The notes below the pieces were generated by a model. It saw only the letters and a program-made list of their open reading frames with translations. It was not told the origin of the DNA and searched no databases. A stretch of 64,000 nucleotides of DNA from Pirellulales bacterium (GTDB lineage: Bacteria > Planctomycetota > Planctomycetia > Pirellulales > PALSA-1355). The DNA is taken from the NCBI GenBank assembly GCA_963733035.1, contig CAVTBU010000006.1, positions 32,001-96,000 on the forward strand, in the 5' to 3' direction. The translations under genes were made by a program, and so were the position numbers. Shown here one piece after another: positions 1-64,000 of the stretch. Each line of letters starts with the position of its first letter. The first letter of the stretch is position 1.

Positions 1-502
1 GATACGAGATGCCCAGCAGGCCGACATTGCCGTTGTTTAGCGGCACGTTCTTCACGAGCCAGTCGATCGTGTCGTACGTATCGGTGCTTTCGTCAATGTC
101 TTTAGGTCCTTTGCGATCCATGTGCGGGCGGACGTGCACGAACTGGCCTTCCGACGCATTTCGCCCACGCACGTCCTGATAGACAAAGATGAAGCCTTCC
201 TTTGCGTAGTGTTTCATCTGCCAGCGAGGAGATTGCGGGTAGTTGCTGGCCCCGTATGGCCGCAGGCCGTAGGGTGTTCGTTGCAACAGAATCGGATACG
301 TCTGGGAGCCATCCTTGGGCACATAGGCGGCCGTGAACAGATGAACTCCGTCGCGCATGGGAATCTTGTATTCATATTTCGTGAAGTGTGCTTTGATGTA
401 GGCGTGATCCGCGACGAAAGAATCGTCCGATGCGCGAGCGATGCCTGCGTCCAGCAACACGACCAACAACAACACGGACCATTTCCAGCAGACCTGCATC
501 AT
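1..502 (-). CDS. CocE/NonD family serine hydrolase (alpha-amino acid ester hydrolase-like), 5' part; runs off the window edge
   Basis: Not in the ORF track; translated by hand: MMQVCWKWSVLLLVVLLDAGIARA (signal-like)...YTKYE-like FTKYEYKIPMRDGVHLFTAAYVPKD...RTPYG...EGFIFVYQDVRGRNASEG...DESTDTYDTIDWLVKN...GNVGLLGISY, where GxSY is the nucleophile motif. Confidence 0.85.
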   Translation of the reverse strand, partial: MMQVCWKWSVLLLVVLLDAGIARASDDSFVADHAYIKAHFTKYEYKIPMRDGVHLFTAAYVPKDGSQTYPILLQRTPYGLRPYGASNYPQSPRWQMKHYAKEGFIFVYQDVRGRNASEGQFVHVRPHMDRKGPKDIDESTDTYDTIDWLVKNVPLNNGNVGLLGISY

Positions 503-1041
503 AAATTTCCCTTCGATCGGTTGCCTCGGCGACGAGTCCGCCGGTAGCCAAGTCTAGTTGCATCACGTCTTGATGCTGATTCTAGCTCGCCGCGAGGGGA
601 GTTTCATTAACCCCCAGGGCTGAGGCCCACTTTGAAGCCAATCGCTGTGCGACGATGGCCAAATATGGCTGCAGAATTTCGCGTAATTGGCGACTTTTTT
701 CGCTGTCGGGCGCCCTCGGCACGGCGGACGGGATATTCGGAAGCGGCACGACGCCCCACGAGAGTGATCGACGTGTTTAATTCTTGCAGCTGATGCCGCG
801 GCGAGCGCCCGTCGAGCAGGGTGATTGAAAATGCTCCAGACGTCGAACGACCCAGGACCGGGACAAATACGTCGAACGTGGTCTACGCTGTGCGGGCAAA
901 ATGCCGCGCCAGCACGACGTTAAAAGTGCTATCGATGCCGAATGTCTTGGGTGCAACTCGGGCCCGTTCGGCTTTGGCATGTCCCTTGCGGCTAAAGGTT
1001 TATCGGGTCGAGATATTCTCTAAGCATAAAGGAGGTGTTCC

Positions 1042-1725
1042 ATGTTTGTGAAATCAAGATCCTCGATTATCTCCCGGTCGGGCCTTATTTTGGCGGCCGT
1101 TGGAGTAATGTATGTTTCGTCCGGCTGGGCCGGTGCACAAGACTCGCGGGTGTCAAATTCCGGAGATCAATATCGGGGGCAGCTTGCGTCCTATTTCACC
1201 GACAAAATCATGCTCGCGGACCAAGGCATCGTTGGACTGAGCAAGCTTGCCGAACAACGCTCCCAATCGGCGGAGTTGAAGCAATTCGCCCAGAAATTGG
1301 TCCAGGAGCATACGCGATTGGATGAAAAACTGAATCAGGTGGTGCCGGAGGCCCGGGCTCTGTTTGTGGAGCATAGTCGGGCGGTTTCACGTGATGCGAC
1401 CCAGGTGCGTACTTCCGCGCGCGAAAGGGGCAGCCACGACGTACTCACGCGTTTGTGCATGATCAACCATCGTGCCGCGAAGAGCGAATTGGAACGGTCG
1501 AAGCAATTGCTTGAAAAGTACCAGGGATATGACTTCGATATGGCGTTCCTGGGAATGCAGATCAGCGGTCACACCTGGTTGCTCTCGGAGCTCAATGCCC
1601 TTGACGGCGTCGGGTCAAAAGAATTCCAGCAAGCGGTAGAATATGCCACGAAGATCGTAGCCGACCATCTGCATGAGGCGGAGACGCTGACAAAGAAGCT
1701 CGAAGACGAGCACCACAAGTCGTAG
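1042..1725 (+). CDS. Secreted DUF4142 (ferritin-like) domain protein
   Basis: GGAGG RBS upstream, N-terminal signal peptide, and motifs LAEQRSQSAELKQFAQKLVQEH, FDMAFLGMQISGH and HLHEAETL. Confidence 0.75.
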   Translation: MFVKSRSSIISRSGLILAAVGVMYVSSGWAGAQDSRVSNSGDQYRGQLASYFTDKIMLADQGIVGLSKLAEQRSQSAELKQFAQKLVQEHTRLDEKLNQVVPEARALFVEHSRAVSRDATQVRTSARERGSHDVLTRLCMINHRAAKSELERSKQLLEKYQGYDFDMAFLGMQISGHTWLLSELNALDGVGSKEFQQAVEYATKIVADHLHEAETLTKKLEDEHHKS

Positions 1726-1932
1726 TCCAGCAAGCGACTCTTCAGCGAGCGGGCGGCCGATGCAATTTTGGAGCCCGCTCGACTCGTTTACACCTTCCAT
1801 CAAGTCGTGGGTTGAATGCGCGACCACGACACGATTTTGTACCGTATTGCAGGAATTCGAGGACCCGCGTCACGCCAAACCGATGAGGCAAGGGGGGAAG
1901 GCATATGACCTAAGTCGGGGTTTGTTCTTTCG

Positions 1933-3321
1933 TCAGGCGAGGATCGCGTCGAGCACGTTGCCGTGGACGTCGGTCAGACGAAAGTCGCGTCCCGCGTAGC
2001 GGTAGGTTACTCGTTTGTGATCGAGTCCCAGCAGATGCAGGATCGTCGCGTGGTAGTCGTGAACATGACAAGGGTCTTTGGCGATCTGCATGCCGTACTC
2101 GTCGGTTTCGCCGTAAGCCAGGCCACCGCGGACTCCGCCACCGGCCAATAGGCAGCTGAACGCGTCGATAAAGTGCTCGCGTCCCTTGCCGTTGAATGTG
2201 GTGGGCGTGCGACCAAACTCGGTGCAGATGGCAACCAGGGTATCGTCGAACAGTCCGCGACGCTTGAGGTCGAGAAGCAAACCCGTGAGTGCCCGATCGA
2301 CGCGCAGCGCCTTCGGACGATGGTCCTCCATGTTGCCGTGCGCATCCCAGTTGTCGTGAGAACCGGTGTCGATTAATTCAACGGTTCTGACACCATGTTC
2401 GAGCAGCCGTCGCGCCAGCAGGCATTGTGCGGCGAAGGATTTCTTCTCGCCGGGCTCGGCACCATACAGCGCAAGCGTTTCGGCCGATTCGCGACCAAGG
2501 TCAAATACCTCTGGCGCCGCCCGCATCATGCCCCGGGCCGTGGCGAAGCTGGCAGTACGAGCGGGCAGGTTGAGATCATCCTGGCGTGCATCGGCATGTA
2601 GACGATTGACATCGTCGAGCATTTGCCGTTCGAGTTCGGCAATCGTCGCCGATTGGATCGATGATTTCAGGTCCGGAATCGGATCGTCCCCAGGCACGAT
2701 CCGCACACCCTGATGCAAGGGTGGCAAGAAGTTGCTATCGAATACTTGAGCCCCGGCGTACGGCAGGTGTTCGCATAGCACGACATACGGCGGCAAGTTC
2801 GGATTGAACGTTCCCAGCGCATAGCTCAGCCAGGCGCCGATGCTTGGCATGGGAACCGTCGATGAGCCCGTGTGCATGGCCAATGTGGCTTGAAAGTGCT
2901 CAACGATATCAGTGTGCATGCTGCGGATGACACATAAGTCGTCGGCCACGAGTCCCAGCTGCGGGAACAATTCGCTAAAGGGTAAGCCTGAAGATCCGTG
3001 TTGTTCGAATTTGAACGGCGATGGCATTAGCTTGGCGTTCGGATTGCCGCGAAGCTGGTGCGTTGTCAACTGACGGCCCTGGTCCGTTGCAAGACGCGGC
3101 TTCGGATCAAACGTATCGACGTGCGAAAAGCCTCCGGTCAGGAAGATAAACAACAGTCGTTTTGCCTTGGCGGGATGATGTCCTGGCTGCGGAGCCAACG
3201 CAAAACCGCCGTGCACCTTGGCAGCCAGTGCGAGCTGCTCCCGCAGCCCGAGAGCCGCCGTGGCGCCGGCGGCGGATCGGCAAAGAAATTGACGGCGATT
3301 GAGCGGTTGGATGCGACGCAT
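1933..3321 (-). CDS. DUF1501 family (sulfatase-like) protein with a Tat-like signal
   Basis: Start trimmed to MRRIQPLNRRQFL; motifs AKRLLFIFLTGGFSHVDTFDPKP, CLLARRLLEHGVR, WDAH, EFGRTP, RLTDVHG. Confidence 0.88.
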   Translation of the reverse strand: MRRIQPLNRRQFLCRSAAGATAALGLREQLALAAKVHGGFALAPQPGHHPAKAKRLLFIFLTGGFSHVDTFDPKPRLATDQGRQLTTHQLRGNPNAKLMPSPFKFEQHGSSGLPFSELFPQLGLVADDLCVIRSMHTDIVEHFQATLAMHTGSSTVPMPSIGAWLSYALGTFNPNLPPYVVLCEHLPYAGAQVFDSNFLPPLHQGVRIVPGDDPIPDLKSSIQSATIAELERQMLDDVNRLHADARQDDLNLPARTASFATARGMMRAAPEVFDLGRESAETLALYGAEPGEKKSFAAQCLLARRLLEHGVRTVELIDTGSHDNWDAHGNMEDHRPKALRVDRALTGLLLDLKRRGLFDDTLVAICTEFGRTPTTFNGKGREHFIDAFSCLLAGGGVRGGLAYGETDEYGMQIAKDPCHVHDYHATILHLLGLDHKRVTYRYAGRDFRLTDVHGNVLDAILA

Positions 3322-3328
3322 TGGAGCC

Positions 3329-5697
<2,369 letters not shown>

Positions 5698-5847
5698 GGC
5701 GAAAAGCCTCGGCTGAACCGGGGGTGGGAGGATCAAGCAGGAATGGCAGTATACCATGTTCCGCAATTCGATTGTGCATCGGAATTGCGGATTTGAAGAA
5801 CCCAACGGCAGCGCACCGCAGCGGACGAGATGCAGGCGGGAACCCGG

Positions 5848-6795
5848 TTATTTAACCGACGTTGCGTTGAGAAAGTCGGACACCGCGGGCGGTCCCTGCA
5901 GGTAGCCCAATTCGCTGAGAAATCGGTCTGTTTCTTCCAAGGTGGCGGCAAACATCCGACCGTCGCCGCGGCCGTAGTTGAAAAAGCCGTGCCCTTGGTC
6001 GGCATAGGAGTGAAGGGTACAACGATTGTTGGCGTCCTTCATTGCCTGCTCGAACGCGGCTGCGGATTCGTGTGGCACGGTGCGGTCGGCCGTGCCGTGA
6101 AAGATCACGGTTGGCGGTATGCCTGACGACACGTGATGATACGGAGAAAGCTCACGCGGCTCGACGCCAGTGCGTTCTTTCAAACTGCTCAGGCGGGCAC
6201 TGTCGATTGCCAATCCCTCGACCGGCGCCAGGACCAAGGCCGGATTAAATAGAACCATCGCGTTCGGCCGCGAGCTGATGGACGAATCTTCGTCTGATTC
6301 GTCAAACGCGGTGATCGTGCCGGTGGCTGCCGCCAGATGCCCACCAGCCGATCCACCCGCCGCCACGATTCGATTGGGGTCGACGTGCAACTTGTCCGCG
6401 TTTGCTCGCACCCAGCGGATTGCACTCTTGGCATCGCGGACGCAATCGACCGCCTTCACATGATGCCGGCTCGCGACACGGTAGTCGGCCGTGATGGCCA
6501 CCATGCCACGTGATGCCAGATATCGACAGTGTTGAACGAACTGCTGGGGCGAACCGGAACGCCATCCACCGCCAAAAAAGAACACAATTGCCGGACGATG
6601 GTCACCTGACTTCAAGTCGGCGGGCTCGTAAACGTAAAGGCTCAACTTCGTGTCACCAATCGTCTTGTAGGTTTCGACGCGAGCACCAGGAAGCTTGGGT
6701 GGGTACTCGGGGGGACCGTTTCGCGGGGCATCTTGGGCGGCGCAGAACGAACTAACCAATAGCAATAGCGCAAGAGACATGAACGCGAATCGCAT
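5848..6795 (-). CDS. Secreted alpha/beta hydrolase (esterase/lipase)
   Basis: Signal peptide, FFFGGGW oxyanion motif, GGSAGG nucleophile elbow, HGTAD and HGFF catalytic Asp/His. Confidence 0.85.
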   Translation of the reverse strand: MRFAFMSLALLLLVSSFCAAQDAPRNGPPEYPPKLPGARVETYKTIGDTKLSLYVYEPADLKSGDHRPAIVFFFGGGWRSGSPQQFVQHCRYLASRGMVAITADYRVASRHHVKAVDCVRDAKSAIRWVRANADKLHVDPNRIVAAGGSAGGHLAAATGTITAFDESDEDSSISSRPNAMVLFNPALVLAPVEGLAIDSARLSSLKERTGVEPRELSPYHHVSSGIPPTVIFHGTADRTVPHESAAAFEQAMKDANNRCTLHSYADQGHGFFNYGRGDGRMFAATLEETDRFLSELGYLQGPPAVSDFLNATSVK

Positions 6796-6876
6796 GGGTG
6801 TGGCTCCTCGGGGCGACGAGACTCGAACTGCGCAGCACCACTAGCATAAGTGACGCGGAGCGGCCGACCAAGCAAT

Positions 6877-9800
6877 TTAGCGGGCGGAAGCGGGTGACGC
6901 GCTCGGCTGCGTCATCGTCACGGCAGGAATCGACGCCTCGGCCGTCGACTGGGAGCGGGGAGCTTCTTGCTTCCCGGGCTCATTTGCGGCAGATGCACTG
7001 GGTCTAGGCAGTTCCGTCCAGCTAACGTCCGCACGAGTATGCAGACGAGCGGCGATCTCCGTGTAGTCGTTTCGCCCTGAAATCAATCGAGCCGCGACGT
7101 GGGGTAGCGACAGTTCTTGTTGCTCGTAGCAGAGCGTCAGGTCCGCGTCGGAGTCATTGAGGATCGTCGGCTGTGGGTTGAGCAAGTTGCCGAGAGCATC
7201 GCGAAGGGGAGCGTTGGCTTCGCGGTCGGGCAGGATTGCGAGCAGACGCTGACAGCCGGCGCAGTCGATGAGTTTGGGTCGGGCGGCTTCCTGGCAGGCC
7301 GTTAGCCGCGCCGTCTGCCGCTCGACATCGTGATCGGTTCCGAGTACCGCGTCGCTAAGTGAGATGGCTTTCAACGCCTCCAAAACCTCCGCTCTCGCTT
7401 CGGTTCGCAACGCCGCGAGCATGGCAGGCCGCATGGCATCCGCCCGCTGACACACGTTGCGAAGCCCGCCGTTCGGCAAGAGGAACTGCTCTTGAATTCG
7501 CGAGTCGACTCGCTGTGCCAGCCGGGGTAGTTGGCTTTGTAGTTGACCTGCCAATGCGTCCTCGACTTCTTCCAGAATGGTCTCGGCCACGGGCGCGTCA
7601 TCGTCGTCCCATGGGAAGTCCGCGTCAAACTGGTCGGACCATTGGCCGAGTTCACGTTGCAAGTCTTTGATTTGGTCGCCGGCGGAGGTGATTCCGGACC
7701 CCAATAGGCGCAGGAGCTTGACCACTCCTTGGAGCGTGTAGGCTTGTAGCCGCAATCGCATCACAAGCAATAGCATGCCGTCGAGTTCGGCTGCGTGCTT
7801 CTGTTCGGCGCGGCGCGCACCGAACATTCGCGATCGGTTCGGCACGTTGCGTTCCGTGGCGCGCACGGTGCGCTCCAATTCGTGAAGGTTCTGCAGCGTT
7901 TCCTTGACCTGGTCGGTCGCTTCAGCATCGAGGGCTCGGAGATGGACCGCGAGGGCATCTCGAGCCTTGATTGCCCACCCAACTCGGGCTTCAGGGTTGT
8001 TGACCAACTCGAGGATAAATCCACGCAACCCCTCCGACTTGGGAGCCGCAAGCTGTTTCAGACCGCGCTCGACCGCGACATGAGCGGCTGGCAGCGAGAT
8101 CTTGAGGCCATCGGGTCCGGTGTCCGGCGGTTCGAACAGTTCGTGGATGGCTTGCAGGAGGCGAACGCAGGGCGTCCCAGGGCTCGCCTGGCCTTGCGTT
8201 TGCACGTTCGCTCGGAGACGGGCATATAGGGCATCGGCGTCTCCACCAAGCTCCTTGTCGAGCAAGCCGGCGACTGCCGCGCGAAGGTTCGCTAAATTAA
8301 TCCCGAGCGTCTGGCACTGCTCCTCGGGCGACGTGAGTTTCGCAGCCGCGGCGGAAGGGGGTGGGAACAGTGACGGCGGGGCATTGCGGCTGCGACGCTC
8401 GTGGCCGGTGCCGCGCCAGTGATCCACGACTTCCTGGCAAAGCAGTTCGGTTGTAAGAGTTGGCAGCGATGTCTGCAGACTGCCGATCGAGACGGTGCCA
8501 AAGCCGCGGAGTGATACCTGGGCCGCCTCGTCCGATGTCGAGGTTCGACATCGATCAAGCGCCGCGCCGGCCGGGGTCGCCGCGTTCAAATATAGATACG
8601 AGGCCAGCACATTGGTTGCCGCCTCGTATTCGGTTTCGTTCAGATCATTACCCAACGGCACGAAGTAGACGTTGGGAAACGCACCGTTCGATTCTGGTGA
8701 TGTCAGATCACAGGTCGTACCACCGGGGGAGTAGCCGGACTCGCGGTAATGCTGTAGTTCCTTCAGGCAGGCATAGGCGTTCGCGGTGGCCAGCTCCGCT
8801 GCGGAGGTGTTTCGATCTGTCGAGTGGGTAAATATGCCACAAAGCCCTTCGTCGGAACAGCCAGCGTCGCGGAGCAACTTGCGTATCGCGTAGGCGACGT
8901 CGAGCACCATGCCGCCACCCGTGCCACCCGAGATGGACGCAATTACGAAGACGCGCGGCGCATGGGAGTCGAACGGCTGTCCGGTGATTTCGGTCGATGC
9001 AGCCAACGCTTCGGGTGCGATCATGTCCGCCAACGCGGCACGAATCCGGTCCAGCACCTGCGGCTCATGGTCGATGAGCGCCAAGCGACCCAGCGGTCGG
9101 CGGCCTTCGGTTTGAAGCGACCGCGGAATGTTGTACAGCCAGCGCCGGCTGAGCCAACTGAGGATATTGCGGCCGTCGGTCGTGTAGTCGTGGGCGCTGC
9201 GCAGCGGGAGTGCCAAGGTTTCACGATCCGCGAGGGCTGTGTCTCGATTCCCCTCTGTCATCTGGTAGAGATACTTGGCGTCGGTATCAAGCAGCAGCAT
9301 TTGCATTGCCGGTATGCCAGCAGCGGCACCAAAGCGATCGCCCAACCGACGCCGCAATTGACGTAGAACGCGTCCCGCGGTTCCGCCGATGCCCAAGAAC
9401 AAAGTGGGTCGCAACCCGGTGGCGCTAGCATCCGACTCGAGCGGACCGAGTTCGACGATCGGTTCGGCCGCGCCGATGAGTGCCATCGACGCGGCGCATC
9501 GCGACTCAGATAACGGTGCCGGTTCTTCCCCTAGCACCTGCGTGTTGGTGGCAGGTTGTTCGCCACGCCGGTGGCGGCTATCAGTGTCGGTCTTCGAGGC
9601 AGACGACTTGATCGAGGTCGTGTCGCTCGCCGGGCGCTTACCGGGCGCTTCCGGCCAGTCACGACTGGGTTTCGCGCCGAACAGCGCGTCAATCAGGCTG
9701 CGGCAGCTGGGAAATCGCTCGGCCGGATCCTTGGCGAGCGCCCGGCTAACAACGGCCTGATCGTTGGCTGAAAGACCCGACAGCCGTGGACTCGCGTGCA

Positions 9801-10473
9801 AGTGTTGCGATGCCAGTTGTGCCGGCGTACGACCTGGAAACGGCAACTGGCCGGTCAGCATCTCCTGGTAGACGATCGCCAGGCTGTATTGGTCGCTTCT
9901 CTGACTGGGGCGGTCGTCGAAGACCTCGGGGGCGGCATAGATTGGCGTCAGTCCGCCCATCAGCGACGCCGTTGCGTCGTGCTGCAGATCCTTGACGAGT
10001 CCAAAGTCGGCGACCTTAACATGTCCACCGACAAGCAGCATATTCTCGGGCTTCACGTCCAGATGTTGTAGCGAGAAGCTCTCATTCATGTAGTCGAGAG
10101 CATCGGCGGCGTCGCGCATATAGCGCAAAAGTTCTTCACGAGGAATTCCGTCTGCGCCGGTTTGTCGGAGCTGCTCGTACCGGTCCTTGAGGCTCATGTC
10201 GGCCAGTTCGGTAACGATGATCAGCTGACCGTCGACAATTTCGAACCGCTCGAGCGAAAGCAGGAAAGGATGCCGTACCTGCTTGATCCGGTCGAGCGCC
10301 TTCAGCTCTCGCGCCGCGCGGGCATCGTCGAAGTACCCGTAGACGAACTTGATGGCCTTGGTCAATCCACCCGGTGCCCGGGCACTCCAGACTTCGCCGT
10401 AGCCGCCGACGCCGATCCGGTCCTCGACCACGTATCCGGGAATCGGCTCGCTATTTCTCGGCACATGCGACAT
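6877..10473 (-). CDS. Hanks-type Ser/Thr kinase fused to a tubulin/FtsZ-like GTPase (Tubulin_2) domain and a C-terminal helical region
   Basis: Kinase motifs: IGVGGYGEV, AIK, HLDVKPEN, DFG, APE. Tubulin-like motifs: LFLGIGGTAG, LLLDTD, RPLGRLAL, IASISGGTGGGMVLDVAY, ANAYACLKEL. Start trimmed to MSHVPRNSEPIPGY. Confidence 0.85.
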   Translation of the reverse strand: MSHVPRNSEPIPGYVVEDRIGVGGYGEVWSARAPGGLTKAIKFVYGYFDDARAARELKALDRIKQVRHPFLLSLERFEIVDGQLIIVTELADMSLKDRYEQLRQTGADGIPREELLRYMRDAADALDYMNESFSLQHLDVKPENMLLVGGHVKVADFGLVKDLQHDATASLMGGLTPIYAAPEVFDDRPSQRSDQYSLAIVYQEMLTGQLPFPGRTPAQLASQHLHASPRLSGLSANDQAVVSRALAKDPAERFPSCRSLIDALFGAKPSRDWPEAPGKRPASDTTSIKSSASKTDTDSRHRRGEQPATNTQVLGEEPAPLSESRCAASMALIGAAEPIVELGPLESDASATGLRPTLFLGIGGTAGRVLRQLRRRLGDRFGAAAGIPAMQMLLLDTDAKYLYQMTEGNRDTALADRETLALPLRSAHDYTTDGRNILSWLSRRWLYNIPRSLQTEGRRPLGRLALIDHEPQVLDRIRAALADMIAPEALAASTEITGQPFDSHAPRVFVIASISGGTGGGMVLDVAYAIRKLLRDAGCSDEGLCGIFTHSTDRNTSAAELATANAYACLKELQHYRESGYSPGGTTCDLTSPESNGAFPNVYFVPLGNDLNETEYEAATNVLASYLYLNAATPAGAALDRCRTSTSDEAAQVSLRGFGTVSIGSLQTSLPTLTTELLCQEVVDHWRGTGHERRSRNAPPSLFPPPSAAAAKLTSPEEQCQTLGINLANLRAAVAGLLDKELGGDADALYARLRANVQTQGQASPGTPCVRLLQAIHELFEPPDTGPDGLKISLPAAHVAVERGLKQLAAPKSEGLRGFILELVNNPEARVGWAIKARDALAVHLRALDAEATDQVKETLQNLHELERTVRATERNVPNRSRMFGARRAEQKHAAELDGMLLLVMRLRLQAYTLQGVVKLLRLLGSGITSAGDQIKDLQRELGQWSDQFDADFPWDDDDAPVAETILEEVEDALAGQLQSQLPRLAQRVDSRIQEQFLLPNGGLRNVCQRADAMRPAMLAALRTEARAEVLEALKAISLSDAVLGTDHDVERQTARLTACQEAARPKLIDCAGCQRLLAILPDREANAPLRDALGNLLNPQPTILNDSDADLTLCYEQQELSLPHVAARLISGRNDYTEIAARLHTRADVSWTELPRPSASAANEPGKQEAPRSQSTAEASIPAVTMTQPSASPASAR

Positions 10474-10481
10474 GACGGAAC

Positions 10482-11651
10482 CTACCTGAGGGCCGCGCGG
10501 GCGGGTGCCGCCGGGCGCGATTCGTGAATTAACGAGGCCACGGTCTGGGGCGTCCCGAACAAGTCTCCCTGGGCGAGCGTGCAGCCGAGGTTGCGGCACA
10601 CTTCAAGGTCAGCATTGTCGTCGATGCCGGTCGCGATCACCGCGCTGTCGAGGTCGTGGCTTGCCCGGACAATGAGTTGCACCTGACGTTGGCGATCGGC
10701 ACCGGAATGAATGCTCTTGAACATCGACGGGGCCAACTTGAGGTAGTCGGGAGCGACGTCCTTGTGCTCGCTGATACGCGCTTTGCCAGACGCATAGTTG
10801 TCATAGGCCACTTGGATCTGCACATCTCGCAAGCAGGCCAAAAGCGCCCGAAAGTCGGCAGTGCCGCGGACCGCGCTGTCGGGAATCTCGACAACGATCT
10901 GGCGGCTACTGCCAACCAGGTTTCGCAATTGACAGAGGTGGCTGATGAGCGCCGGTTCCGCACTTTCTGCCCCGGTGATCGCCAAGAAGAGCTTGCCGCC
11001 GTGTGGCAAAGTGACCGTTTCCTCGACAGCCAAACGGCGAAACAACTGTCGCAACCGTCCGGCCGCGCGACACTCCACTGGCGGCACTAGCTGTTCGCAG
11101 CGGGGACTGGGCGGCCGACCTGCGCCGTCGGAAGCGAACGCCTCGTGACCGAAGACCTCGCCACTGTCCAGCGAGATGATCGGTTGATATAGCGTTCGCA
11201 GGCAGCGATGGGTGACAACTTCGTGAGTGCGACGAACCGCGAAGATCGTTTCCCAAACGGCATTGCGCTCGCCAGAATGTCCCGCGTGGGCCATAACCTG
11301 TGTGGCCGTCTTGCGCGTCGCACCGTGCGAGCCGCAAAAGAATGTGAGTTCGACATCCGCGATTACGAGCAGGTCGCCGTCGGAAAGCGATGCCTCGTCG
11401 ATTCGTTGGCCATTGAGGAAAGTGCCGTTCGTGCTCCCCAGGTCACGCAATTTGAACTTTCGACCTTGGCGAGCAATTGTCGCGTGTTCGCGAGAAACCT
11501 GATTCGAGTCAATCTGCAAGTCGGCCGTCTCATTCCGTCCGATGGTAAACGGAAACGAGGCCAGCGGGATTTTTTCAGTTGACCCATCCGGTAGGTCTTG
11601 TTCGAGCCAAGGGGCGCTGACGGCGCCTTCCGGCATCACTTGGGTACTCAT
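10482..11651 (-). CDS. FHA domain + degenerate EAL domain protein
   Basis: FHA: FTIGR...VSREHA...DLGSTNGTFLNG. EAL fold: YQPII, EAF, DNYASG, YLKLA, QGDLF, with the catalytic residues substituted. Confidence 0.85.
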   Translation of the reverse strand: MSTQVMPEGAVSAPWLEQDLPDGSTEKIPLASFPFTIGRNETADLQIDSNQVSREHATIARQGRKFKLRDLGSTNGTFLNGQRIDEASLSDGDLLVIADVELTFFCGSHGATRKTATQVMAHAGHSGERNAVWETIFAVRRTHEVVTHRCLRTLYQPIISLDSGEVFGHEAFASDGAGRPPSPRCEQLVPPVECRAAGRLRQLFRRLAVEETVTLPHGGKLFLAITGAESAEPALISHLCQLRNLVGSSRQIVVEIPDSAVRGTADFRALLACLRDVQIQVAYDNYASGKARISEHKDVAPDYLKLAPSMFKSIHSGADRQRQVQLIVRASHDLDSAVIATGIDDNADLEVCRNLGCTLAQGDLFGTPQTVASLIHESRPAAPARAALR

Positions 11652-11868
11652 CTGTGTGGTTATTGCTCTTGGGGTGCCCGTGAGGGTGCGCAGCGCCCGG
11701 CCGAGAAAGGCTGGCGAAATCCACAACCCGCGCAGTCATCAAAAAACCTTGGAATCGCATTTAAACCATAGCTCATACCGGCCTGGACAATGGCGATAAG
11801 CTAAGTTCTCGATGGTGCCTCGCGCGTGGGCACGTAGCTGTAACTCCCTTTCGGAAGACGCTCCGCAT

Positions 11869-13275
11869 ATGGAAGTCAATCCCGCTTCGCAAACCTTGAA
11901 GGTTCTGGTTGTAACGGAAGATCGCATTTTACAGCGGCAGCTGTCCGGTTTCTTTGAGCTGGTTGGCTACCAAGTGCTACAGGCCGCCGAGCGTCCATCG
12001 GCGCTTGCGGCCGTGGCGGCAGAAAGTCCGCAGATCGTACTGCTCGACGCGGAACTGGCCGCCGCCGGCGACTGGGAACTTTGCAGCTTGCTGGCACAAC
12101 GTCAGCCGGGGAGCGCGCCGTTCAAGTTCGTGCTGGTCGACGAACCGGACGTACAGCAATTGCACGAAGCGCTCGAAGCGGGGATCGACGACTTCTTGAT
12201 CAAGCCGGTGGCCTACGGCGAACTCCTTTCGCGGATGAGGTCTGCCGCCCGCGTGCTGGAATACGATCGGCGCGTGAGTCAACAGAGTCGCGTCGATCCG
12301 CTGACGGGGCTGCTCAGCCGCGCGGCGATGTCCGCCCACTTGCGGCGGCAACTTGCCGACCACGCCGGGACTCCGCGCGTGGCCTGCGTGGTGCTGGATA
12401 TCGACTTCTTTTCCCGTATCAACAGGCTGCATGGCGCGGCTGCGGCCGACACCCTGCTGCAAGCCTTTGCACAAGAGCTTAGTCGTTTGCGGGTTGGTTC
12501 CGAGGTGCTAGGTTGTTTGGGCGTCGACCGCTTTTGCGTGATGCTGCCCGGCACGAATGAGGAGACGGGGGCGGAATGGGCCGAGAATGCACGCGAGGCG
12601 CTTACCGCGTGCAGCTTCAAGATCGGCGAAACGCATTGCACCGTCACTGTAAGCGTCGGCGTGGCCGGCTGCGAGGCCTCAGAGCGGGCCGAGCAATTGA
12701 TTGACCGCGCGGTTCAGGCCTTGCATAGTGCCAAGAAGCTAGGGCGCAATTGTGTCGTCACGTGGACGGAACAAGCGTCGCACGGCAATGAATTTGGTGC
12801 CGCGGACAAGCTCTTTGAGCATACAACCGTCCGCGATGTTATGACGCCTTGCACGGTGTTTCTGGGTCCAAGCGAGCCGGTGGCCGAGGCAATTGAACTT
12901 CTTGATCGCACGCGGCTCGACGGGATTCCGGTGGTCGACGCAAAAGGCAAGTTGCTTGGAGTATGCGAGCGCGTGAGTCTGGCTGAATTGGCCGAAACGG
13001 ATGATTCCCGCACCGTTCGTGATGCGATGACGACCGGCATCCAGTCGTTTAACGATGACGCGAGCCTGGCTGAACTAATGGACTATTTTACACGCGACAA
13101 CAATTCGCTGGTGATGGCCGTCACGGCGGGGAGACCGGTAGGATTCGTCACTTGCAACAGCCTGGTGGCGCTGTCGCGGCCCGTGAAAAGTGCCAGTCTT
13201 GTTTCCGAGCTCGAATACTGCGACAACAGCGACTACCTGTTGGTGCCCGATGTGCGACCGCTTGAAATGGAGTAG
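11869..13275 (+). CDS. Receiver + degenerate GGDEF + CBS-pair protein
   Basis: REC: KVLVV, VLLD, GIDDFLIKP. GGDEF fold: DPLTGL, LDIDFF, GVDRF, TVSVGVA, AKKLGRN. CBS: TVRDVMT, IPVVD..GKLLG, TVRDAMT. Confidence 0.85.
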   Translation: MEVNPASQTLKVLVVTEDRILQRQLSGFFELVGYQVLQAAERPSALAAVAAESPQIVLLDAELAAAGDWELCSLLAQRQPGSAPFKFVLVDEPDVQQLHEALEAGIDDFLIKPVAYGELLSRMRSAARVLEYDRRVSQQSRVDPLTGLLSRAAMSAHLRRQLADHAGTPRVACVVLDIDFFSRINRLHGAAAADTLLQAFAQELSRLRVGSEVLGCLGVDRFCVMLPGTNEETGAEWAENAREALTACSFKIGETHCTVTVSVGVAGCEASERAEQLIDRAVQALHSAKKLGRNCVVTWTEQASHGNEFGAADKLFEHTTVRDVMTPCTVFLGPSEPVAEAIELLDRTRLDGIPVVDAKGKLLGVCERVSLAELAETDDSRTVRDAMTTGIQSFNDDASLAELMDYFTRDNNSLVMAVTAGRPVGFVTCNSLVALSRPVKSASLVSELEYCDNSDYLLVPDVRPLEME

Positions 13276-13335
13276 CGAGTTGGGTGTGCGTCGATTCAAC
13301 CCTGCCAAGAGGCGAGTTGGGGCCGACTTACTCGC

Positions 13336-14658
13336 TTACTTGTTGATCACCACCGTGAAGTAGCTATCAACCACGCGGTCAAAGTACTCCGGCAGCATCT
13401 CGACCGGCAGATCGTTATAGGCACAGTAGTTACGTACCTGGCCCAGCAAGTCGCGCGGATGACACCGTCTCAGGGGCCGTTTGCCCTGGTAGTGTTTCTC
13501 CAACAGATAGTCAACAACCTCCGGACGGTACTCGCACTCGAACTTCTGGCAATAGAGTTCAAACAGCGTATGAAACTCTTCAGGGTTCGGATTGTCGATT
13601 TCGATCTTGTAGGGAATGCGTCGCAGAAAGGCCTCGTCGACCAGATCACTCGGCTCCAAGTTCGTTGAGAAGATTATCAACTGCTCAAATGGTACCTGGA
13701 ATTTCTTGCCCGTGGACAAGGTCAGGTAGTCTTGCCGGGCTTCCAGCGGAACGATCCAACGGTTGAGTAACTCGGCCGGTTCGATACGCTGTCGGCCAAA
13801 GTCGTCGATCAGCAAACAGCCACAGTTGCTCTTCAGTTGCAACGGGGCTTCACTGACGTTGGCCCGAGGATCGTGCCTGATTTCCAGGCTGTCCAGCGTC
13901 AGTTCTCCGCCCACGACAACCGTGGGACGTCGGATCTTGATCCAGCGGCGATCGAAATTCGCCGATCGCAGGATGCTTTCCTCGCGTTTCTCGACTGCCT
14001 CGTGATACGCGTTGTCGTAGAGCTTGATGATCTGGCCGTCTTCGATCAGGGCGTGGGGCACCCAGATATGCTGGCCAAAACACATGGTAATTCGCGTGGC
14101 CAAAGTCGATTTGCCGTTGCCGGGGTTTCCATAGAGAAAGAGGCCGGCCCCGGAGTTGATGGCCGGTCCCAGCGTCTCGAAAAGTTCATGTTCGACGCAA
14201 ATATCCGAAAACGCGTCAGTGAGTTGGCTGCGCTCTGGCGCTTCCGCTCGAATCGTTTGGGCCTCGACCGACAGCACGTAATCGGACAGCGGCACCGGGG
14301 CGGGACCGATATACGCGCAGGCCTCGAAGTAGGTTTGAGCGCGGGCGCGACCTTGCTCGGTCAGGGCGTAACTGTAGTCGCTGAGCGCCGCCGATCCAGT
14401 GTGTACGATAATCTGCCGCGTGCGGAGATCCTTGTAGATTGGCTCGAGCAGGCCGAACGGCAAGCACAAGTGGTCGGCAATCGCGCGGCCACTCGTTGTG
14501 CCCACGAGCGAGAGGTATTTGCAGACTTGCGCTTCGACCAACGATGCGGGCAATCCGGCTTCGTCCAACGAGTGGGGTTCTGCCGGACGAAACGCCTCGT
14601 CAGACAGCAATGTCGCGAGCAGGCTCTCGCGGGTATCTTTCGTGGAGGTAGTCGACAT
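13336..14658 (-). CDS. AAA+ ATPase of unknown function with an N-terminal winged-helix-like region
   Basis: Walker A GNPGNGKST, Walker B LLIDDFGRQ, sensor FSTN, arginine finger DEAFLRRI. Confidence 0.8.
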   Translation of the reverse strand: MSTTSTKDTRESLLATLLSDEAFRPAEPHSLDEAGLPASLVEAQVCKYLSLVGTTSGRAIADHLCLPFGLLEPIYKDLRTRQIIVHTGSAALSDYSYALTEQGRARAQTYFEACAYIGPAPVPLSDYVLSVEAQTIRAEAPERSQLTDAFSDICVEHELFETLGPAINSGAGLFLYGNPGNGKSTLATRITMCFGQHIWVPHALIEDGQIIKLYDNAYHEAVEKREESILRSANFDRRWIKIRRPTVVVGGELTLDSLEIRHDPRANVSEAPLQLKSNCGCLLIDDFGRQRIEPAELLNRWIVPLEARQDYLTLSTGKKFQVPFEQLIIFSTNLEPSDLVDEAFLRRIPYKIEIDNPNPEEFHTLFELYCQKFECEYRPEVVDYLLEKHYQGKRPLRRCHPRDLLGQVRNYCAYNDLPVEMLPEYFDRVVDSYFTVVINK

Positions 14659-14924
14659 AAGCTTTCTCCCGAACGAGGTCGATGCCGATCCGCAGGGATT
14701 CGCAACCCTCAAAAGAAATGTAGGTTGCGTTTCTGGGACCGGCTGCTGGCAAATGGCGGCTCGGGAACCATCGACAAGTGCTGCAATAGCCCTGTCATAG
14801 GGCTCGGCAAGACGGCAAATGTGGAGAGCGGCTTGGGGTCGATATACGCGTATCGTGGAGCCCGGTGCGCATGGCGAGACATGCCTATCTGGAGGTGCCA
14901 TATTGGCAAGTCGGATGACTCGAC

Positions 14925-16388
14925 TTACGCAAGTAAGTCTTCGATGACTCGGGCCTCGGCCACGCCGGTCAACTTCTCATCGAATCCGTTGCGGTAATAG
15001 GTCAGTTTTTCGACGTCGAGACCCAGCAGGTGGAGCACGGTTGCATGCCAATCGCTGACGCTGACTGGATTTTCAGCCGCGGCAAAACCGAGTTCATCGG
15101 TCGAACCATAAGTGAGGCCGCGCTTGACACCGCCACCGGCCATCCATCCGCACATCGCACGTTTGTTGTGATCGCGGCCGGCATTTGCGGCGTCCATTCC
15201 GGCGCCGATCTGGGCAATGGGGAGTCGGCCCATTTCACCGCCCCACAGCACCAGGACGTCGTCGAGCATCCCTCGCTGTTTCAGGTCTTGCAGCAACCCA
15301 GCCACCGGCAGATCGGTACGATCGCAGGCAGACTTCATTGCGCTGGCAAGTTTTGCGTGATTGTCCCAGATCTGGCCATCGATAAAGATCTGCACGAATC
15401 GGACACCCCGCTCGACCAGCCGCCGCGCCATGAGGCAGCGGCGACCGTACGAATCGGTTGGCTCCTTGCCAATCCCATAAAGTTCCATCGTGGCTGCTGA
15501 TTCTTTGGTCAGGTCGAGTGTATCGGATGCCGACATTTGCATCCGGGCTGCGAGTTCGTAACTTGCAATGCGGGCTTCGAGCCGCGGATGATTAGGACGC
15601 TGGCGACGGTGTGCGTCATCGAGCAGGCCAGCCAGCTGTCGTTCGATGGGCGTGATCTCGTCTGGTTCGTCGAAGTCCCGGTTGAGGTTCAGCACCGGAG
15701 CGCCTTGCGATCGAAAACGCGTCCCCTGAAAAACGGGCGGCAAGAAACCGCATTGCCAATTCTGCGTGCCGTTCACAGGCAGCCCTTGGGGATCGTCGAG
15801 CACGACATACGCGGGCAGATTCTGATTCTCGGTGCCCAGTCCATAGGTTATCCAGGAGCCCAGACTGGGGTAACCGGGCAACATGCGTCCGTTTTGGATC
15901 TGGAAGATCGCCGGCTCGTGCGTGATGTTGACGGTGTGCATCGAGCGAATGACCGAGATCTCGTCAGTGCATTTGGCCAAGTGGGGCATGGCGTCGGATA
16001 CCCACATGCCCGACTCGCCATACTGGGCGAACTTGAACGGGCTCTTCATCAAGGCTCCAGCCTCGTGCGGGTTTTCGACCTCGCCGGCAATCTGGTCGAA
16101 ATAAGGCTGGCCGTGCCGCCGCGCCAGCTCTGGCTTGGGATCGAACAAGTCCATCTGACTGGGACCACCGTTCATGAACAAGTGAATCACGGCTTTGGCA
16201 CGTGGTTCGAAATGCGGATTGCGGGCCACCAGGTCGGACGGCACGGACTTTTCCGCGGTTTTGGCAAGTCCGCCGGCCAGCACGTCGTCGTTCAGCAGGG
16301 AGGTCAGTGCCACTGCGGTGAATCCCGCGCCGACGTGTTCGAAAAATAGGCGGCGAGATAGCCTGGCGTGGATTGGCTTTTGAGCCAT
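14925..16388 (-). CDS. DUF1501 family protein with a Tat-like signal
   Basis: LSRRLFF, AKAVIHLFMNGGPSQMDLFDPKP, CLMARRLVERGVRFVQ, WDNH, GEMGRLP, GRDHN. Confidence 0.88.
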   Translation of the reverse strand: MAQKPIHARLSRRLFFEHVGAGFTAVALTSLLNDDVLAGGLAKTAEKSVPSDLVARNPHFEPRAKAVIHLFMNGGPSQMDLFDPKPELARRHGQPYFDQIAGEVENPHEAGALMKSPFKFAQYGESGMWVSDAMPHLAKCTDEISVIRSMHTVNITHEPAIFQIQNGRMLPGYPSLGSWITYGLGTENQNLPAYVVLDDPQGLPVNGTQNWQCGFLPPVFQGTRFRSQGAPVLNLNRDFDEPDEITPIERQLAGLLDDAHRRQRPNHPRLEARIASYELAARMQMSASDTLDLTKESAATMELYGIGKEPTDSYGRRCLMARRLVERGVRFVQIFIDGQIWDNHAKLASAMKSACDRTDLPVAGLLQDLKQRGMLDDVLVLWGGEMGRLPIAQIGAGMDAANAGRDHNKRAMCGWMAGGGVKRGLTYGSTDELGFAAAENPVSVSDWHATVLHLLGLDVEKLTYYRNGFDEKLTGVAEARVIEDLLA

Positions 16389-16398
16389 GTCGTGCACC

Positions 16399-19300
16399 TT
16401 AGTCGATGTACAGGAAAGCGGCGGAATTGAAGAGTGCGTGGCAGAAGTTTTCGAGCGCCTTGCGAGATGCGGCCTCATCGTCGATACGATCCTCGATGAC
16501 GATTAACCGCGGCGTGCTTCCGCGTGTGGTCCCATGCACGCCGTCGTCCCAGTCCTGGCGATATGCTTTACCGTCTTCCTCGGCGGTTAGCGCCAGGGCC
16601 AGCTTACCGTCAGACCGGATCGCATTCTGTAAGAGTTGGAAATCGCCGGCCGTGGCTGATCGAGAACGGACGTAGTTTCCCGAATGCAGATCATCGGCTG
16701 ACAATTCGAGTCGTCCAAGCGCCGCAAGGTTTTGTGCTCGGTCTTGTTTTTCCAAGACAAAACGCGTCCAGTTGAGTCCGGTTACACCGGATGGAATGAC
16801 CGCCGCGAACTGATGAATCGCGCCTGGGTCGATCTGGCCGAGTTCCAGATACGCGTCCTTGATCGGCATCTTAGCCAGCTGGCTGACGTCGAACTCCAGG
16901 ACACCAATCCGTCGTGCCCCGTCGGCGGCAGCCCGCGACCAGACCGAGATCAAATCGTTCTCGCAAACGTTGTCTGGCGCTGATTCACGAATCCAAAGAT
17001 GGGTCGTAGCGAGCAGTTCGTGACGCGTCCCTGCGGCGACGCTGGTCCAGGCGGCTTTCAGCTTGCTCAGACCATTGCCGGCCGCCGACACTTCCAGGTC
17101 AGTTGGCGGTCGCCCGGCTGCGAGCCAGTAGGCGACTTCGATCTGCCGCTTTTCGTCCGCGCCGGCAACGTTCCAAACTCGGTCGGCGAAAGACCTGGCC
17201 AGGTTGCGCACGAGCGTACTGTTTTTTAACTGCAGTGCCTGGGGGGCCACGATCGACTCGCGCCGCTCGACGCAGTTGGGATCCATGCTTGCCACGTCGA
17301 AATTCTGCAGCATGGTCACCGGCTGAGTCCGCCGCTTGAGAGAATAGATGCTGCGACGCCACATCCCCTGGCCATCGGCTTGGACCGTGACGAGTCCCGC
17401 GGCGTTGGCAGACAGTGGATCTGGGGGGCCGAAGGGGCGCTCATTCAGCTTGCCCGCGACCGACAATAGGGCATCGCGCAGCACTTCGCCCTCCATCCGC
17501 CGCAATGGCATGCGTGAGAGGAGGGCATCGTCAGGATCCAGTCGGAGGTGCTCGTCCGTCACGTTTGACGACTGGCGATAGACCGAGCTGGTCATTAGTA
17601 GCCGATGCATCTGCTTGACGCTCCAGTCGTGATCGGTGAAATACACGGCGAGCCAGTCAAGAAGCTTCGGATGGGTCGGCGGGGCACCCGTAGTACCGAA
17701 ATTGTCCAGCGACTTCACCAAACCTTCACCGAAGTGATGTTTCCAGAGGCGGTTCACCATCACGCGGGCGGTGAGTGGATGACTCTTTTGCGTCACCCAT
17801 TTAGCCAAGGCCAAGCGGCGGCCAGTTTTCTGCGCCGGGCCACGGGGGCGAAACCTTGAAACGCGTGCGGCCATCGGTCAGCACTGAAGGCACACCAGGG
17901 CCGACCAGCGTCCCAGGTGTCAAGTAGTTGCCGCGGCGCAAGATGTATGTTGGCGACGGCTCGCCGCGGTCCCATACGGCGCGAATCATCGGCTGATCTT
18001 CCGGCTTGGCACCAGCGGCCTCCCAGGCTTCGCGTTCGGCCGTCGTCACGTACGGCAGTACCGATGACGCGTCGTCCTTGGGTTGGTCCGGTCCGCCGGT
18101 GCGCGGCGGCACCCAATCGTGTTCGTCGAGCGCGCCCTTGAGCGTCGCGGCCAAGCGATAGTAATCGCGCTGCGGAATCGGGTCGAACTTGTGTGAGTGG
18201 CAGCGGGCACATTTGATCGTCAAGCCGAGCACTGCCGAACTGAAGACTTCGATTTCGTCGTCAATCACTTCCAGCCGATCAGTGACGAAGCCGGTGATCG
18301 GCGCATACGTGGCATCGGCCGCCAAACGCAGGAATGCGGTAGCCACGAGATTGTCGTAGATCTCAGGAGTGATTTTCGGCGCGTTCTCATAGTCGGCCAG
18401 TTCGTCGCCGGCCAGTTGTTCGAGCAGGAAGCGATCGTAGGGTTTATCGCCGTTAAAAGCGCGGATCACGTAATCGCGAAATCGCCAGGCATAAGGTCGA
18501 ACCACATCGGCATTCTGAATGCCTTCCGAGTCGGAATAGCCGGCCAAATCGAGCCAATACTGTCCCCAGCGCTCGCCGTAGTGCGGAGAGGCCAAAATCT
18601 TTTCGACAAGTTGTTCATAAGCAGCGGGACTGGTATCAATCACAAATGCATCGATTTCGTCGGGCGTTGGTGGCAGGCCGATAAGATCGAAATACACGCG
18701 TCGTGCGAGCGTTCGTCTGTCCGCTTCGGGCGAGAGTGACAGTTTGTGCTCTTCAAGCTTTGCCAGCACGAACGCATCGACCGGATTGCGGACCTTGTCT
18801 GTCGCTCGAACCGGCGGTGGTTCGATTGACTTGGGCGGTTGAAACGACCAGAACCGTCGATCTTCGTCGGTCACGAGCGGATCGGGCTGTCCGTTGGCAA
18901 TGTCGGGTTTGATATCGCCGCGAGGTGCACCGGCAGCAATCCATTTTGCGAGAGTTTCGCGTTCGATTTCCGTCACCGGCCTGACCGAGTAAAACGCCAA
19001 CGTTTTACGGGGCGGCATCTCGCCCGCATGAATTCGCTTGTGAATCAAACTCTCGGCCGGATTTCCGGGAACGATTGCCGGGCCCGACTTACCTCCCTTG
19101 AGCAGGCTGGCGACGCTCCGCACGTCGAGCCCACCTTCTTGTCGTTGACGTCCATGGCAAATGGCACATCGCAACAGCAACGTCGGCAGAACGTCGTGCT
19201 CGGAAAGCTGCTTTTCGGCGACTTGGGCCGTATTGCCCATCGGCGCACCCGCGTCGATCCAGCGTTCGATGATGGCGATGTCCTCGTCATCAAGTTGGCC

Positions 19301-19657
19301 TTCGTCGGCCGGCGGCATAATGCGCTCGTGCGCGTATTCGTACAGTTTTCCCTCGCGCGGGTTCTCAAAGTCGAGAATTGGCCCCGACTCCCCGCCTCGG
19401 CGGATCCCCTCCGGAGTGCTCAGGTTCAGGGCCGACTTCTGGGTATCGCCGCCGTGGCAATACTCGCAACTGGCTGCGAAGATCGGCTGGACTTTCTGGG
19501 AAAAATAGCGTGCGTCGACGGCAGCTGCTTCATCGCCCTCGGCAATCACGTTGCCAGGCAGCAGACCAAGAATTGCCAAACCCACGGTCAGCACCAGGGA
19601 GGCATACCGTTTTGAGTGACGCGCATGTTTTCTCGCTGGGCACCGGTTCATGCTCAT
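16399..19657 (-). CDS. PSCyt1 x2 / DUF1549 / DUF1553 multiheme protein with an extra beta-rich insert, interrupted by a frameshift near 17826-17832
   Basis: [25 protein letters not shown] and [11 protein letters not shown] in ORF 17801..19657; [29 protein letters not shown] and [10 protein letters not shown] in ORF 16399..17874. Confidence 0.85.
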
Positions 19658-19679
19658 ACCGGGGTCGCGGGAAGGGTCG

Positions 19680-20336
19680 TTATTCAGCCAAGGTCATGCT
19701 TTTGACTAACGCCTCGACGGCCGCCAGTTTGTTTCCTCGGCGGAACACATCGACGATCTGTTTGTGCTCGCGATACAGGTCCATCAAATCCTTATAGCCG
19801 CGATGCGATTGCCAGAAATGCGAACGCACACGTACCACAATCGCCGACCAGATCGCTTCCAGATCCTTTTGACCTGCTCGGCGAATAATGGAACGATGAA
19901 ACGCAATGTCGCAGTTTACCGTTTCAGCGCAGTCGCGGCGCTTGCATGCCGTCTTGAGTCGATCGAGGAGTTCTTCCCATATTCGGAAATCCTCCACCGT
20001 CAGACTCTCAAAGATCGTCGTCAGCGCAAACGATTCCAGAGTGGCCCGGACGGGCAGGATCAATTCGCGAATTTCGTCGGGTGGGGTTGCTGCCACGCGC
20101 ACGGAGCGGTGCGGAAGGGACTCAAGAAGGCCTTCGTGACTCAATTGCACAATCGCTTCGCGAATGGGAGTTCGGCTAACTCCGAAGCGATGCACGAGTT
20201 CCTGCTCGACGAGGCGCTCTCCTTCGCCGATGCGGCCGGAGAGTAGATCGTCGCGCAGTTGTTCGACGATTTGCTCGCGAAGTCCGAGGACCAAGCGGCT
20301 TTTGGTCGGTGAGTCGAGGCTGTTGTACTGCGGCAT
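19680..20336 (-). CDS. GntR (FadR subfamily, FCD) transcriptional regulator
   Basis: wHTH GERLVEQELVHRFGVSRTPIREAI; FCD DIAFHRSI...EHKQIVD. Confidence 0.92.
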   Translation of the reverse strand: MPQYNSLDSPTKSRLVLGLREQIVEQLRDDLLSGRIGEGERLVEQELVHRFGVSRTPIREAIVQLSHEGLLESLPHRSVRVAATPPDEIRELILPVRATLESFALTTIFESLTVEDFRIWEELLDRLKTACKRRDCAETVNCDIAFHRSIIRRAGQKDLEAIWSAIVVRVRSHFWQSHRGYKDLMDLYREHKQIVDVFRRGNKLAAVEALVKSMTLAE

Positions 20337-20377
20337 CGGTTGGCGGTCTTGGGGCCGGAGGGCGGGAATCGCGGCTC

Positions 20378-20405
20378 ATTGTATACAGTATCCAATCTGT
20401 GTCAA
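20378..20405 (-). promoter_or_regulatory. Sigma70-type promoter of the gntR operon, overlapped by a palindromic operator
   Basis: Minus strand TTGACA (20405-20400), 16-nt spacer, TACAAT (20383-20378). Imperfect palindrome ATTGTATAC-A-GTATCCAAT at 20378-20396 contains TGTATACA. Confidence 0.6.
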
Positions 20406-20661
20406 ACTCTTTGAGCGAGCGGCCAGGCCGGCAGCCACTCCAGGCGAGTTGTGGATTGCAGCCAGGTTGACCCCTCGCATGGTTGACTTCGGTCGAACAA
20501 TTCGGGTATGTTTTCGCGCGTGAATTGCATTTTGCGCTGGCGCAGAACGACCTCACGTGGAACAGGTGATTCGGTCTTGCAGTTTGCCGGCGCCGCCAAT
20601 CTCTGGCGCGATGTCTGCGAAGACCGCCCGTAACCGGCCACTCCAAAGGCAGACGCTGACC

Positions 20662-23550
20662 ATGGCACGTCGCGAGCGACTCTTTCCATTTGGCGTGCGC
20701 GCCCGACGCGCGATGTCAAGTTGGCGAACCCGTGGATACCTGCATGTCGAGGGATTGGAGGTCCGCCGGCTGCTGCACGCCGGTTACGATGACGGCGACA
20801 GTGATCCAGTGGTTCAGCCAATTTTTCAAGAGCCTGTTCCCGGTGACATCGTGCCGGCACTGGGGACCGAGCCCTTGCATTCGCTGTCGAGCATTCCTGC
20901 ATTGAACAGCCTGCTAGGCGCGGCGGCGTCGGTGTATCTCGACTTCGACGGGAACTACGAGCCAAGCTGGGGCAGCTACGGCAGCGTCACGACACCGGTC
21001 TACGACCGTGATGGCGATCCCAGCTCATTCAGCGATAGTGAACTATCGGCGATCGAACAAATCTGGGAACAGGTGTCCGAAGACTTTTCACCCTTTGACC
21101 TGAACGTAACGACGGTCGAACCGTCAAGCTTTGCCAACGGTGTCGCCGTGCGTGTTTCCATCGGGGGCGACGGCGCCTGGACTGGCGGATCCTATGGGGG
21201 AATCGCCTACGTCAATAGCTTTACAAACAGCGTCGTCAATACGGTTTTCGTGTTTCCCGATCACCTAAGCAACGGAAACCCGAAGTTTGTGGCCGAGGCC
21301 AGCTCGCACGAGACCGGCCACTCCTTTGGGCTCAATCACCAGAGCCAGTACAACTCGTCCGGGCAAAAGTTGGCTGAATACTATACGGGTCCCGGGAACG
21401 GCACCGCGCCGATCATGGGCAATAGCTATAGCGCTACCCGAGGGCTGTGGTGGTATGGCACTTCGTCCGAAGGCCCGGGCGTCATGCAGGACGACTTGGC
21501 GACCATTAGCCGAGCGCAGAACGGTTTTGGTTACCGACCGGACGACTATGGGAACACCGCGGCCACGGCGGCACCTATTCCCAGCCTTGATGGGCACCTG
21601 CAAGCGAGCGGCGTGATTACCACGATCAGCGACCTCGACTATTTCGCGTTTGACACCGATGCGGGGCAAGTCACACTGACTTTGACGTTGCCGGCCCAGA
21701 ATAATCTCGACGCGCGACTGGAGCTTCGCAATGCGGACGGAACGTTGATCACGTCGGACGCACCCACCGACAGCTTCGGCGCCATGATCGTGGCCGACCT
21801 GCAGGCGGGGAGCTATCGAGTCGTGGTGGCGTCACAAGGCAACTACGGTGACATCGGCCAATACACGCTGACCGCCGACGTTCTGGCCCCGTCGATTGAA
21901 GGAAACGTTTATTTTGATGCCAATCGCGACGGTAACTTTGGCCTGGACGAAAACGGGCTTGCGGGCTGGACGGTATTTGACGACGTGAACGGTAATGGAG
22001 TCTGGGACGCAACCCCGACAAGCACGATTATCGCTTCCGATACGCCACGTGCGATTCCGACACTGGGCGCAGTGCGGTCAACGATCGTTACGTCCGGGCT
22101 GGGTGGTACGATTCTCGACGTGAATGTTCGGCTGACACTCCAGCATTCGAACATTTCAAATCTCGTTCTTGCCTTGACCAAACCGGACGGGACGACGACG
22201 ACGTTAATGGCCGTCAACCCAACGGGTGGGACCAGCATGCTCGATACCCGGTTTGACGACGAAGCAGCGACGTCAATCAGCGACGCTGCCGCTCCTTATA
22301 GCGGCACATTTCGCCCGCTCGGATCGCTGGCGGGAATAATTGGCAAGAATCCTAACGGCACGTGGAAACTGCTGGTCAGCGATATCGTGGGGGGCAGCGG
22401 TGGCACGCTTGATGATTTCGAGCTGGAAATCACGACCAGCATGCCGGAACCAAGCACCACGACCGACGCGCAAGGGCGCTACCTATTTGCGTTTTCGAGT
22501 TCCGGCACGCACCACATTCGCTTGGTCAATCAGCCTGGGTACGTCCAAACGGCTCCGCCGAGTGGTGGCTATGATTTGACAGTCGATTCCGGGGTGTCGG
22601 TCGCCGGTCTCGATTTCGGTGTTGCGCTGCCGGCGGTCGTAGGACGAGCACTGTTCTATAACCATTCAAAGTTTGACGGCAACGACTCCGCCATTAGCGC
22701 CGCCGATGATCTTGCGATCGCGGCCGATAAGCAAGCTTATTTGCCGGGCAGTGGGCCGGCCACGTTTGGAAATATCTCAAGCTACACGCGCGGGATCAAT
22801 GGATTGATCGTCGACGTTGCCGGTTTGGCCGGGCCGATCACGGCCGATGATTTCCTTTTTCGCACAGGAAGCGACAATGTACCTGGAACCTGGCAGACGG
22901 CACCCGCCCCTGCCGCCGTGAGTGTTCGTCCGGGTGCCGGCATCAACGGTGCCGACCGCGTCGAGATCACCTGGGCCGACAGTCAGATTGAAAACACGTG
23001 GCTTGAAGTAACGGTGAAAGGGGACGACTTGACAGGCGGATTCGACTCGAATACTGGGCTACCCGCGTCGGATGTGTTCTACTTTGGCAACCGCGTCGGT
23101 GATACGGGTTCGGGCACTCCGACGCTGGCAGTAACGAACGCCAGTGACGAGATTGAGGCGCGAACGAACATCGGCTTTGACGTCGCGATCACAAATGCTT
23201 TCGACTTCAACCGTGATGGCCTCGTGAACGCCGGAGATCAAATCGCCGCACGACTGAACGGCGGCGTACTCACCAAGATCGACTTGCCGGCCGCTGCTTC
23301 GATTCCCGCCGGCGACGGTGGCAATGCAGTGGCTTCCGCGTTGGCGGTTACAGGCGACGATAGCAAAACACAGTCGAGTCCCGATTTAGTCGGTGCAATA
23401 CCCCATGACAATCGACGCCTAGGGCACCAGGACACGGTAGCGCACTTGATGGCGACAGACTCCGTAAAGCAATCCAATAGCCTCGTGAGTCATGAGTCGC
23501 TGACCGAATTGGCTATCGACGACGAACTGTTGGCTGACTTGCTCGGCTGA
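20662..23550 (+). CDS. Extracellular multidomain zinc metalloprotease (metzincin-like) with PPC, SdrD-B-like, proprotein convertase P and C-terminal dockerin-like domains
   Basis: Leader LHVEGLEVRRLLHA; HETGHSFGLNH with Met-turn APIMG; DLDYFAF (PPC); GNVYFDANRDG (SdrD-B-like); NGTWKLLVSD (P domain); DFNRDGLVNAGD. The start codon is uncertain (20557-20713). Confidence 0.8.
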   Translation: MARRERLFPFGVRARRAMSSWRTRGYLHVEGLEVRRLLHAGYDDGDSDPVVQPIFQEPVPGDIVPALGTEPLHSLSSIPALNSLLGAAASVYLDFDGNYEPSWGSYGSVTTPVYDRDGDPSSFSDSELSAIEQIWEQVSEDFSPFDLNVTTVEPSSFANGVAVRVSIGGDGAWTGGSYGGIAYVNSFTNSVVNTVFVFPDHLSNGNPKFVAEASSHETGHSFGLNHQSQYNSSGQKLAEYYTGPGNGTAPIMGNSYSATRGLWWYGTSSEGPGVMQDDLATISRAQNGFGYRPDDYGNTAATAAPIPSLDGHLQASGVITTISDLDYFAFDTDAGQVTLTLTLPAQNNLDARLELRNADGTLITSDAPTDSFGAMIVADLQAGSYRVVVASQGNYGDIGQYTLTADVLAPSIEGNVYFDANRDGNFGLDENGLAGWTVFDDVNGNGVWDATPTSTIIASDTPRAIPTLGAVRSTIVTSGLGGTILDVNVRLTLQHSNISNLVLALTKPDGTTTTLMAVNPTGGTSMLDTRFDDEAATSISDAAAPYSGTFRPLGSLAGIIGKNPNGTWKLLVSDIVGGSGGTLDDFELEITTSMPEPSTTTDAQGRYLFAFSSSGTHHIRLVNQPGYVQTAPPSGGYDLTVDSGVSVAGLDFGVALPAVVGRALFYNHSKFDGNDSAISAADDLAIAADKQAYLPGSGPATFGNISSYTRGINGLIVDVAGLAGPITADDFLFRTGSDNVPGTWQTAPAPAAVSVRPGAGINGADRVEITWADSQIENTWLEVTVKGDDLTGGFDSNTGLPASDVFYFGNRVGDTGSGTPTLAVTNASDEIEARTNIGFDVAITNAFDFNRDGLVNAGDQIAARLNGGVLTKIDLPAAASIPAGDGGNAVASALAVTGDDSKTQSSPDLVGAIPHDNRRLGHQDTVAHLMATDSVKQSNSLVSHESLTELAIDDELLADLLG

Positions 23551-23570
23551 CCAGACGAGCGAGCCTTTCT

Positions 23571-26500
23571 CTATTGCCACGGCGCCGTGGGCCAAAGAAT
23601 GGCCGTACCGTCGAGACTTGCGCTAAGTACGAGACGCCCGTCCGATGAAAATCCGACGGACGTCACGGCCTGGTCGTGATAGCGTAGCGTGAGTAGTTCT
23701 TTACCGCTTGTCGGTGCGCCCGAGTTCGGAGATCCAGGTGCATTTGCAATCGGTTCCGCTCGCTCCAGTTCGGCGTCCCATATTTTGACCAATCGGTCGC
23801 GGCTGCCCGTGAGGGCGCGTCGACCGTCAGGTGAAAAGCCCACGGCACCGACGATGTCCGTATGGCCTGCATAGCGCGTAAGTTTTTCATGAGTCACGGC
23901 GTCGAACACGACCGCTTCGCCATTTGCAAAACCGGCAATGATTCTTTGTCCATCGCGCGAGTACGCCACGGCATGCACGGGGGCGGTGCCGCGCCATGTG
24001 GCCACGCTGACGCCGTCGGCGACGTTCCAAATTCGAAGCGTCGAGTCGTTTCCCGCGGTCAGTACTTGATTGCCGTTCGGGGAGAAAACTGCCGCCAAGG
24101 GGGCCGCCGGCTCGTTGGGGTCTGTCGCGTGATGGAGGACATGCAGCACTTTGCGAGTGGGCCAATGCCACAGCCGCACGGTCCCGTCTTCTGAGGCTGT
24201 AAGTAGGAGGTTTTCCTCCGCCGGTGAGAATTGGACGCTGCTTAGCGGGCCGTTATGTTCGGCCGGAAGTTGCAACTCGGCCAGCCCGGTGCTGATATTC
24301 CAGATCTTGGCCCGTCGATCCGATCCCCCCGTGACGGCGAACTTGCCGCTTGCGGAAAAAGCCGTGGAGGTGATGCCGCTGTGCGGCTTGAACTGAAGTT
24401 CCGGCCGGTCGGAATTACCGGCTGGCCACAGCGCCGCGCCGTTCCCGCCGATCGTAAGCACGCCGGCGCCGCGTGGTGCATCGAGAGCCGCCCAAATTCC
24501 CTCATGGCGATTGGACAGGTCGAGATACGGCCCACCACCCGGCGCGGTCACTTCGACTCTGGCGACCAGGTCGAAGCGTCGCACGATCCCTCCTTCCGTT
24601 TCATTTGATTGAACGAGCGTGCCCGCTAGGAGAAGCCCGCGACCGTCAGTCGTGTAGGCAATGGAGGAAAGTGCCTCTGGCCCGCGATAGACTTCACCGG
24701 CGGCCGTCCCCTGGTCGATGTCCCACAGTCGGACAATACACTGTCGCGTGCCGCCTGGACTATCCTCTGACAGCGTTGCCACTTGCTGGCCGTCCGGCGA
24801 GATTGCCAGACCGATGACGGGCATATCGAACGCGTCGCGCCGTTGGAGATCTCCTAATACTAGCATCGCGGGAAGTTCTTGCCCGCTTGCAACGTCCCAC
24901 TGGGCTACCGTGCCGTCCAAACTAGACGTTAGCAGTCGCTTGCCGTCGGGCGTGAAATGGGCGGCCGTGATTCCGGCCGTGTGGCCTCTAAGCGTACGCG
25001 CCAATGTGCCGGTGGTCGTGTGCCAAAACTTGCCGGTGCCGGCCTCATCGCCAGAAAAGAGGAGTAGTCCGTCAGGTGAAATTGCCAGCGCCGTGACGAG
25101 GGCAGCATGCCCGGTTCCAAAGGCCGTATCGGCGAGCATCTGCCGCTCGGCGTGATTGCCTTCGGGATCGACTCGCCACAGTGACAACTGCACACGAGTG
25201 TCGAACGTGCGCTGTGCACGTTCGTCTGGTTCGCTATTGCCGGTTAAAATCCACCTTCCGTCGCGCGAAACGGCAATCGTTGCATTGCGGCCCGTGTGTT
25301 CGAGCGTTTGCAATTGGCTGCCAGTGGCGGCGTCCCAAATGCGGGTCGTGCGGTCACCGCCCGCGGTCAGCAACCGGCGGCCGTCGTGGAAATAGGCCGC
25401 TCGGGTTGCCAAGAAATCGTGTCCTTCGTTGAGCGTCACGACGGGCTTGCCCGTATCAGCTTGATACACACGAGCGACATGGTCGTTGCCCGCCGTGATG
25501 ACACGATTTCCATCATGCGAAAACGCGGCAGCTAATACGGCGTCGGCATGACCCACAAGCGCGACACCTTGCGGTGCCGCCTTGTAGTCCACGAGATCCC
25601 ACAACTTGATTTCTCCTTCCTGGCCGCCCGAGACAATTTGTTGACCATCCGGCGCAATTGCGCAGGATTGCACCGGTCGGCTATGACCCTTTAGTTGTGC
25701 GTGGGGCCGGCCGGTGAGAACTTCCCAAATCCGCATGGTGTTGTCGTCTCCTCCCGAGAGTACGTACTGGCCGTCGGGAGAGAATTGCACCGAGCGAACA
25801 GGACCGGCGTGTCCTTCCAACGCCCGGCTATCTTGAGGTGCGAGCGGTTGTCCGGTCGCCACGAGTTGTCTGAGATCGACGTCTGCGATCGTATCGGGTT
25901 GCCAGATGAGCACGCGCTTGTCGTAGCCGCCGGTGACCACTTGTCGACCGTCAGGGGAGAACGCTGCGGCGAAAACGGCGCCTTGATGTCCGAGGAAAAC
26001 TTTCCGTGCCACGAGGCGATCGTTAGAGCGCGCCTGCGAGGGCTCGAACTTCCAGATAATCACTCGGCCATCGTCTCCGGCCGTGACAATTTGGCTTTTA
26101 TCAGCACCAAAGGCTACCGCCCAAACCGGACCGTAGTGACCGCGTAGCGGGGAGCCTTCCGTCTCTCGTTGTTTGGTAACCTCCCACACGCGCGCCGAGC
26201 CATCGCTGCCTGCGGAAACCACCCAGCGGTCATCGGGAGAAAAGTCGAGGCTGAGTATTCGCCCAGAATGGCCAGACATTTTTCCGACCAGATCGCCATC
26301 GTGCGCATCGACAAGGTGAATTTGGCCGTCGTCGCCCGCCGCCGCGATGCGATTGCTGTTGGACGAGATGGCCGCGGCGTAGATGGGACTGCTCGATTTG
26401 CAGGCCCACTTTTGTTGCCCACTCTTGCGGTCCCAAGCATGCAGATGCGCATCATCGCCGGCCGTGACAAACCATTCGCCGTCCGGAGAAAAAGCCACGG

Positions 26501-28613
26501 CTCTCACGGCACCCTCGGCCGGGAAATCGAGACCACGGCTGCACAGTCGCTTCAGGTATCCCCATTCCCAATCGCGGAGTTCCGCCGGCTGGCAATCGGC
26601 GAGGAGCGCCGTCGCCGTATCGAAGGCGTTCTCCTCGATCTTGGCAGCGGCCATGCCGATGCGGGCCACGTAAGCCGCACGTTCTTCGCCATGACGGGCG
26701 GAAATTGCCTCGGCTTCTTTTTCCTCGGCGACGACGCGCGCCGCTTGGGCCTTGTCGCGCTCAACCTGGGCTTGACGTTGTGCCTCGTTGGCTTTTTCCC
26801 GTTCGTCGTTGGCAATTTTCGTTTGCGTTTCCGCTTCTCGGCGCTGCTCGTTGGCGATCTTCGTCTGCTCGACGGCCCGTTCTCGTTCGTCGTTGGCAAT
26901 TTTCGTTTGCGTTTCCGCTTCTTGGCGCTGCTCGTTAGCGATCACCGTTTGCTGCTCGGCGAATCGGCGTTGCTCGGCCTCGCGGTTTTTCGCCGTCGTT
27001 ACAAGCACCAAGGCGATTGAGATTACGCCGACAACCACCACCGCCAACGCGGCGGCGATCCGCTTGAATCGTGAGAGCCATTTCTGCCTGGCCGACCGTT
27101 CTTGTTGAGCGGCCTCCAGCTCGCTGCGCAATTTGATGTGCTCGGGGTTACTCGCATCGAGCAGCGAGGCTCCCAACTCAAAGTCGCCCTTGAGCTTCGC
27201 ACTCGTGGCATAAGCCAGTTGTGTTTCTCCAACCCCTGTTCGCGCCCGGGCGTTTCCGTTCCACAACGCCTGTGCTTCTTCAAATCCGAACAGGGCTCGG
27301 GCAAAGCTTTGATAATCGCCGGCCTGTTTCGCATGGGCCAACTCTTGATCGGCGCGCGTGGAGAGCGAAATACTCTCCATGTGCGAGTGATAGTCGCGGA
27401 GCGCCGATTGAAATTCCTGCACACTGGCGTAGCGATCAGCGGGTTGCGTGGCCATTGCCCGATAGGCAATATCCAGCAACTCCCCCGATTTTTCGGTCGG
27501 CTGGATTTCGTTTCGCGCGGCAGCCAGCAAGCATTCCTGCGCCGACTTGCCATGATGCGGACGTAGACTCGTGGCCACCTCGAATAGAAGTGCCCCGAGC
27601 AGATAGATGTCGCACGGTGGACCGATCAGCTCAAAGGGCCCCGTGACCATTTCCGGCGCCATGTAGGCCGGCGTGCCACCCATGCTGTCGCGCCCGGTGA
27701 CGAACTCCGCGTGACGAAAGCTGGCGGTCGCCAGGGCCAACCCCCAGTCCATCACCAGCACTTCTCCGAAGTCACCAAGCATCACATTTTCGGGCTTTAG
27801 ATCTCGATGCACGACCCCGTTGGCGTGAGCAAAAGCGACGGCATCGGCCACCTTCATGAGAATCTCTAGATTCTCGCCCATCGGTTTCTTGCCAATGACG
27901 TGCGACCAGGGTGTGCCCTGTACGCGCTTCATCGAGTAGAACAGCGCATTGTGCTCGTCCGCGCCCAGTTCGTAGATCGGCACGATGTTCGGGTGGTCGA
28001 GATCGCCGGTGACGACCGCTTCGGACAGGAACTTTTCGCGCCGCTCAGGATTGGCAGCCACTTGCGGCCGAATCATCTTGACGGCCACAAGGCGATCAAC
28101 TGACGCCTGCCGCGCAGAGTAAACCACGCCCATGCCGCCTTTGCCGATCACCTGCAGTAGCTCGTAATCGGCGCTGGTCGTAGGGCGGGGCGTCGCCTTT
28201 TCTTCCACACCGCGAAGTCCGCGGAGATTGACAACCAGTGACGATCCGGCGTCACTACCGCTGGCTGCCTGGCTTTCGACTTTGAGCGAAGAACGTTCCG
28301 TCGCGTCGCCCTCGACGGCGCCTTGCCAGGTGTTGGTGATCAGTTCAACGCTTTGTCGGGACAACTTGCGGGGGGCAATGTTGATCGATCGCTGTTCGCT
28401 TCCGTGGAACTCGAGGGTCGCGTCGGGAGTGCCTTTGTGGGTGACCGCAGGGGAAACTGGCGGTTCGCCGAACTCAGCGGTGACATCGAGCGTTGGCGCA
28501 TGCGGTCCCTCCGTTGATGTGCCGGCACCTTTGATTGCGTAGCCGCAATGCGGGCAGTTGCCGTCCTCGGGCAAACGTTTGAGGATGCTCTTGCAGCCTG
28601 GACAAATGAGCAT
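23571..28613 (-). CDS. Membrane Ser/Thr kinase with N-terminal Zn ribbon, one TM helix, coiled coil and about 20 WD40 repeats
   Basis: CPGC...CPHC; IGKGGMGVV, VAVK, HRDLKPEN, DWG, GTPAYMAPE; TM IAAALAVVVVGVISIALVLV; many GH...FSPDG...W repeats. Confidence 0.92.
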   Translation of the reverse strand: MLICPGCKSILKRLPEDGNCPHCGYAIKGAGTSTEGPHAPTLDVTAEFGEPPVSPAVTHKGTPDATLEFHGSEQRSINIAPRKLSRQSVELITNTWQGAVEGDATERSSLKVESQAASGSDAGSSLVVNLRGLRGVEEKATPRPTTSADYELLQVIGKGGMGVVYSARQASVDRLVAVKMIRPQVAANPERREKFLSEAVVTGDLDHPNIVPIYELGADEHNALFYSMKRVQGTPWSHVIGKKPMGENLEILMKVADAVAFAHANGVVHRDLKPENVMLGDFGEVLVMDWGLALATASFRHAEFVTGRDSMGGTPAYMAPEMVTGPFELIGPPCDIYLLGALLFEVATSLRPHHGKSAQECLLAAARNEIQPTEKSGELLDIAYRAMATQPADRYASVQEFQSALRDYHSHMESISLSTRADQELAHAKQAGDYQSFARALFGFEEAQALWNGNARARTGVGETQLAYATSAKLKGDFELGASLLDASNPEHIKLRSELEAAQQERSARQKWLSRFKRIAAALAVVVVGVISIALVLVTTAKNREAEQRRFAEQQTVIANEQRQEAETQTKIANDERERAVEQTKIANEQRREAETQTKIANDEREKANEAQRQAQVERDKAQAARVVAEEKEAEAISARHGEERAAYVARIGMAAAKIEENAFDTATALLADCQPAELRDWEWGYLKRLCSRGLDFPAEGAVRAVAFSPDGEWFVTAGDDAHLHAWDRKSGQQKWACKSSSPIYAAAISSNSNRIAAAGDDGQIHLVDAHDGDLVGKMSGHSGRILSLDFSPDDRWVVSAGSDGSARVWEVTKQRETEGSPLRGHYGPVWAVAFGADKSQIVTAGDDGRVIIWKFEPSQARSNDRLVARKVFLGHQGAVFAAAFSPDGRQVVTGGYDKRVLIWQPDTIADVDLRQLVATGQPLAPQDSRALEGHAGPVRSVQFSPDGQYVLSGGDDNTMRIWEVLTGRPHAQLKGHSRPVQSCAIAPDGQQIVSGGQEGEIKLWDLVDYKAAPQGVALVGHADAVLAAAFSHDGNRVITAGNDHVARVYQADTGKPVVTLNEGHDFLATRAAYFHDGRRLLTAGGDRTTRIWDAATGSQLQTLEHTGRNATIAVSRDGRWILTGNSEPDERAQRTFDTRVQLSLWRVDPEGNHAERQMLADTAFGTGHAALVTALAISPDGLLLFSGDEAGTGKFWHTTTGTLARTLRGHTAGITAAHFTPDGKRLLTSSLDGTVAQWDVASGQELPAMLVLGDLQRRDAFDMPVIGLAISPDGQQVATLSEDSPGGTRQCIVRLWDIDQGTAAGEVYRGPEALSSIAYTTDGRGLLLAGTLVQSNETEGGIVRRFDLVARVEVTAPGGGPYLDLSNRHEGIWAALDAPRGAGVLTIGGNGAALWPAGNSDRPELQFKPHSGITSTAFSASGKFAVTGGSDRRAKIWNISTGLAELQLPAEHNGPLSSVQFSPAEENLLLTASEDGTVRLWHWPTRKVLHVLHHATDPNEPAAPLAAVFSPNGNQVLTAGNDSTLRIWNVADGVSVATWRGTAPVHAVAYSRDGQRIIAGFANGEAVVFDAVTHEKLTRYAGHTDIVGAVGFSPDGRRALTGSRDRLVKIWDAELERAEPIANAPGSPNSGAPTSGKELLTLRYHDQAVTSVGFSSDGRLVLSASLDGTAILWPTAPWQ
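26790..26960 (-). repeat. Intragenic tandem repeat (42/84-nt period) encoding a 14-aa coiled-coil unit
   Basis: A 39-nt exact duplicate lies at 26800-26838 and 26884-26922; the protein reads QTVIANEQRQEAET/QTKIANDERERAVE/QTKIANEQRREAET/QTKIANDEREKANE. Confidence 0.85.
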
Positions 28614-28620
28614 TGGAGAA

Positions 28621-31600
28621 CTACCTCTCTCGGCGCAGGATGCGATGAAGCTTCGTCAACCGGCGCGACTCGTCTTCGGGCAATTGCCGGCGAAGTCGTC
28701 TCAACCGCAAACGCGGAGCCGTTAGGGCCGCGCCGGCAATCCCGAGTGGAATCGCCGCCGCGGAACGGTGCTCTTCATTTGTAGGCTCGGTGGGAGCCTC
28801 GGGCTTTGTCGTTACCGCACGCGCGATTTCGCTTGTCGCATCGTCGGCCGTGGGGATTGCCCGGGGTGGGGAATCGAGCTGGGCACCATCTTCGACTGGT
28901 GGGCCATCGACAGGCATCGCCTCCGGATCGAGTTGGATACTCCGCCCTTCATGGACGAGCACATCGACGACGAGCCGCTCAATACCATCCGGCTGAATCT
29001 GATAAATGCGGTAGTGCCCGTCGGGAAGCCTATTGAACAGCGCCCGTAAATTGTTGAGCAGTTCATCTGGTAGCGGTTCGTCGCGCGAACGTTCCTCCAA
29101 GCCGCCTGGAGTGACGACGCGCAACACCAGACGCGGTTCGGCGCCGGCGACTGAGGCAATGCGTGCTCCGCGGAAATCGATTCGCGACAGCGGGCTCGGC
29201 GGCGCGGCGCGAGGATCGATACCTCCCACGGGAACTGGAGGTGGTGGTTGTCCTCCACCTCCTCCACCGGGCGGCAAAAAAAGCGCTTGCGGAGGCGGGC
29301 GTAGCACAAACACAGTCACCTGAAACGTTCCGACGGCCACACCACCGTCATCGTCGGCCAGGCTGACTTTGACCGTGAAGGTTCCCGTGCTGGCGAACAG
29401 GTGTTGGGCGTTGAACGACCCGGACGTGAGGACGCCCGGTGAGCCCGGCGAAGTAATCGTCGCCGGTCCAGCCGTGAGAGGCGTGCCATCCTGCCAACTA
29501 ATCGAGAAGGTGAAGCGCTCGGTCACTTCGCCACCGACGTTGAGCGGGTTGTCGAAACCCGGGTCGCTGAACTTTCCAACACCCGGCAACTGTAGAAGTT
29601 GTCCAAGTGGAACGATTTGATTGGGACCCACGACGAGCGTCGGTGCGACATTATTGACCTGTACGTGCAGCGCCTGGCTGGCGGAGCGGCCATCGGAGGT
29701 CACAATTGTTACGACAACCGTGTACAACCCGTTGTCGGCGTAGGTATGCGCTCCGTTAAAGGAGCCGGTGACAATTCCCTCTTCGCCACCGCCTGGATTA
29801 ACAGTAGCCGGACCTGAATCGACCGGATTGCCATCTCCCCAATTGATGGAATAGGTATAGGAAGCCGCGCCGCCGATGCGAGGATCCGTAAACTGTCCGA
29901 TCTTGTCGACCGATAGCAGTGAGCCTTCGTTCGTGAGTTGGTTCGGCGCGGTGATCAGAATCGGTGCAACGCTACGGACGGTCACCATGAAGGTACCGAC
30001 GGACGAGCCACCGTCGTCGTCATTGACCGTGACGGTCACGGTGTAGTACCCAGCCGCCGCATAGGTGTGCGCGCCGCTGAACGAACCAGCCGTCAGCACG
30101 CCCGGTCCTCCGGGAACATTGATCGGTGCCGGTCCCGAGTTGACAGGCGAACCGTCACCCCAATCAATTGCATAGGTGAAACGTTCGGTGAGCTCCCCGC
30201 CGACATTGAGCGGATTGTCGAAACCGGGGTCGGTGAACTGGCCGATATTGGGCAGCGATAACAAGTCTCCTTCATCGACAACCTGATCGCCGGGCACAAT
30301 GAGCGTAGGCGCTACATTATTGACCGTGACTTCAAAAGTCTGCGATGTGGTGCCGCCATCGTCGTCGCTGATGGTGACGGTTACGGTATAGACGCCGTTG
30401 TCGGCATAAATATGGCTTCCGTCAAAGGAACCTTGGGTTGGCATTCCCGGCTTGCCGAATAGGTCAATCGTCGCGGGGCCCGAGTTGGTTGGGGTGCCGT
30501 CGCCCCAGTTGATTGCGTACGTGAAGGTTTCGCTGACCTCACCGCCGACGTTAAGTGGGTTATTGAAGCCCGGGTCGGTGAACTGGCCGATATTTGGCAC
30601 CGACAGGAGCGACCCTTCATTGACGACTTGATTTGGCGCGACGGCGAGCGTTGGCGCCACATTGTTGACGGTAACGTTGAAGGTCTGTTGCGCCACTCCT
30701 CCGTCATCGTCGCTCACCGTAACCGTGACGGTGTACACGCCGTTATCGGCGTACGTGTGACTGCCGTCGAAGGATCCTTGCGTCGGCACGCCCGGGCTGC
30801 CCGGTACATCGATCGTTGGGGGGCCGGAATTAAGCGGCGTGCCGTCGCCCCAGTTAATGGCGTACGTGAATTTCTCGCTGACTTCACCACCGACATTGAG
30901 CGGGTTGTTGAAGCCCGGATCGGTAAACTGTCCGATATTGGCTACGGCCAACAACGAGCCTTCATTCACGACTTGGTTGGGGGCCACGGTGAGGATCGGC
31001 GCGACATTGTGGACGACGACCGTGAAGGTTTGGGCAGCACTTCCTCCGTCGTCGTCGTTCACCGTTGCGGTGACGGTATAGATGCCATTGTCGGCATAGG
31101 TGTGACTGCCGTCGAAAGATCCTTGCGTCGGTACGCCCGGACTACCCGGCACATCAATGGTCACTGGGCCTGAGTTGACCGGGGTTCCGTCTCCCCAGTC
31201 GATGGCGTAGGTGAATTTCTCGCTGACTTCACCACCGACATTGAGCGGGTTGTCGAAGCCGGGATCCTCGATCTGTCCGATGTTTGTGATCGTCAGCAGC
31301 GAACCTTCATTGACCGACTGGTTTGGCGCGACGGTGAGGGTGGGGGCGACGTTGTTGACGCGCACTGTAAACGTTTGCGCAGCGCTACCACCGTCGTCGT
31401 CGTTGAGAGTGACTGTGACGGTATATACCCCGTTGTCTGCGTAGATGTGGCTCCCATTGAACGATCCCTGCGTGAGCACCCCCGGGCTGCCCGCGACGTC
31501 AATCGTTCCAGGACCAGAACTGACGGCCGTGCCGTCGCCCCAGTCGATCGCGTAGGTAAATTTCTCCGAGACCTCGCCGCCTACGTTAAGCGGGTTGTCA

Positions 31601-32448
31601 AAGCCCGGATCGGTGAAAGTGCCGAGATCGTTGATCGAGAGCAACGTGCCCTCGTTGGTCACTTGATCGGACACGACCGACAACGTCGGAGCTACGTTTT
31701 GTACCGAGACGGAAAACTGACCGCTGGCCGACCCGGCTTGCTCGCTGGTGATCGTAACGGTGACCGTGTAGCTGCCATTGTCGGCATAGACGTGTGCGCC
31801 GTCGAAAGATCCTTGCGTCGGCAAGCCGTCGCCACCATAGAAATCGATCGTGGCCGCACCGGTGACGACCGCCGTGCCGTCGCCCCAATCGATGCTGTAG
31901 GTGTAAACAGTCTCGTCGAACCCCGGATCGGAAAATGTGCCGATATCGGTGATGGCCAGGTTGCCCCCCTCGGCAACGTTCTGATTTCCAACAACCGTCA
32001 GCGTGAGCTGTTCCGGTGCGGCATCGACCGCCGGACTGGCTTGGGCTTGCGTCTGCACATCGCTAGCGTCGGTGACGCTGCGATTGTCGGATTCGGTCAA
32101 GTTTGACGCAGCTGGTCCTTTGGGATCTTTCGGCTGATCGCGCATGTGCGCCGGCTGGCCGGGCACTTCGCGACCGCCTGGATCGATGGGTTGTTGCTGC
32201 GCAGCATCGGTTCCCAATGGAGTCGCCGGATCGGGACTCTTGGTCGTCCCTTCGACCTGCTCCATGCCGCTGGCAGCTAGTGCTTGCGCGAGTGCCAGCG
32301 CGGCACCGGCGGATAACACGCGACGCTCTTCCAGAGGGCGCAACTCAAGCTGCGCGGCCAAGTCTTCTCGCGTAAGCAATGCGGGCCTGACGCACCAGTG
32401 GCGGCTCAGGGCGGCGCGGAGTTCGGCCAGCTGCCTTCGCGTTCGCAT
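28621..32448 (-). CDS. Large extracellular PKD-repeat (adhesin-like) protein with an LExRxLL leader
   Basis: LELRPLEERRVLSA leader; 8 Ig-like units with the WGDG and H.YADNG.Y.V.V PKD signatures; C-terminal domain ending in a hydrophobic stretch and an Arg-rich tail. Confidence 0.85.
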   Translation of the reverse strand: MRTRRQLAELRAALSRHWCVRPALLTREDLAAQLELRPLEERRVLSAGAALALAQALAASGMEQVEGTTKSPDPATPLGTDAAQQQPIDPGGREVPGQPAHMRDQPKDPKGPAASNLTESDNRSVTDASDVQTQAQASPAVDAAPEQLTLTVVGNQNVAEGGNLAITDIGTFSDPGFDETVYTYSIDWGDGTAVVTGAATIDFYGGDGLPTQGSFDGAHVYADNGSYTVTVTITSEQAGSASGQFSVSVQNVAPTLSVVSDQVTNEGTLLSINDLGTFTDPGFDNPLNVGGEVSEKFTYAIDWGDGTAVSSGPGTIDVAGSPGVLTQGSFNGSHIYADNGVYTVTVTLNDDDGGSAAQTFTVRVNNVAPTLTVAPNQSVNEGSLLTITNIGQIEDPGFDNPLNVGGEVSEKFTYAIDWGDGTPVNSGPVTIDVPGSPGVPTQGSFDGSHTYADNGIYTVTATVNDDDGGSAAQTFTVVVHNVAPILTVAPNQVVNEGSLLAVANIGQFTDPGFNNPLNVGGEVSEKFTYAINWGDGTPLNSGPPTIDVPGSPGVPTQGSFDGSHTYADNGVYTVTVTVSDDDGGVAQQTFNVTVNNVAPTLAVAPNQVVNEGSLLSVPNIGQFTDPGFNNPLNVGGEVSETFTYAINWGDGTPTNSGPATIDLFGKPGMPTQGSFDGSHIYADNGVYTVTVTISDDDGGTTSQTFEVTVNNVAPTLIVPGDQVVDEGDLLSLPNIGQFTDPGFDNPLNVGGELTERFTYAIDWGDGSPVNSGPAPINVPGGPGVLTAGSFSGAHTYAAAGYYTVTVTVNDDDGGSSVGTFMVTVRSVAPILITAPNQLTNEGSLLSVDKIGQFTDPRIGGAASYTYSINWGDGNPVDSGPATVNPGGGEEGIVTGSFNGAHTYADNGLYTVVVTIVTSDGRSASQALHVQVNNVAPTLVVGPNQIVPLGQLLQLPGVGKFSDPGFDNPLNVGGEVTERFTFSISWQDGTPLTAGPATITSPGSPGVLTSGSFNAQHLFASTGTFTVKVSLADDDGGVAVGTFQVTVFVLRPPPQALFLPPGGGGGGQPPPPVPVGGIDPRAAPPSPLSRIDFRGARIASVAGAEPRLVLRVVTPGGLEERSRDEPLPDELLNNLRALFNRLPDGHYRIYQIQPDGIERLVVDVLVHEGRSIQLDPEAMPVDGPPVEDGAQLDSPPRAIPTADDATSEIARAVTTKPEAPTEPTNEEHRSAAAIPLGIAGAALTAPRLRLRRLRRQLPEDESRRLTKLHRILRRER
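29310..32010 (-). repeat. Eight tandem PKD-like repeats, 345 nt (115 aa) period in the central units
   Basis: NVAP boundaries fall about 345 nt apart (about 31345, 31000, 30655, 30310); DPGF(D/N)NPLNVGGE recurs in 6 units. Confidence 0.85.
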
Positions 32449-32718
32449 GTAACCGAATCCTCTTCCTTCCGCCAAGCGTGGTCGGAAATTGGCGTGGTTT
32501 GCCCAAAGAACTCCATTATTTCTAGCCGCCCAAGCGGGCGTCAAACTTTCCGGGCCCACGTGGGGGTGGCGAGTTTGGGCAAAAGCCGTCGGCCTGAATG
32601 TTTTCGCGTTTTGGCCTGAGTTTATTGCGTCGGGAGGCTGTGCCGGTTGCTCGGAGATTACTGTAGATGCCGGTTAGCGGGCGTCGAATGGGAATGTAGT
32701 CGAGGGGGGATTCATCCG

Positions 32719-33588
32719 ATGCGATTTCGTTGCTCGTACCTGATCCTGGCCGTGGCCTTGACCGCGACGGGCTGCGCGGGCCAGTTAGCTGGGCCGATGG
32801 CGGCCGGCAACAGCCTGCGCATGCTGACAGCACATGTCCCGGCCGCGCCGCCTTTGCCGCCGGCGGGCGACATCCCACGTCCACCCGAGGAGCCAGAGGG
32901 GGCCCTTGTAACGGTCGGCGATACCGGTACGAACAGGTCAATCCGTGACGTAGCCACGACGGTCTCTCCAGCCGGTTTCCAGCGTCAGCCATTGTCGGCA
33001 AAGGAGCGAGCGTCGACTGTGGAGGTCGTTGCCCAGTCGGGCATTGTTCCGCCCGAGTTGGAACCCGTCGAAGAGATCGTCACTCCGATTCCAGGGCCGG
33101 AGTCTCGATTCAAATCGCAGCCGGCCGAGGACGACTTTGATCGATTTAGTCGTCAAATCGTCGATGTGCCGGTTGACATTCGTCCCAGCGAGGGCGCTAT
33201 GCCCGAAGACCGGGGTGCGGACAAGTTTGCCGCGGAGCCGATCGTGGATGAGACGCTGCCTAGCGACCGGCCGGCTGACATCTTCTGTTCGTACACGCCC
33301 TGGACGATTTGTTATCGACCGTTGTACTTCGAAGACATTGCTTTGGAGCGCTACGGCAAGAATGTCGGCTACCTGCAGACGGGGCTCTCGGGCGTCCGCT
33401 TCTTTGGCTCCGTCGCCGCTCTTCCGTATAAGATGACCCGTCGGCCGCCGCGGTCGTGTCAGTGCTCGAATGGCTTCAGCCGCCCCGGGGACTGTCCGCT
33501 ACCGGGCTATGGCAATCGTCGCTTCCAATGGGACGCGGCACTGGTCGAGGCGGCGGTCGTCACTGCGTTCGTATACATCATCCCCTAG
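32719..33588 (+). CDS. Hypothetical lipoprotein with a Cys-containing C-terminal domain
   Basis: Lipobox LTATGC, Pro-rich linker, CYRPLYFEDIALERYG...LPYKMT...CQCSNGFSRPGDCP, hydrophobic C-terminus. Confidence 0.65.
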   Translation: MRFRCSYLILAVALTATGCAGQLAGPMAAGNSLRMLTAHVPAAPPLPPAGDIPRPPEEPEGALVTVGDTGTNRSIRDVATTVSPAGFQRQPLSAKERASTVEVVAQSGIVPPELEPVEEIVTPIPGPESRFKSQPAEDDFDRFSRQIVDVPVDIRPSEGAMPEDRGADKFAAEPIVDETLPSDRPADIFCSYTPWTICYRPLYFEDIALERYGKNVGYLQTGLSGVRFFGSVAALPYKMTRRPPRSCQCSNGFSRPGDCPLPGYGNRRFQWDAALVEAAVVTAFVYIIP

Positions 33589-33624
33589 GGGAAGGTAGAT
33601 GTTTCCGGCGACGCGGACGTCCGC

Positions 33625-35839
33625 TTAGTGCGAGAACGTCTGCTTGAGAAAGCGCACCAGTCGATCACCAAGTGTGCGCGAGGCGACTTCAATACGCGCG
33701 CGACCATGCATGCGGCCGATAAGATTCGGCGGGGCATCATCAATTTGCACGCGGGCCTGATACCAGGTGTCGAGCGGCCGTGCCGCTCCGCGGCCATCCG
33801 CTTCGGCCGGCATGTCACCGGCCGTGGCAAGTTCGCGAGGCATCACGTCCAAATCGAGTTTGGAGATCTCAATGACCTTGCCGCTGAACGATTCGCCCGG
33901 CAAGTGATCGAGCCTCAGCTGCACGCGCTGGCCGCTCTGCACGAGTTCGATGTCATTCTCGTCGACGTGCAAGATCGCTTCGAATTGATCGGGGTCGCCA
34001 ATCAGACAAAACAGCGTGCCGGTTTCCAGCGTGGTGCCGAGGTTCCGTTCGTCCAACGGTGTACCAGACCAGCTCGGCAGCGCATGTTCTTCCGGTGGTT
34101 CACGGGGCACATTCGGCGGCGGCAGAACCGTGCCGTCGATCGGGGCTTTTAGCGCGAGTCTTTTCGCGTCGTGCGCCGACTTGTTCGAGTCGTCGCTGGA
34201 GATCGACGAGGGTAGCTTTGGCCGCCGGTAATTCCGCGCCGATGGTTCCACCATGTAATCGCCGCGCTTCGAGACTCTCCACCAACAGCTTTTGTCGATC
34301 GCGGTCGGAAGTTAACTGTGCGACTTCTCGTTGGACGTCTCCGTTTTTGAGGTGCGCAATTGTGTCACCAGCTCGGACCCGCTTGCCCACCTCGGAAGTG
34401 CTAGTGATCATCCCTGTTGCCGTGACATACACATGTTGGGCGTCGCGGTACTCTAGTACGACAGGCGCGGTAACGTGCATTGGCAATGGTACGCAGGCCA
34501 GGGCAACGAGCCCGCCAGATACCAGGAACACGACCAGCGCGAAACGGGCGGGAGCCACGTTTCGGCGCGACGGATTGCGAGTCCAGTGTACGGTGCCGTC
34601 GACGATCGGCCAAAGAAGTCCGCCGATGGCCACCCCGGCTACCAGCACGACCAAAACTTCCAGGTGCAACGGACGCAAAATGCGGTCGAGCATCCACAAC
34701 ACCAGGACTACCACGAAAACGCGATAGGCCGCTGCGGCAATAGCGTAGAAAATGAGCAACGTTTGACGGCCCGCCGGCGCCAGACGCTCGGCAGGCAGGT
34801 CCAACCCCAAGCAGTACCGCGCCAGGAATCGCCGCAGGGCAGCCGACGATTGCGATTTTAGATTGGGCACTTCCACCAGGTCGGCCAGGATGTAGTAGCC
34901 GTCGTAGCGGAGCAGGGGATTTGCATTCAACAGGACCGTGCCCAGCGAACAAATCAGCACCGTGTTCAAGCACAGCGAATGAAACAACCCGGGCTGGCTG
35001 TACCACCACAAGAACGTGCATAGGGATGCGAGAATAAGTTCGACATAGATGCCCGCGGCCGAAATTGCGATGCGCTGCCACTTACTTGGCAGCATCCAGG
35101 AGTCAGATACGTTGCAGTAAAGCGTGGGCGTGAATACCAGGAGCATGATGCCCATCTCGTGACATTCACCGCCAAAATTTCGGCAGGCCAGCGCATGGCC
35201 GAGTTCATGCAGAACTTTCACTACCGCGAGGGTGATGAAGAGCCATGGTAGATTCGATGCACCGACAACGGCATCGAACTGCGGCAAACGCGCTTCCACG
35301 GCATGAAATTCAACTGTCACTAGCACGGTAGCGGCCAAGGCCAGCGCGCACGCCACACTTACGCCGATCGGTGAAAAGATCCAGCGACCAATCGGATCCA
35401 AAAAATTGAGCAGCGACCGCGGACTGATGCCAGGCAAACGAATCGCGAGCACGCTCAACAGGCTTTCGAACCGTTGACGCCGGTGCCGCTCGATTCGTCG
35501 TTCAAGCAACTTCTCGCCTTGACCGCCCGTGTCGGATTGCAGCAACCCAAATCGATGCAGCGTTGCCAAGAATCCTTGGATTTGTTCGAGTGTCAACCGC
35601 CGCGGAGCAAACGCCGTATCGCACCGACGTTTGAGTTCCTCCAGACTTGTACGACCATCGAGCATCCGAAGCAATTCGTACTCCTCGTCGCCCAAGTGAA
35701 AATACTTGAGCGCGACTGGGTCCTTCACGGCCCAATAACGCCGCTTGCCGAACTGCTGCGCGCGGAATTGAAGGTCTCTCCGCATCCGCAGGCTCAGCGG
35801 CCGGGCGGCCGCGGTTTCAGGCAGGGTCGCGGTGCTCAT
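33625..35839 (-). CDS. PqqD-like / M50 (site-2 protease) / HlyD-adaptor fusion protein, interrupted by a frameshift near 34176
   Basis: N-terminal KDPVALKYFHL...LRMLDGRTSLEEL; HELGH and NANPLLRYDGYY M50 motifs with several TM helices; adaptor motifs GKRVRAGDTIA...LKAPIDG...LHVDENDIELVQSGQRV. Removing one base joins ORF 34100..35872 to ORF 33625..34254. Confidence 0.85.
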
Positions 35840-35843
35840 GGGC

Positions 35844-36722
35844 TCACTGCTCGGCAGGTTTGGATGCAGCAATTACCATCGAGCCGTGCAGGCCGGGACG
35901 CAGCGTCAAATTGGTATTGTCGATCTCGGCCCAGATTCGGACCTGGCCATTCACCGGGTCGACTTCGGGACTGACGAACACGACCTTACCCGAATACTCA
36001 TGTGCGGCGTTGCCCTGGCGAACCACGAGCGTAACCGGTTGACCGACCAGATCATCGTTGACGGACTGCGCGTCGACGAGTCCTTCGGCTCGCAAACGGT
36101 CGAGCCGCAACATGCGCAGAACGGTTTGGCCTGGTTCGACCCATTCGCCAGGATGCCGATGGACCTGTGCGACGAATCCGGACAGCGGGGCGGCGATCCG
36201 CCGCCGGGCGACGTCGTGTTCGGCGGTCTGTACATCGTTTTCCTTGAGTTCACGAGCTGTCTTGGCGACTTCCCACTCGAGCTGCGCTTGTTCAATCTCG
36301 AGGACCGCTTTTTCCGCGGCGAGGCGGAGTTGATCGAGTTCCGATGCCGATACGCTCTCGGCCAATCGCTCTTGCGATTCGAGGGCGCGCTGCAATTCCG
36401 CAGCGGCAACTTCCGCGGATTTCCGCGCAAAACGGACTTTCACATCGCTGTCCGCCAACTTTTGAGCTCCGGCAAGTTCGAGTTCCGCCTTGCGCTTGGC
36501 GAATTTCGTGGCCGCGTCGTCGATTTGCGCGAGCATGTCCCCGGCAGCCACCATTTGACCCTCGTGTACCGAGAGTCGTTCCAGCACGCCGGCTTCGCGT
36601 GCGGGCACTTCAACCTGCTCGATCAGCTTGACGAGAACCGAGGGTACTTCGATTTCAGCCGCCCTTGCGGAGGCCCAGACCAGCGTCGAGCTGATCGCGA
36701 TCGTCAACAGTGCGCGCGCCAT
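35844..36722 (-). CDS. HlyD/RND-type periplasmic adaptor (membrane fusion) protein
   Basis: Signal peptide; VPAREAGVL..LSVHEGQMVAAGDMLAQID, helical hairpin, IAAPLSG, GEWVEPG, GKVVFVSPEVDP, LRPG. Confidence 0.88.
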   Translation of the reverse strand: MARALLTIAISSTLVWASARAAEIEVPSVLVKLIEQVEVPAREAGVLERLSVHEGQMVAAGDMLAQIDDAATKFAKRKAELELAGAQKLADSDVKVRFARKSAEVAAAELQRALESQERLAESVSASELDQLRLAAEKAVLEIEQAQLEWEVAKTARELKENDVQTAEHDVARRRIAAPLSGFVAQVHRHPGEWVEPGQTVLRMLRLDRLRAEGLVDAQSVNDDLVGQPVTLVVRQGNAAHEYSGKVVFVSPEVDPVNGQVRIWAEIDNTNLTLRPGLHGSMVIAASKPAEQ

Positions 36723-36726
36723 CGTG

Positions 36727-38725
36727 TCACCACCATAAGGACTGGACGTACTCGAACAAGTCATGCAGCCACACATATCCTAGCGAACGCCGTCCACAAT
36801 GAATCTTGGCGATTGCCGTAGTCCCTGGTCGCAACGCCGGTACAGACTTTTTGTCAAAGGAAACCATCACGAGTACCGATGGCTCTTGTTGGGCATTCAT
36901 CTCGGTCGAAGGCGCCACGTCTGTTACGCGCCCGCGGTACTCGTGTCTGGGGTCCGAGGCGAGTTTGAAGACGACGTCCAGGTCGGGCTGCAGCGAATCG
37001 CGCGCGGCGAGCACGTGTCCTGCCCGATCGTCCGCGACGTGAAGTTCCAAAACCCAGGGGCCGTCGAGATCGGCAACCGAGAGCAGTGCCTGTCCACGCT
37101 GCACGGGTCGCGAGGCCAATAGTTGCTCGATGTTCCAAGTTAGCGCCTGTCCGTCGATTGGACTTCGGATGGTCAAGTCGCGTTGCTGTTCTTCGAGGAT
37201 CGCCTGCTGGGCGACAAGCCCGGCAAGGGTGGCTTTAGTTTCTTCTTCCTCGGCTGCCAGCTCGTGGGGATCGCGACGATGTTCGTTTCCGACTGGCCGG
37301 TCTTGCAGTCGTTCGGCACGAATCGAAGCCAGTTTCTTCTCCGCCGTTTGCAGCTCTCCCAGAACGCGGTGAGCTTCGAGATCGAGTTCCGCTTTTCGCA
37401 AGATCACCAGCGGTTGTCCCGCTTGCACGGCGCGATCCGAGTTGACGAACAACTCGCTTACTACGCCGTCATCGCTGGCGAACACGTCACGCCGCAAGAG
37501 CGGTTGCAGTTCGCCTCGGGCCTCAATGTCGAAACTCGCAGGAACCAGAACCAGCGCCAACCCTGCCGCCGACAGTGCGCAAGAATAGTGACCGTCTTCG
37601 GCAGCTGTCGGGCTTCAGCGAACCAGCGGATTCTGGACAGCACCCGCCCGACGCGCGCGAGGGGCAGGCGTGAATGCCTCGTGGCGTTGTCGAGTGCGGT
37701 GGCGGCATGTCCGGTCACGGCTGCCACTTGTTGACGAAGCGCATCTCCCGCAGGGATAGCCTGGAAGCACTCGGCGAGCAAAACACCGATCACGCGCGGC
37801 GATGAGGCGCTTGTTTCGTCGAGGGGCTGGCAAAGCGGCACAATCGCGAGGGCGCGCGAGTGACTTTCTTCGAGGTAGGCATCAAGTGGCTGGGCAATTT
37901 CGTCGGGTAGATCGGCGACGCCGTCATGGTACCAAACCGGCTCTCCGCAGGCGGCAACGCGCGCGGCCAGCTGCTCGAGGGCGCGCACGAGCTTGGATCG
38001 CCGTTCCACGGTATCGACGCCGCTGATCGCCGCCGTCCGTACGCGGCGTCCGCGCGCGACCAACACGCTGACTCGGTCGGCGCCGACGAGTTGCGCGCTT
38101 CGTTCGCGATTGCATAGGCAGTTGCTTCGACGTTGAGACTGCGATGCACTCGCTGTGCGAACTGGTCATACCGCCGCCATTGACCGGCTGCCGCGCGAAG
38201 TTCGCGCAGCTCACGATGGCGATGAAAGTCTTCCGCGAGTTCCGCCATGGCGCCCAAAACGCGAACGTACGACCGCACTCGCTCGGGCGAGAACTCGCGC
38301 CTTAAGACAATTTCGAGAATGCCCGCGGTGTGGTCTCCGATCTGAAAGGGCTGAAGCACAGCGGTGCACTTTGACTCGGCGTCCGAAGGATCGGCGGCCA
38401 GCATTGCGACGCGCGGTTGGCCGCTGTCGAAGACCTGCGTGACCGGCAGCCGATGGGGTGCTAGCTGTTCGGCGTTGGAAGCTCTAGCACCCTGCGCAAG
38501 ATGGAACTGATATTCCAAGCGAATGCGATCGTCCGGGCCGCGCTGCCAGACCGCGCCGCCCAAAGCTCCAAGGGCCTGAACGAGGCGATCTAGCAGCTGG
38601 CGATAGAACTCGCCAGCTAGCAGACCCGAGCGCGATCGCGACCCAATGTCGTCGAGCAGGTCTTCGATCTGCTGCCAGTCGTCGTTGGTCAGGTCGGAGT
38701 CGACCGGGAATGGATGAGAGCTCAT
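36727..38725 (-). CDS. GAF-domain + HlyD adaptor protein, interrupted by two frameshifts near 38093 and 37578
   Basis: ORFs 37790..38725, 37461..38066 and 36727..37560 join into ...AYAIANEARQLVGADRVSV...AAISGVD...ILAALSAAGLALVLVP...IRSPIDG...LRPG..AKIHCGRRSLGYVW. Confidence 0.8.
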
Positions 38726-38887
38726 TGAGATTCAGTATAGTCGGCAAGTTGCGGAAAATGGTGTGCTTGAGAGGACGTCTTGCCGGGCCGGTTGGCGCGA
38801 AATCTGGATAAAGTTTGCCGGTTATGTCGAGATTTATAGCAGTGCGGGCGGGCGGATGGCCGATTGATGGATTTCGTGTAAGGGGGG

Positions 38888-41335
38888 TTGCGCGGGCAAT
38901 GCGCCTGCGTGGACGTTCGCGAAGGGTTCCCTTGTCTCAGGCCTGAGTTCGTTTCGAGTCAGAACGTGCCTGCTCCCCGAACAAGCTGTTCCGCATTCGT
39001 TGGGCCTGTTATTGCAAGCCGCATCGACCGGTTCGTTTGCGCGCTGCGGGCGACGGCCGCCTTTTTCGTGATGCTATCGGCGTCGGTCCTGCTGTCGGGT
39101 TGTCTGGTACTGCGACCCCCTTGCGAATTGCCGGCGGAGGACGTGTTCTTTCGCACCGTGGCCGAGGCGCCGCTGGAGGTCAAACGGGAGAATCCCGAAG
39201 GCTTCCTGCCGCTGTCGACGGCACCTCCGCTCGTGGTGGACGAGAAAGCACCTCCCCCCGCGTGGGAACTGACTCTGGCTGAGGCGGTCCGGGTGGGGCT
39301 TGAGAATTCCAAGGTGCTGCGCGATTTGGGAGGCAACGTACTGCGCCGGCCGGATTTGGCCCAGACGATTCACGATGCGGCCGTGCAAGCCACGGATCCG
39401 CGATTCGGCATGGAAGGGGCGCTGGCGGCGTTCGATGCCCAGCTTGCCACGCGTCTCTTTGCATACAAAAACGACCGTGCCTTCAACAACCTGTTTGCCG
39501 GCGGCGGTACGTTTTTCTTCAAACAGGACCTAGACAACTTCACGACAGAGCTCAGTAAGACCACCGCCACCGGTGCATCGTTCGCCGTTCGGCACAACAT
39601 CGATTACGATTCGAACAATGCTCCGGCCAACTTATTTCCCAGCTATTTCAACGCCAACTTTGAGGGCGAGTTTCGCCAGCCCCTGTTGCAGGGTGGTGGA
39701 GTCACCTTCAATCGAATTGCCGGGCCAAAGGCGAAACCCGGTCTGGTCAACGGCGTTGTCATCGCGCGCATCAACAATGACGTCAGCACGGCCACGTTTG
39801 AACTTGGCTTGCGGGACTTGATCAGCAACCTCGAAAATGGCTATTGGGATTTGTACTACGCCTATCGAGATTTGGATGCCAAAATCGCTGCTCGCGATGC
39901 CAGCCTGAAAACCTGGCGGATCATTCACGCCAACGTCGAGCAGGGGCGCGGCTACAGCAAGCTTCAGGAGGTCCAGGCGCTCGAACAGTACTACCGCTTC
40001 CAGGAAGAGGTGATCGATGCCCTGGGTGGCCGTGTTGTTGATCGCACGCGCACATTCAACGGCTCCAGCGGTGGCACCTTCCGCGGTGTCGGCGGGGTGC
40101 AAGCCGCCGAACGAAAACTCCGACTGTGGATGGGCGTGCCGATCAACGACGGTCGGCTGATACGTCCGACCGATGCGCCCCCGGAAGCGCACATCGTGTT
40201 CGACTGGAGTGTGATCATGGAAGAATCGCTGGCCACCCGTCCAGACTTGCGACGCCAGCAAGCCAAGGTGCAACGCTATCAGGCCGAATTGATTGCCAAT
40301 CGCAATTTCCTCCTGCCGCAGTTGGACATCATCGGACGGTATCGCTGGCGCGGCTACGGCCACGGTCTCATAGGCCCCCGCGACAGTCTCGATCCGATCA
40401 ATAACGCCTATGCGAACCTGGCGACCGGCATGTTCCAGGAATGGGAGCTTGGCTTCGAATACTCGATGCCGCTCGGCTTTCGACAGGGGTATGCAGCCGT
40501 CCGCAATGCCCAGGTGCAAATTGCCCGCGAGCGAGCCATTCTGGAAGAACAAGAGCGGCAGGCGATACATGATCTCACTTCGGCCTACTCCGACGCCGAG
40601 CGAGCCTACGTCCTCATGCAGGCGGCGTACAACCGACTCGCGGCCGCGGAAGAGCAGTACGAGCGGGCCGACAACGCGTTTTTCAATCTGGGGGGCAAGG
40701 TGTCGTTGGAGCTCGTCCTCGACTCTCGCATTCGTCTGGCCGAGGCAGAAACGAGTTACCACCGCAGTCGGATCGAGTATGCAATCGCCGTGAAGAACGT
40801 GCACTTCGAGAAAGGCTCGCTGCTGGATTACAACGGCGCGGCCCTGACGGATGAGGCCTTCTGCAAGGGAGCGCGCGATACGATCGTGCACCGCATTGCG
40901 TCCGCGCCAAACGAGGCACAGATCAACTACGTCATCGAAAGCCCGCTTCCCGGCACAGCGGCGCCAGAAGGTCAAACGTACGAGTCCACCGATCCAACGT
41001 CTCCGTGGCAGTCTCACGAGGCAGCATCGTACGACGAGCCGGTTGGTAGCGAAGAGGTACTAGCGTCTGCGTCGACTGCGAAAGCCGAGAGCGCGCCTGC
41101 GACTGAGTCCTCCGACACGCCGGGCGAAGTTTCGCCTTCTTCGACTTCCAAGACGACCGCGAGTTCCACGTCGCTCGTCCCCGTTGCTGTCCGGCCGGAA
41201 GCCGCGCGGACGGGACCCAAAACCGAGCGATTGCCAATTATTAAAACGCAGAAGTCGCCGGCGTCCTTCCATCAGGAGTCACTCCCACTCGATCCGTCGC
41301 AAGCGGAAGCAATCCTTGCACCGCTCGACGGGTAA
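38888..41335 (+). CDS. TolC family outer membrane channel (lipoprotein) with a low-complexity C-terminal tail
   Basis: Lipobox LLSGC, LTLAEAVRVGLENS, QPLLQG, ENGYWDLYYA, RPDL, LLPQLD, two OEP-like repeats. The real start is probably downstream of 38888. Confidence 0.85.
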   Translation: MRGQCACVDVREGFPCLRPEFVSSQNVPAPRTSCSAFVGPVIASRIDRFVCALRATAAFFVMLSASVLLSGCLVLRPPCELPAEDVFFRTVAEAPLEVKRENPEGFLPLSTAPPLVVDEKAPPPAWELTLAEAVRVGLENSKVLRDLGGNVLRRPDLAQTIHDAAVQATDPRFGMEGALAAFDAQLATRLFAYKNDRAFNNLFAGGGTFFFKQDLDNFTTELSKTTATGASFAVRHNIDYDSNNAPANLFPSYFNANFEGEFRQPLLQGGGVTFNRIAGPKAKPGLVNGVVIARINNDVSTATFELGLRDLISNLENGYWDLYYAYRDLDAKIAARDASLKTWRIIHANVEQGRGYSKLQEVQALEQYYRFQEEVIDALGGRVVDRTRTFNGSSGGTFRGVGGVQAAERKLRLWMGVPINDGRLIRPTDAPPEAHIVFDWSVIMEESLATRPDLRRQQAKVQRYQAELIANRNFLLPQLDIIGRYRWRGYGHGLIGPRDSLDPINNAYANLATGMFQEWELGFEYSMPLGFRQGYAAVRNAQVQIARERAILEEQERQAIHDLTSAYSDAERAYVLMQAAYNRLAAAEEQYERADNAFFNLGGKVSLELVLDSRIRLAEAETSYHRSRIEYAIAVKNVHFEKGSLLDYNGAALTDEAFCKGARDTIVHRIASAPNEAQINYVIESPLPGTAAPEGQTYESTDPTSPWQSHEAASYDEPVGSEEVLASASTAKAESAPATESSDTPGEVSPSSTSKTTASSTSLVPVAVRPEAARTGPKTERLPIIKTQKSPASFHQESLPLDPSQAEAILAPLDG

Positions 41336-41339
41336 TCGG

Positions 41340-42272
41340 TCAGCAGAACGTTTTTCTCCTTTGTCTGCTGCGCTTGAGTTTACCGAGCCCTATGAGCCCG
41401 GCACCCAAGCCGAGCATCACCACGCCGGCCGGTTCCGGTACGACCGACAGTTGTAGGGTGTAATCACCGGCCGCAACATGTGCGCCAGTGAAGTTCGTAT
41501 CTACAGCGCCCGTCACGCCAATCTTGACACGACCAAGGAAATCGGCGGTGCCGACCAAGGTCGGAATCGGATCAAACAGGCTACTAGTCGCAATTCGCGT
41601 ATTCGTGGCATCATATAAACCGATCAAGGCCGCAAAGTCCGCCGTCAAGGTTGCGGTGAACGGTTCGAATGGCTGCAGGCCCGTGAAGTAAAAGAAGTCC
41701 AACGAGTCGCCGCTCCCAGGGCCGACGATGTTATTAATCGTCATGTCCACGGTATATCCGGTCCAATTTGGATTCAGTGGATCAGGTGACGTCGATGGAT
41801 CCAACCAGATGCTGTCCTTGCTAAAGGGCGATATCTCATCATTCTGCCATTGCGACAGACTCGGCACGAGTTGGCCATTCGGATCGCGCACGTCGAGGTA
41901 CCACGCGTACTTTCCTTCCTGGGTATGGTTGCCGATGAACGTGGAGTCGGGTGCGCCCGTGACTTCAAAGTAAATTGATCCATCAGGACGGATCGGCACA
42001 CCCGCGAGTTGGCTGGCGTAGTTGTTTCCAAGTGGACTGCTATTGTCGTCGCTATCGAGCAACGTGGAAAAGGACGGATCGAACAGGCCCACGATCGTAT
42101 CTGGGCGTCCGGCGGTACCGTCCAGACTATCGGAGACGATTAACTGCCCGCTCGGCAGCACGGTGGCTGTTGCCGGTGTATTGTTCGGTTCGCTGGCCAA
42201 CACCGCTGGCGCACCGACAAGCGCGGCGACCCAAAGCAAGGGCAAGAATCGTGAGAATCGTATCAAATACAT
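41340..42272 (-). CDS. PEP-CTERM sorting-domain surface protein
   Basis: Signal peptide, EPNNTPATA motif, C-terminal VPEP + TM (AGVVMLGLGAGLIGL) + basic tail (KLKRSRQRRK). Confidence 0.9.
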   Translation of the reverse strand: MYLIRFSRFLPLLWVAALVGAPAVLASEPNNTPATATVLPSGQLIVSDSLDGTAGRPDTIVGLFDPSFSTLLDSDDNSSPLGNNYASQLAGVPIRPDGSIYFEVTGAPDSTFIGNHTQEGKYAWYLDVRDPNGQLVPSLSQWQNDEISPFSKDSIWLDPSTSPDPLNPNWTGYTVDMTINNIVGPGSGDSLDFFYFTGLQPFEPFTATLTADFAALIGLYDATNTRIATSSLFDPIPTLVGTADFLGRVKIGVTGAVDTNFTGAHVAAGDYTLQLSVVPEPAGVVMLGLGAGLIGLGKLKRSRQRRKTFC

Positions 42273-42543
42273 GACTGTATCTGTGTCAAATGGCCACACT
42301 TGAGGGGTCAAGTCATCGTTCGCCATGTTGAAGCGCTCAGCCTAGCGGCGCGCGATCAGCGCAGCAACTTCCCAGGCTAGGCAACAATGCAAGGCGATGA
42401 GAGTTCCCGAGAATCACGCAATCAACAGCGGCAGTGGACACGACCGCGGGGCGTGTAAGGCTCTCAGCAAAGAAGCATTGGCATTCCGAAGATTGAACAT
42501 CGACAGCTGCCACAGGCAGCATCGGACACCGATAACGGATTCA

Positions 42544-42572
42544 AATCTAGTCACGCCCCAGCAAGGTGTCAA
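42544..42572 (-). promoter_or_regulatory. Putative sigma70 promoter upstream of the PEP-CTERM gene
   Basis: Minus strand TTGACA (42572-42567), 17-nt spacer, TAGATT (42549-42544), with an AT-rich tract upstream. Confidence 0.45.
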
Positions 42573-42670
42573 GCAAGATTTATAGGAATTGAAATACTTC
42601 TAAACTGTTACGGGCATGAACTTTCGACGGCTTTGTTCGATCGCTATCAGGGGGGGCCGCGGGTCGGCGA

Positions 42671-44554
42671 TCAATCCAGATAGAGGCTTCTAAATCGCAG
42701 AAGCAGCCGCTCGGCAGGTTCGAGGTTCCGTCGCTCGCGAAGAACCTCTATTAGCCGAGATGGGTTGTTGGTGATGATGTTGTCCACTCCGCGATCGATC
42801 ATCGTCGTCATGCCGGATTGATCGTCAATCGTCCAGACGTAGATTTGTTTTCCCTGAGCGTGAGCGGCGGCAATAAAGGTATTCGTAGCCTGCGACCGTG
42901 AAACGGCCAGAAAATCGACGTCCAGCTTCGAAAGGTCGCCCAGCGTGGCCGACGTAACGAAGCCGACTGGCAGCCGCGGCTCGCGGCGCATCGTCTCCAG
43001 GGCCTCGTTGTACTCGAGTGACATTACGACGGCCTGCCCTAGCATGTCCTGGGTGCGGAGCTTTTGGATCACGGCGTCGATCAACGGCACTGGGTCGCTA
43101 CCATAGGTCTTCAGCTCGACGATCAGCTTGGCCTTGCCGCGGGTCAGCTTGATGACCTCGTCCAATGTCGGCACCTGTTCGCCAGAAAAGCTGAGTGCGC
43201 GGACTTCGTCGTACGTCGAGCGATTGACGACAAGTGGCGAACGGGCCAGGCGCATCATGTCGGCATCGTGAACGACGACCACCTGTCCGTCGCGGGTAAG
43301 CTGAACGTCGATTTCGACGTAGGTAGCGCCGTCTTCAATAGCTTGGCGCACGGCGCTGACTGTGTTCTCCGGCTTGGCGTAGGATGCCCCCCGGTGGGCG
43401 CTTATTTCGACGTGGTCGTCCCACTGGACCGGCTTGAGCAATGCGTAGACGACCATTGTCGCGAGAATCATTGCCAGTAGAGAGACCGCCAAGGGAGCTT
43501 TGCGCGGCACGGACCAGCGGGGTTTGGATTCGAGCATGGGTAGGGAGCTGAGCATCGACGGGGCAATAGACTGTCGACGACAAACTCGTAAATACAACTG
43601 CGCGAGCAATGCACCTCCGCTGGCAACGGCCAGTAGCGCGATCGCGAAATTGAGAACAAAATTCGCCGCCATGACGATGCCCAAGGTCGTGAGCAGCAGT
43701 GCCAGATGATCTCCGGCGGCGCGTACGAGTGTGCGTCCCAGCAGGTACAAACCGCCGTTCACCAGTAGCGACGTGAGTTCCCAGGCGAGCAGCCAACCGA
43801 TGAGCAAGATGAGAATCCGCCAGCGATTGCGCCTTGCGAGACGAAAACTTCGCAGCGCCGTCGAACGCAACGGATCGCCACCGAGCATCGCCTCGGGGAG
43901 CAGGAAGATCAGCGATCCGGCGACGAACGCGACGGCGACCGCGGCCAGGGCACCCAGTATGCATCCGGCAATGATGGCCTTCTTAAACTCGGGAGGGTGC
44001 TCCGCTAGGTAGTAGTTAATGTCGTGCTCGGTCAGCAGCTTCCAGGCGACGAATCCCGCGGCCGCTACAAATGGCAGTGCGGTTGCGGCCAGTAGCAAGA
44101 GCGTGAGAAAACTGGCGGCAAGCAACCGCCCACTGCGAATCGCGACGAAGCGCAAGGCTTCGAAATACGTCACACGACGGTCCAGTCCAGCACCGTAAGC
44201 GATGTAAAATAAACCTGCTGAATTGGCCGACCCCAACGCGATCGAGAGCGTCAGGATGGCCAATCCCAGTAGTAGCCCCATCGGAGTAAGCAGGAATCGC
44301 ACAATATCGAAGTTGCCCACAGCGGATTTGCCGCTGGTGGCAACGAAGCGAGCAAAAAGCCAGGCCGCAAGAGGCGAAAGGATTAGAAACGCCAGGGCCT
44401 GGAAAACCAGTTCGAATAGCACAATGTCGGGGAGGGCGCGCCCTAGGTCGTGGCAGGCGCGACGGCAAATCGCGGCGAATGAGATCGCAGAGTCCTGATC
44501 GGACGACGCACCCGCGCCTATTTGTCGCGGGCGGTCTCGAAAACCTCGATCCAT
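42671..44554 (-). CDS. Membrane-bound glycerophosphodiester phosphodiesterase (membrane domain + GDPD)
   Basis: About 7 TM helices, then SAHRGAS..PENT, VEIDVQLTRDG..VVHD, VELK, YVWTID, DNIITN. The start is uncertain. Confidence 0.88.
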   Translation of the reverse strand: MDRGFRDRPRQIGAGASSDQDSAISFAAICRRACHDLGRALPDIVLFELVFQALAFLILSPLAAWLFARFVATSGKSAVGNFDIVRFLLTPMGLLLGLAILTLSIALGSANSAGLFYIAYGAGLDRRVTYFEALRFVAIRSGRLLAASFLTLLLLAATALPFVAAAGFVAWKLLTEHDINYYLAEHPPEFKKAIIAGCILGALAAVAVAFVAGSLIFLLPEAMLGGDPLRSTALRSFRLARRNRWRILILLIGWLLAWELTSLLVNGGLYLLGRTLVRAAGDHLALLLTTLGIVMAANFVLNFAIALLAVASGGALLAQLYLRVCRRQSIAPSMLSSLPMLESKPRWSVPRKAPLAVSLLAMILATMVVYALLKPVQWDDHVEISAHRGASYAKPENTVSAVRQAIEDGATYVEIDVQLTRDGQVVVVHDADMMRLARSPLVVNRSTYDEVRALSFSGEQVPTLDEVIKLTRGKAKLIVELKTYGSDPVPLIDAVIQKLRTQDMLGQAVVMSLEYNEALETMRREPRLPVGFVTSATLGDLSKLDVDFLAVSRSQATNTFIAAAHAQGKQIYVWTIDDQSGMTTMIDRGVDNIITNNPSRLIEVLRERRNLEPAERLLLRFRSLYLD

Positions 44555-45429
44555 TTCAAGAAGCGGGCGGCGATTTGTTTCGCCGCGGCGTCCTTTTCAA
44601 TTTTACCGGCGCACAGGTCGACGATAGTTTGCAGGAAAGTCGAACGACCCACGGCGAAGCCAATGAATCCAGGCACATTCGCTGCCGTCTGCAGCCATTC
44701 GACGACCTTCTGCTCGGATTCGCCCCGACCAAGCACAATACAGCCTACCCGATCACGGCCGCCTCGGCGCGCGGCCGCGACAACTCTGACGCAATCCTCG
44801 CGGCGGTCGAGCCCCTCGATCTTCCAAACATCCGGCTCCACGCCCGCATCTTGAATCTCCTCGATCGAGCGAACCATGAGTTGCGGGCGGATTTGCGTGT
44901 CGTAAGTCTGCTTATCGCCGGCTTCTTTGAGTTGGATCTTTTCGGGAGGCACCAGCATTTCGAACATGTAAGTACGATTGCGCTCGTGCAGCCAGTCGGA
45001 TAGGCGTTTGAGGCGACCGAGTTGCCGATCGTTTTCCGTGCGGTCGCTCTCTGGATTGTATCGCACCAGTACCTTGGTAAATGTCGGATCGAACTCTTCG
45101 ATGTGCCTACCGAAATCATCGCCATATTCGAAATCGAATTCGTGTTGTCCGCTCTTCTCGACCGGCATGCACGTAATGTAGCCGTTTGCTCGGGCATCGC
45201 GCAACACGGCAGCGCCGAACTCTTCGTCGACAAGAATGCCGCTCTTGTCCTTCGGTGCCCCTTGGGCCACGGCCAGTTTGTAGCCTTCGTAAATAACTTG
45301 CTTGCTGGAGGCCACGACAGCGATCTGAGCCTTGCTCATCGGTTCGGTGAACCCAAACACGTCGGCGCCGTATGAATGGCGGTGGTCGAACGGCAACACA
45401 TATAGCGGTTTCTCGTAGCCCAAGTTCAT
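44518..45429 (-). CDS. DUF2090 family protein (2-deoxy-5-keto-gluconate-6-P aldolase-like TIM barrel)
   Basis: [57 protein letters not shown] overlap with the pgi stop. Confidence 0.75.
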
Positions 45430-47078
45430 CGCGTGGTCTCCTTCGCGGCGCGGTAGCGCTGGATTAGTGTATTTGTTGAACTGTCGTGCTGGAGGTCGGG
45501 CTGTGTGGTGTTTTCCAGTTCTGGCACGATTCGATTCGCCAGGACCTTGCCCAGTTCGACACCCCATTGGTCGAAGGAGTTGATTTGCCAGACGGTTCCC
45601 TGCACGAACACTTTGTGCTCGTACATTGCCACCAGCTTGCCGAGGGCTGCCGGCGTCAGCTTGTCGAGCAGGATCGTGTTGGTCGGATGATTTCCGGTAA
45701 ATGTGCGGTGGGGAATTTGAAACTCCGGCACGCCGTCGGCGCGAACTTCGTCGGCCGTCTTGCCCATCGCCAGGGCCTCGGTCTGAGCAAAGAAATTGGC
45801 CATCAGCAAATCGTGATGGTCATCCAGCGGGTTGAGCGTGTGGCAGAAGCCGATAAAGTCGCAGGGAATCAGCTTTGTCCCCTGGTGGATCAGTTGATAA
45901 TAAGCATGCTGGCCGTTGGTGCCGGGAGTTCCCCACACGATCGGACCAGTTTGATAGTTCACGGTCTCACCGTCGAGCGTGACGTGCTTGCCGTCGCTCT
46001 CCATGTCCAGCTGTTGCAAGTAGGAACTGAAGCGGCTCAAGTAGTGATCGTACGGCAGGATGGCCACGGTTTGCGTGCCGAAGAAATTGTTGTACCAGAT
46101 GCCCAGCAGAGCGAGCAGCACGGGCAAATTGCGTTCGAAGGGCGTCGTACGAAAATGCACATCCATGGCATGGAAGCCAGCCAACATTTCGCGGAAATGA
46201 TCGGGCCCGATGGCGACCATCAGCGACAGCCCGATCGCCGAGTCGTACGAGTAACGACCGCCGACCCAGTCCCAAAACTCGAACATGTTGGCCGTGTCGA
46301 TTCCGAACTTCGCCACCTCAGAGGCGTTGGTCGAAACGGCGACAAAGTGCTTGGCCACGGCCTTTTCGTCTCCCAGCGTGTCGAGCAGCCACTTGCGAGC
46401 CGAGTGGGCGTTGGTCAGTGTCTCGAGCGTGGTGAATGTCTTCGACGCGACGATAAACAACGTTTCGTGTGGGTCTAAGTCGCGCGTTGCCTCGACGATG
46501 TCGGTTCCGTCGACATTGGATACGTAGCGAAACGTCATGTCGCGCTGGCTGTAGAAGCGGAGTGTCTCATGAGCCATCACCGGACCTAGATCCGAGCCTC
46601 CGATGCCGATGTTGATGACATTCTTAATCCGCTTGCCCGAATGACCCTTCCATTGCCCACTACGAACGCGGTCGGAAAACGCGGCCATTTTGTCGAGGAC
46701 GGCGTGTACTTCGGGCACGACGTCCTGGTCATCGACCAGGATCGATTCGTCGCGTGGGGCACGCAACGCCACGTGCAACACGGCCCGCTTTTCGGTAACG
46801 TTAATCTTTCGCCCAGTGAACATGGCCTCAATTCGTTCGGCCAGCCCCGATTCATTGGCCAATTGCAACAGTAGCTGGAGCGTTGCGGGCGTTACGCGGT
46901 TTTTTGAATAATCAAGGTAGACGCCTTCGGCCTCGGCCGTGAGCTTCGTGCCGCGCTGGGGATCGTCGGCGAAAAGTTGCCTCAAATGCAGCGATTGGAT
47001 GTCGCGAAAATGTTTCTCTAATGCTTTCCAGGCCGGCCGATCCGTGAGCGGAGCAACCGCGGTGGTCATATTGGTCAT
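45426..47078 (-). CDS. pgi: Glucose-6-phosphate isomerase
   Basis: [51 protein letters not shown]. Confidence 0.97.
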
Positions 47079-47106
47079 CAATCCATCCTTTCCAATACGT
47101 TGAGTT

Positions 47107-47790
47107 CTATCCGGTCGCTTGGACGTCGGGGCCTGTCGCCGCTGCGTCTTTCCAGAGGCGGAATCCACCCTGAAAGGCATTCGAATTGTCTCCCAACCGA
47201 CACTTCGGCGGAAGTTTTTTCAGATATTCTGCATTGCCGCCACCGAGGACGATGTCGTCCGGTAACAGCGCTGCGGTTAGTCGCTCGACGACATCGGCCA
47301 CGAAATGCCGCCATTTCTTTTTGCCAAATTTCTTTAGGCCGCGCAGTCCTACATAATCTTCGTAGGTTTTTTTGCGATAAGGCAGATGCCCGAGTTCCAT
47401 CGCTTCGACGATTCCGTCGACGATCATCGTGGTGCCTAGCCCGGTGCCAAGGCCCAGAAACAGCATTTTTCCGCCTTGGTAACTGCCGAGAGCCTGCATC
47501 GCGGCATCGTTGATTATCTTGACCGGACACCCAAGCGCTGCCGAGTAGTCGAAGCCGACCCAACCGTCTCCCAGATTTTGTGGTTCGCCGACGGGCTTTC
47601 CGTCGAGCACCGGCCCTGGATAGCCGATGCTCGCGGCTTCGAACGGCCAATCAGCGGTGCGAGACTTGACGCCGGCAATCATTTCTGCCGCCGACATCGA
47701 CGTTCCCGAGTCGAATTTGCGCGGCTCAGACTGGCCAGTGGCCAGAATCTTGATGTGCGTCCCGCCGACATCAATGACAAGCACGTTCAT
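47107..47790 (-). CDS. ROK family sugar kinase (polyphosphate glucokinase-like)
   Basis: [43 protein letters not shown]. Confidence 0.82.
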
Positions 47791-48425
47791 TTTGCTAGCC
47801 TCATCCTGCGATGGGTGGTGGATGGGGTCTCGATGGTCACGTGACGATCGTCGTTCCACAATCGAATGACCGGTTCGTCGAGAGTGTGCTCGTAGCCCAC
47901 GATGCTGAGCGTGGCCGTGCACATAAGAAAGTACTGGCCGGCGATCGGCTCCAGCCCTAACCACCGGGCGGCAAACACACGAAAGAAATGACCACTAGAG
48001 AAGAGCAACACATTTCCCTCGAGTTGCCGCACACGAGCAATCACACGGTCGGCACGGCATGCCACGTCATCTGGCGACTCGCCGCCGGGACAGCCGTCGC
48101 GGAAGAGTTGCCAGTTTGGCCGATCTCGGCGAATGTCGACGGTTTTGCGGCCTTCATATTCGCCATAGTTCCATTCCAACAGGTCGTCGTCGATTTCGGC
48201 GCGGTCTCCAAAGCCCGCCAATTCACATGTCTGCTGCGTTCGCTGTAGCGGACTGACTAAAACATGTGTAAACGGATCGTCGCCGATTAACTCCCCCAGT
48301 CGCCGCGCATTCTCACGGCCGCGCTCGGTCAATGGCAAGTCGGTCCGCCCGGTATGCTGCCCGGTAATTGTCCAGGCGGTTTCGCCGTGTCGTGCCAGAT
48401 AGGTTGCGGGCAAGTGGTTGTTCAC
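47787..48425 (-). CDS. Histidine phosphatase (phosphoglycerate mutase family)
   Basis: RHGET..HTGRTDLPLT, SPLQR, EWNYGEYEG, FSSGHFFR; GTG start. Confidence 0.88.
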   Translation of the reverse strand: MNNHLPATYLARHGETAWTITGQHTGRTDLPLTERGRENARRLGELIGDDPFTHVLVSPLQRTQQTCELAGFGDRAEIDDDLLEWNYGEYEGRKTVDIRRDRPNWQLFRDGCPGGESPDDVACRADRVIARVRQLEGNVLLFSSGHFFRVFAARWLGLEPIAGQYFLMCTATLSIVGYEHTLDEPVIRLWNDDRHVTIETPSTTHRRMRLAK

Positions 48426-48471
48426 GGGGTGTGCTCCTGCACGGAGTGGCGATTGGCTGACTGGCGTTCCG

Positions 48472-49155
48472 TCACGTCGCGTTGCGGATTTCGACGCGAT
48501 CGGCGTGCCCTATTAGTACCGTCGGATTCATGTTCAGGAACAACCCTGTGCCGACGACTCCCGGGATCGCCCGCAGGGCTGCATCGAGTTTGACTGGTTG
48601 GTTGAGCGGTCCGGTTCCACAATCCAGGATAAAGTTGCCGTTGTCAGTCAGGTGGGGTTGGTTTTGGTCGCGGCGCAATTGGGGCGTGAGCCCCAATGCC
48701 TCGATGGCCCGTGAACAAGGCTTGCTCGCAAACGGGATGACTTCCACCGGAAGCTTGCCCCGCGTCCCCAATTGGGGGACGATTTTTTCCGGTCCTACCA
48801 GAATTACGATCTGGCGGGACGCCGTGGCTACGATTTTTTCGCGGACTAGTGCTCCGCCGTAGCCCTTAATCAGGTTGCCAGCAGGATCGACTTCGTCAGC
48901 TCCGTCGAAGTCGACGTCGAGTGCGGGCGACACATCGAGCGTCGTCAGCGGGATTCCCAGCTCGGTGGCAAGCTGGGCGGACGCTTGTGAGGTCGGGACG
49001 CCGCGGACCTGCAATCCGGCACGAATCTTCGCGGCCAGTGCGTGCAGAAACGCGGTCGCAGCGTGGCCGGTTCCCAAACCGATCGAACCGCTGGCAGGAA
49101 GGAACTGTAGCGCACTTTCGGCGATTTGGCGAAGTTGGCTTTGAGCGAACGTCAT
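48472..49155 (-). CDS. rpiA: Ribose-5-phosphate isomerase A
   Basis: GLGTG, PTS, DGADEVD, IKGYGGAL.REK, PVEV, TDNGN, IPGVV. Confidence 0.93.
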   Translation of the reverse strand: MTFAQSQLRQIAESALQFLPASGSIGLGTGHAATAFLHALAAKIRAGLQVRGVPTSQASAQLATELGIPLTTLDVSPALDVDFDGADEVDPAGNLIKGYGGALVREKIVATASRQIVILVGPEKIVPQLGTRGKLPVEVIPFASKPCSRAIEALGLTPQLRRDQNQPHLTDNGNFILDCGTGPLNQPVKLDAALRAIPGVVGTGLFLNMNPTVLIGHADRVEIRNAT

Positions 49156-49193
49156 GGGAATCGCTTTATTGAAGGTGTAGCACGGCACCTGGC

Positions 49194-50567
49194 CTAGCTG
49201 ATGACGACTGGATCGTGCCAGCCGCCAGGTGGCACAATGCGGCGCATCGCCTCGGCAGGGCCCCAAGTATTCGGATCATAGGGCTCTACCGGTACGACGT
49301 CTCCTAGTACCGGATCGACGATTCGCCAGGCGGCCTCAACCGAATCCTCGCGGGCAAACAATGCTGGATCTCCACGCAGCGCATCGCCCAGCAAACGTTC
49401 GTAGGCATCCATTTCGGCGCCGTCGGATTGGTGGCTGAGCACCAGCTCCCGTGAAGCGCCGCTCATCCGCTCGCCTGGCTTTTTGGTCATCGTGCCCAAG
49501 GCAATGGTCATGTCGGGATTGACGCGGAATCGCCAATGATTCGCCTCGGGCGGCGGACCAAAGACCGTCGGAGGCGTGTCCAATTCGACATACACTTCCG
49601 TACACGTGACGGGCAGGCACTTCCCAGCGCGAATGAAGACCGGCACGTCTTTCCAGCGCCAGGAGTTGATTTGTAACTTGAGCGCCACGAAGGTTTCGAC
49701 TTCGGAATTGGGTGCCACGCCCTTTTCCTCACGATAACCCCGAAACTGTCCCCGGACGACGTCGGCGAGCGATAGTGGTGGAATGGCCTTGAAGATTTTC
49801 ACCTTCTCGTCGCGAATCGCTTCGCTATCCGTGCCGGCCGGTGGCTCCATGGTCAACACGGCAAGTACTTGCAGCAGGTGGTTTTGAACGACGTCGCGTA
49901 TCGTGCCTGCTTCGTCGTAGAAGGCGCCACGCCCCTGCACGCCAAACGACTCGGCCATGGTGATCTGGATCGACCGTACGAAGTGTCGACTCCAAATCGG
50001 CTCCAATATGGTGTTGAGGAACCGGAAATAGAGCAAGTTTTGCACGGGCTCCTTGCCCAGGAAGTGATCGATTCGGTAGATGGACGACTCATCGAAGTTG
50101 CTCAGCAGCACGTTGTTGAGTGCCTGAGCGCTGGCCAAGTCTCGGCCGAACGGTTTTTCGACAATCACACGCGCCCCGGTGGCGCAGCCACTCTTGCCGA
50201 GTTGTTCGACAACCACCGGAAACATGACGGGCGGAATTGCCAGGTAGTGTGCCGGATGCTTAGCGTCGCCGAGCAATGAGCGGAGCGTTTGAAATGTCGC
50301 CGGATCTTTGTAGTCGCCGTCAACGTACTTGAGCAGCGTGCAAAGTTTGTCGAAAGCGCCCTCTTCGAAGCAGCCGTGATGCTGCAGGCTGTCACGAGCA
50401 CGATTTTTCAGATCGTCGAGCGTCCAATCGCTTTTGGCGACACCGATCACTGGCACGTCCAAGTGCCCGCGTTTGATCATCGCCTGGAGTGCCGGGAAAA
50501 TTTTCTTATATGCCAGGTCGCCCGTGGCTCCAAAGAAGACCAGCGCATCCGATTGCGTCATGCCCAT
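49194..50567 (-). CDS. zwf: Glucose-6-phosphate 1-dehydrogenase
   Basis: GATGDLA, EKPFG, RIDHFLGKE, RDVVQNH, AYERL. Confidence 0.96.
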   Translation of the reverse strand: MGMTQSDALVFFGATGDLAYKKIFPALQAMIKRGHLDVPVIGVAKSDWTLDDLKNRARDSLQHHGCFEEGAFDKLCTLLKYVDGDYKDPATFQTLRSLLGDAKHPAHYLAIPPVMFPVVVEQLGKSGCATGARVIVEKPFGRDLASAQALNNVLLSNFDESSIYRIDHFLGKEPVQNLLYFRFLNTILEPIWSRHFVRSIQITMAESFGVQGRGAFYDEAGTIRDVVQNHLLQVLAVLTMEPPAGTDSEAIRDEKVKIFKAIPPLSLADVVRGQFRGYREEKGVAPNSEVETFVALKLQINSWRWKDVPVFIRAGKCLPVTCTEVYVELDTPPTVFGPPPEANHWRFRVNPDMTIALGTMTKKPGERMSGASRELVLSHQSDGAEMDAYERLLGDALRGDPALFAREDSVEAAWRIVDPVLGDVVPVEPYDPNTWGPAEAMRRIVPPGGWHDPVVIS

Positions 50568-50681
50568 CGATTCTCCTCTCGTTGTTGTGCTTCCGTTGCT
50601 TGCGGGCTGTTCCCGGGGTCAGTCATCCCAGGAAGTTCCATGGAAACCGAGCGGCTGCCACGCTCCTTATGCTGCTTGGCA

Positions 50682-51698
50682 TCAGGCCTTCTTTTCCAAG
50701 TGACCGCCGAATTCGAATCGCATGGCCGAGAGCAGCTTGTCGGCAAAGTCGAATTCGCCGCGCGAGGCGAAACGCTCGTAAAGCGCTGTCGACAGCACGG
50801 GCACGGGCACCGCTTCGTCGATCGCGGCCTTGATCGTCCAGCGACCTTCGCCCGAGTCGGAAACACGACCGGCAAAATTGGAAAGGGCGGGGTCGGCGGT
50901 CAGCGCGGCCGCGGTGAGATCCAACAGCCAGGAGCCAATCACGCTGCCGCGGCGCCAGACCTCGGCCACGTCGCGCAGGTTGATGTCGAATTGATATTGT
51001 TCTGGATTGCGTAACGGAGTTGTCTCGGCATCGATCGATTCGGTCCGCTTTCCAATATTCGCTTCACGCAGCACGGCGAGGCCTTCGGCATACGCGGCCA
51101 TCACGCCGTACTCGATGCCGTTGTGAACCATCTTCACGAAATGGCCGGCGCCGTTCGGTCCGCAGTGCAGGTAGCCGTGCTCGGCGGTACCTCCGAGTTT
51201 TTCGCGACCCGGCGTGCGCGGCGCGGAATCGACCGCGGGTGCCAACGCGGCAAAAATCGGATCGAGTCGTTTCACGACTTCATCTTCGCCGCCGATCATT
51301 TGGCAGTAGCCGCGTTCAAGTCCCCAGACGCCGCCGCTCACGCCAACGTCGACGTAGTGGATCTTTCTTTCGCGCAAGTGGGCGGCCCGGCGAAGATCAT
51401 CGATGTAGTAAGAGTTCCCGCCATCGATGAGCGTGTCGCCGGCATCAAGGCGGTCTTCAAATTCGGCAATCGTTTTGTCGACCACGCCGGCTGGCACCAT
51501 CAACCAGACGGCCCTGGGGCCGGTGAGCTTGGCCAGGAAATCATCGACGGAGGTCGAACCGGTGGCTCCTTCCTTGGCGATCTCGTCCACGGCCGCAGGA
51601 TGGATATCGTAAACGACGCACTGGTGGCCCGCCTTCATCAGGCGTCTAACCATATTGGCTCCCATGCGGCCAAGGCCGACCATGCCGAGTTGCATCAT
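50682..51698 (-). CDS. gnd: Decarboxylating 6-phosphogluconate dehydrogenase (short YqeC/GntZ type)
   Basis: GLGRMG, DGGN, GVSGG, GHFVKMVHNGIEY, SDSGEGRW, RFEFGGH; AAGGAG RBS. Confidence 0.95.
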   Translation of the reverse strand: MMQLGMVGLGRMGANMVRRLMKAGHQCVVYDIHPAAVDEIAKEGATGSTSVDDFLAKLTGPRAVWLMVPAGVVDKTIAEFEDRLDAGDTLIDGGNSYYIDDLRRAAHLRERKIHYVDVGVSGGVWGLERGYCQMIGGEDEVVKRLDPIFAALAPAVDSAPRTPGREKLGGTAEHGYLHCGPNGAGHFVKMVHNGIEYGVMAAYAEGLAVLREANIGKRTESIDAETTPLRNPEQYQFDINLRDVAEVWRRGSVIGSWLLDLTAAALTADPALSNFAGRVSDSGEGRWTIKAAIDEAVPVPVLSTALYERFASRGEFDFADKLLSAMRFEFGGHLEKKA

Positions 51699-51817
51699 GT
51701 TTCTCCTTAGGTAGTTCGGATCACTCCGGAAAAGTCCATGCGGGCCTTTCATAACATAACGCGCAATTGCGGCAGGTCGAATTACCCAGTTTCGCAGAGA
51801 ATGGCATGATTTGGCGC

Positions 51818-51861
51818 AAAAAACGGGACAATCCGACGCGGAATGCGACGAATTGTCCCGT
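51818..51861 (-). terminator. Putative intrinsic terminator downstream of the redoxin fusion gene
   Basis: Inverted repeat ACGGGACAAT (51823-51832) / ATTGTCCCGT (51852-51861), followed on the minus strand by a T run (A tract 51818-51823). Confidence 0.7.
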
Positions 51862-51883
51862 AGGTTAGGTGCGCGTGCCGGAT

Positions 51884-53947
51884 TTAACGCTGTCCGCGAC
51901 GGCCTCCGAAAAGCTTCAAGATGGTCGTCAATTCTTCCTCGGTGATCCCACCATCGCCATTGGCATCGATCAGCGCGAACCGCTCGGCAAATTGGCCGGG
52001 CAATTCATCCTGAACGAGTTTGCCGTCTTTGTTGGCATCGAGCTTGGCAAAGATCTGCTTTGGATCAGGCATGTCTGGCACTCCGCCGCTTGGAGGACCG
52101 GGGTCCTCACCCTTCGGGAATATTTCGACATAAAAGCCGATCATCATCTCTTCGAAGGTTTGATCTCCCCAAGTGACCGTTTTGGTGGGGTCAGGATTCG
52201 AAAGATTATCCTCCGAATTATCCCAATGAGCCGTGCAGACGAGCCGTGTCCCCTTGGGGATCCGCTTTGGCTCCTTGAGGTGATACGTCGTCTGCCAATT
52301 GAAGTCGTACGCCGGCACGTCGAGCAGAATCTCTTGCTCGCCATTTGGATAAAACGCTTCGTAGCGGAAGGCTTTGCCGCGCGTATGCATGTGCGGCGTC
52401 ATGTTCACGATGGTCGCATCATGCTTGAATGTCGTCTCCGCTGAATCGGAGTAGTCGTGAGCTCCCGGGGGGATCGAGAAGAATGTATCCACGACTGCCG
52501 TGCTGCGGGCTTCAAACTTGACCTTCTCCGGATCCGTAAACTTAAAGCCTACGTAGCTTAGATCCTTTTGCGGCGTGCCGTTGGGAGTGTAGTGCAGCTG
52601 AAATACGAGCTTGCTTCCGGCCTTTACATGAACGGCCGTATTGTTGCCTTCACGAAATAGCACGTTGGCGCCCGGCGCATACGCCGCCACCAGGTTGCCG
52701 CTGGTCAACGCGCCCCCGCCGCCCCCACCGCCTTCGCCACGTCGACGGTTTCCAGTTCTTCGGCGCTTCGGTTCGCCGTCGCGGTCTCCGCGACCGACAT
52801 CGCCGGGCTTCAAATCGCTAGGGGCCACAAAGACCAAGATATGGTGCACCGTTTCCAGGCTACCCGGCTTGGCCTCGGCCGCCACAATCCACTTGTCTTC
52901 CTTCCAGCCCGGATCGACGACGAAGTGATAATAGTCGACGACGCCCTCCGCAGGCACGGTCACCGGCTTGTCTTTCATGTAGATGATTTGGTCCGGCTCG
53001 CCGATCGACCAGCCCTCGACGAACTGTCGTGGTTCGGGCAATTGCGACCGATCGCCTTCGGGGCAGCCGTTATCGACCCACTTGGCAATCATCTGCTTCT
53101 CTTCGTCGGTCAAGCGGGCTTCATTTGCGAACTCGCCATGGCTCGGATCGGCATGCCAGGGGGGCATGCGACCCTGATCGACCACTTCGCGAATCATTTC
53201 TCCCCAACCAACGACCTCGTCGTAGCTGGTCATCACGAATGGACCGATGCGTCCTGCGCGGTGACATTCCACGCAATTTTTCTGGAAGATTCGCGAGATT
53301 TGATTGCTATAGGTCACGTCGGAATCATTGTTCGGCTGTTTCACGCGGCCGATATGACAACCAAGCGCTGTGGTGGTGGGAACAGTGACTTCCTTGCCTG
53401 CGAGCAGTTCCTTGACCGCTTCGACCATGTCTCGCCGCGAGGGTTCCGGACGTTGGTAACCGAGTCCGTCCGCGAAACCATATTGATCGTCGATGCGGCC
53501 CCAGTAGCGGACCACGCGGTCTTTATCCAACACGAATACTTCGGGAGTGCGAATGGCACCAAAGTGATCGGCCACTTGGTTCCGCACGTCTCTAAGCATG
53601 GGAAACTCGATGTCGTGCCGCTCGGCGTACGCTTCGATCTCCTGGAGCGAATCCTGCTGATTCGAGTCAATGCCCATGAACGCGACGCGCGACGGCTTGA
53701 ACTCCTTTTGCAAGGCGGCCAGCTTCGGAGCATAGAGTTTGGCCATGGGGCATTCAGTACCCAGGAAAACAACGACAACAACATCTTGTTTCAGATCGCG
53801 CAGAGAGTAATTCTTGCCGAACTGATTCTTGAGCGTAAAGGCGCTGATTTTCCTGCCTACGCGTGGAGCATCGTCCGCGGCTCGCACGGTCGGCATGGCG
53901 ACGGCGGCCGCTAGCAGCAGGATCGACGCGACAAACAAACGACGCAT
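51884..53947 (-). CDS. Secreted redoxin + c-type heme + copper type II monooxygenase-like + EF-hand fusion protein
   Basis: Signal peptide; thioredoxin fold FLGTECP...RTPEVFVLD...GRIDD; CVECH; VHHIL, QLHY, PHMH, YDFNWQ, EEMM; EF hands DANKDGKL and DANGDGGITEEE. Confidence 0.82.
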   Translation of the reverse strand: MRRLFVASILLLAAAVAMPTVRAADDAPRVGRKISAFTLKNQFGKNYSLRDLKQDVVVVVFLGTECPMAKLYAPKLAALQKEFKPSRVAFMGIDSNQQDSLQEIEAYAERHDIEFPMLRDVRNQVADHFGAIRTPEVFVLDKDRVVRYWGRIDDQYGFADGLGYQRPEPSRRDMVEAVKELLAGKEVTVPTTTALGCHIGRVKQPNNDSDVTYSNQISRIFQKNCVECHRAGRIGPFVMTSYDEVVGWGEMIREVVDQGRMPPWHADPSHGEFANEARLTDEEKQMIAKWVDNGCPEGDRSQLPEPRQFVEGWSIGEPDQIIYMKDKPVTVPAEGVVDYYHFVVDPGWKEDKWIVAAEAKPGSLETVHHILVFVAPSDLKPGDVGRGDRDGEPKRRRTGNRRRGEGGGGGGGALTSGNLVAAYAPGANVLFREGNNTAVHVKAGSKLVFQLHYTPNGTPQKDLSYVGFKFTDPEKVKFEARSTAVVDTFFSIPPGAHDYSDSAETTFKHDATIVNMTPHMHTRGKAFRYEAFYPNGEQEILLDVPAYDFNWQTTYHLKEPKRIPKGTRLVCTAHWDNSEDNLSNPDPTKTVTWGDQTFEEMMIGFYVEIFPKGEDPGPPSGGVPDMPDPKQIFAKLDANKDGKLVQDELPGQFAERFALIDANGDGGITEEELTTILKLFGGRRGQR

Positions 53948-54132
53948 GGCATTCTCCTCAGAAGTCGAAACCGACTCAGTTGGGGATGGGGCCGCTGGGG
54001 GGATTCGCAGACCGAAGCGAACGCGGCGACTCGCCATTATAGTCGCAGTCAGCGATATTCTCAAAGAAGAATCGAGCCAGAACGGCGCGGTTCATGGTTG
54101 TGGTTCGCCGATCGCGGTGGGTCAATCAGTGT

Positions 54133-54939
54133 TCACTTGAGCACCTGTCCGCGAACAATGGCCATAAACCATCGAACGGGCAGCAACCGGCGGGCTGTTA
54201 GAATTGCGTGAGAGTTGACCGGATAGCGGAGCCGCGCGGTGCGGTCGGTCGCGGCCCGAAAAATCGTGCGTGCCACGACTTCCGGTCCCGGGGCGTCGTG
54301 GCCGGCTTGTTGCATTCGCGGCATGGCCTTCTCGACGAAGGCATCGTACGCCGTTAGACCTGTTTTCGTCATTAGCTCAAGCGAACGGTCGTAGAAGTCG
54401 GTCTTGATGGGACCGGGCTCGATAATCTTGACCTGGATTCCCAGCGGCTCCAATTCGTAGACCAGCGACTCGGAAAAACCTTCCACGGCCCATTTCGTTG
54501 CGTGGTATACGCTGTATAGAGGGAACGTAACACGCCCCCCCATCGAACTGACATTGATCAATCTGCCGCTTTTTTGCTGGCGAAAGTGGGGAATGATCTC
54601 GCGAGTTACGTTCATCAAGCCCGCCACGTTGGTTTGCAATTGTCGCTCGACTTGTTCGGGCGTTGATGCTTCGAAGGGGCCAACGAGTCCATAGCCGGCG
54701 TTGTTCACCACCACGTTGATCGTGCCGAAGCGCTCCGTGGCCTGGCCGATCGCCGCCTGAATACTTTGGGGCTCTGTCACGTCTAGTTGCAGGGCGACCG
54801 CTTGGGATGCCGTTAGCCAGGTCGCTTCCTCGGGGCGACGCATCGTGGCCGCAACGTTCCAGCCCTGTTGGGCAAAAAGCTGCGCGGTCGCCCGGCCGAT
54901 CCCGCTCGATGCGCCGGTGATTAGGACGGTTTTGCTCAT
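54133..54939 (-). CDS. Classical SDR family oxidoreductase
   Basis: TGASSGIG, NNAGYG, SSMGG, YHATK, IEPG. Confidence 0.93.
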   Translation of the reverse strand: MSKTVLITGASSGIGRATAQLFAQQGWNVAATMRRPEEATWLTASQAVALQLDVTEPQSIQAAIGQATERFGTINVVVNNAGYGLVGPFEASTPEQVERQLQTNVAGLMNVTREIIPHFRQQKSGRLINVSSMGGRVTFPLYSVYHATKWAVEGFSESLVYELEPLGIQVKIIEPGPIKTDFYDRSLELMTKTGLTAYDAFVEKAMPRMQQAGHDAPGPEVVARTIFRAATDRTARLRYPVNSHAILTARRLLPVRWFMAIVRGQVLK

Positions 54940-55283
54940 GTCGGTCTCCAGGGAATACGAAAGTCGCTGCGTGTAGGGTACCCTGCGGCCACGCACGATG
55001 TCATGCGAGAATCCTTGTCGAGCGAACGGGCTTTCTCACCCAAGTCGCCTCATTCGCAGTTGCTTCAGGCACGGGGAAAAACTTGAACTGCCGCCAGGCC
55101 CAAGTGCAAGCCAAGCAAGAATCTAGGGCGGGCCATCCTGTACGGTTGATTTCGGCCTCCAACGGTTCCTGCTGCTTCATCTTCACTTCAGGTTCCCGTC
55201 CCTATAGTTCACATCGCAATCGCGGTTGATCCGCGTGGCAAGTCCGGATGAGGGGGCGAATTCTTTTCAGCGAAAGGGCTCGA

Positions 55284-55940
55284 ATGATGAAGACGATTTT
55301 GGCTAGCTTCGTACTCCTAGGCTTGGGAATGCTCGCTGCAGTGACGCTCGCGCAGCCGCCCGATGGACCGCCATCGGGACGCGGAGGAGGACCGCGTGGT
55401 GAGGGACCTCCGCCTCCGCCGCCGGTAATGGAGGCACTTGACGCCGACCACGACGGCACGATTTCGGCTGAAGAAATCGCGGGCGCCAGCGAGGCACTCA
55501 AGTCTCTCGACAAAAACGACGACGGCGAACTGTCGGGCGATGAGATCCGCCCACCTCGTCCTCGCCATTTCGGAGAGGGTCGTGGTCGTGGAGCCGGCGA
55601 TCGCGGTGAATTCGGTCCGCCGCAGGACGGTCCACGCGGGCGTCGCGGTGGCCCCGATGCACTCGATCGTGGTGCTCGCGGTCGGGGTCGCCAGGATCGT
55701 GGCCAGCGGAGTGGCGGCCCACGAGGTGACGGTCCTCCCCCCGGTGGTCCGGGTGCGGGCGGTCCACCACCATTCATGCCGCCGCATCTGCGAGACGAGT
55801 TGGACCTGAGCGAGGACCAGATGCAACAACTCTCGGATTTGCACAAAGAAATGCGAGAGAAGTTTGAGAAGATTTTGACGGAAGAACAGCGCGAGAAGCT
55901 CAAGGAACTCGGGCCTCCGCCAAGACCTCCCCGAGACTAG
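55284..55940 (+). CDS. Secreted Gly/Pro/Arg-rich EF-hand protein with a Spy/CpxP-like C-terminal helix pair
   Basis: Signal peptide, [31 protein letters not shown]...ILTEEQR. Confidence 0.75.
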
Positions 55941-56164
55941 CGGCCGCGAGCGTTCTTGCTGGAAGGCGACCGTTTCAGTCGGGCGCCGGGGCCGCATGTT
56001 TCAGGCTCGCGGGTTAGGTGGATGGTGAATTTAGCGACCACCAGACACCTGGCCCGCGAGCCGCTTGGTTTGGGGGCCACGCCAACCGCGGCGGCGACCT
56101 CCAGCTATGATACGAGTAGTGACTCGGGCGCCGGTTCTGGCGAGGTTTGTTGCGGGTTCCCATC

Positions 56165-56818
56165 ATGCGAGTATTGGTAATTGAAGATGAGCCTGAGCTG
56201 CTGGGCGTCGTGACACAGGCGCTGCGGGAGGAAGGCTATGCCGTGGATGCGGCGGGCGACGGCGAGGAGGGGTTGTTTCGCGCCCAAAGCTGGGACTACG
56301 ACGCGGTGGTGCTGGACCTGATGCTGCCGAAGCTGGATGGTTGGGAGGTCCTTTCTAGATTGCGCCGCGAGAAGAAGACGCCTGTGTTGATTCTGACGGC
56401 ACGCGACACCGTGCCAGACCGCGTGCGAGGGCTCGACGGCGGCGCCGACGACTACCTCGTCAAGCCGTTTGAGCTCACGGAATTGTTCGCGCGGCTGCGG
56501 GCTTTGATTCGCCGCGCCAATGGCCAGGCGAAATCCGATATCGAGATTGCGGACGTGGTAATCGATATCCGCGGACGGCGAGTGACACAGCACGGAGAGG
56601 CGGTCGCGCTGACGGCCAGAGAGTACGCCCTGGTCGAATTGCTAGCATTGCATCGCGGCGAAGTTGTCACCCGCACGCAGATGTACGAGCATCTATTCGA
56701 CGAGAGCGAGGACACGTTGTCGAACTTGCTCGATGTGCACGTTTCGAACGTCCGCCGCAAGTTAGGCAAGGATTTTATTGTCACGCGGCGGGGTCAGGGG
56801 TACGCGATCGATGTTTAA
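56165..56818 (+). CDS. OmpR/PhoB family response regulator
   Basis: MRVLVIEDE, LDLMLP, LTARD, GADDYLVKPF, LTARE, TRRGQGY. Confidence 0.95.
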   Translation: MRVLVIEDEPELLGVVTQALREEGYAVDAAGDGEEGLFRAQSWDYDAVVLDLMLPKLDGWEVLSRLRREKKTPVLILTARDTVPDRVRGLDGGADDYLVKPFELTELFARLRALIRRANGQAKSDIEIADVVIDIRGRRVTQHGEAVALTAREYALVELLALHRGEVVTRTQMYEHLFDESEDTLSNLLDVHVSNVRRKLGKDFIVTRRGQGYAIDV

Positions 56819-58466
56819 TTCCATTCGCCTTCGTCTGCAGATCTGGTACGCGATTGTGCTGATCGCGGTGATCGGAGGATTTGCCGGTGCGCTCTATTTT
56901 CAGGTCCGTATCAATCACATGCGGACACTCGATGCCAGGCTCGAGTCGGCGGCGAACTACTTGCAGGCTGCATTGCACAGTCTGCCGCCCCACGAAATCG
57001 AACCGGGCGGGCGCGGACCACGTTTTCCGCGCAGGGGCGAGCGACCACACGGTCCACCCGCCGCGATGCGTGAGCCGCATCACGATGGACATCCACCGGT
57101 GGGACCACCCCCCGAGGCCGAACCTCTGCGTGGACCGGGTGACCGTCGTCCAGAGCGTTTTCCGGCCGATCGGCCGCAGTCAAACATCGCCTTGCCGAGT
57201 TCGCTGTTGGATGCCCCCGATGGAACAAGCGAGGATTGGCCGTATTTCACAATTTGGCGCGGCGACGGCACAGTTTTGACCGAATCTGATACTTCCCAAT
57301 CGCCGTCCGCGAACGGACGAGTAGTACCGCGCACCGAATTCGCGTTGCGTTCGGGGTTTCCTCCCGGATTTCGTTGGACGACTGGCGAGCTGCGCGAGAT
57401 TGTGATCGCTGGTCCGCACGGCACGACGATCCTCGTGGGAAAGCCAGCCGGTCGCGAGTTGGCCGAAATGCGCTGGTTCGCGTGGCGACTGTTGGGCAGC
57501 GGCGGAGTCTTGTTGGTGGTTGGGCTGGCTGGCGGCTGGCTGATCTCGCGTAGCATCACACGACCCATCGATGCCATTGCCGCCACGGCTTCGGAAATCT
57601 CGGCCCGCAACTTGGCACGCCGGATTGAACTTGGCGGGCTGGATCAGGAGTTAGTGGGTCTGGCGACGATTCTGAACGAAATGTTCGCACGGCTGGAAGC
57701 GGCATTCGAACGACAATCGCGGTTCACCTCCGATGCCTCGCACGAACTTCGTACGCCGTTGGCTGTGCTCCATGCCCATGCCGAGTTGGCCCTTTCACGA
57801 CCTCGTTCCGGGGACGAATACCGCGAAACGTTGGCGGCTTGTCTGAAGGCGGCGGGGCGAATGGGCACACTCGTTGATGGCTTGTTGGTGTTGGCTCGGG
57901 CGGATGCGGGTTGCCTGGATCCTCAACTTAGAGAACTCGATTGGCGTGGAGTTGTGGAGGAGATCGTTGATCAATATCGACCTCAGGCGGCGGCTATTGG
58001 CATTGAACTATCAACGGCGCTGGATGAGAGCGTGCCCGTGCGCGGAGACGTAACATTGCTGGCGCGCGTATCGAGCAATTTGTTGGCCAATGCGTTGCGG
58101 TATACGCCCCGTGGTGGCCAGGTGCACGTGGCGCTTACGGCACGATCGCACGACGGAGCGATGCTGGCCATCGAAGATACCGGCTGCGGAATTCCGGTCG
58201 AAGATCAAAATAAGGTGTTTGAACGTTTTTTCCGCGCCGACAAGGCCCGTTCGCGAGCGCAGGGAGGCAACGGGTTGGGGCTGGCGATCTGCAAGAGTCT
58301 GGTCGAAGCGCATCACGGCACAATTAGCTTCAAATCAACGCCCGATCGGGGCAGCCGATTCGAAGTGCGACTACCGCTCGCGAAAACGGGTGGGTCGGTT
58401 CCGCGGATACATGGCTCAGCGACAGACGACTCGTCGACCACGCCAAACGTGAAAACAATTGGCTAG
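56811..58466 (+). CDS. Sensor histidine kinase (2 TM, HAMP, HisKA, HATPase)
   Basis: DASHELRTPL, NLLANALRY, DTGCGI, FERFFRAD, GLGLAI; start overlaps the regulator's stop. Confidence 0.95.
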   Translation: MFNSIRLRLQIWYAIVLIAVIGGFAGALYFQVRINHMRTLDARLESAANYLQAALHSLPPHEIEPGGRGPRFPRRGERPHGPPAAMREPHHDGHPPVGPPPEAEPLRGPGDRRPERFPADRPQSNIALPSSLLDAPDGTSEDWPYFTIWRGDGTVLTESDTSQSPSANGRVVPRTEFALRSGFPPGFRWTTGELREIVIAGPHGTTILVGKPAGRELAEMRWFAWRLLGSGGVLLVVGLAGGWLISRSITRPIDAIAATASEISARNLARRIELGGLDQELVGLATILNEMFARLEAAFERQSRFTSDASHELRTPLAVLHAHAELALSRPRSGDEYRETLAACLKAAGRMGTLVDGLLVLARADAGCLDPQLRELDWRGVVEEIVDQYRPQAAAIGIELSTALDESVPVRGDVTLLARVSSNLLANALRYTPRGGQVHVALTARSHDGAMLAIEDTGCGIPVEDQNKVFERFFRADKARSRAQGGNGLGLAICKSLVEAHHGTISFKSTPDRGSRFEVRLPLAKTGGSVPRIHGSATDDSSTTPNVKTIG

Positions 58467-58479
58467 GTGTTCGGTCGGT

Positions 58480-60903
58480 TTAGCGTAGCGGATTGTCGCG
58501 ATCCGTCGATTCATCGCGGGTTTGACCATCGACAGCGAGCTTGTTGCCGGAGAAGATCAGCACGCTCGCGCCGCTGCTATTGCGGATTCGCATGGCGCCC
58601 AGCCCTGCAGTTGCTCTTTCGCCGACATCCTTCAATGCGATTTCGGGCACGGTCACTTGACGGCGTCCGCTACGTAATCGGGCTGGCTCCGTGGCGTCAC
58701 TGTCGCTGGCCAGTACGGCGTCCACGGTCGGCTGGGTGACGACCTCGGGTGAGTGATCTTCAGTCATTCTGGGCGTTGCCGCCAGCGAGCGCGACATTGG
58801 CTCGGCGATCGATACATCCGGATGCGGGACTGATTCGACTTCGCTCTCCACAATATCCATCGGTATCGGTGGCGGCCGCCGCACAACTTGCTTTTCGACG
58901 GCCGGAACATCATACATCGGGGGTGCAGGCGGAGCGTCATGATGGGCCGGTTCGTGTTTCGAGCCTGGCAGCTTGGTCAATTCGTTGATGGCCCGTAGCG
59001 GCCGGAAGAGTCCGGCCGTCAAATCCTGCAAAGTGAGCTTGCGATAGCCTTTTCTCTTCGCTGGCCGCGCTGCCTGGTGCGTTGCCCCGTGGTGCGGCTG
59101 CTGCACTTGAGGTTTTCGCGCGACCGTGTCGGCGGGATTCTCCTCCCGGACAATTGACGCGTCGAATGAGTCGACGGCGTCTGCTTCGCATTTTTCTGAG
59201 CGAGCGATTTTGCGATGGCTGACGTCGCAGCTGTCCTGCTGGCATTTCTTGCATGTGCACTCGCTGCGCGATACGTATTCAACGGCAGGAGCGTAATACG
59301 ACCGCGCGGAGGCGAGATCGTGCGGCGACGCAATATGGGATTCGGTCGTGACCGACGATGCCGCAATCGGAGCATCTGTCGCATCGGAATCGACGGCAAC
59401 TTGCTTGACGCGTGAGACCATTGCCATCAAGTTTGGCAGGATGGCCTTTTCGTTGGTCATTGCTTTGGGTGTGCTGGCCGGCGCAGGTACTGCGTCCGGC
59501 GTAGACATCTGGGACTGGCCCCCAGATTGGGCAACAGCACTCGTTTCCAATTTTCGCGACCCGCGACCAAAAAGTGCGGGTGAAAGTAGCGCCCGGTGCC
59601 TTGCCTGGCGATCACCTTGGGAAGTCACCGGCGCCGAGGTAACGGGCTTGGTCGGTTCCGACGGACTGATCGCTGCCGATGAGTTCGAGTTTGACGAATT
59701 GCCCCCGCTCGCTGCCTGTTCATCGACCATCACCGGTGTCGTCTCGACCGGCATCACTTTCTTGTCCGGCGACGCCGTCTCGGCGTTGACCAATGTGGCG
59801 CGTGGTGAACCCTTCGCCCGCCACTTCAGGTCTGGCCCCTTTTCGACTCGAGGAGCCGACTTGACTTGTGCCAAGGTTGGGGCCGCCGGCGGCGTTTCGC
59901 CCGCTGCTTCTATCGCGGGCATTTTGTCAGCTATTGAAATGGAACTTGCATCTGCAACGGGCTGAGCAAGCGTGGGGACTGGCGCGACCGGCGTTGTCTC
60001 TGCTGGCTTTCGTCCGAATGCAAACAGGGCTCGCGGCTTGGATCCATCGTTCACTTGTGCGACCGGAGCCGGTGTTGTCTGCGACCTGGCGAACAGCGCC
60101 CGCGGTTGTTGGGAGTTGTCCGCGGCAACGGGGGGGCGTCGGTCCGACGGTGCGAGCAACGCCTTGTATTCCTGAGCAACGGGCTGGGCCGCGCGCTGCG
60201 AGCGTGCAAACAAAGCCTTCGATGAAGACTGCATTTGGACGTTTTGATTCTCCGTGGTGGGCGGCTCGCTGCTCGAACCATCCGTTTCGCTCATGACCGA
60301 CTTAGCGAATTTGGGCCACGTAAACAAGCCGCTGCTCTCGCCACGGCCGAGCGGGTTGCGAGATTGAACCGGCCAGAACTCGCCGGGCACTTCCGGACTG
60401 ATTTCGCGGGGGGCGAAGTTGACCGTACCGGGTTGCACGCCGCCGGGCATCACGATGATTATCGGGGACTGACCCGCCGTGACAGGTAATTGCGTCGCCA
60501 ACAGCTGTGCTTGGGCAACGGTCGACGCCGGCACCGCGGTTTCAATCCGCGAACCGCTTGGAAGTTCGGCGGGCGCAACGCCTGCGACGGGCACGACCGG
60601 CGACTGCCCTAGAACCAGCGACGTAGGCGGTAGTGGAGTGCTCGTTGTCGGGCGCGCCTCTGCCAGCGGCTGACGGTTCAGGATCGAACCGGGTGGAATC
60701 AACGCCCGCTGGGGAGCTTCGTCGACGTGTTGGGGTTGGTCATCCGATTTCTCACCGGGCTTCAAGCGAGACATCAGGCTATCGAGTTGAAGGAGCGCCT
60801 TCCGCGGCTTGGGCGTCGTTTGAGCGTTTAGCGGCGCGCACGCCAAGCCCAACAGGAGGGCCGAACCCACGATGACGCACTGCTTGGTGAAGGAGTGGTG
60901 CAT
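58480..60903 (-). CDS. Hypothetical secreted Pro/Ala/Ser/Thr-rich protein
   Basis: ORF of about 807 aa filling the gap between two genes; signal peptide (VIVGSALLLGLACAPLNA); no domain recognised. Confidence 0.65.
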   Translation of the reverse strand: MHHSFTKQCVIVGSALLLGLACAPLNAQTTPKPRKALLQLDSLMSRLKPGEKSDDQPQHVDEAPQRALIPPGSILNRQPLAEARPTTSTPLPPTSLVLGQSPVVPVAGVAPAELPSGSRIETAVPASTVAQAQLLATQLPVTAGQSPIIIVMPGGVQPGTVNFAPREISPEVPGEFWPVQSRNPLGRGESSGLFTWPKFAKSVMSETDGSSSEPPTTENQNVQMQSSSKALFARSQRAAQPVAQEYKALLAPSDRRPPVAADNSQQPRALFARSQTTPAPVAQVNDGSKPRALFAFGRKPAETTPVAPVPTLAQPVADASSISIADKMPAIEAAGETPPAAPTLAQVKSAPRVEKGPDLKWRAKGSPRATLVNAETASPDKKVMPVETTPVMVDEQAASGGNSSNSNSSAAISPSEPTKPVTSAPVTSQGDRQARHRALLSPALFGRGSRKLETSAVAQSGGQSQMSTPDAVPAPASTPKAMTNEKAILPNLMAMVSRVKQVAVDSDATDAPIAASSVTTESHIASPHDLASARSYYAPAVEYVSRSECTCKKCQQDSCDVSHRKIARSEKCEADAVDSFDASIVREENPADTVARKPQVQQPHHGATHQAARPAKRKGYRKLTLQDLTAGLFRPLRAINELTKLPGSKHEPAHHDAPPAPPMYDVPAVEKQVVRRPPPIPMDIVESEVESVPHPDVSIAEPMSRSLAATPRMTEDHSPEVVTQPTVDAVLASDSDATEPARLRSGRRQVTVPEIALKDVGERATAGLGAMRIRNSSGASVLIFSGNKLAVDGQTRDESTDRDNPLR

Positions 60904-61149
60904 GACCGTCCCACGCGAATGAATTGGCGATTTGTGTCGATTCAGGGTTTCGTATCGCTCGCGGTGTTGTTGCCCGCTACGCAACCCTTCCTAGGCAAGT
61001 ATTCGGGTATTAACGGCTGCAACGCGCGTTTAATCGGCATGCCTGGAACAGTCGCCGAAAGCGGCAGGGATTGCCGGACACGGAAAGTCTACTTGGACTT
61101 CCCAGGTTGACTGTCTGTCTCCGATTTGCCTGCTAGTGTCTTCCGCTAG

Positions 61150-62736
61150 CTAGCTGACCAGACCAAGCACTCCAAGATGCTTGAGGGCCGCGTCGAGCGA
61201 CTCTTGTCGCGAGCGGCCGCCATTGATGGCGTACGTGACAGCAGCTGTCTCGTCGCTGACGGGTTCCCAGGCTCTCGCGGCCGCCTGATAGATCGCCCAA
61301 TCGGCGTCGGAGGCATCATTTTCTCGTTGCGTCAGCCGCTGTTGGATGGTCTGCGAATCGGTCTCGCACCGGAACAAGGCGAGGGGGACCTTCCATCGCT
61401 TGGCCGCGGCCAGAAACGTACAGCGGCGCGCGTCTTCTCGAAAGCTAGCGTCGACGATCACGCGGCGTCCTTCGAACAATAATGTTTCGGCGCGCCGCAG
61501 GCATTCCGCATAGGTCCGCTCGTTCCACGCATCGCTATAGGTCCCGGTGCCAAAGGGATGCGGTTCGTTTGCTGTTTCGTCCTGACCGCTGAGCTGCTTT
61601 CGAACGACGTCGGAGCGAATCAACCCGCAAGATGCCTGCGCGGCAAGCTCGGCCGCCAGCGTCGATTTACCGCTACCGGGGAGACCACTGATCAGAATCA
61701 GGCACGGTCGCCGGTCGGGCGGTTCTAATTCACCTAGCGCCAGTAGCCAATAGCCTCGGGCTCGCTGGCGAGACTCTTCACGATCCTTCGCCGAGACTTC
61801 TGACTCTGCCTGTTTGAGTCCTTCCACCTTGCCACGTACAGCTGCTCGATAGGCGACGTAGAACGACAGCAACTGGCGACCTTCGTTGTCTCCGGCGGCG
61901 TCGAAATAGGCGTTTGTGAACACGTCGGCCAGGTCGCAGGCACCGTCAAACTTGAGATCCATCGCCAGGAACGCGACGTCCGCGACAGGGTCGGCGAAGC
62001 GAAACGCCTCATTGAACTCAATACAATCGATGACCAACGTCTTTGAGTTGTTACCATTGTCTAGAAAGTACACGTGATCGGTGCGCAAGTCGCCATGCGT
62101 ATCGCAGGGTACGTTGCGGGCGGCTCGCGATTCGATTAGGTCTGCATGCCGCGTGAGCGATTGATCTGTTAGCTCGCTCAGTCGATCAAACACTGCGAGA
62201 CTGATCGTTTTTCCAATTTGTGCTTGGGAGTCGACGAAGTTGGCTCGGGCGTTTGAGGCGACTACCTTCAGACGTCCGAATGTGGAGATTCGCTCGTCTC
62301 GCTCGGCGTTCGCATGAAACTGAGCAATTGTGCGGGCTAGCTCCTGCATCTGTGCGGGATGCACGATGCCGCGGCTCAACCGACTTTCGAGCGTGGCATC
62401 GTCGGGTAGCCGACGCATTTGCACGACCCATTCGACCGGATCGCCTACGCCGCCGAACTTCAAGCCGCTGCCTTGTTGAACGATGGGCACAACTCCCTCG
62501 TACACTTCGCGGGCCAGCCGCGCGTTGAGCCGCACCTCTTCTTCGCAGAAGTGTCGCCGCTTCTCGAGCGAGCTGAAGTCAAGAAAGCTCAACTTGACCG
62601 GCTTTTTGATTTTAAAAACCTGTTCGCCAGCCAGGAAGACGACTGAGATATGTGTCTGTCGCACTTCGACCGACGGGACGTGCGTGGGGTACGCGGCCGG
62701 ATCCGAGAGCGCGTCGATCAATCGGCGTAGATTCAT
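61150..62736 (-). CDS. Bifunctional aminoglycoside-phosphotransferase-like / P-loop (AAA_33) kinase protein (Rv2004c-like)
   Basis: QTHIS, KIKKPV...DFS, EEVRLN, HGDL, DCIEFN, D.AFLAMDL; GLPGSGKST, RSDVVRK, DASF, SDAD. Confidence 0.88.
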   Translation of the reverse strand: MNLRRLIDALSDPAAYPTHVPSVEVRQTHISVVFLAGEQVFKIKKPVKLSFLDFSSLEKRRHFCEEEVRLNARLAREVYEGVVPIVQQGSGLKFGGVGDPVEWVVQMRRLPDDATLESRLSRGIVHPAQMQELARTIAQFHANAERDERISTFGRLKVVASNARANFVDSQAQIGKTISLAVFDRLSELTDQSLTRHADLIESRAARNVPCDTHGDLRTDHVYFLDNGNNSKTLVIDCIEFNEAFRFADPVADVAFLAMDLKFDGACDLADVFTNAYFDAAGDNEGRQLLSFYVAYRAAVRGKVEGLKQAESEVSAKDREESRQRARGYWLLALGELEPPDRRPCLILISGLPGSGKSTLAAELAAQASCGLIRSDVVRKQLSGQDETANEPHPFGTGTYSDAWNERTYAECLRRAETLLFEGRRVIVDASFREDARRCTFLAAAKRWKVPLALFRCETDSQTIQQRLTQRENDASDADWAIYQAAARAWEPVSDETAAVTYAINGGRSRQESLDAALKHLGVLGLVS

Positions 62737-62813
62737 GGGAGAGTCCTTGCGTGCGAACTCTCATCTAAACAGATATTGCCCGAGCGATGAAGAGTCTAAA
62801 GCGAGCTCAATCG

Positions 62814-63848
62814 CTATTGACCGGTCGGCGGCGGGGGCAGGGCGAGTGTTGGGCTGGCCGGTGGAACCTGCTGTTCAATGTAGTCGCGGAGCAACGCGTA
62901 TGTGTTTCTGAACTCGGGACGCGAGACGAGCGCCTCGTAGCTGGATGATTGCATGACGCGATCGTAACGAGCGAGCGACTCCTGCAACGACGCCAGCGCG
63001 GGCGGTTTGTCGCCACCGAAGATTTCTGGCGGCAGAGCCAAGTACTCGCGCCATTGTTGGCTGACAATTCCATACAGCTGTTTGGCATTGGCCGCCAATT
63101 GATCACGAACGTTCGCTACGACCGGCATGGGCGTGGTCGTTGTGTCGGCCACGACGGTCGGCTGGAGACTCGGGGGCTGCAGTCTTGCCGTGTCGGTCAG
63201 TGCGACGAGGTCCTGCACGAGCTTCATGGCCGACTCTGGAATCCGTGCGGGTTGTTGTCCAATCGGCGCTCCGTAATACATTTCCTGGGCGACGGGATCC
63301 ATTTCGATGGCCGAACCGTCGAGTGATACGCCGGCAAACAACCCACGGCTGCGCGAGTAGGAAAGTATCTCGGCCTTGAGTCGCGCGTCGGTCGCGGCCG
63401 CCGCGTTTCGCCCGACGGGTCCGGCCGCTGCCGAGGCATCCGCGCCGATCGTAAATTTGCCGTTCAGTAGCCCCTCGACGCTCTTCTTTGTGCTGAATAC
63501 CAAGACGACGTCGGTGCCCTGTATGCCGGCTTGCCACCCCACGCTGCCACCGGTGAGCGTGACGAACTGCGGCAGGGTCCAGGCCCCGTTGGCATCGCGC
63601 ACCAGCACGACACCGTGGCCTCGTCGTACCGCGGCCACGAACCCGATTTTGATCACGTCGGGGATGATCGCCACGCCCTGCGCGTTGGCCAGCAGCGCCT
63701 CGGGAATTCGCTTGCCAGGGATCGTCGTTTGTTCGCGAAGGATTTCGTCGGCCGTAAGGACCGTGGCCTCAGGGTCCAGGGCACCGGCTATGGCAGGCAG
63801 GATGAGCAGCGACCCGGCCGCAACTGAAAACAAGACGAACCATCGCAT
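62814..63848 (-). CDS. Secreted Ysc84/SYLF lipid-binding domain protein
   Basis: IPEALLANAQGVAIIP, GGSVGWQAG...DVVLVF, GADASAAAGPVGR, YSRSRGLFAGVSLDG. Confidence 0.88.
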   Translation of the reverse strand: MRWFVLFSVAAGSLLILPAIAGALDPEATVLTADEILREQTTIPGKRIPEALLANAQGVAIIPDVIKIGFVAAVRRGHGVVLVRDANGAWTLPQFVTLTGGSVGWQAGIQGTDVVLVFSTKKSVEGLLNGKFTIGADASAAAGPVGRNAAAATDARLKAEILSYSRSRGLFAGVSLDGSAIEMDPVAQEMYYGAPIGQQPARIPESAMKLVQDLVALTDTARLQPPSLQPTVVADTTTTPMPVVANVRDQLAANAKQLYGIVSQQWREYLALPPEIFGGDKPPALASLQESLARYDRVMQSSSYEALVSRPEFRNTYALLRDYIEQQVPPASPTLALPPPPTGQ

Positions 63849-64000
63849 GCGTGACGCTCCTAGGGTGGGAAAACCGGCAGGCTCGATGCTGTTCTAGCCG
63901 CAACGGCGACTTGCGAGCAATCTCGATTTCACGCGGTAGTTCCAATTCCACCACTTTGCCAGTATTGCTAGCTAGCCGAACTGGGCGGTGACGCGTTACA

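Follow-up and report, generated by a model that had tools for sequence, protein, structure and literature searches.

A soluble protein-kinase::FtsZl1 (Tubulin_2) family member and its conserved gene module in Pirellulales

It is still an open question how Planctomycetes, which to our knowledge are without FtsZ, bud and organise their elaborate cells. A gene of a Pirellulales bacterium, contained in a 64,000-nucleotide stretch of DNA (the window; GCA_963733035.1, CAVTBU010000006.1:32001-96000), had been read in an earlier note as a Ser/Thr kinase fused to a tubulin/FtsZ-like GTPase domain, with an implied tie to FtsZ-less division. What is this protein, and what might it do in such a cell?

The gene was found in a single minus-strand ORF, open from a GTG at 10599. 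Its likely start was the ATG at 10473, since the stop codon of the gene upstream (end 10482) lay 8 nt before it and AGGTAGG preceded it; translation from there gave a protein of 1198 aa (6877–10473, minus strand). Pfam searches detected Pkinase at residues 14–254 (E 1.3e-30, 107 bits; cut-off 31.7) and Tubulin_2 (PF13809) at residues 358–652 (E 2.4e-38, 132.7 bits; cut-off 27), the latter spanning profile positions 1–316 of 356 and also recovered in a search of the genome, which held one copy of the gene. Such scores put the domain assignments far beyond chance, and the earlier reading, for which a Tubulin_2 HMM search had been suggested as a check, was borne out together with its coordinates. 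The kinase and Tubulin_2 pair was common to 113 of the 120 homologues listed. The highest 19-residue Kyte-Doolittle mean was 1.49, on the T4 strand and loop, indicating that the protein had no transmembrane segment, as the note had stated. A canonical FtsZ or tubulin identity (PF00091 with FtsZ_C or Tubulin_C) was rejected: PF00091 scored 14.6 bits against a cut-off of 33, in the T4 region only, and neither FtsZ_C nor Tubulin_C matched the protein at E 0.1 or better. A PDB search with the family sequence profile recovered neither FtsZ nor tubulin chains. On sequence grounds, the gene was assigned to the planctomycete protein-kinase::FtsZl1 (Pfam Tubulin_2) family, with a soluble product.

Within the tubulin superfamily, FtsZl1 is the branch that has diverged furthest. 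Its fusion to a kinase is already in print, a point absent from the note (Makarova & Koonin 2010, PMC2875224; Santana-Molina 2023; a 2024 planctomycete kinase survey), and the gene adds a member to a known family. The sections of PMC2875224 on FtsZl1 describe an N-terminal protein kinase on four planctomycete proteins and give the order of parts as an FtsZ-like domain, a long coiled-coil/helical region and a C-terminal region, the T6-H7 elements and the C-terminal domain not being identifiable by sequence. According to the same sections, all characterised tubulin-superfamily proteins form filaments, and a non-filament-forming FtsZl1 was listed as one of three options and left open. Inheritance in Planctomycetes was described there as mainly vertical, and the usual operon partners, not treated as defining, were a vWA protein, a diverged GTPase and an OmpA-like protein; in the supplementary neighbour table, FHA-EAL stands beside FtsZl1 in Pirellula staleyi and Blastopirellula marina. 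No experimental study of FtsZl1 was found in a literature search. That Tubulin_2 proteins are tied to kinases and FHA proteins and are largely uncharacterised, as the note had stated, agreed with these sections and with the synteny described below.

The kinase domain (residues 14–254; 9712–10434, minus strand) carried AIK (40–42), HLD (137), DFG (156) and APE (181), indicating a complete Hanks-type motif set. Among 120 homologues, H137, D139, K141, N144, DFG, APE and the alphaC E56 were kept in every non-gap row, the column of the catalytic Lys being left out of this count. RD kinases have an Arg before the catalytic Asp and are regulated by activation-loop phosphorylation. Here Leu138 occupied that position in 110/111 non-gap rows, by which the RD class was rejected. 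The domain was assigned as a non-RD Hanks kinase, and its predicted catalytic residues were intact. In a Foldseek search with the full-length model, PknB ranked first (E 2.1e-14).

The kinase was followed by a disordered linker of ~85 aa (residues 262–345; 9439–9690, minus strand; pLDDT <50 over 277–321) containing two conserved threonines. Among the 110 rows without a gap at position 311 (codon 9541–9543, minus strand), 102 had T and three had S, and the residue at +3 was L, I or F in 93/108 rows, defining a Thr311-x-x-[L/I/F] motif. Position 285 (codon 9619–9621, minus strand) was covered by 113 rows, 75 with T and eight with S.

The tubulin/FtsZ fold consists of a Rossmann-like GTPase domain, a core helix H7 and a C-terminal domain. 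From the PF13809 match, structure matches and column conservation, the GTPase domain was placed at residues 354–652 (read as S1 to H7/H8; 8518–9414, minus strand). It carried T1 GIGGTAG (361), a T2-like DTD (396), T4 SGGTGGG (515) and a family-specific invariant block, W440–H469; every motif quoted in the earlier note, the HLD of the kinase included, was therefore present. G363, G516, G517 and G521 were kept in 120/120 rows of the homologue alignment, and D396, T397 and D398 in 110–119 of 120. A glycine-rich T1 loop and a T4 loop of the form [SAG]GGTG[SA]G are signatures of the superfamily, and both were present, the T4 consensus of the family being SGGTGSG; the T1 and T4 loops of the predicted GTP-binding domain were intact. 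In this superfamily an acidic residue of T7/H8 activates GTP hydrolysis in the adjoining subunit. A candidate T7/H8 segment was located at 633–644, with T633 in 113/120, D/E640 in 99/120 and R643 in 120/120 rows; position 640, the candidate catalytic acidic residue, was Arg in 13/120.

The AlphaFold model of the tubulin-like part had a pLDDT of 92.8 and a pTM of 0.88. In VIA comparisons this predicted model was aligned with CetZ at Z 26.2 (rmsd 3.2 A, 293/342 residues, model range 13..802), with FtsZ at Z 20.6 (273/315 aligned), with tubulins at Z 21–22 (BtubA 22.2) and with TubZ at 20.3, against 9.4 for the best unrelated fold. The tubulin fold, the absence of which from a prediction the note had named as grounds against its reading, was found in the model. 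Foldseek matched the fold at E 1.6e-6 and returned 144 matches at E <=0.001, and the 41 matches listed were all of the tubulin superfamily (CetZ, FtsZ, TubZ, alpha-, beta- or gamma-tubulin). The two-domain CetZ/tubulin/FtsZ fold is thus predicted to be complete in the fusion protein.

In the model, a helical insert of ~385 aa appeared to split the C-terminal domain between the elements taken as H9 and S8. The first half of the domain, placed by DSSP order and aligned ranges, would comprise a strand (654–663) and a helix (670–687) read as S7 and H9 (8413–8514, minus strand). The insert (residues 688–1073; 7255–8412, minus strand) was assigned by DSSP as long antiparallel helices of up to 62 residues with pLDDT >90, and the region past the GTPase domain was mostly helical in both AlphaFold models, in line with the long helical C-terminal stretch seen in the note. 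The insert matched generic helical structures only (7dgy, Z 10.3; IpaB, Z 8.4; the bar for helical folds being 13). The second half, with H11/H12-like helices and a tail, was placed at residues 1074–1152 (7018–7254, minus strand) from conservation and from the ends of the VIA alignments, which in model numbering lay at 780 for FtsZ, 802 for CetZ and 822–824 for tubulins. The tail contained a conserved motif, RLHTRxDVxW; R1076, R1143, R1147, D1149 and W1152 were invariant in a 48-row alignment and kept in at least 90% of the 120-row one. This C-terminal part was matched by 605 cluster representatives at E <=0.001, at or near the C-terminus in the 150 listed. Both the insert and the T7/H8 candidate are placed by secondary-structure order and aligned ranges only.

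A complete predicted fold in a genome of this kind raises the possibility that, in Pirellulales lacking FtsZ, the protein takes its place in budding or division. PF00091 was not found in this genome (92% complete), and the same search was positive in 13/14 control genomes; kinase control of division proteins is also generally known to be common. Against this, Tubulin_2 was detected in 107/201 genomes of the order and 77/147 high-quality ones, whole families stood at 0/15, and at phylum level residues 342–1198 were matched in 8/301 genomes at E <=1e-10. With a presence in only 107/201 genomes the protein is therefore not a universal FtsZ substitute, and the tie to division implied in the note is weakened by this patchy spread. 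No division or cell-wall genes lay nearby, and in the sections of PMC2875224 on function a direct division role was argued against because FtsZl1 usually coexists with FtsZ elsewhere. We regard replacement of FtsZ as very unlikely, and favour a non-essential function in the cytoskeleton or in signalling over one in core cell division.

The neighbouring genes belonged to a conserved group. Upstream lay a gene for a FHA protein with a degenerate EAL domain (10482–11726, minus strand; longest ORF 414 aa; Pfam FHA E 1.9e-20, EAL E 1.4e-30), for which Met26 at 11651 is the likely start; homologue alignments began at about residue 26. It was followed by a divergently oriented gene encoding REC, degenerate GGDEF (GVDRF) and CBS domains by Pfam (11812–13275, plus strand), and by a gene for an AAA+ ATPase (13336–14901, minus strand; longest ORF 521 aa; Walker A), with Met82 at 14658 as its likely start and a clade evidenced by short, weak AAA+ matches only. 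Among 80 related loci, many of them short contigs, FHA-EAL was present in 66, the AAA+ gene in 45 (44–88% identity) and REC-GGDEF-CBS in 40, all of the type-A arrangement, to which the window locus was also assigned. In type A the gap between the FHA-EAL and kinase genes was mostly <150 nt, narrowing to 7–10 nt for several of the nearest relatives; natural fusions were found twice (L071 and P0010). The AAA+ partner, a paralog of a widespread ATPase of that class and dedicated to this module, tracked Tubulin_2: in 201 genomes, 94 had both paralog and Tubulin_2, 13 Tubulin_2 only, one the paralog only and 93 neither, and of the 13, nine were <90% complete and two had weak partial Tubulin_2 matches. 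None of the four module proteins had transmembrane segments. In Pirellulales the fusion gene forms the centre of a conserved module that also comprises FHA-EAL, the dedicated AAA+ paralog and, in type A, REC-GGDEF-CBS.

The phosphothreonine-binding residues of the FHA domain (G-R, S..H, S-T-N) were kept in 61–62 of 62 orthologues. For the EAL domain, twelve positions (E R N E E D D K D E E Q), which we take to be the catalytic and metal-binding ones from a list mapped onto active EAL structures, were compared. The window protein kept 5/12, and an active c-di-GMP phosphodiesterase was rejected for it; six or fewer were kept in 38/39 type-A loci, and all twelve in 19/22 type-B or type-C loci. 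An active diguanylate cyclase was likewise rejected for the divergent neighbour, as the fourth GGDEF residue in 35 orthologues was Arg in 28, Gln in five, Leu in two and Glu in none. Judged by these residues, both c-di-GMP-type domains of type A are catalytically degenerate, and any c-di-GMP link is accordingly putative.

Could such a module serve in conflict with phages or other invaders, as an NTP-dependent system whose tubulin-like effector assembles at a trigger threshold set by kinase/FHA signalling? The sections of Kaur et al. 2020 on Firmicutes and Actinobacteria class operons of tubulin homologues having C-terminal coiled coils with vWA and GAP1-N2 GTPases as conflict systems, but no vWA or GAP1-type GTPase gene was present in the module or the rest of the window, and no toxic effector domain was predicted. 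In PADLOC the kinase matched mad6 (E 3.8e-42) and PD-T4-6, and the AAA+ protein weakly matched IetA (E 1.2e-8 over ~50 residues); these matches (with MkoA and Stk2 for the kinase) reflected only the generic kinase fold and the AAA lid, and the tubulin-like part matched no defence model. The patchy spread and a downstream flank kept in 2/80 related loci fit a conflict role, but the rest of the window was ordinary chromosome, including pentose-phosphate and efflux genes, nothing mobile was annotated in Pfam scans, the gene was single-copy, and inheritance was mainly vertical in the account of PMC2875224. A conflict function is, on balance, distinctly unlikely.

The explanation that we prefer, at about even chances, joins membership of the kinase::FtsZl1 family and of the conserved module to a phospho-threonine/FHA/AAA+ mechanism. 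The tubulin-like part would bind GTP and self-associate, and the kinase would phosphorylate the linker, Thr311 being the best candidate site. A Thr-x-x-hydrophobic site in a disordered linker adjoining a kinase presumably resembles the docking of mycobacterial FHA proteins. The phosphothreonine could then be bound by the partner's FHA domain, whose pocket is invariant, bringing the EAL domain to the assembly, where it may act as a nucleotide sensor or adaptor in type A and as an active c-di-GMP phosphodiesterase in types B and C. The AAA+ ATPase would remodel or dismantle the assembly. The earlier note's suggestion of a polymerising or membrane-remodelling GTPase under phosphorylation control is plausible as a hypothesis.

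Alternatively, the tubulin-like domain and insert may be a nucleotide switch or scaffold that controls, or is controlled by, the kinase, making the protein a GTP-sensing, non-polymerising regulator in a cytoplasmic pathway ending in c-di-GMP-type effectors. The partners are signalling proteins (FHA, REC, CBS, EAL, GGDEF), the 385-aa insert and N-terminal kinase as modelled could block end-to-end contacts, residue 640 is sometimes Arg, as noted above, and an FtsZl1 without filaments is among the options given in PMC2875224. The record of filament formation throughout the characterised superfamily, as that source gives it, argues for polymerisation instead, as does strong conservation of both fold domains, the surroundings of the T7/H8 candidate and the C-terminal tail, and a dedicated AAA+ partner is easier to reconcile with an assembly that is remodelled than with a simple switch. 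We consider such a regulator unlikely.

In a bolder form of the preferred mechanism, decidedly improbable as a whole, the module would work by itself as a cytomotive system of the tubulin superfamily, gated by phospho-threonine: a CetZ-like GTPase tethered to its kinase would polymerise by means of the complete tubulin fold, with the insert as a spacer or a membrane/cargo arm, linker phosphorylation recruiting FHA-EAL to read or degrade c-di-GMP, and the AAA+ protein as a 'severing' recycler. If true, this would give bacteria a counterpart to tubulin under katanin/spastin and kinase control, one that might shape budding or internal membranes of FtsZ-less Pirellulales.

As an unremarkable addition to a published family, the gene has its value in hypotheses and not in discovery. 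The predicted complete fold with an internal insert bears on the filament question for FtsZl1, open since 2010, and the FHA reader, the candidate Thr311 site, the AAA+ paralog and the active and degenerate EAL subtypes lead from a bare fusion to precise, cheap experiments.

Several known systems resemble parts of this module. The archaeal ESCRT loci of the Halo_FHA clade, in the sections of Makarova et al. 2024 (PMC10936438) describing them, co-encode a polymer-former, an AAA+ protein (Vps4), a FHA protein and a Ser/Thr kinase; the likeness is an analogy only, since the polymer there is ESCRT-III and the AAA+ protein here has weak, short matches only. LapD also has a degenerate EAL domain, and was the best PDB sequence match of the partner EAL (3pjt, E 3.8e-10), but it keeps the Asn, K-x-D and E-x-x-E positions that are lost here. 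With the mycobacterial Hanks kinase/FHA pairs (PknB-GarA, Rv1747) the module shares a kinase whose best structure matches were PknB, PknF and PknI, and a FHA domain whose best sequence matches were Rv1747, EmbR and GarA; the kinase here is soluble and not a membrane receptor, non-RD and fused to a tubulin-like part, and the FHA partner carries EAL.

CetZ, tubulin, FtsZ and TubZ share with the fusion protein the predicted two-domain fold, the glycine-rich T1 and a GGTG[S/G]G T4, but the protein here was missed by the PF00091, FtsZ_C, Tubulin_C and PDB profile searches, and has the 385-aa insert, the W440–H469 block and the fused kinase. The planctomycete kinase-fused subgroup of FtsZl1, as far as it is described in PMC2875224, agrees in its PF13809 match, order of parts, N-terminal kinase and FHA-EAL neighbour. 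The vWA, GTPase and OmpA neighbours typical of FtsZl1 in that description were absent among the Pfam-scanned neighbours here, the planctomycete branch having its own context. The readings differ in that the model here predicts T6-H7 and a C-terminal domain, with the helical region lying inside the latter.

On the minus strand, a single long ORF was found at 6877..10599. Because the gene upstream stops at 10482 and AGGTAGG precedes an ATG at 10473, the gene was best read as 6877..10473, encoding a protein of 1198 aa (P0002); these are the coordinates proposed in an earlier note on this DNA. As that note had claimed, the product combines a kinase with a tubulin/FtsZ-like domain: Pfam matched Pkinase to residues 14–254 (E 1.3e-30) and, in the HMM search called for there, Tubulin_2 (PF13809) to residues 358–652 (E 2.4e-38, 132.7 bits vs. 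a cut-off of 27), and the canonical Tubulin model scored below its cut-off (14.6 bits vs. 33). The motifs quoted in the note were all located (HLD at 137, GIGGTAG at 361, DTD at 396 and SGGTGGG at 515), as was DFG at 156. No 19-residue window exceeded a Kyte-Doolittle mean of 1.49, indicating that P0002 has no transmembrane helix, again as had been noted. P0002 is thus a real, correctly identified member of the known FtsZl1 family.

FtsZl1 is a large family: a protein search with P0002 gave 248 matches with E ≤ 0.001, and relatives were encoded at 444 places in species-representative genomes. Kinase and Tubulin_2 were both present in 113 of the 120 listed matches. Of the seven without a kinase, at least two (homologues P0022 and P0101) are fragments, since they begin within the kinase end or the linker.

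Residues of the kinase and linker were counted in the non-gap rows of an alignment of the 120 homologues. H137, D139, K141, N144, the DFG motif and the αC Glu56 were kept in all such rows, and the “RD” arginine was replaced by Leu138 in 110 of 111, so the kinase looks active and consistently non-RD. Linker residues 277–321 were disordered in the model (pLDDT below 50) and poorly conserved, with two threonines as exceptions. Of 110 rows, 102 had Thr at position 311 and 3 had Ser; at +3, 93 of 108 rows had one of Leu, Ile and Phe. At position 285, Thr or Ser occurred in 83 of 113 rows, mostly preceded by Asp or Glu. A phosphorylated Thr-x-x-hydrophobic sequence is the kind of site that many FHA domains read. 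In the FHA-EAL protein encoded next to P0002 (10482..11726, minus strand), the phosphothreonine-binding residues G63-R64, S78, H81 and S98-T99-N100 were kept in 61–62 of 62 orthologues. A complex prediction of FHA residues 40–140 with linker residues 262–356, run without controls, scored 0.00 and is evidence neither way.

Foldseek with the full-length model returned kinases only, PknB, PknF and PknI being closest; residues 342–1165 were then folded separately from the 120-row alignment (pLDDT 92.8, pTM 0.88). Against the PDB, this model gave 144 Foldseek matches with E ≤ 0.001, of which the 41 listed were all tubulin-superfamily chains, the top one being CetZ (3zid_A, E 1.6e-6). The tubulin fold, for which the note had proposed structure prediction as a check, was likewise borne out in the model by VIA-align against 48,161 representative chains: CetZ aligned at Z 26.2 (rmsd 3.2 Å, 293/342 residues, model range 13..802), followed by CetZ2 (Z 24.1), BtubA (22.2), Asgard tubulin (22.0), FtsZ (20.6; 273/315 residues, model range 6..780), TubZ (20.3) and PhuZ (17.9), vs. 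Z 9.4 for the best unrelated fold, a Rossmann-type reductase. By sequence, residues 342–1198 gave only chance matches in the PDB (E 0.14 or worse), and a profile of eight kinase-less rows matched only designed helical bundles there (E about 1–10) and no FtsZ or tubulin.

In the model, the alignments cover more than the GTPase domain, because the aligned residues of CetZ and FtsZ are too many for that domain alone; they extend to a small α/β unit at the far C-terminal end. Secondary-structure elements were assigned from their order in DSSP rather than from the coordinates of the model, which would place H7 at residues 613–632, a candidate T7/H8 segment at 633–644, S7 at 654–663, H9 at 670–687, a helical insert at 688–1073 and S8, H10, S9 and S10 at 1074–1122; two helices (1123–1144) aligned only with CetZ and tubulins. 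According to Makarova & Koonin (2010; PMC2875224), the T6-H7 elements and a tubulin-type C-terminal domain could not be identified by sequence. If the element order is right, these elements would exist here, and the “coiled-coil plus helical C-terminal domain” would be an insert within the tubulin C-terminal domain. The helical insert had no specific structural relative in VIA-align (best Z 10.3 and 8.4, below the helical-fold bar of Z 13), and it is not claimed as a new fold. ESM Atlas gave other Tubulin_2 clusters only, at the lead level of 0.80–0.82. A search of the C-terminal domain against 1.84 billion representatives gave 605 matches, and the 150 listed resembled the same planctomycete family or its fragments.

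The GTPase loops were strongly conserved: G363, G516, G517 and G521 were found in 120/120 rows and D396-T397-D398 in 110–119 of 120. An invariant, family-specific block comprised R443, R444, W445, N448, S452, R459, P460, G462 and R463, and the candidate T7/H8 segment held T633 (113/120), Asp or Glu at 640 (99/120) and R643 (120/120). The tubulin-like part might assemble in a GTP-dependent manner; a non-polymerising GTP switch remains a rival.

In the source genome (6.65 Mb, 92% complete) PF13809 occurred as a single copy, and PF00091 gave no match there, the same model being positive in 13 of 14 control genomes. Across the order, PF13809 was present in 107 of 201 genomes (77 of 147 of high quality), unevenly by family (14/15 and 13/15 in some, 0/15 in one). 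As roughly one genome in two of the order has it, the Tubulin_2 gene is not a general FtsZ stand-in. Phylum-wide, residues 342–1198 were matched at E 1e-10 or better in 8 of 301 genomes. Some genomes (e.g. G375, G416 and G401) carried two or three copies; in G375, one had an AAA+ gene directly upstream and the other lay ~4 kb from an AAA+ gene.

The neighbours of the fusion gene were compared with 80 related loci, many of them on short contigs, so that the fractions are lower bounds. The kinase was matched in at least 75, FHA-EAL in at least 66, the AAA+ gene (13336..14901, minus strand) in at least 45 at 44–88% identity, the REC-GGDEF-CBS gene (11812..13275, plus strand) in at least 40 and the downstream hydrolase in at least 2 of the 80. 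Four of the five loci lacking a kinase match were at contig ends; the fifth, L074, had 4 kb upstream without a match. Three arrangements were seen. In type A, that of the window, FHA-EAL directly precedes kinase-tubulin in the same direction, with REC-GGDEF-CBS divergent from them and the AAA+ gene, oriented like kinase-tubulin, further upstream. In type B, a divergent FHA-EAL gene is followed by AAA+ and then kinase-tubulin; in type C, AAA+, kinase-tubulin and FHA-EAL follow each other in one direction. The types clustered on a FastTree tree of 57 tubulin-part sequences (type A, 10 changes vs. 19.2 when shuffled; type B, 3 vs. 10.3). Two ancient clades are not claimed, the deep forks of this tree being without support.

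FHA-EAL and kinase-tubulin were separate genes in 42 of 43 type-A loci and fused in L071. The gaps between them were mostly <150 nt (230–560 nt in a few), being 7–10 nt in several closest relatives and 8 nt in the window. The single-ORF fusions of L071 (2210–6682) and homologue P0010 (1565 aa) may be of the Rosetta-stone kind or may stem from errors in MAG assembly. A promoter and terminator scan gave counts at shuffle level, which say nothing on operon limits.

Twelve EAL catalytic positions were mapped on active EAL structures, and those kept were counted per orthologue. The EAL domain of the window kept 5 of 12, and 38 of 39 type-A loci kept at most 6, vs. all 12 in 19 of the 22 loci of types B and C. 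Among the related loci, the REC-GGDEF-CBS gene was found with type A only, types B and C having no GGDEF gene. The fourth-position Glu of GGDEF was kept in 0 of 35 orthologues (Arg in 28, Gln in 5, Leu in 2); the motif is GVDRF in the window and GxxRF in the type-A form. Since EAL positions are lost and the GGDEF Glu is never kept, both domains are predicted from these residues to be non-catalytic in type A.

The AAA+ protein has a Walker A motif and only weak and short matches to classic AAA+ proteins (among them Rpt subunits, Vps4/CdvC, spastin and Msp1); it is a member of a widespread uncharacterised family, for which no Pfam model is above threshold. It was matched at E 1e-30 or better in 173 of the order's 201 genomes. 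In many, and in all Tubulin_2-negative genomes but one, the best match was a more distant paralog of about 50–55% identity. Close copies (E ≤ 1e-160) tracked Tubulin_2: both occurred in 94 genomes, Tubulin_2 only in 13, the close copy only in 1 and neither in 93, given as counts as related genomes are not independent. The source genome has a second, 50% identical AAA+ copy (C4:177694–178986; locus L084:9692–11245) whose function cannot be guessed from its metabolic neighbours (genes for aconitase and aldehyde dehydrogenase, for instance).

Elsewhere the window looked like ordinary chromosome and held genes of the pentose-phosphate pathway and of efflux as well as a histidine kinase. The product of 23571..28613 (minus strand; 1680 aa) has a Ser/Thr kinase domain at its N-terminus and several WD40 β-propellers; it is another large planctomycete signalling kinase. 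That of 20557..23550 (plus strand; 997 aa) has a proprotein-convertase P domain, an SdrD B-like domain and, seen by eye, an HExxH-type metalloprotease motif. Two sets of large paired genes (1933..5805 and 14925..19657, minus strand) resembled planctomycete DUF1501/DUF1553-type pairs by eye. On the minus strand, 51884..54064 (726 aa) encodes an AhpC/TSA-type redoxin domain with a weak haem-binding match and a C-terminal EF-hand, and 61150..62736 (528 aa) an AAA_33/zeta-toxin-like P-loop kinase domain, adjoined by a gene for a Ysc84 (Las17-binding, actin-regulator-type) domain protein (62814..63848).

We infer a four-step mechanism in which the tubulin-like part would assemble with GTP, the attached kinase would phosphorylate the linker, the FHA domain would recruit the EAL partner and the AAA+ ATPase would remodel the assembly. 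A conflict system remains a rival to this mechanism: other tubulin-homologue operons, with vWA and GAP1-N2 GTPase partners, were read in that way (Kaur et al., 2020; PMC7159879), but both partners are absent here, and PADLOC gave no system-specific match, its hits being confined to generic models of kinases and to a short stretch of AAA lid.

Full-text literature searches found no experimental work on FtsZl1. As defined by Makarova & Koonin (2010; PMC2875224), the family combines an FtsZ-like domain with a coiled coil and a C-terminal helical region. Planctomycetes Tubulin_2 proteins were described with the kinase at the N-terminus (Santana-Molina et al., 2023; PMC9871819), and according to a 2024 survey, planctomycete kinases that are purely cytoplasmic are most often partnered by the tubulin-like domain (PMC11032199). 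Makarova & Koonin (2010; PMC2875224) had already given the FHA-EAL neighbour for two species in a supplementary table of gene neighbours; the main text of that paper nowhere has “FHA”. New here are the prediction that the C-terminal domain is split, the motif at Thr311, the tabulated AAA+ co-occurrence, and the contrast of degenerate with active EAL subtypes, together with the Arg-for-Glu GGDEF partner.

Follow-up and report, generated by a model that had tools for sequence, protein, structure and literature searches.

The closest described counterpart of the locus analysed here is a module known since 2015 from the in-silico work of Kamneva, Poudel & Ward (PMC4452313), in which a secondary SecA_DEAD protein is encoded together with a Peptidase_M50/HlyD fusion, an HlyD protein and a GAF/HlyD protein, with or without an OEP. 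The passages of that paper considered here already propose the secondary SecA as the ATPase, allow that it may be encoded elsewhere in the genome, and suggest a regulatory role for the GAF protein; apart from a re-analysis of expression data the work is in silico, and the same passages name no cargo, leader or RRE domain. Compared on this basis, module and locus share the same four protein types plus OEP, are without an ABC transporter, and have planctomycetes among their hosts; they differ in that here the SecA is unlinked, the TolC gene is linked, and the genome holds a second intact paralogous operon. The first-pass annotation of this DNA had stated that no mechanism was worked out for such clusters, and this agrees with the literature searched.

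Two other kinds of system invite comparison. Classical type I secretion (HlyB-HlyD-TolC, or LapB-LapC-LapE for giant adhesins) has in common with the locus an HlyD-type adaptor, TolC, and large repetitive surface proteins as presumed cargo; however, the present locus has no ABC transporter and three different adaptors instead of one, its presumed signal is N-terminal and not C-terminal, and, unlike type I cargo, its metalloprotease and PKD protein give no RTX or HemolysinCabind match in Pfam. The RRE-dependent intramembrane leader peptidases of RiPP systems (NF041824; NF058609) begin, like the M50-HlyD protein of this locus, with an RRE-like fold and continue with an M50 HExxH membrane domain, whereas the present protein is fused to a periplasmic HlyD domain and has no RiPP genes around it. 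As to the presumed signal, the motif RRLxxExLExRxLLA (PF07595; Studholme 2004 as cited in PMC8567305) is a planctomycete N-terminal cell-surface motif, described in the part of PMC8567305 drawn on here as a putative signal for export to which no route has been assigned.

Operon layout, neighbours and frame breaks

The window is the whole 64-kb stretch of DNA that was analysed (G000:C6:32001-96000, on contig C6 of the genome), and positions below count from its first letter. Judged from sequence, the locus is a copy of a widespread envelope machine, with a predicted outer-membrane channel, three periplasmic adaptors and a putatively leader-binding membrane protease:

20662..23550, plus strand: reprolysin-like metalloprotease with P-domain (962 aa; P_proprotein 1e-10, Reprolysin_3 3.9e-5; leader M...LHVEGLEVRRLLHAG)
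23571..28613, minus strand: Ser/Thr kinase with about 15 WD40 repeats (1680 aa; Pkinase 2.2e-35, WD40 2e-140)
28621..32448, minus strand: PKD/He_PIG surface-type protein (1275 aa; PKD 6e-45; leader M...LELRPLEERRVLSAG)
32719..33588, plus strand: lipobox protein (LTATGC) of unknown family, without Pfam or NCBIfam match
33625..35839, minus strand: RRE (PqqD-like)/M50 metalloprotease/HlyD fusion (PF02163 2.8e-9), spread over two frames
35844..36722, minus strand: plain HlyD-type periplasmic adaptor (292 aa; HlyD_3 2.9e-21; TIGR01730 2.7e-31, above cut-off)
36727..38725, minus strand: GAF-GAF-TM-HlyD adaptor (weak GAF matches; HlyD_3 6.2e-12), spread over three frames
38888..41335, plus strand: TolC-like outer-membrane channel (815 aa; PF02321 OEP 7.3e-19)
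41340..42326, minus strand, beyond TolC: PEP-CTERM protein (TIGR02595 19 bits against a cut-off of 16)

The minus-strand operon runs from GAF-GAF-HlyD (38725 to 36727) through HlyD (36722 to 35844) to RRE/M50/HlyD (35839 to 33625), with intergenic spacers of exactly 4 nt each (CACG, GCCC), and a 162-nt spacer separates it from the divergent TolC gene. This is the arrangement that the first-pass annotation had described, and both the Pfam matches and the readout of the spacers bear it out; the lipoprotein, PKD protein, WD40 kinase and metalloprotease that it placed beside the operon are likewise present by Pfam and lipobox, although Pfam gives seven PKD stretches where eight had been counted. 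The operon genes are present too, but the frame breaks in GAF-HlyD and M50-HlyD had been read through silently.

The same gene order (GAF-HlyD, HlyD, M50-HlyD) recurs in 64 of 80 related loci, and L009, L010, L011, L026 and L048 have a divergent TolC gene at the same place. The TolC-like protein has a lipobox (LLSGC) at its N-terminus and a low-complexity C-terminal tail, and matches the NCBIfam model TIGR01844 at 7.2e-10, under the cut-off. The plain adaptor passes TIGR01730 with 108.7 bits against a cut-off of 94.9, matches Biotin_lipoyl_2 (4.6e-8) and starts with an N-terminal signal or anchor (MARALLTIAISSTLVWASARA), and the two Pfam GAF matches of the fused adaptor are weak (0.0046, 0.0085). 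An intact paralogous operon lies unlinked at G000:C6:494910-500217, where the GAF-HlyD gene is unbroken (672 aa; GAF 4.3e-9).

Among the neighbours, the lipobox protein keeps its place next to the downstream end of the operon within the window's clade, with homologs at that position in L009, L011, L012 and L014 (36-56% identity) and in L048 (35%); an Atlas search returned only unnamed planctomycete clusters (score 0.89). Orthologs of the kinase/WD40 protein come after the PKD gene in L009 and L011; the protein is a syntenic neighbour, and any role in the system is putative. PEP-CTERM orthologs (46-48% identity) stand at the same place in L009, L010 and L011. For the metalloprotease, the related loci showed no ortholog, most of their flanks stopping short of its position.

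The breaks divide GAF-HlyD into frames 38725 to ~38093, ~38093 to ~37590 and ~37584 to 36727 (breaks near 38093 and 37584-37590), and M50-HlyD is broken near 34170-34178. Such breaks are common genome-wide in this 10-contig assembly, where 7 of 34 PSCyt-PSD1 genes and also several RND genes are split, and therefore we regard assembly error as their likely cause. However, three breaks in 5.1 kb of operon exceed the ~0.46 that the rate over the whole genome predicts (Poisson p 0.011), and the window copy may therefore be dead, a decaying pseudogene operon beside which only the intact paralog is functional. None of the breaks lies at a homopolymer, and a relative's contig has one extra base behind 38091 that keeps the frame at that break. 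We nevertheless consider decay unlikely, taking into consideration that: (i) the 694-aa ortholog from L011 aligns residue-contiguously over the three GAF-HlyD frames, with identities of 43%, 56% and 61% by domain; (ii) P0004 (738 aa) aligns with M50-HlyD over its full length at 77% and 78% identity on either side of the break; (iii) no residues are lost at the breaks; and (iv) splits are frequent in the assembly as a whole. The near-identical sequencing run X1 spans none of the three sites, and a ~96%-identical relative, X2, spans one. Among the sequencing runs listed as containing the stretch, none is of RNA.

The putative leader-binding protease and an unlinked SecA

The M50-HlyD protein is, by its sequence features, a multi-pass membrane protein with intact catalytic motifs: about seven hydrophobic segments are predicted, and both HELGH (residues 211-215) and NxxPxxxxDG (NANPLLRYDG, 305-314) are complete. 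Its M50 part scores 37.1 bits with PF02163 against a cut-off of 27.2, and the second frame has HlyD_D23 and HlyD_3 matches. The N-terminal 140 aa were modelled (pLDDT 79.5) as a three-strand sheet with a three-helix winged-helix fold that matches solved RREs, and 6 of 16 homologs match PF05402; together with the NF041824 match given below, these support a leader-recognition (RRE/PqqD-like) fold at the N-terminus, which would make leader binding its putative function. A PF07595-like match within the coiled coil of the same protein (E 0.073) was judged to be due to chance. The first-pass annotation had taken this multi-TM protein for the inner-membrane component of the pathway; its topology, motifs and RRE fold fit that assignment, but the motor candidate turns out to be a separate protein, a SecA.

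The closest curated M50 families are RiPP leader peptidases, the daptide HExxH protease NF041824 (7.6e-55) and NF058609 (YydH/LiaK; 7.2e-12), and the RRE fold matches RiPP enzymes as well, so that the locus could be a RiPP-like system in which the RRE-M50 protein, like those proteases, removes the leader from a short peptide, the adaptors and TolC export the peptide, and the large LExRxLL proteins are bystanders. Yet both matches stay under the curated cut-offs (186.6 bits against 300; 45.5 bits against 225), and neither the Pfam matches of the 45 window ORFs of at least 180 aa nor the checked neighbours in related loci include a RiPP-modifying enzyme family. The recurrent neighbours are SecA-like proteins, DUF3467 and large proteins rather than short precursors. 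Given the SecA ortholog elsewhere in the genome, the repeated occurrence of DUF3467 and the lack of RiPP genes among these matches, we rate the peptide exporter as a very unlikely reading.

The earlier statement that the 64 kb encode no ABC, RND or MFS pump holds: the profiles ABC_tran, ACR_tran and MFS_1 find no match in the window, and a Pfam scan finds no pump family among its 45 ORFs of at least 180 aa. Outside it, the nearest matches are at C6:103823 for MFS_1 and at C6:135119 for ABC_tran, and contig C6 has none for ACR_tran. A check of the related loci for ABC or SecA-like partners gave a divided picture, in which a conventional pump is not consistently present (ABC-like ORFs in the flanks of 4 of 80, RND in 1 of 80, at no fixed position) but SecA copies immediately precede the operon in 9 of 80.

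Those copies are 56-65% identical to a truncated SecA of 668 aa that the genome encodes on another contig (G000:C7:169949-171955), and that protein is only 37-42% identical to canonical SecA. It comprises SecA_DEAD, PP_bind (the preprotein cross-linking domain, PF01043 1.3e-29) and P-loop parts and is without the C-terminal domains. Among 150 other Planctomycetota genomes, at least two SecA_DEAD matches occur in 28 of 40 with M50-HlyD and in 5 of 110 without it (odds ratio 49, related genomes not being independent of one another; the double counts in G013, G015, G038 and G052 are probably one gene matched in two pieces, with low best E-values). At the strict threshold of E<=1e-170, the SecA2 protein as query found 5 genomes only, and match counts were used instead. 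The truncated SecA on C7 is the likely motor candidate of the module as judged from these comparisons, and with it all four gene types of the Kamneva module are present in the genome: M50+HlyD, GAF+HlyD, a separate HlyD and a secondary shortened SecA, the last unlinked. The description of the locus as ABC-less export is thus right as regards a conventional pump, but because of the SecA ortholog on C7 'ABC-less' does not mean motor-less. DUF3467 comes after M50-HlyD in 25 of 80 related loci, and the single DUF3467 gene of this genome is unlinked to the operon.

Both site-2 proteases and GAF domains are familiar components of signalling systems, and the locus might export no protein at all and instead be an envelope-spanning device for signalling or small-molecule efflux, in which site-2 intramembrane proteolysis is coupled to GAF sensing; the regulatory role suggested for the GAF protein in the passages considered of PMC4452313 would suit it. 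This reading gives no account of why there should be an RRE fold, a SecA-like partner that has a preprotein-binding domain, or TolC with three adaptors, and no anti-sigma/sigma pair is found among the Pfam matches of the window; we regard it as highly improbable.

Leader proteins and their possible link to the module

The leaders of the two large extracellular proteins read as claimed before, ending in ...LHVEGLEVRRLLHAG in the metalloprotease and ...LELRPLEERRVLSAG in the PKD protein, and a Kyte-Doolittle scan of the first 150 aa (19-residue window, threshold 1.6) finds no hydrophobic segment in either protein, in agreement with the claim that a hydrophobic Sec signal is missing. All the same, an Ala/Leu-rich stretch comes after the PKD leader.

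In about 40 large proteins of the genome, a basic N-terminus is followed, some 30-60 residues on, by ExLExRx[LM]L. The first-pass annotation had matched the window leaders to the planctomycete extracellular and LEPR-XLL motifs, the latter presumably a name for NF012209 (LEPR-8K). The core fits, and is shared with PF07595 motif proteins, but the window leaders lie below PF07595 detection: on the window N-termini neither PF07595 nor NF012209 matches at E<=10, neither protein is among the 34 genome matches of PF07595 at E<=1, and NF012209 has none in the whole genome at E<=1. A 32-column leave-out leader profile gave unstable hmmsearch scores (8.2 bits for one window leader, none for the other), and because of this a leave-one-out PSSM was used. 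With it the metalloprotease leader scores 21.2 bits, which none of 45,925 internal windows reaches, and the PKD leader 15.8 bits, which one of them reaches; both values are at the low end of the family range of 15.7-37 bits, and the two leaders are weak members of the family.

In the related loci L009, L011, L012 and L014 the PKD orthologs occupy the same position; their LE[EQ]R[RY]VL core is retained and its flanks have diverged. In L048 a different protein (Calx-beta) stands there with the same leader. By this pattern the PKD protein is the best local cargo candidate, and the metalloprotease is a second candidate.

The hydrophobic stretch that follows PKD-type leaders in the orthologs would suit export in two steps, in which the short SecA feeds SecYEG, M50-HlyD is only the leader peptidase, and the adaptors with TolC either carry the periplasmic protein over the outer membrane or merely anchor it. 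The preprotein cross-linking domain retained by the short SecA is consistent with this as well, and we know of no M50 site-2 protease that acts as a protein-conducting channel. However, most leaders in the genome are without any hydrophobic core, and three adaptors, with RRE and GAF cytoplasmic domains fused to them via a membrane span, look like a contiguous envelope-spanning complex. Two-step export is, in our estimate, decidedly unlikely.

Phylogenetic profiling had been put forward as a check on the link between the cluster and LExRxLL proteins. Over 150 genomes the leader profile and M50-HlyD are positively associated (both in 14, M50-HlyD only in 26, leader only in 11, neither in 99; odds ratio 4.8, Fisher p 8e-4), but the association is leaky in both directions. 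Of the 11 genomes with a leader-like match and no M50-HlyD at E<=1e-20, all but G023 have, at E<=1e-3, matches to the HlyD part only. With PF07595 in place of the leader profile, M50-HlyD occurs in 5 of 10 genomes with a match and in 35 of 140 without one, which is no significant difference (p 0.13), PF07595 matching 10 of 150 genomes and being too insensitive as a phyletic marker.

Around the 80 related loci there is no overall enrichment of leaders (11 of 960 ORFs, against 51 of 4258 genome-wide; ORFs of at least 300 aa), and most of the adjacency comes from one clade (FastTree tree, local support only). Within the clade of the window, the gene at a conserved downstream position bears a leader. 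Each of the genome's own two operons has two leader genes within 15 kb (random chance of at least two, 0.038 each), and its DUF3467 gene lies 516 nt upstream of that of a 2412-aa leader protein (random chance 0.033). Taken together, these sequence comparisons moderately support a link of the module to ExLExRxLL-leader proteins. That the M50-HlyD pathway recognises, cleaves and exports LExRxLL proteins, as was first suggested, gains from the synteny in this clade but not from enrichment over the 80 loci, and is still something we infer.

Proposed working and meaning

We give an even chance to a reading in which the locus is one of two paralogous adaptor/protease cores of a secondary SecA_DEAD, type-I-secretion-related module, with its own TolC, that exports leader proteins in the following way. 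Large surface proteins would be recognised by the cytoplasmic RRE domain of M50-HlyD, which would bind their short ExLExRxLL leader at the N-terminus. The C7-encoded truncated SecA, with its motor and preprotein-binding domains kept, would drive the unfolded chain, and at the inner membrane the M50 site would clip off the leader. In the periplasm, the HlyD domains of the GAF-fused, plain and M50-fused adaptors would bridge to TolC, so that export would take a single step, and the cytoplasmic GAF pair might gate or regulate it. The syntenic PKD protein would be the likeliest local cargo, and the same route would serve the ~40 leader proteins encoded elsewhere in the genome. The locus may thus, going by its sequence, export surface proteins with a short N-terminal tag; it is not self-sufficient, because motor and DUF3467 gene lie elsewhere.

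A wider claim, which we put forward tentatively and rate somewhat below an even chance, is that short SecA, RRE-M50-HlyD, GAF-HlyD, HlyD, DUF3467 and TolC form a distinct secretion pathway, with a SecA-type motor in place of the ABC transporter and an RRE-guided protease as receptor and signal peptidase. It would be the export route, long looked for, of the ~40 surface proteins with an ExLExRxLL leader that a planctomycete genome encodes, among them the largest that these bacteria produce.

The N-terminal motif occurs on dozens of very large surface proteins in planctomycetes and in several further phyla; since 2004 it has been described as a putative export signal, and the literature cited assigns it no machinery. 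If the proposal is true, these organisms would possess a secretion system built on a new principle, in which TolC works together with a SecA-like motor and with a leader receptor and protease of RiPP type, and the module would be directly testable.

The adaptor and protease operon

The window (C6:32001-96000), from a 6.65 Mb genome in 10 contigs with a completeness estimate of 92%, carries the planctomycete marker genes PSCyt, PSD1 and DUF1501. Domain matches and the reading of the spacers bear out the layout described in the first-pass annotation, with a TolC-like gene divergent from a GAF-HlyD, HlyD and M50-HlyD operon whose genes lie exactly four bases apart (CACG and GCCC); that observation is real but incomplete.

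Features of the operon and split genes (window positions)
33.6-38.7 kb, minus strand: operon of three adaptor/protease genes, from domain matches
38725->36727, minus strand: operon gene 1, GAF-HlyD, an HlyD adaptor with a single membrane span and two GAF-like regions
36722->35844, minus strand: operon gene 2, plain HlyD adaptor (TIGR01730, 108.7 bits, above cut-off)
35839->33625, minus strand: operon gene 3, M50-HlyD, an M50 membrane protease between a soluble N-terminal domain and a C-terminal HlyD domain
38888-41335, divergent from the operon with 162 nt between: TolC-like gene (PF02321, 7.3e-19)
3329-5805, minus strand: split PSCyt1/PSCyt2 + PSD1 gene, two overlapping frames, break at ~4468-4588
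16399-19657, minus strand: split PSCyt1/PSCyt2 + PSD1 gene, two overlapping frames, break at ~17801-17874

In the M50 part, HELGH occupies residues 211-215 and NANPLLRYDG residues 305-314; about seven segments of this part are hydrophobic. Genes for a lipobox protein, a PKD/He_PIG protein and a kinase-WD40 protein follow downstream of the operon, with a reprolysin-like protease on the other strand. The lipobox protein (32719-33588, plus strand), whose conserved C-terminal half is Cys-rich, matches no family in Pfam, NCBIfam or Atlas and has a fixed place after the operon in five related loci (L009, L011, L012, L014 and L048). Elsewhere in the window, all on the minus strand, are a 1240-aa ORF with an unusual combination of a Ser/Thr kinase domain (1.4e-30) and Tubulin_2 (PF13809, 2.6e-38) at 6877-10599; a tight sugar-phosphate gene run at 45426-51752 (PGI, ROK kinase, histidine phosphatase, RpiA, G6PD, 6PGD), with a possible frame break in the ROK kinase at ~47100-47650; and an 834-aa ORF without a Pfam family at 58480-60984.

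Both fusion genes had been read as unbroken; that reading missed breaks that distribute GAF-HlyD among three reading frames and M50-HlyD between two. Identity of M50-HlyD to its nearest homolog (P0004, 738 aa) is 77% before and 78% after the break near 34170-34178, and the alignment of GAF-HlyD to a 694-aa ortholog is residue-contiguous over its two breaks (near 37584-37590 and near 38093). Since conservation does not differ between the two sides of any break, assembly error is favoured over decay, and we consider it the probable source. The indel load of this assembly is probably about one per 10 kb, and PSCyt-PSD1 genes, whose domains form one protein as a rule, are split in 7 of 34 cases genome-wide, including the two in the window; several RND genes are also in pieces. 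In the run of a ~96%-identical relative, a single additional base stands exactly at the 38091-38093 break; contigs of a near-identical run cover none of the three break sites, and inspection of all breaks found no homopolymer. The operon's 3 breaks in 5.1 kb nevertheless exceed the ~0.46 expected (p 0.011), which speaks for decay, a reading that in our judgement is improbable.

For residues 1-140 of M50-HlyD, a model from 76 sequences (pLDDT 79.5) has a winged-helix core of three strands and three helices. RRE folds of RiPP enzymes rank first in Foldseek, yet at E 5e-3 or weaker; PF05402 matches 6 of 16 M50-HlyD homologs, and the daptide leader peptidase model aligns with the entire RRE and M50 region (7.6e-55), with a score under its cut-off. 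The earlier label "PqqD-like" therefore holds, and the domain is predicted to be a leader-recognition element (RRE).

A short SecA and the related loci

Six-frame profile searches of the window found no ABC_tran, ACR_tran or MFS_1, as expected from the claim that the 64 kb holds no pump gene. The genome has two SecA_DEAD genes, encoding a canonical SecA of 1054 aa (contig C10) and a 668-aa protein (C7) with the DEAD motor, the preprotein cross-linking domain and a second P-loop domain, without the C-terminal domains. The latter is 56-65% identical to nine operon-linked SecA copies and 37-42% to canonical SecA. Among 150 other Planctomycetota genomes of at least 85% completeness, M50-HlyD is present in 40; at least two SecA_DEAD matches occur in 28 of these 40 versus 5 of the 110 without it, counts that include related, hence non-independent, genomes and probably a few single genes matched twice as two pieces. 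In several cases the members of a pair are neighbours on one contig. This association repeats, in a larger sample, what Kamneva, Poudel and Ward reported in silico (2015, PMC4452313): they suggested that the short SecA serves as ATPase and the M50 protein as membrane component, and remarked that parts of the module can be unlinked.

The first-pass annotation had proposed a search of homologous loci for ABC or SecA-like partners. Across 80 related planctomycete loci, an ABC-like ORF lies somewhere in the flank in 4 and an RND piece in 1; a short SecA stands directly upstream of the operon in 9. The order GAF-HlyD, HlyD, M50-HlyD is kept in 64, and TolC is divergent in 5. DUF3467, which could be a cargo chaperone, directly follows M50-HlyD in 25 loci and is a single gene on C5 in this genome, which also has an intact paralogous operon (C6:494910-500217) and a TolC paralog (C5). 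Very likely, the locus is a paralog of the 2015 module with a linked TolC, and its short SecA and DUF3467 are encoded elsewhere.

In 19 of the 80 loci (L017:12567-16223 and 18 others), M50-HlyD is followed at a distance of ~1 kb by a protein of ~1100-1200 aa with a weak DUF748 match, which also occurs near the paralogous operon (L005:8659-12177). The sister clade of the window's M50-HlyD (L013, L024, L025, L032, L074, L078, L083) has no upstream GAF-HlyD, even where the upstream flank extends over 8-10 kb, and of the adaptors L083 keeps only plain HlyD; the clade may represent the fusion protein in solo form.

The leader family

The pattern LE.R.[LVIMF][LMFIV] is concentrated at N-termini in this genome, with 56 of 91 matches within the first 150 residues (ORFs of at least 300 aa). 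It follows a basic stretch in 41 ORFs of at least 400 aa; C7:54207 and C6:578301 were removed as false, and the final set of 39 includes both window proteins, the PKD/He_PIG protein and the protease. Their match to the LExRxLL/LEPR-XLL leader stood in a leave-one-out PSSM (protease 21.2 bits, PKD protein 15.8, family range 15.7-37), scores reached by 0 and 1 of 45,925 internal windows, respectively. It did not extend to the curated models: PF07595, found at 34 places in the genome at E<=1, matches neither protein, and NF012209 has zero matches in the genome. With hmmsearch, a profile gave 8.2 bits for one window leader and no match for the other. Judged from sequence, membership of the two proteins in the family is plausible but weak.

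Citing Studholme 2004, PMC8567305 treats the N-terminal motif RRLxxExLExRxLLA as a presumed new signal for export and counts 52 motif proteins in Tuwongella, among them 8 of the 10 longest; the available portion of that paper never mentions SecA, HlyD or TolC. No paper tying the motif to a SecA/HlyD/M50 module was found in a literature search whose coverage left out most subscription journals.

Module and candidate cargo

The proposal that the pathway is dedicated to leader proteins draws on co-occurrence, on synteny within one clade and on leader genes near both operons and near DUF3467, whereas adjacency is not enriched: leader-bearing ORFs make up 11 of 960 over all 80 loci, the same share as genome-wide (51/4258), and beyond the window's clade they are sporadic (L035, L047, L051, L086 and the paralog in this genome). 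Phylogenetic profiling, which the annotation had called for, came out divided. The leader profile A2, derived from this genome, hits 25 of the 150 other genomes, and 14 of these 25 encode M50-HlyD (odds ratio 4.8, p 8e-4). Against this, 11 genomes have a leader-like match without M50-HlyD (E<=1e-20), ten of them (all but G023) showing, at E<=1e-3, matches to the HlyD part alone; 26 have M50-HlyD without a leader match, and the association of PF07595 with M50-HlyD is not significant. A2, with its single training genome, has low sensitivity elsewhere (40 matches at home, 1-3 abroad), so both error types are expected.

The PKD gene, lipoprotein and kinase are syntenic in the window's clade (L009, L011, L012, L014; tree local support 100%); there the leaders keep LE[EQ]R[RY]VL as a core, with diverging flanks. 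On the next branch, L048 has a lipoprotein homolog, and the PKD position is taken by a Calx-beta protein instead, which bears the same leader. Each of the two operons in this genome has 2 leader genes within 15 kb (random chance of at least 2, 0.038 each).

DUF3467 and a neighbouring leader protein
G000:C5:689175-697183: sole DUF3467 gene of this genome, with a leader-bearing ORF of 2412 aa lying 516 nt downstream (random chance 0.033)

The interpretation in the first-pass annotation thus finds partial support. A module that would recognise, clip and export ExLExRxLL proteins makes a coherent model; its support is moderate and mixed, and we give it a chance just short of even.
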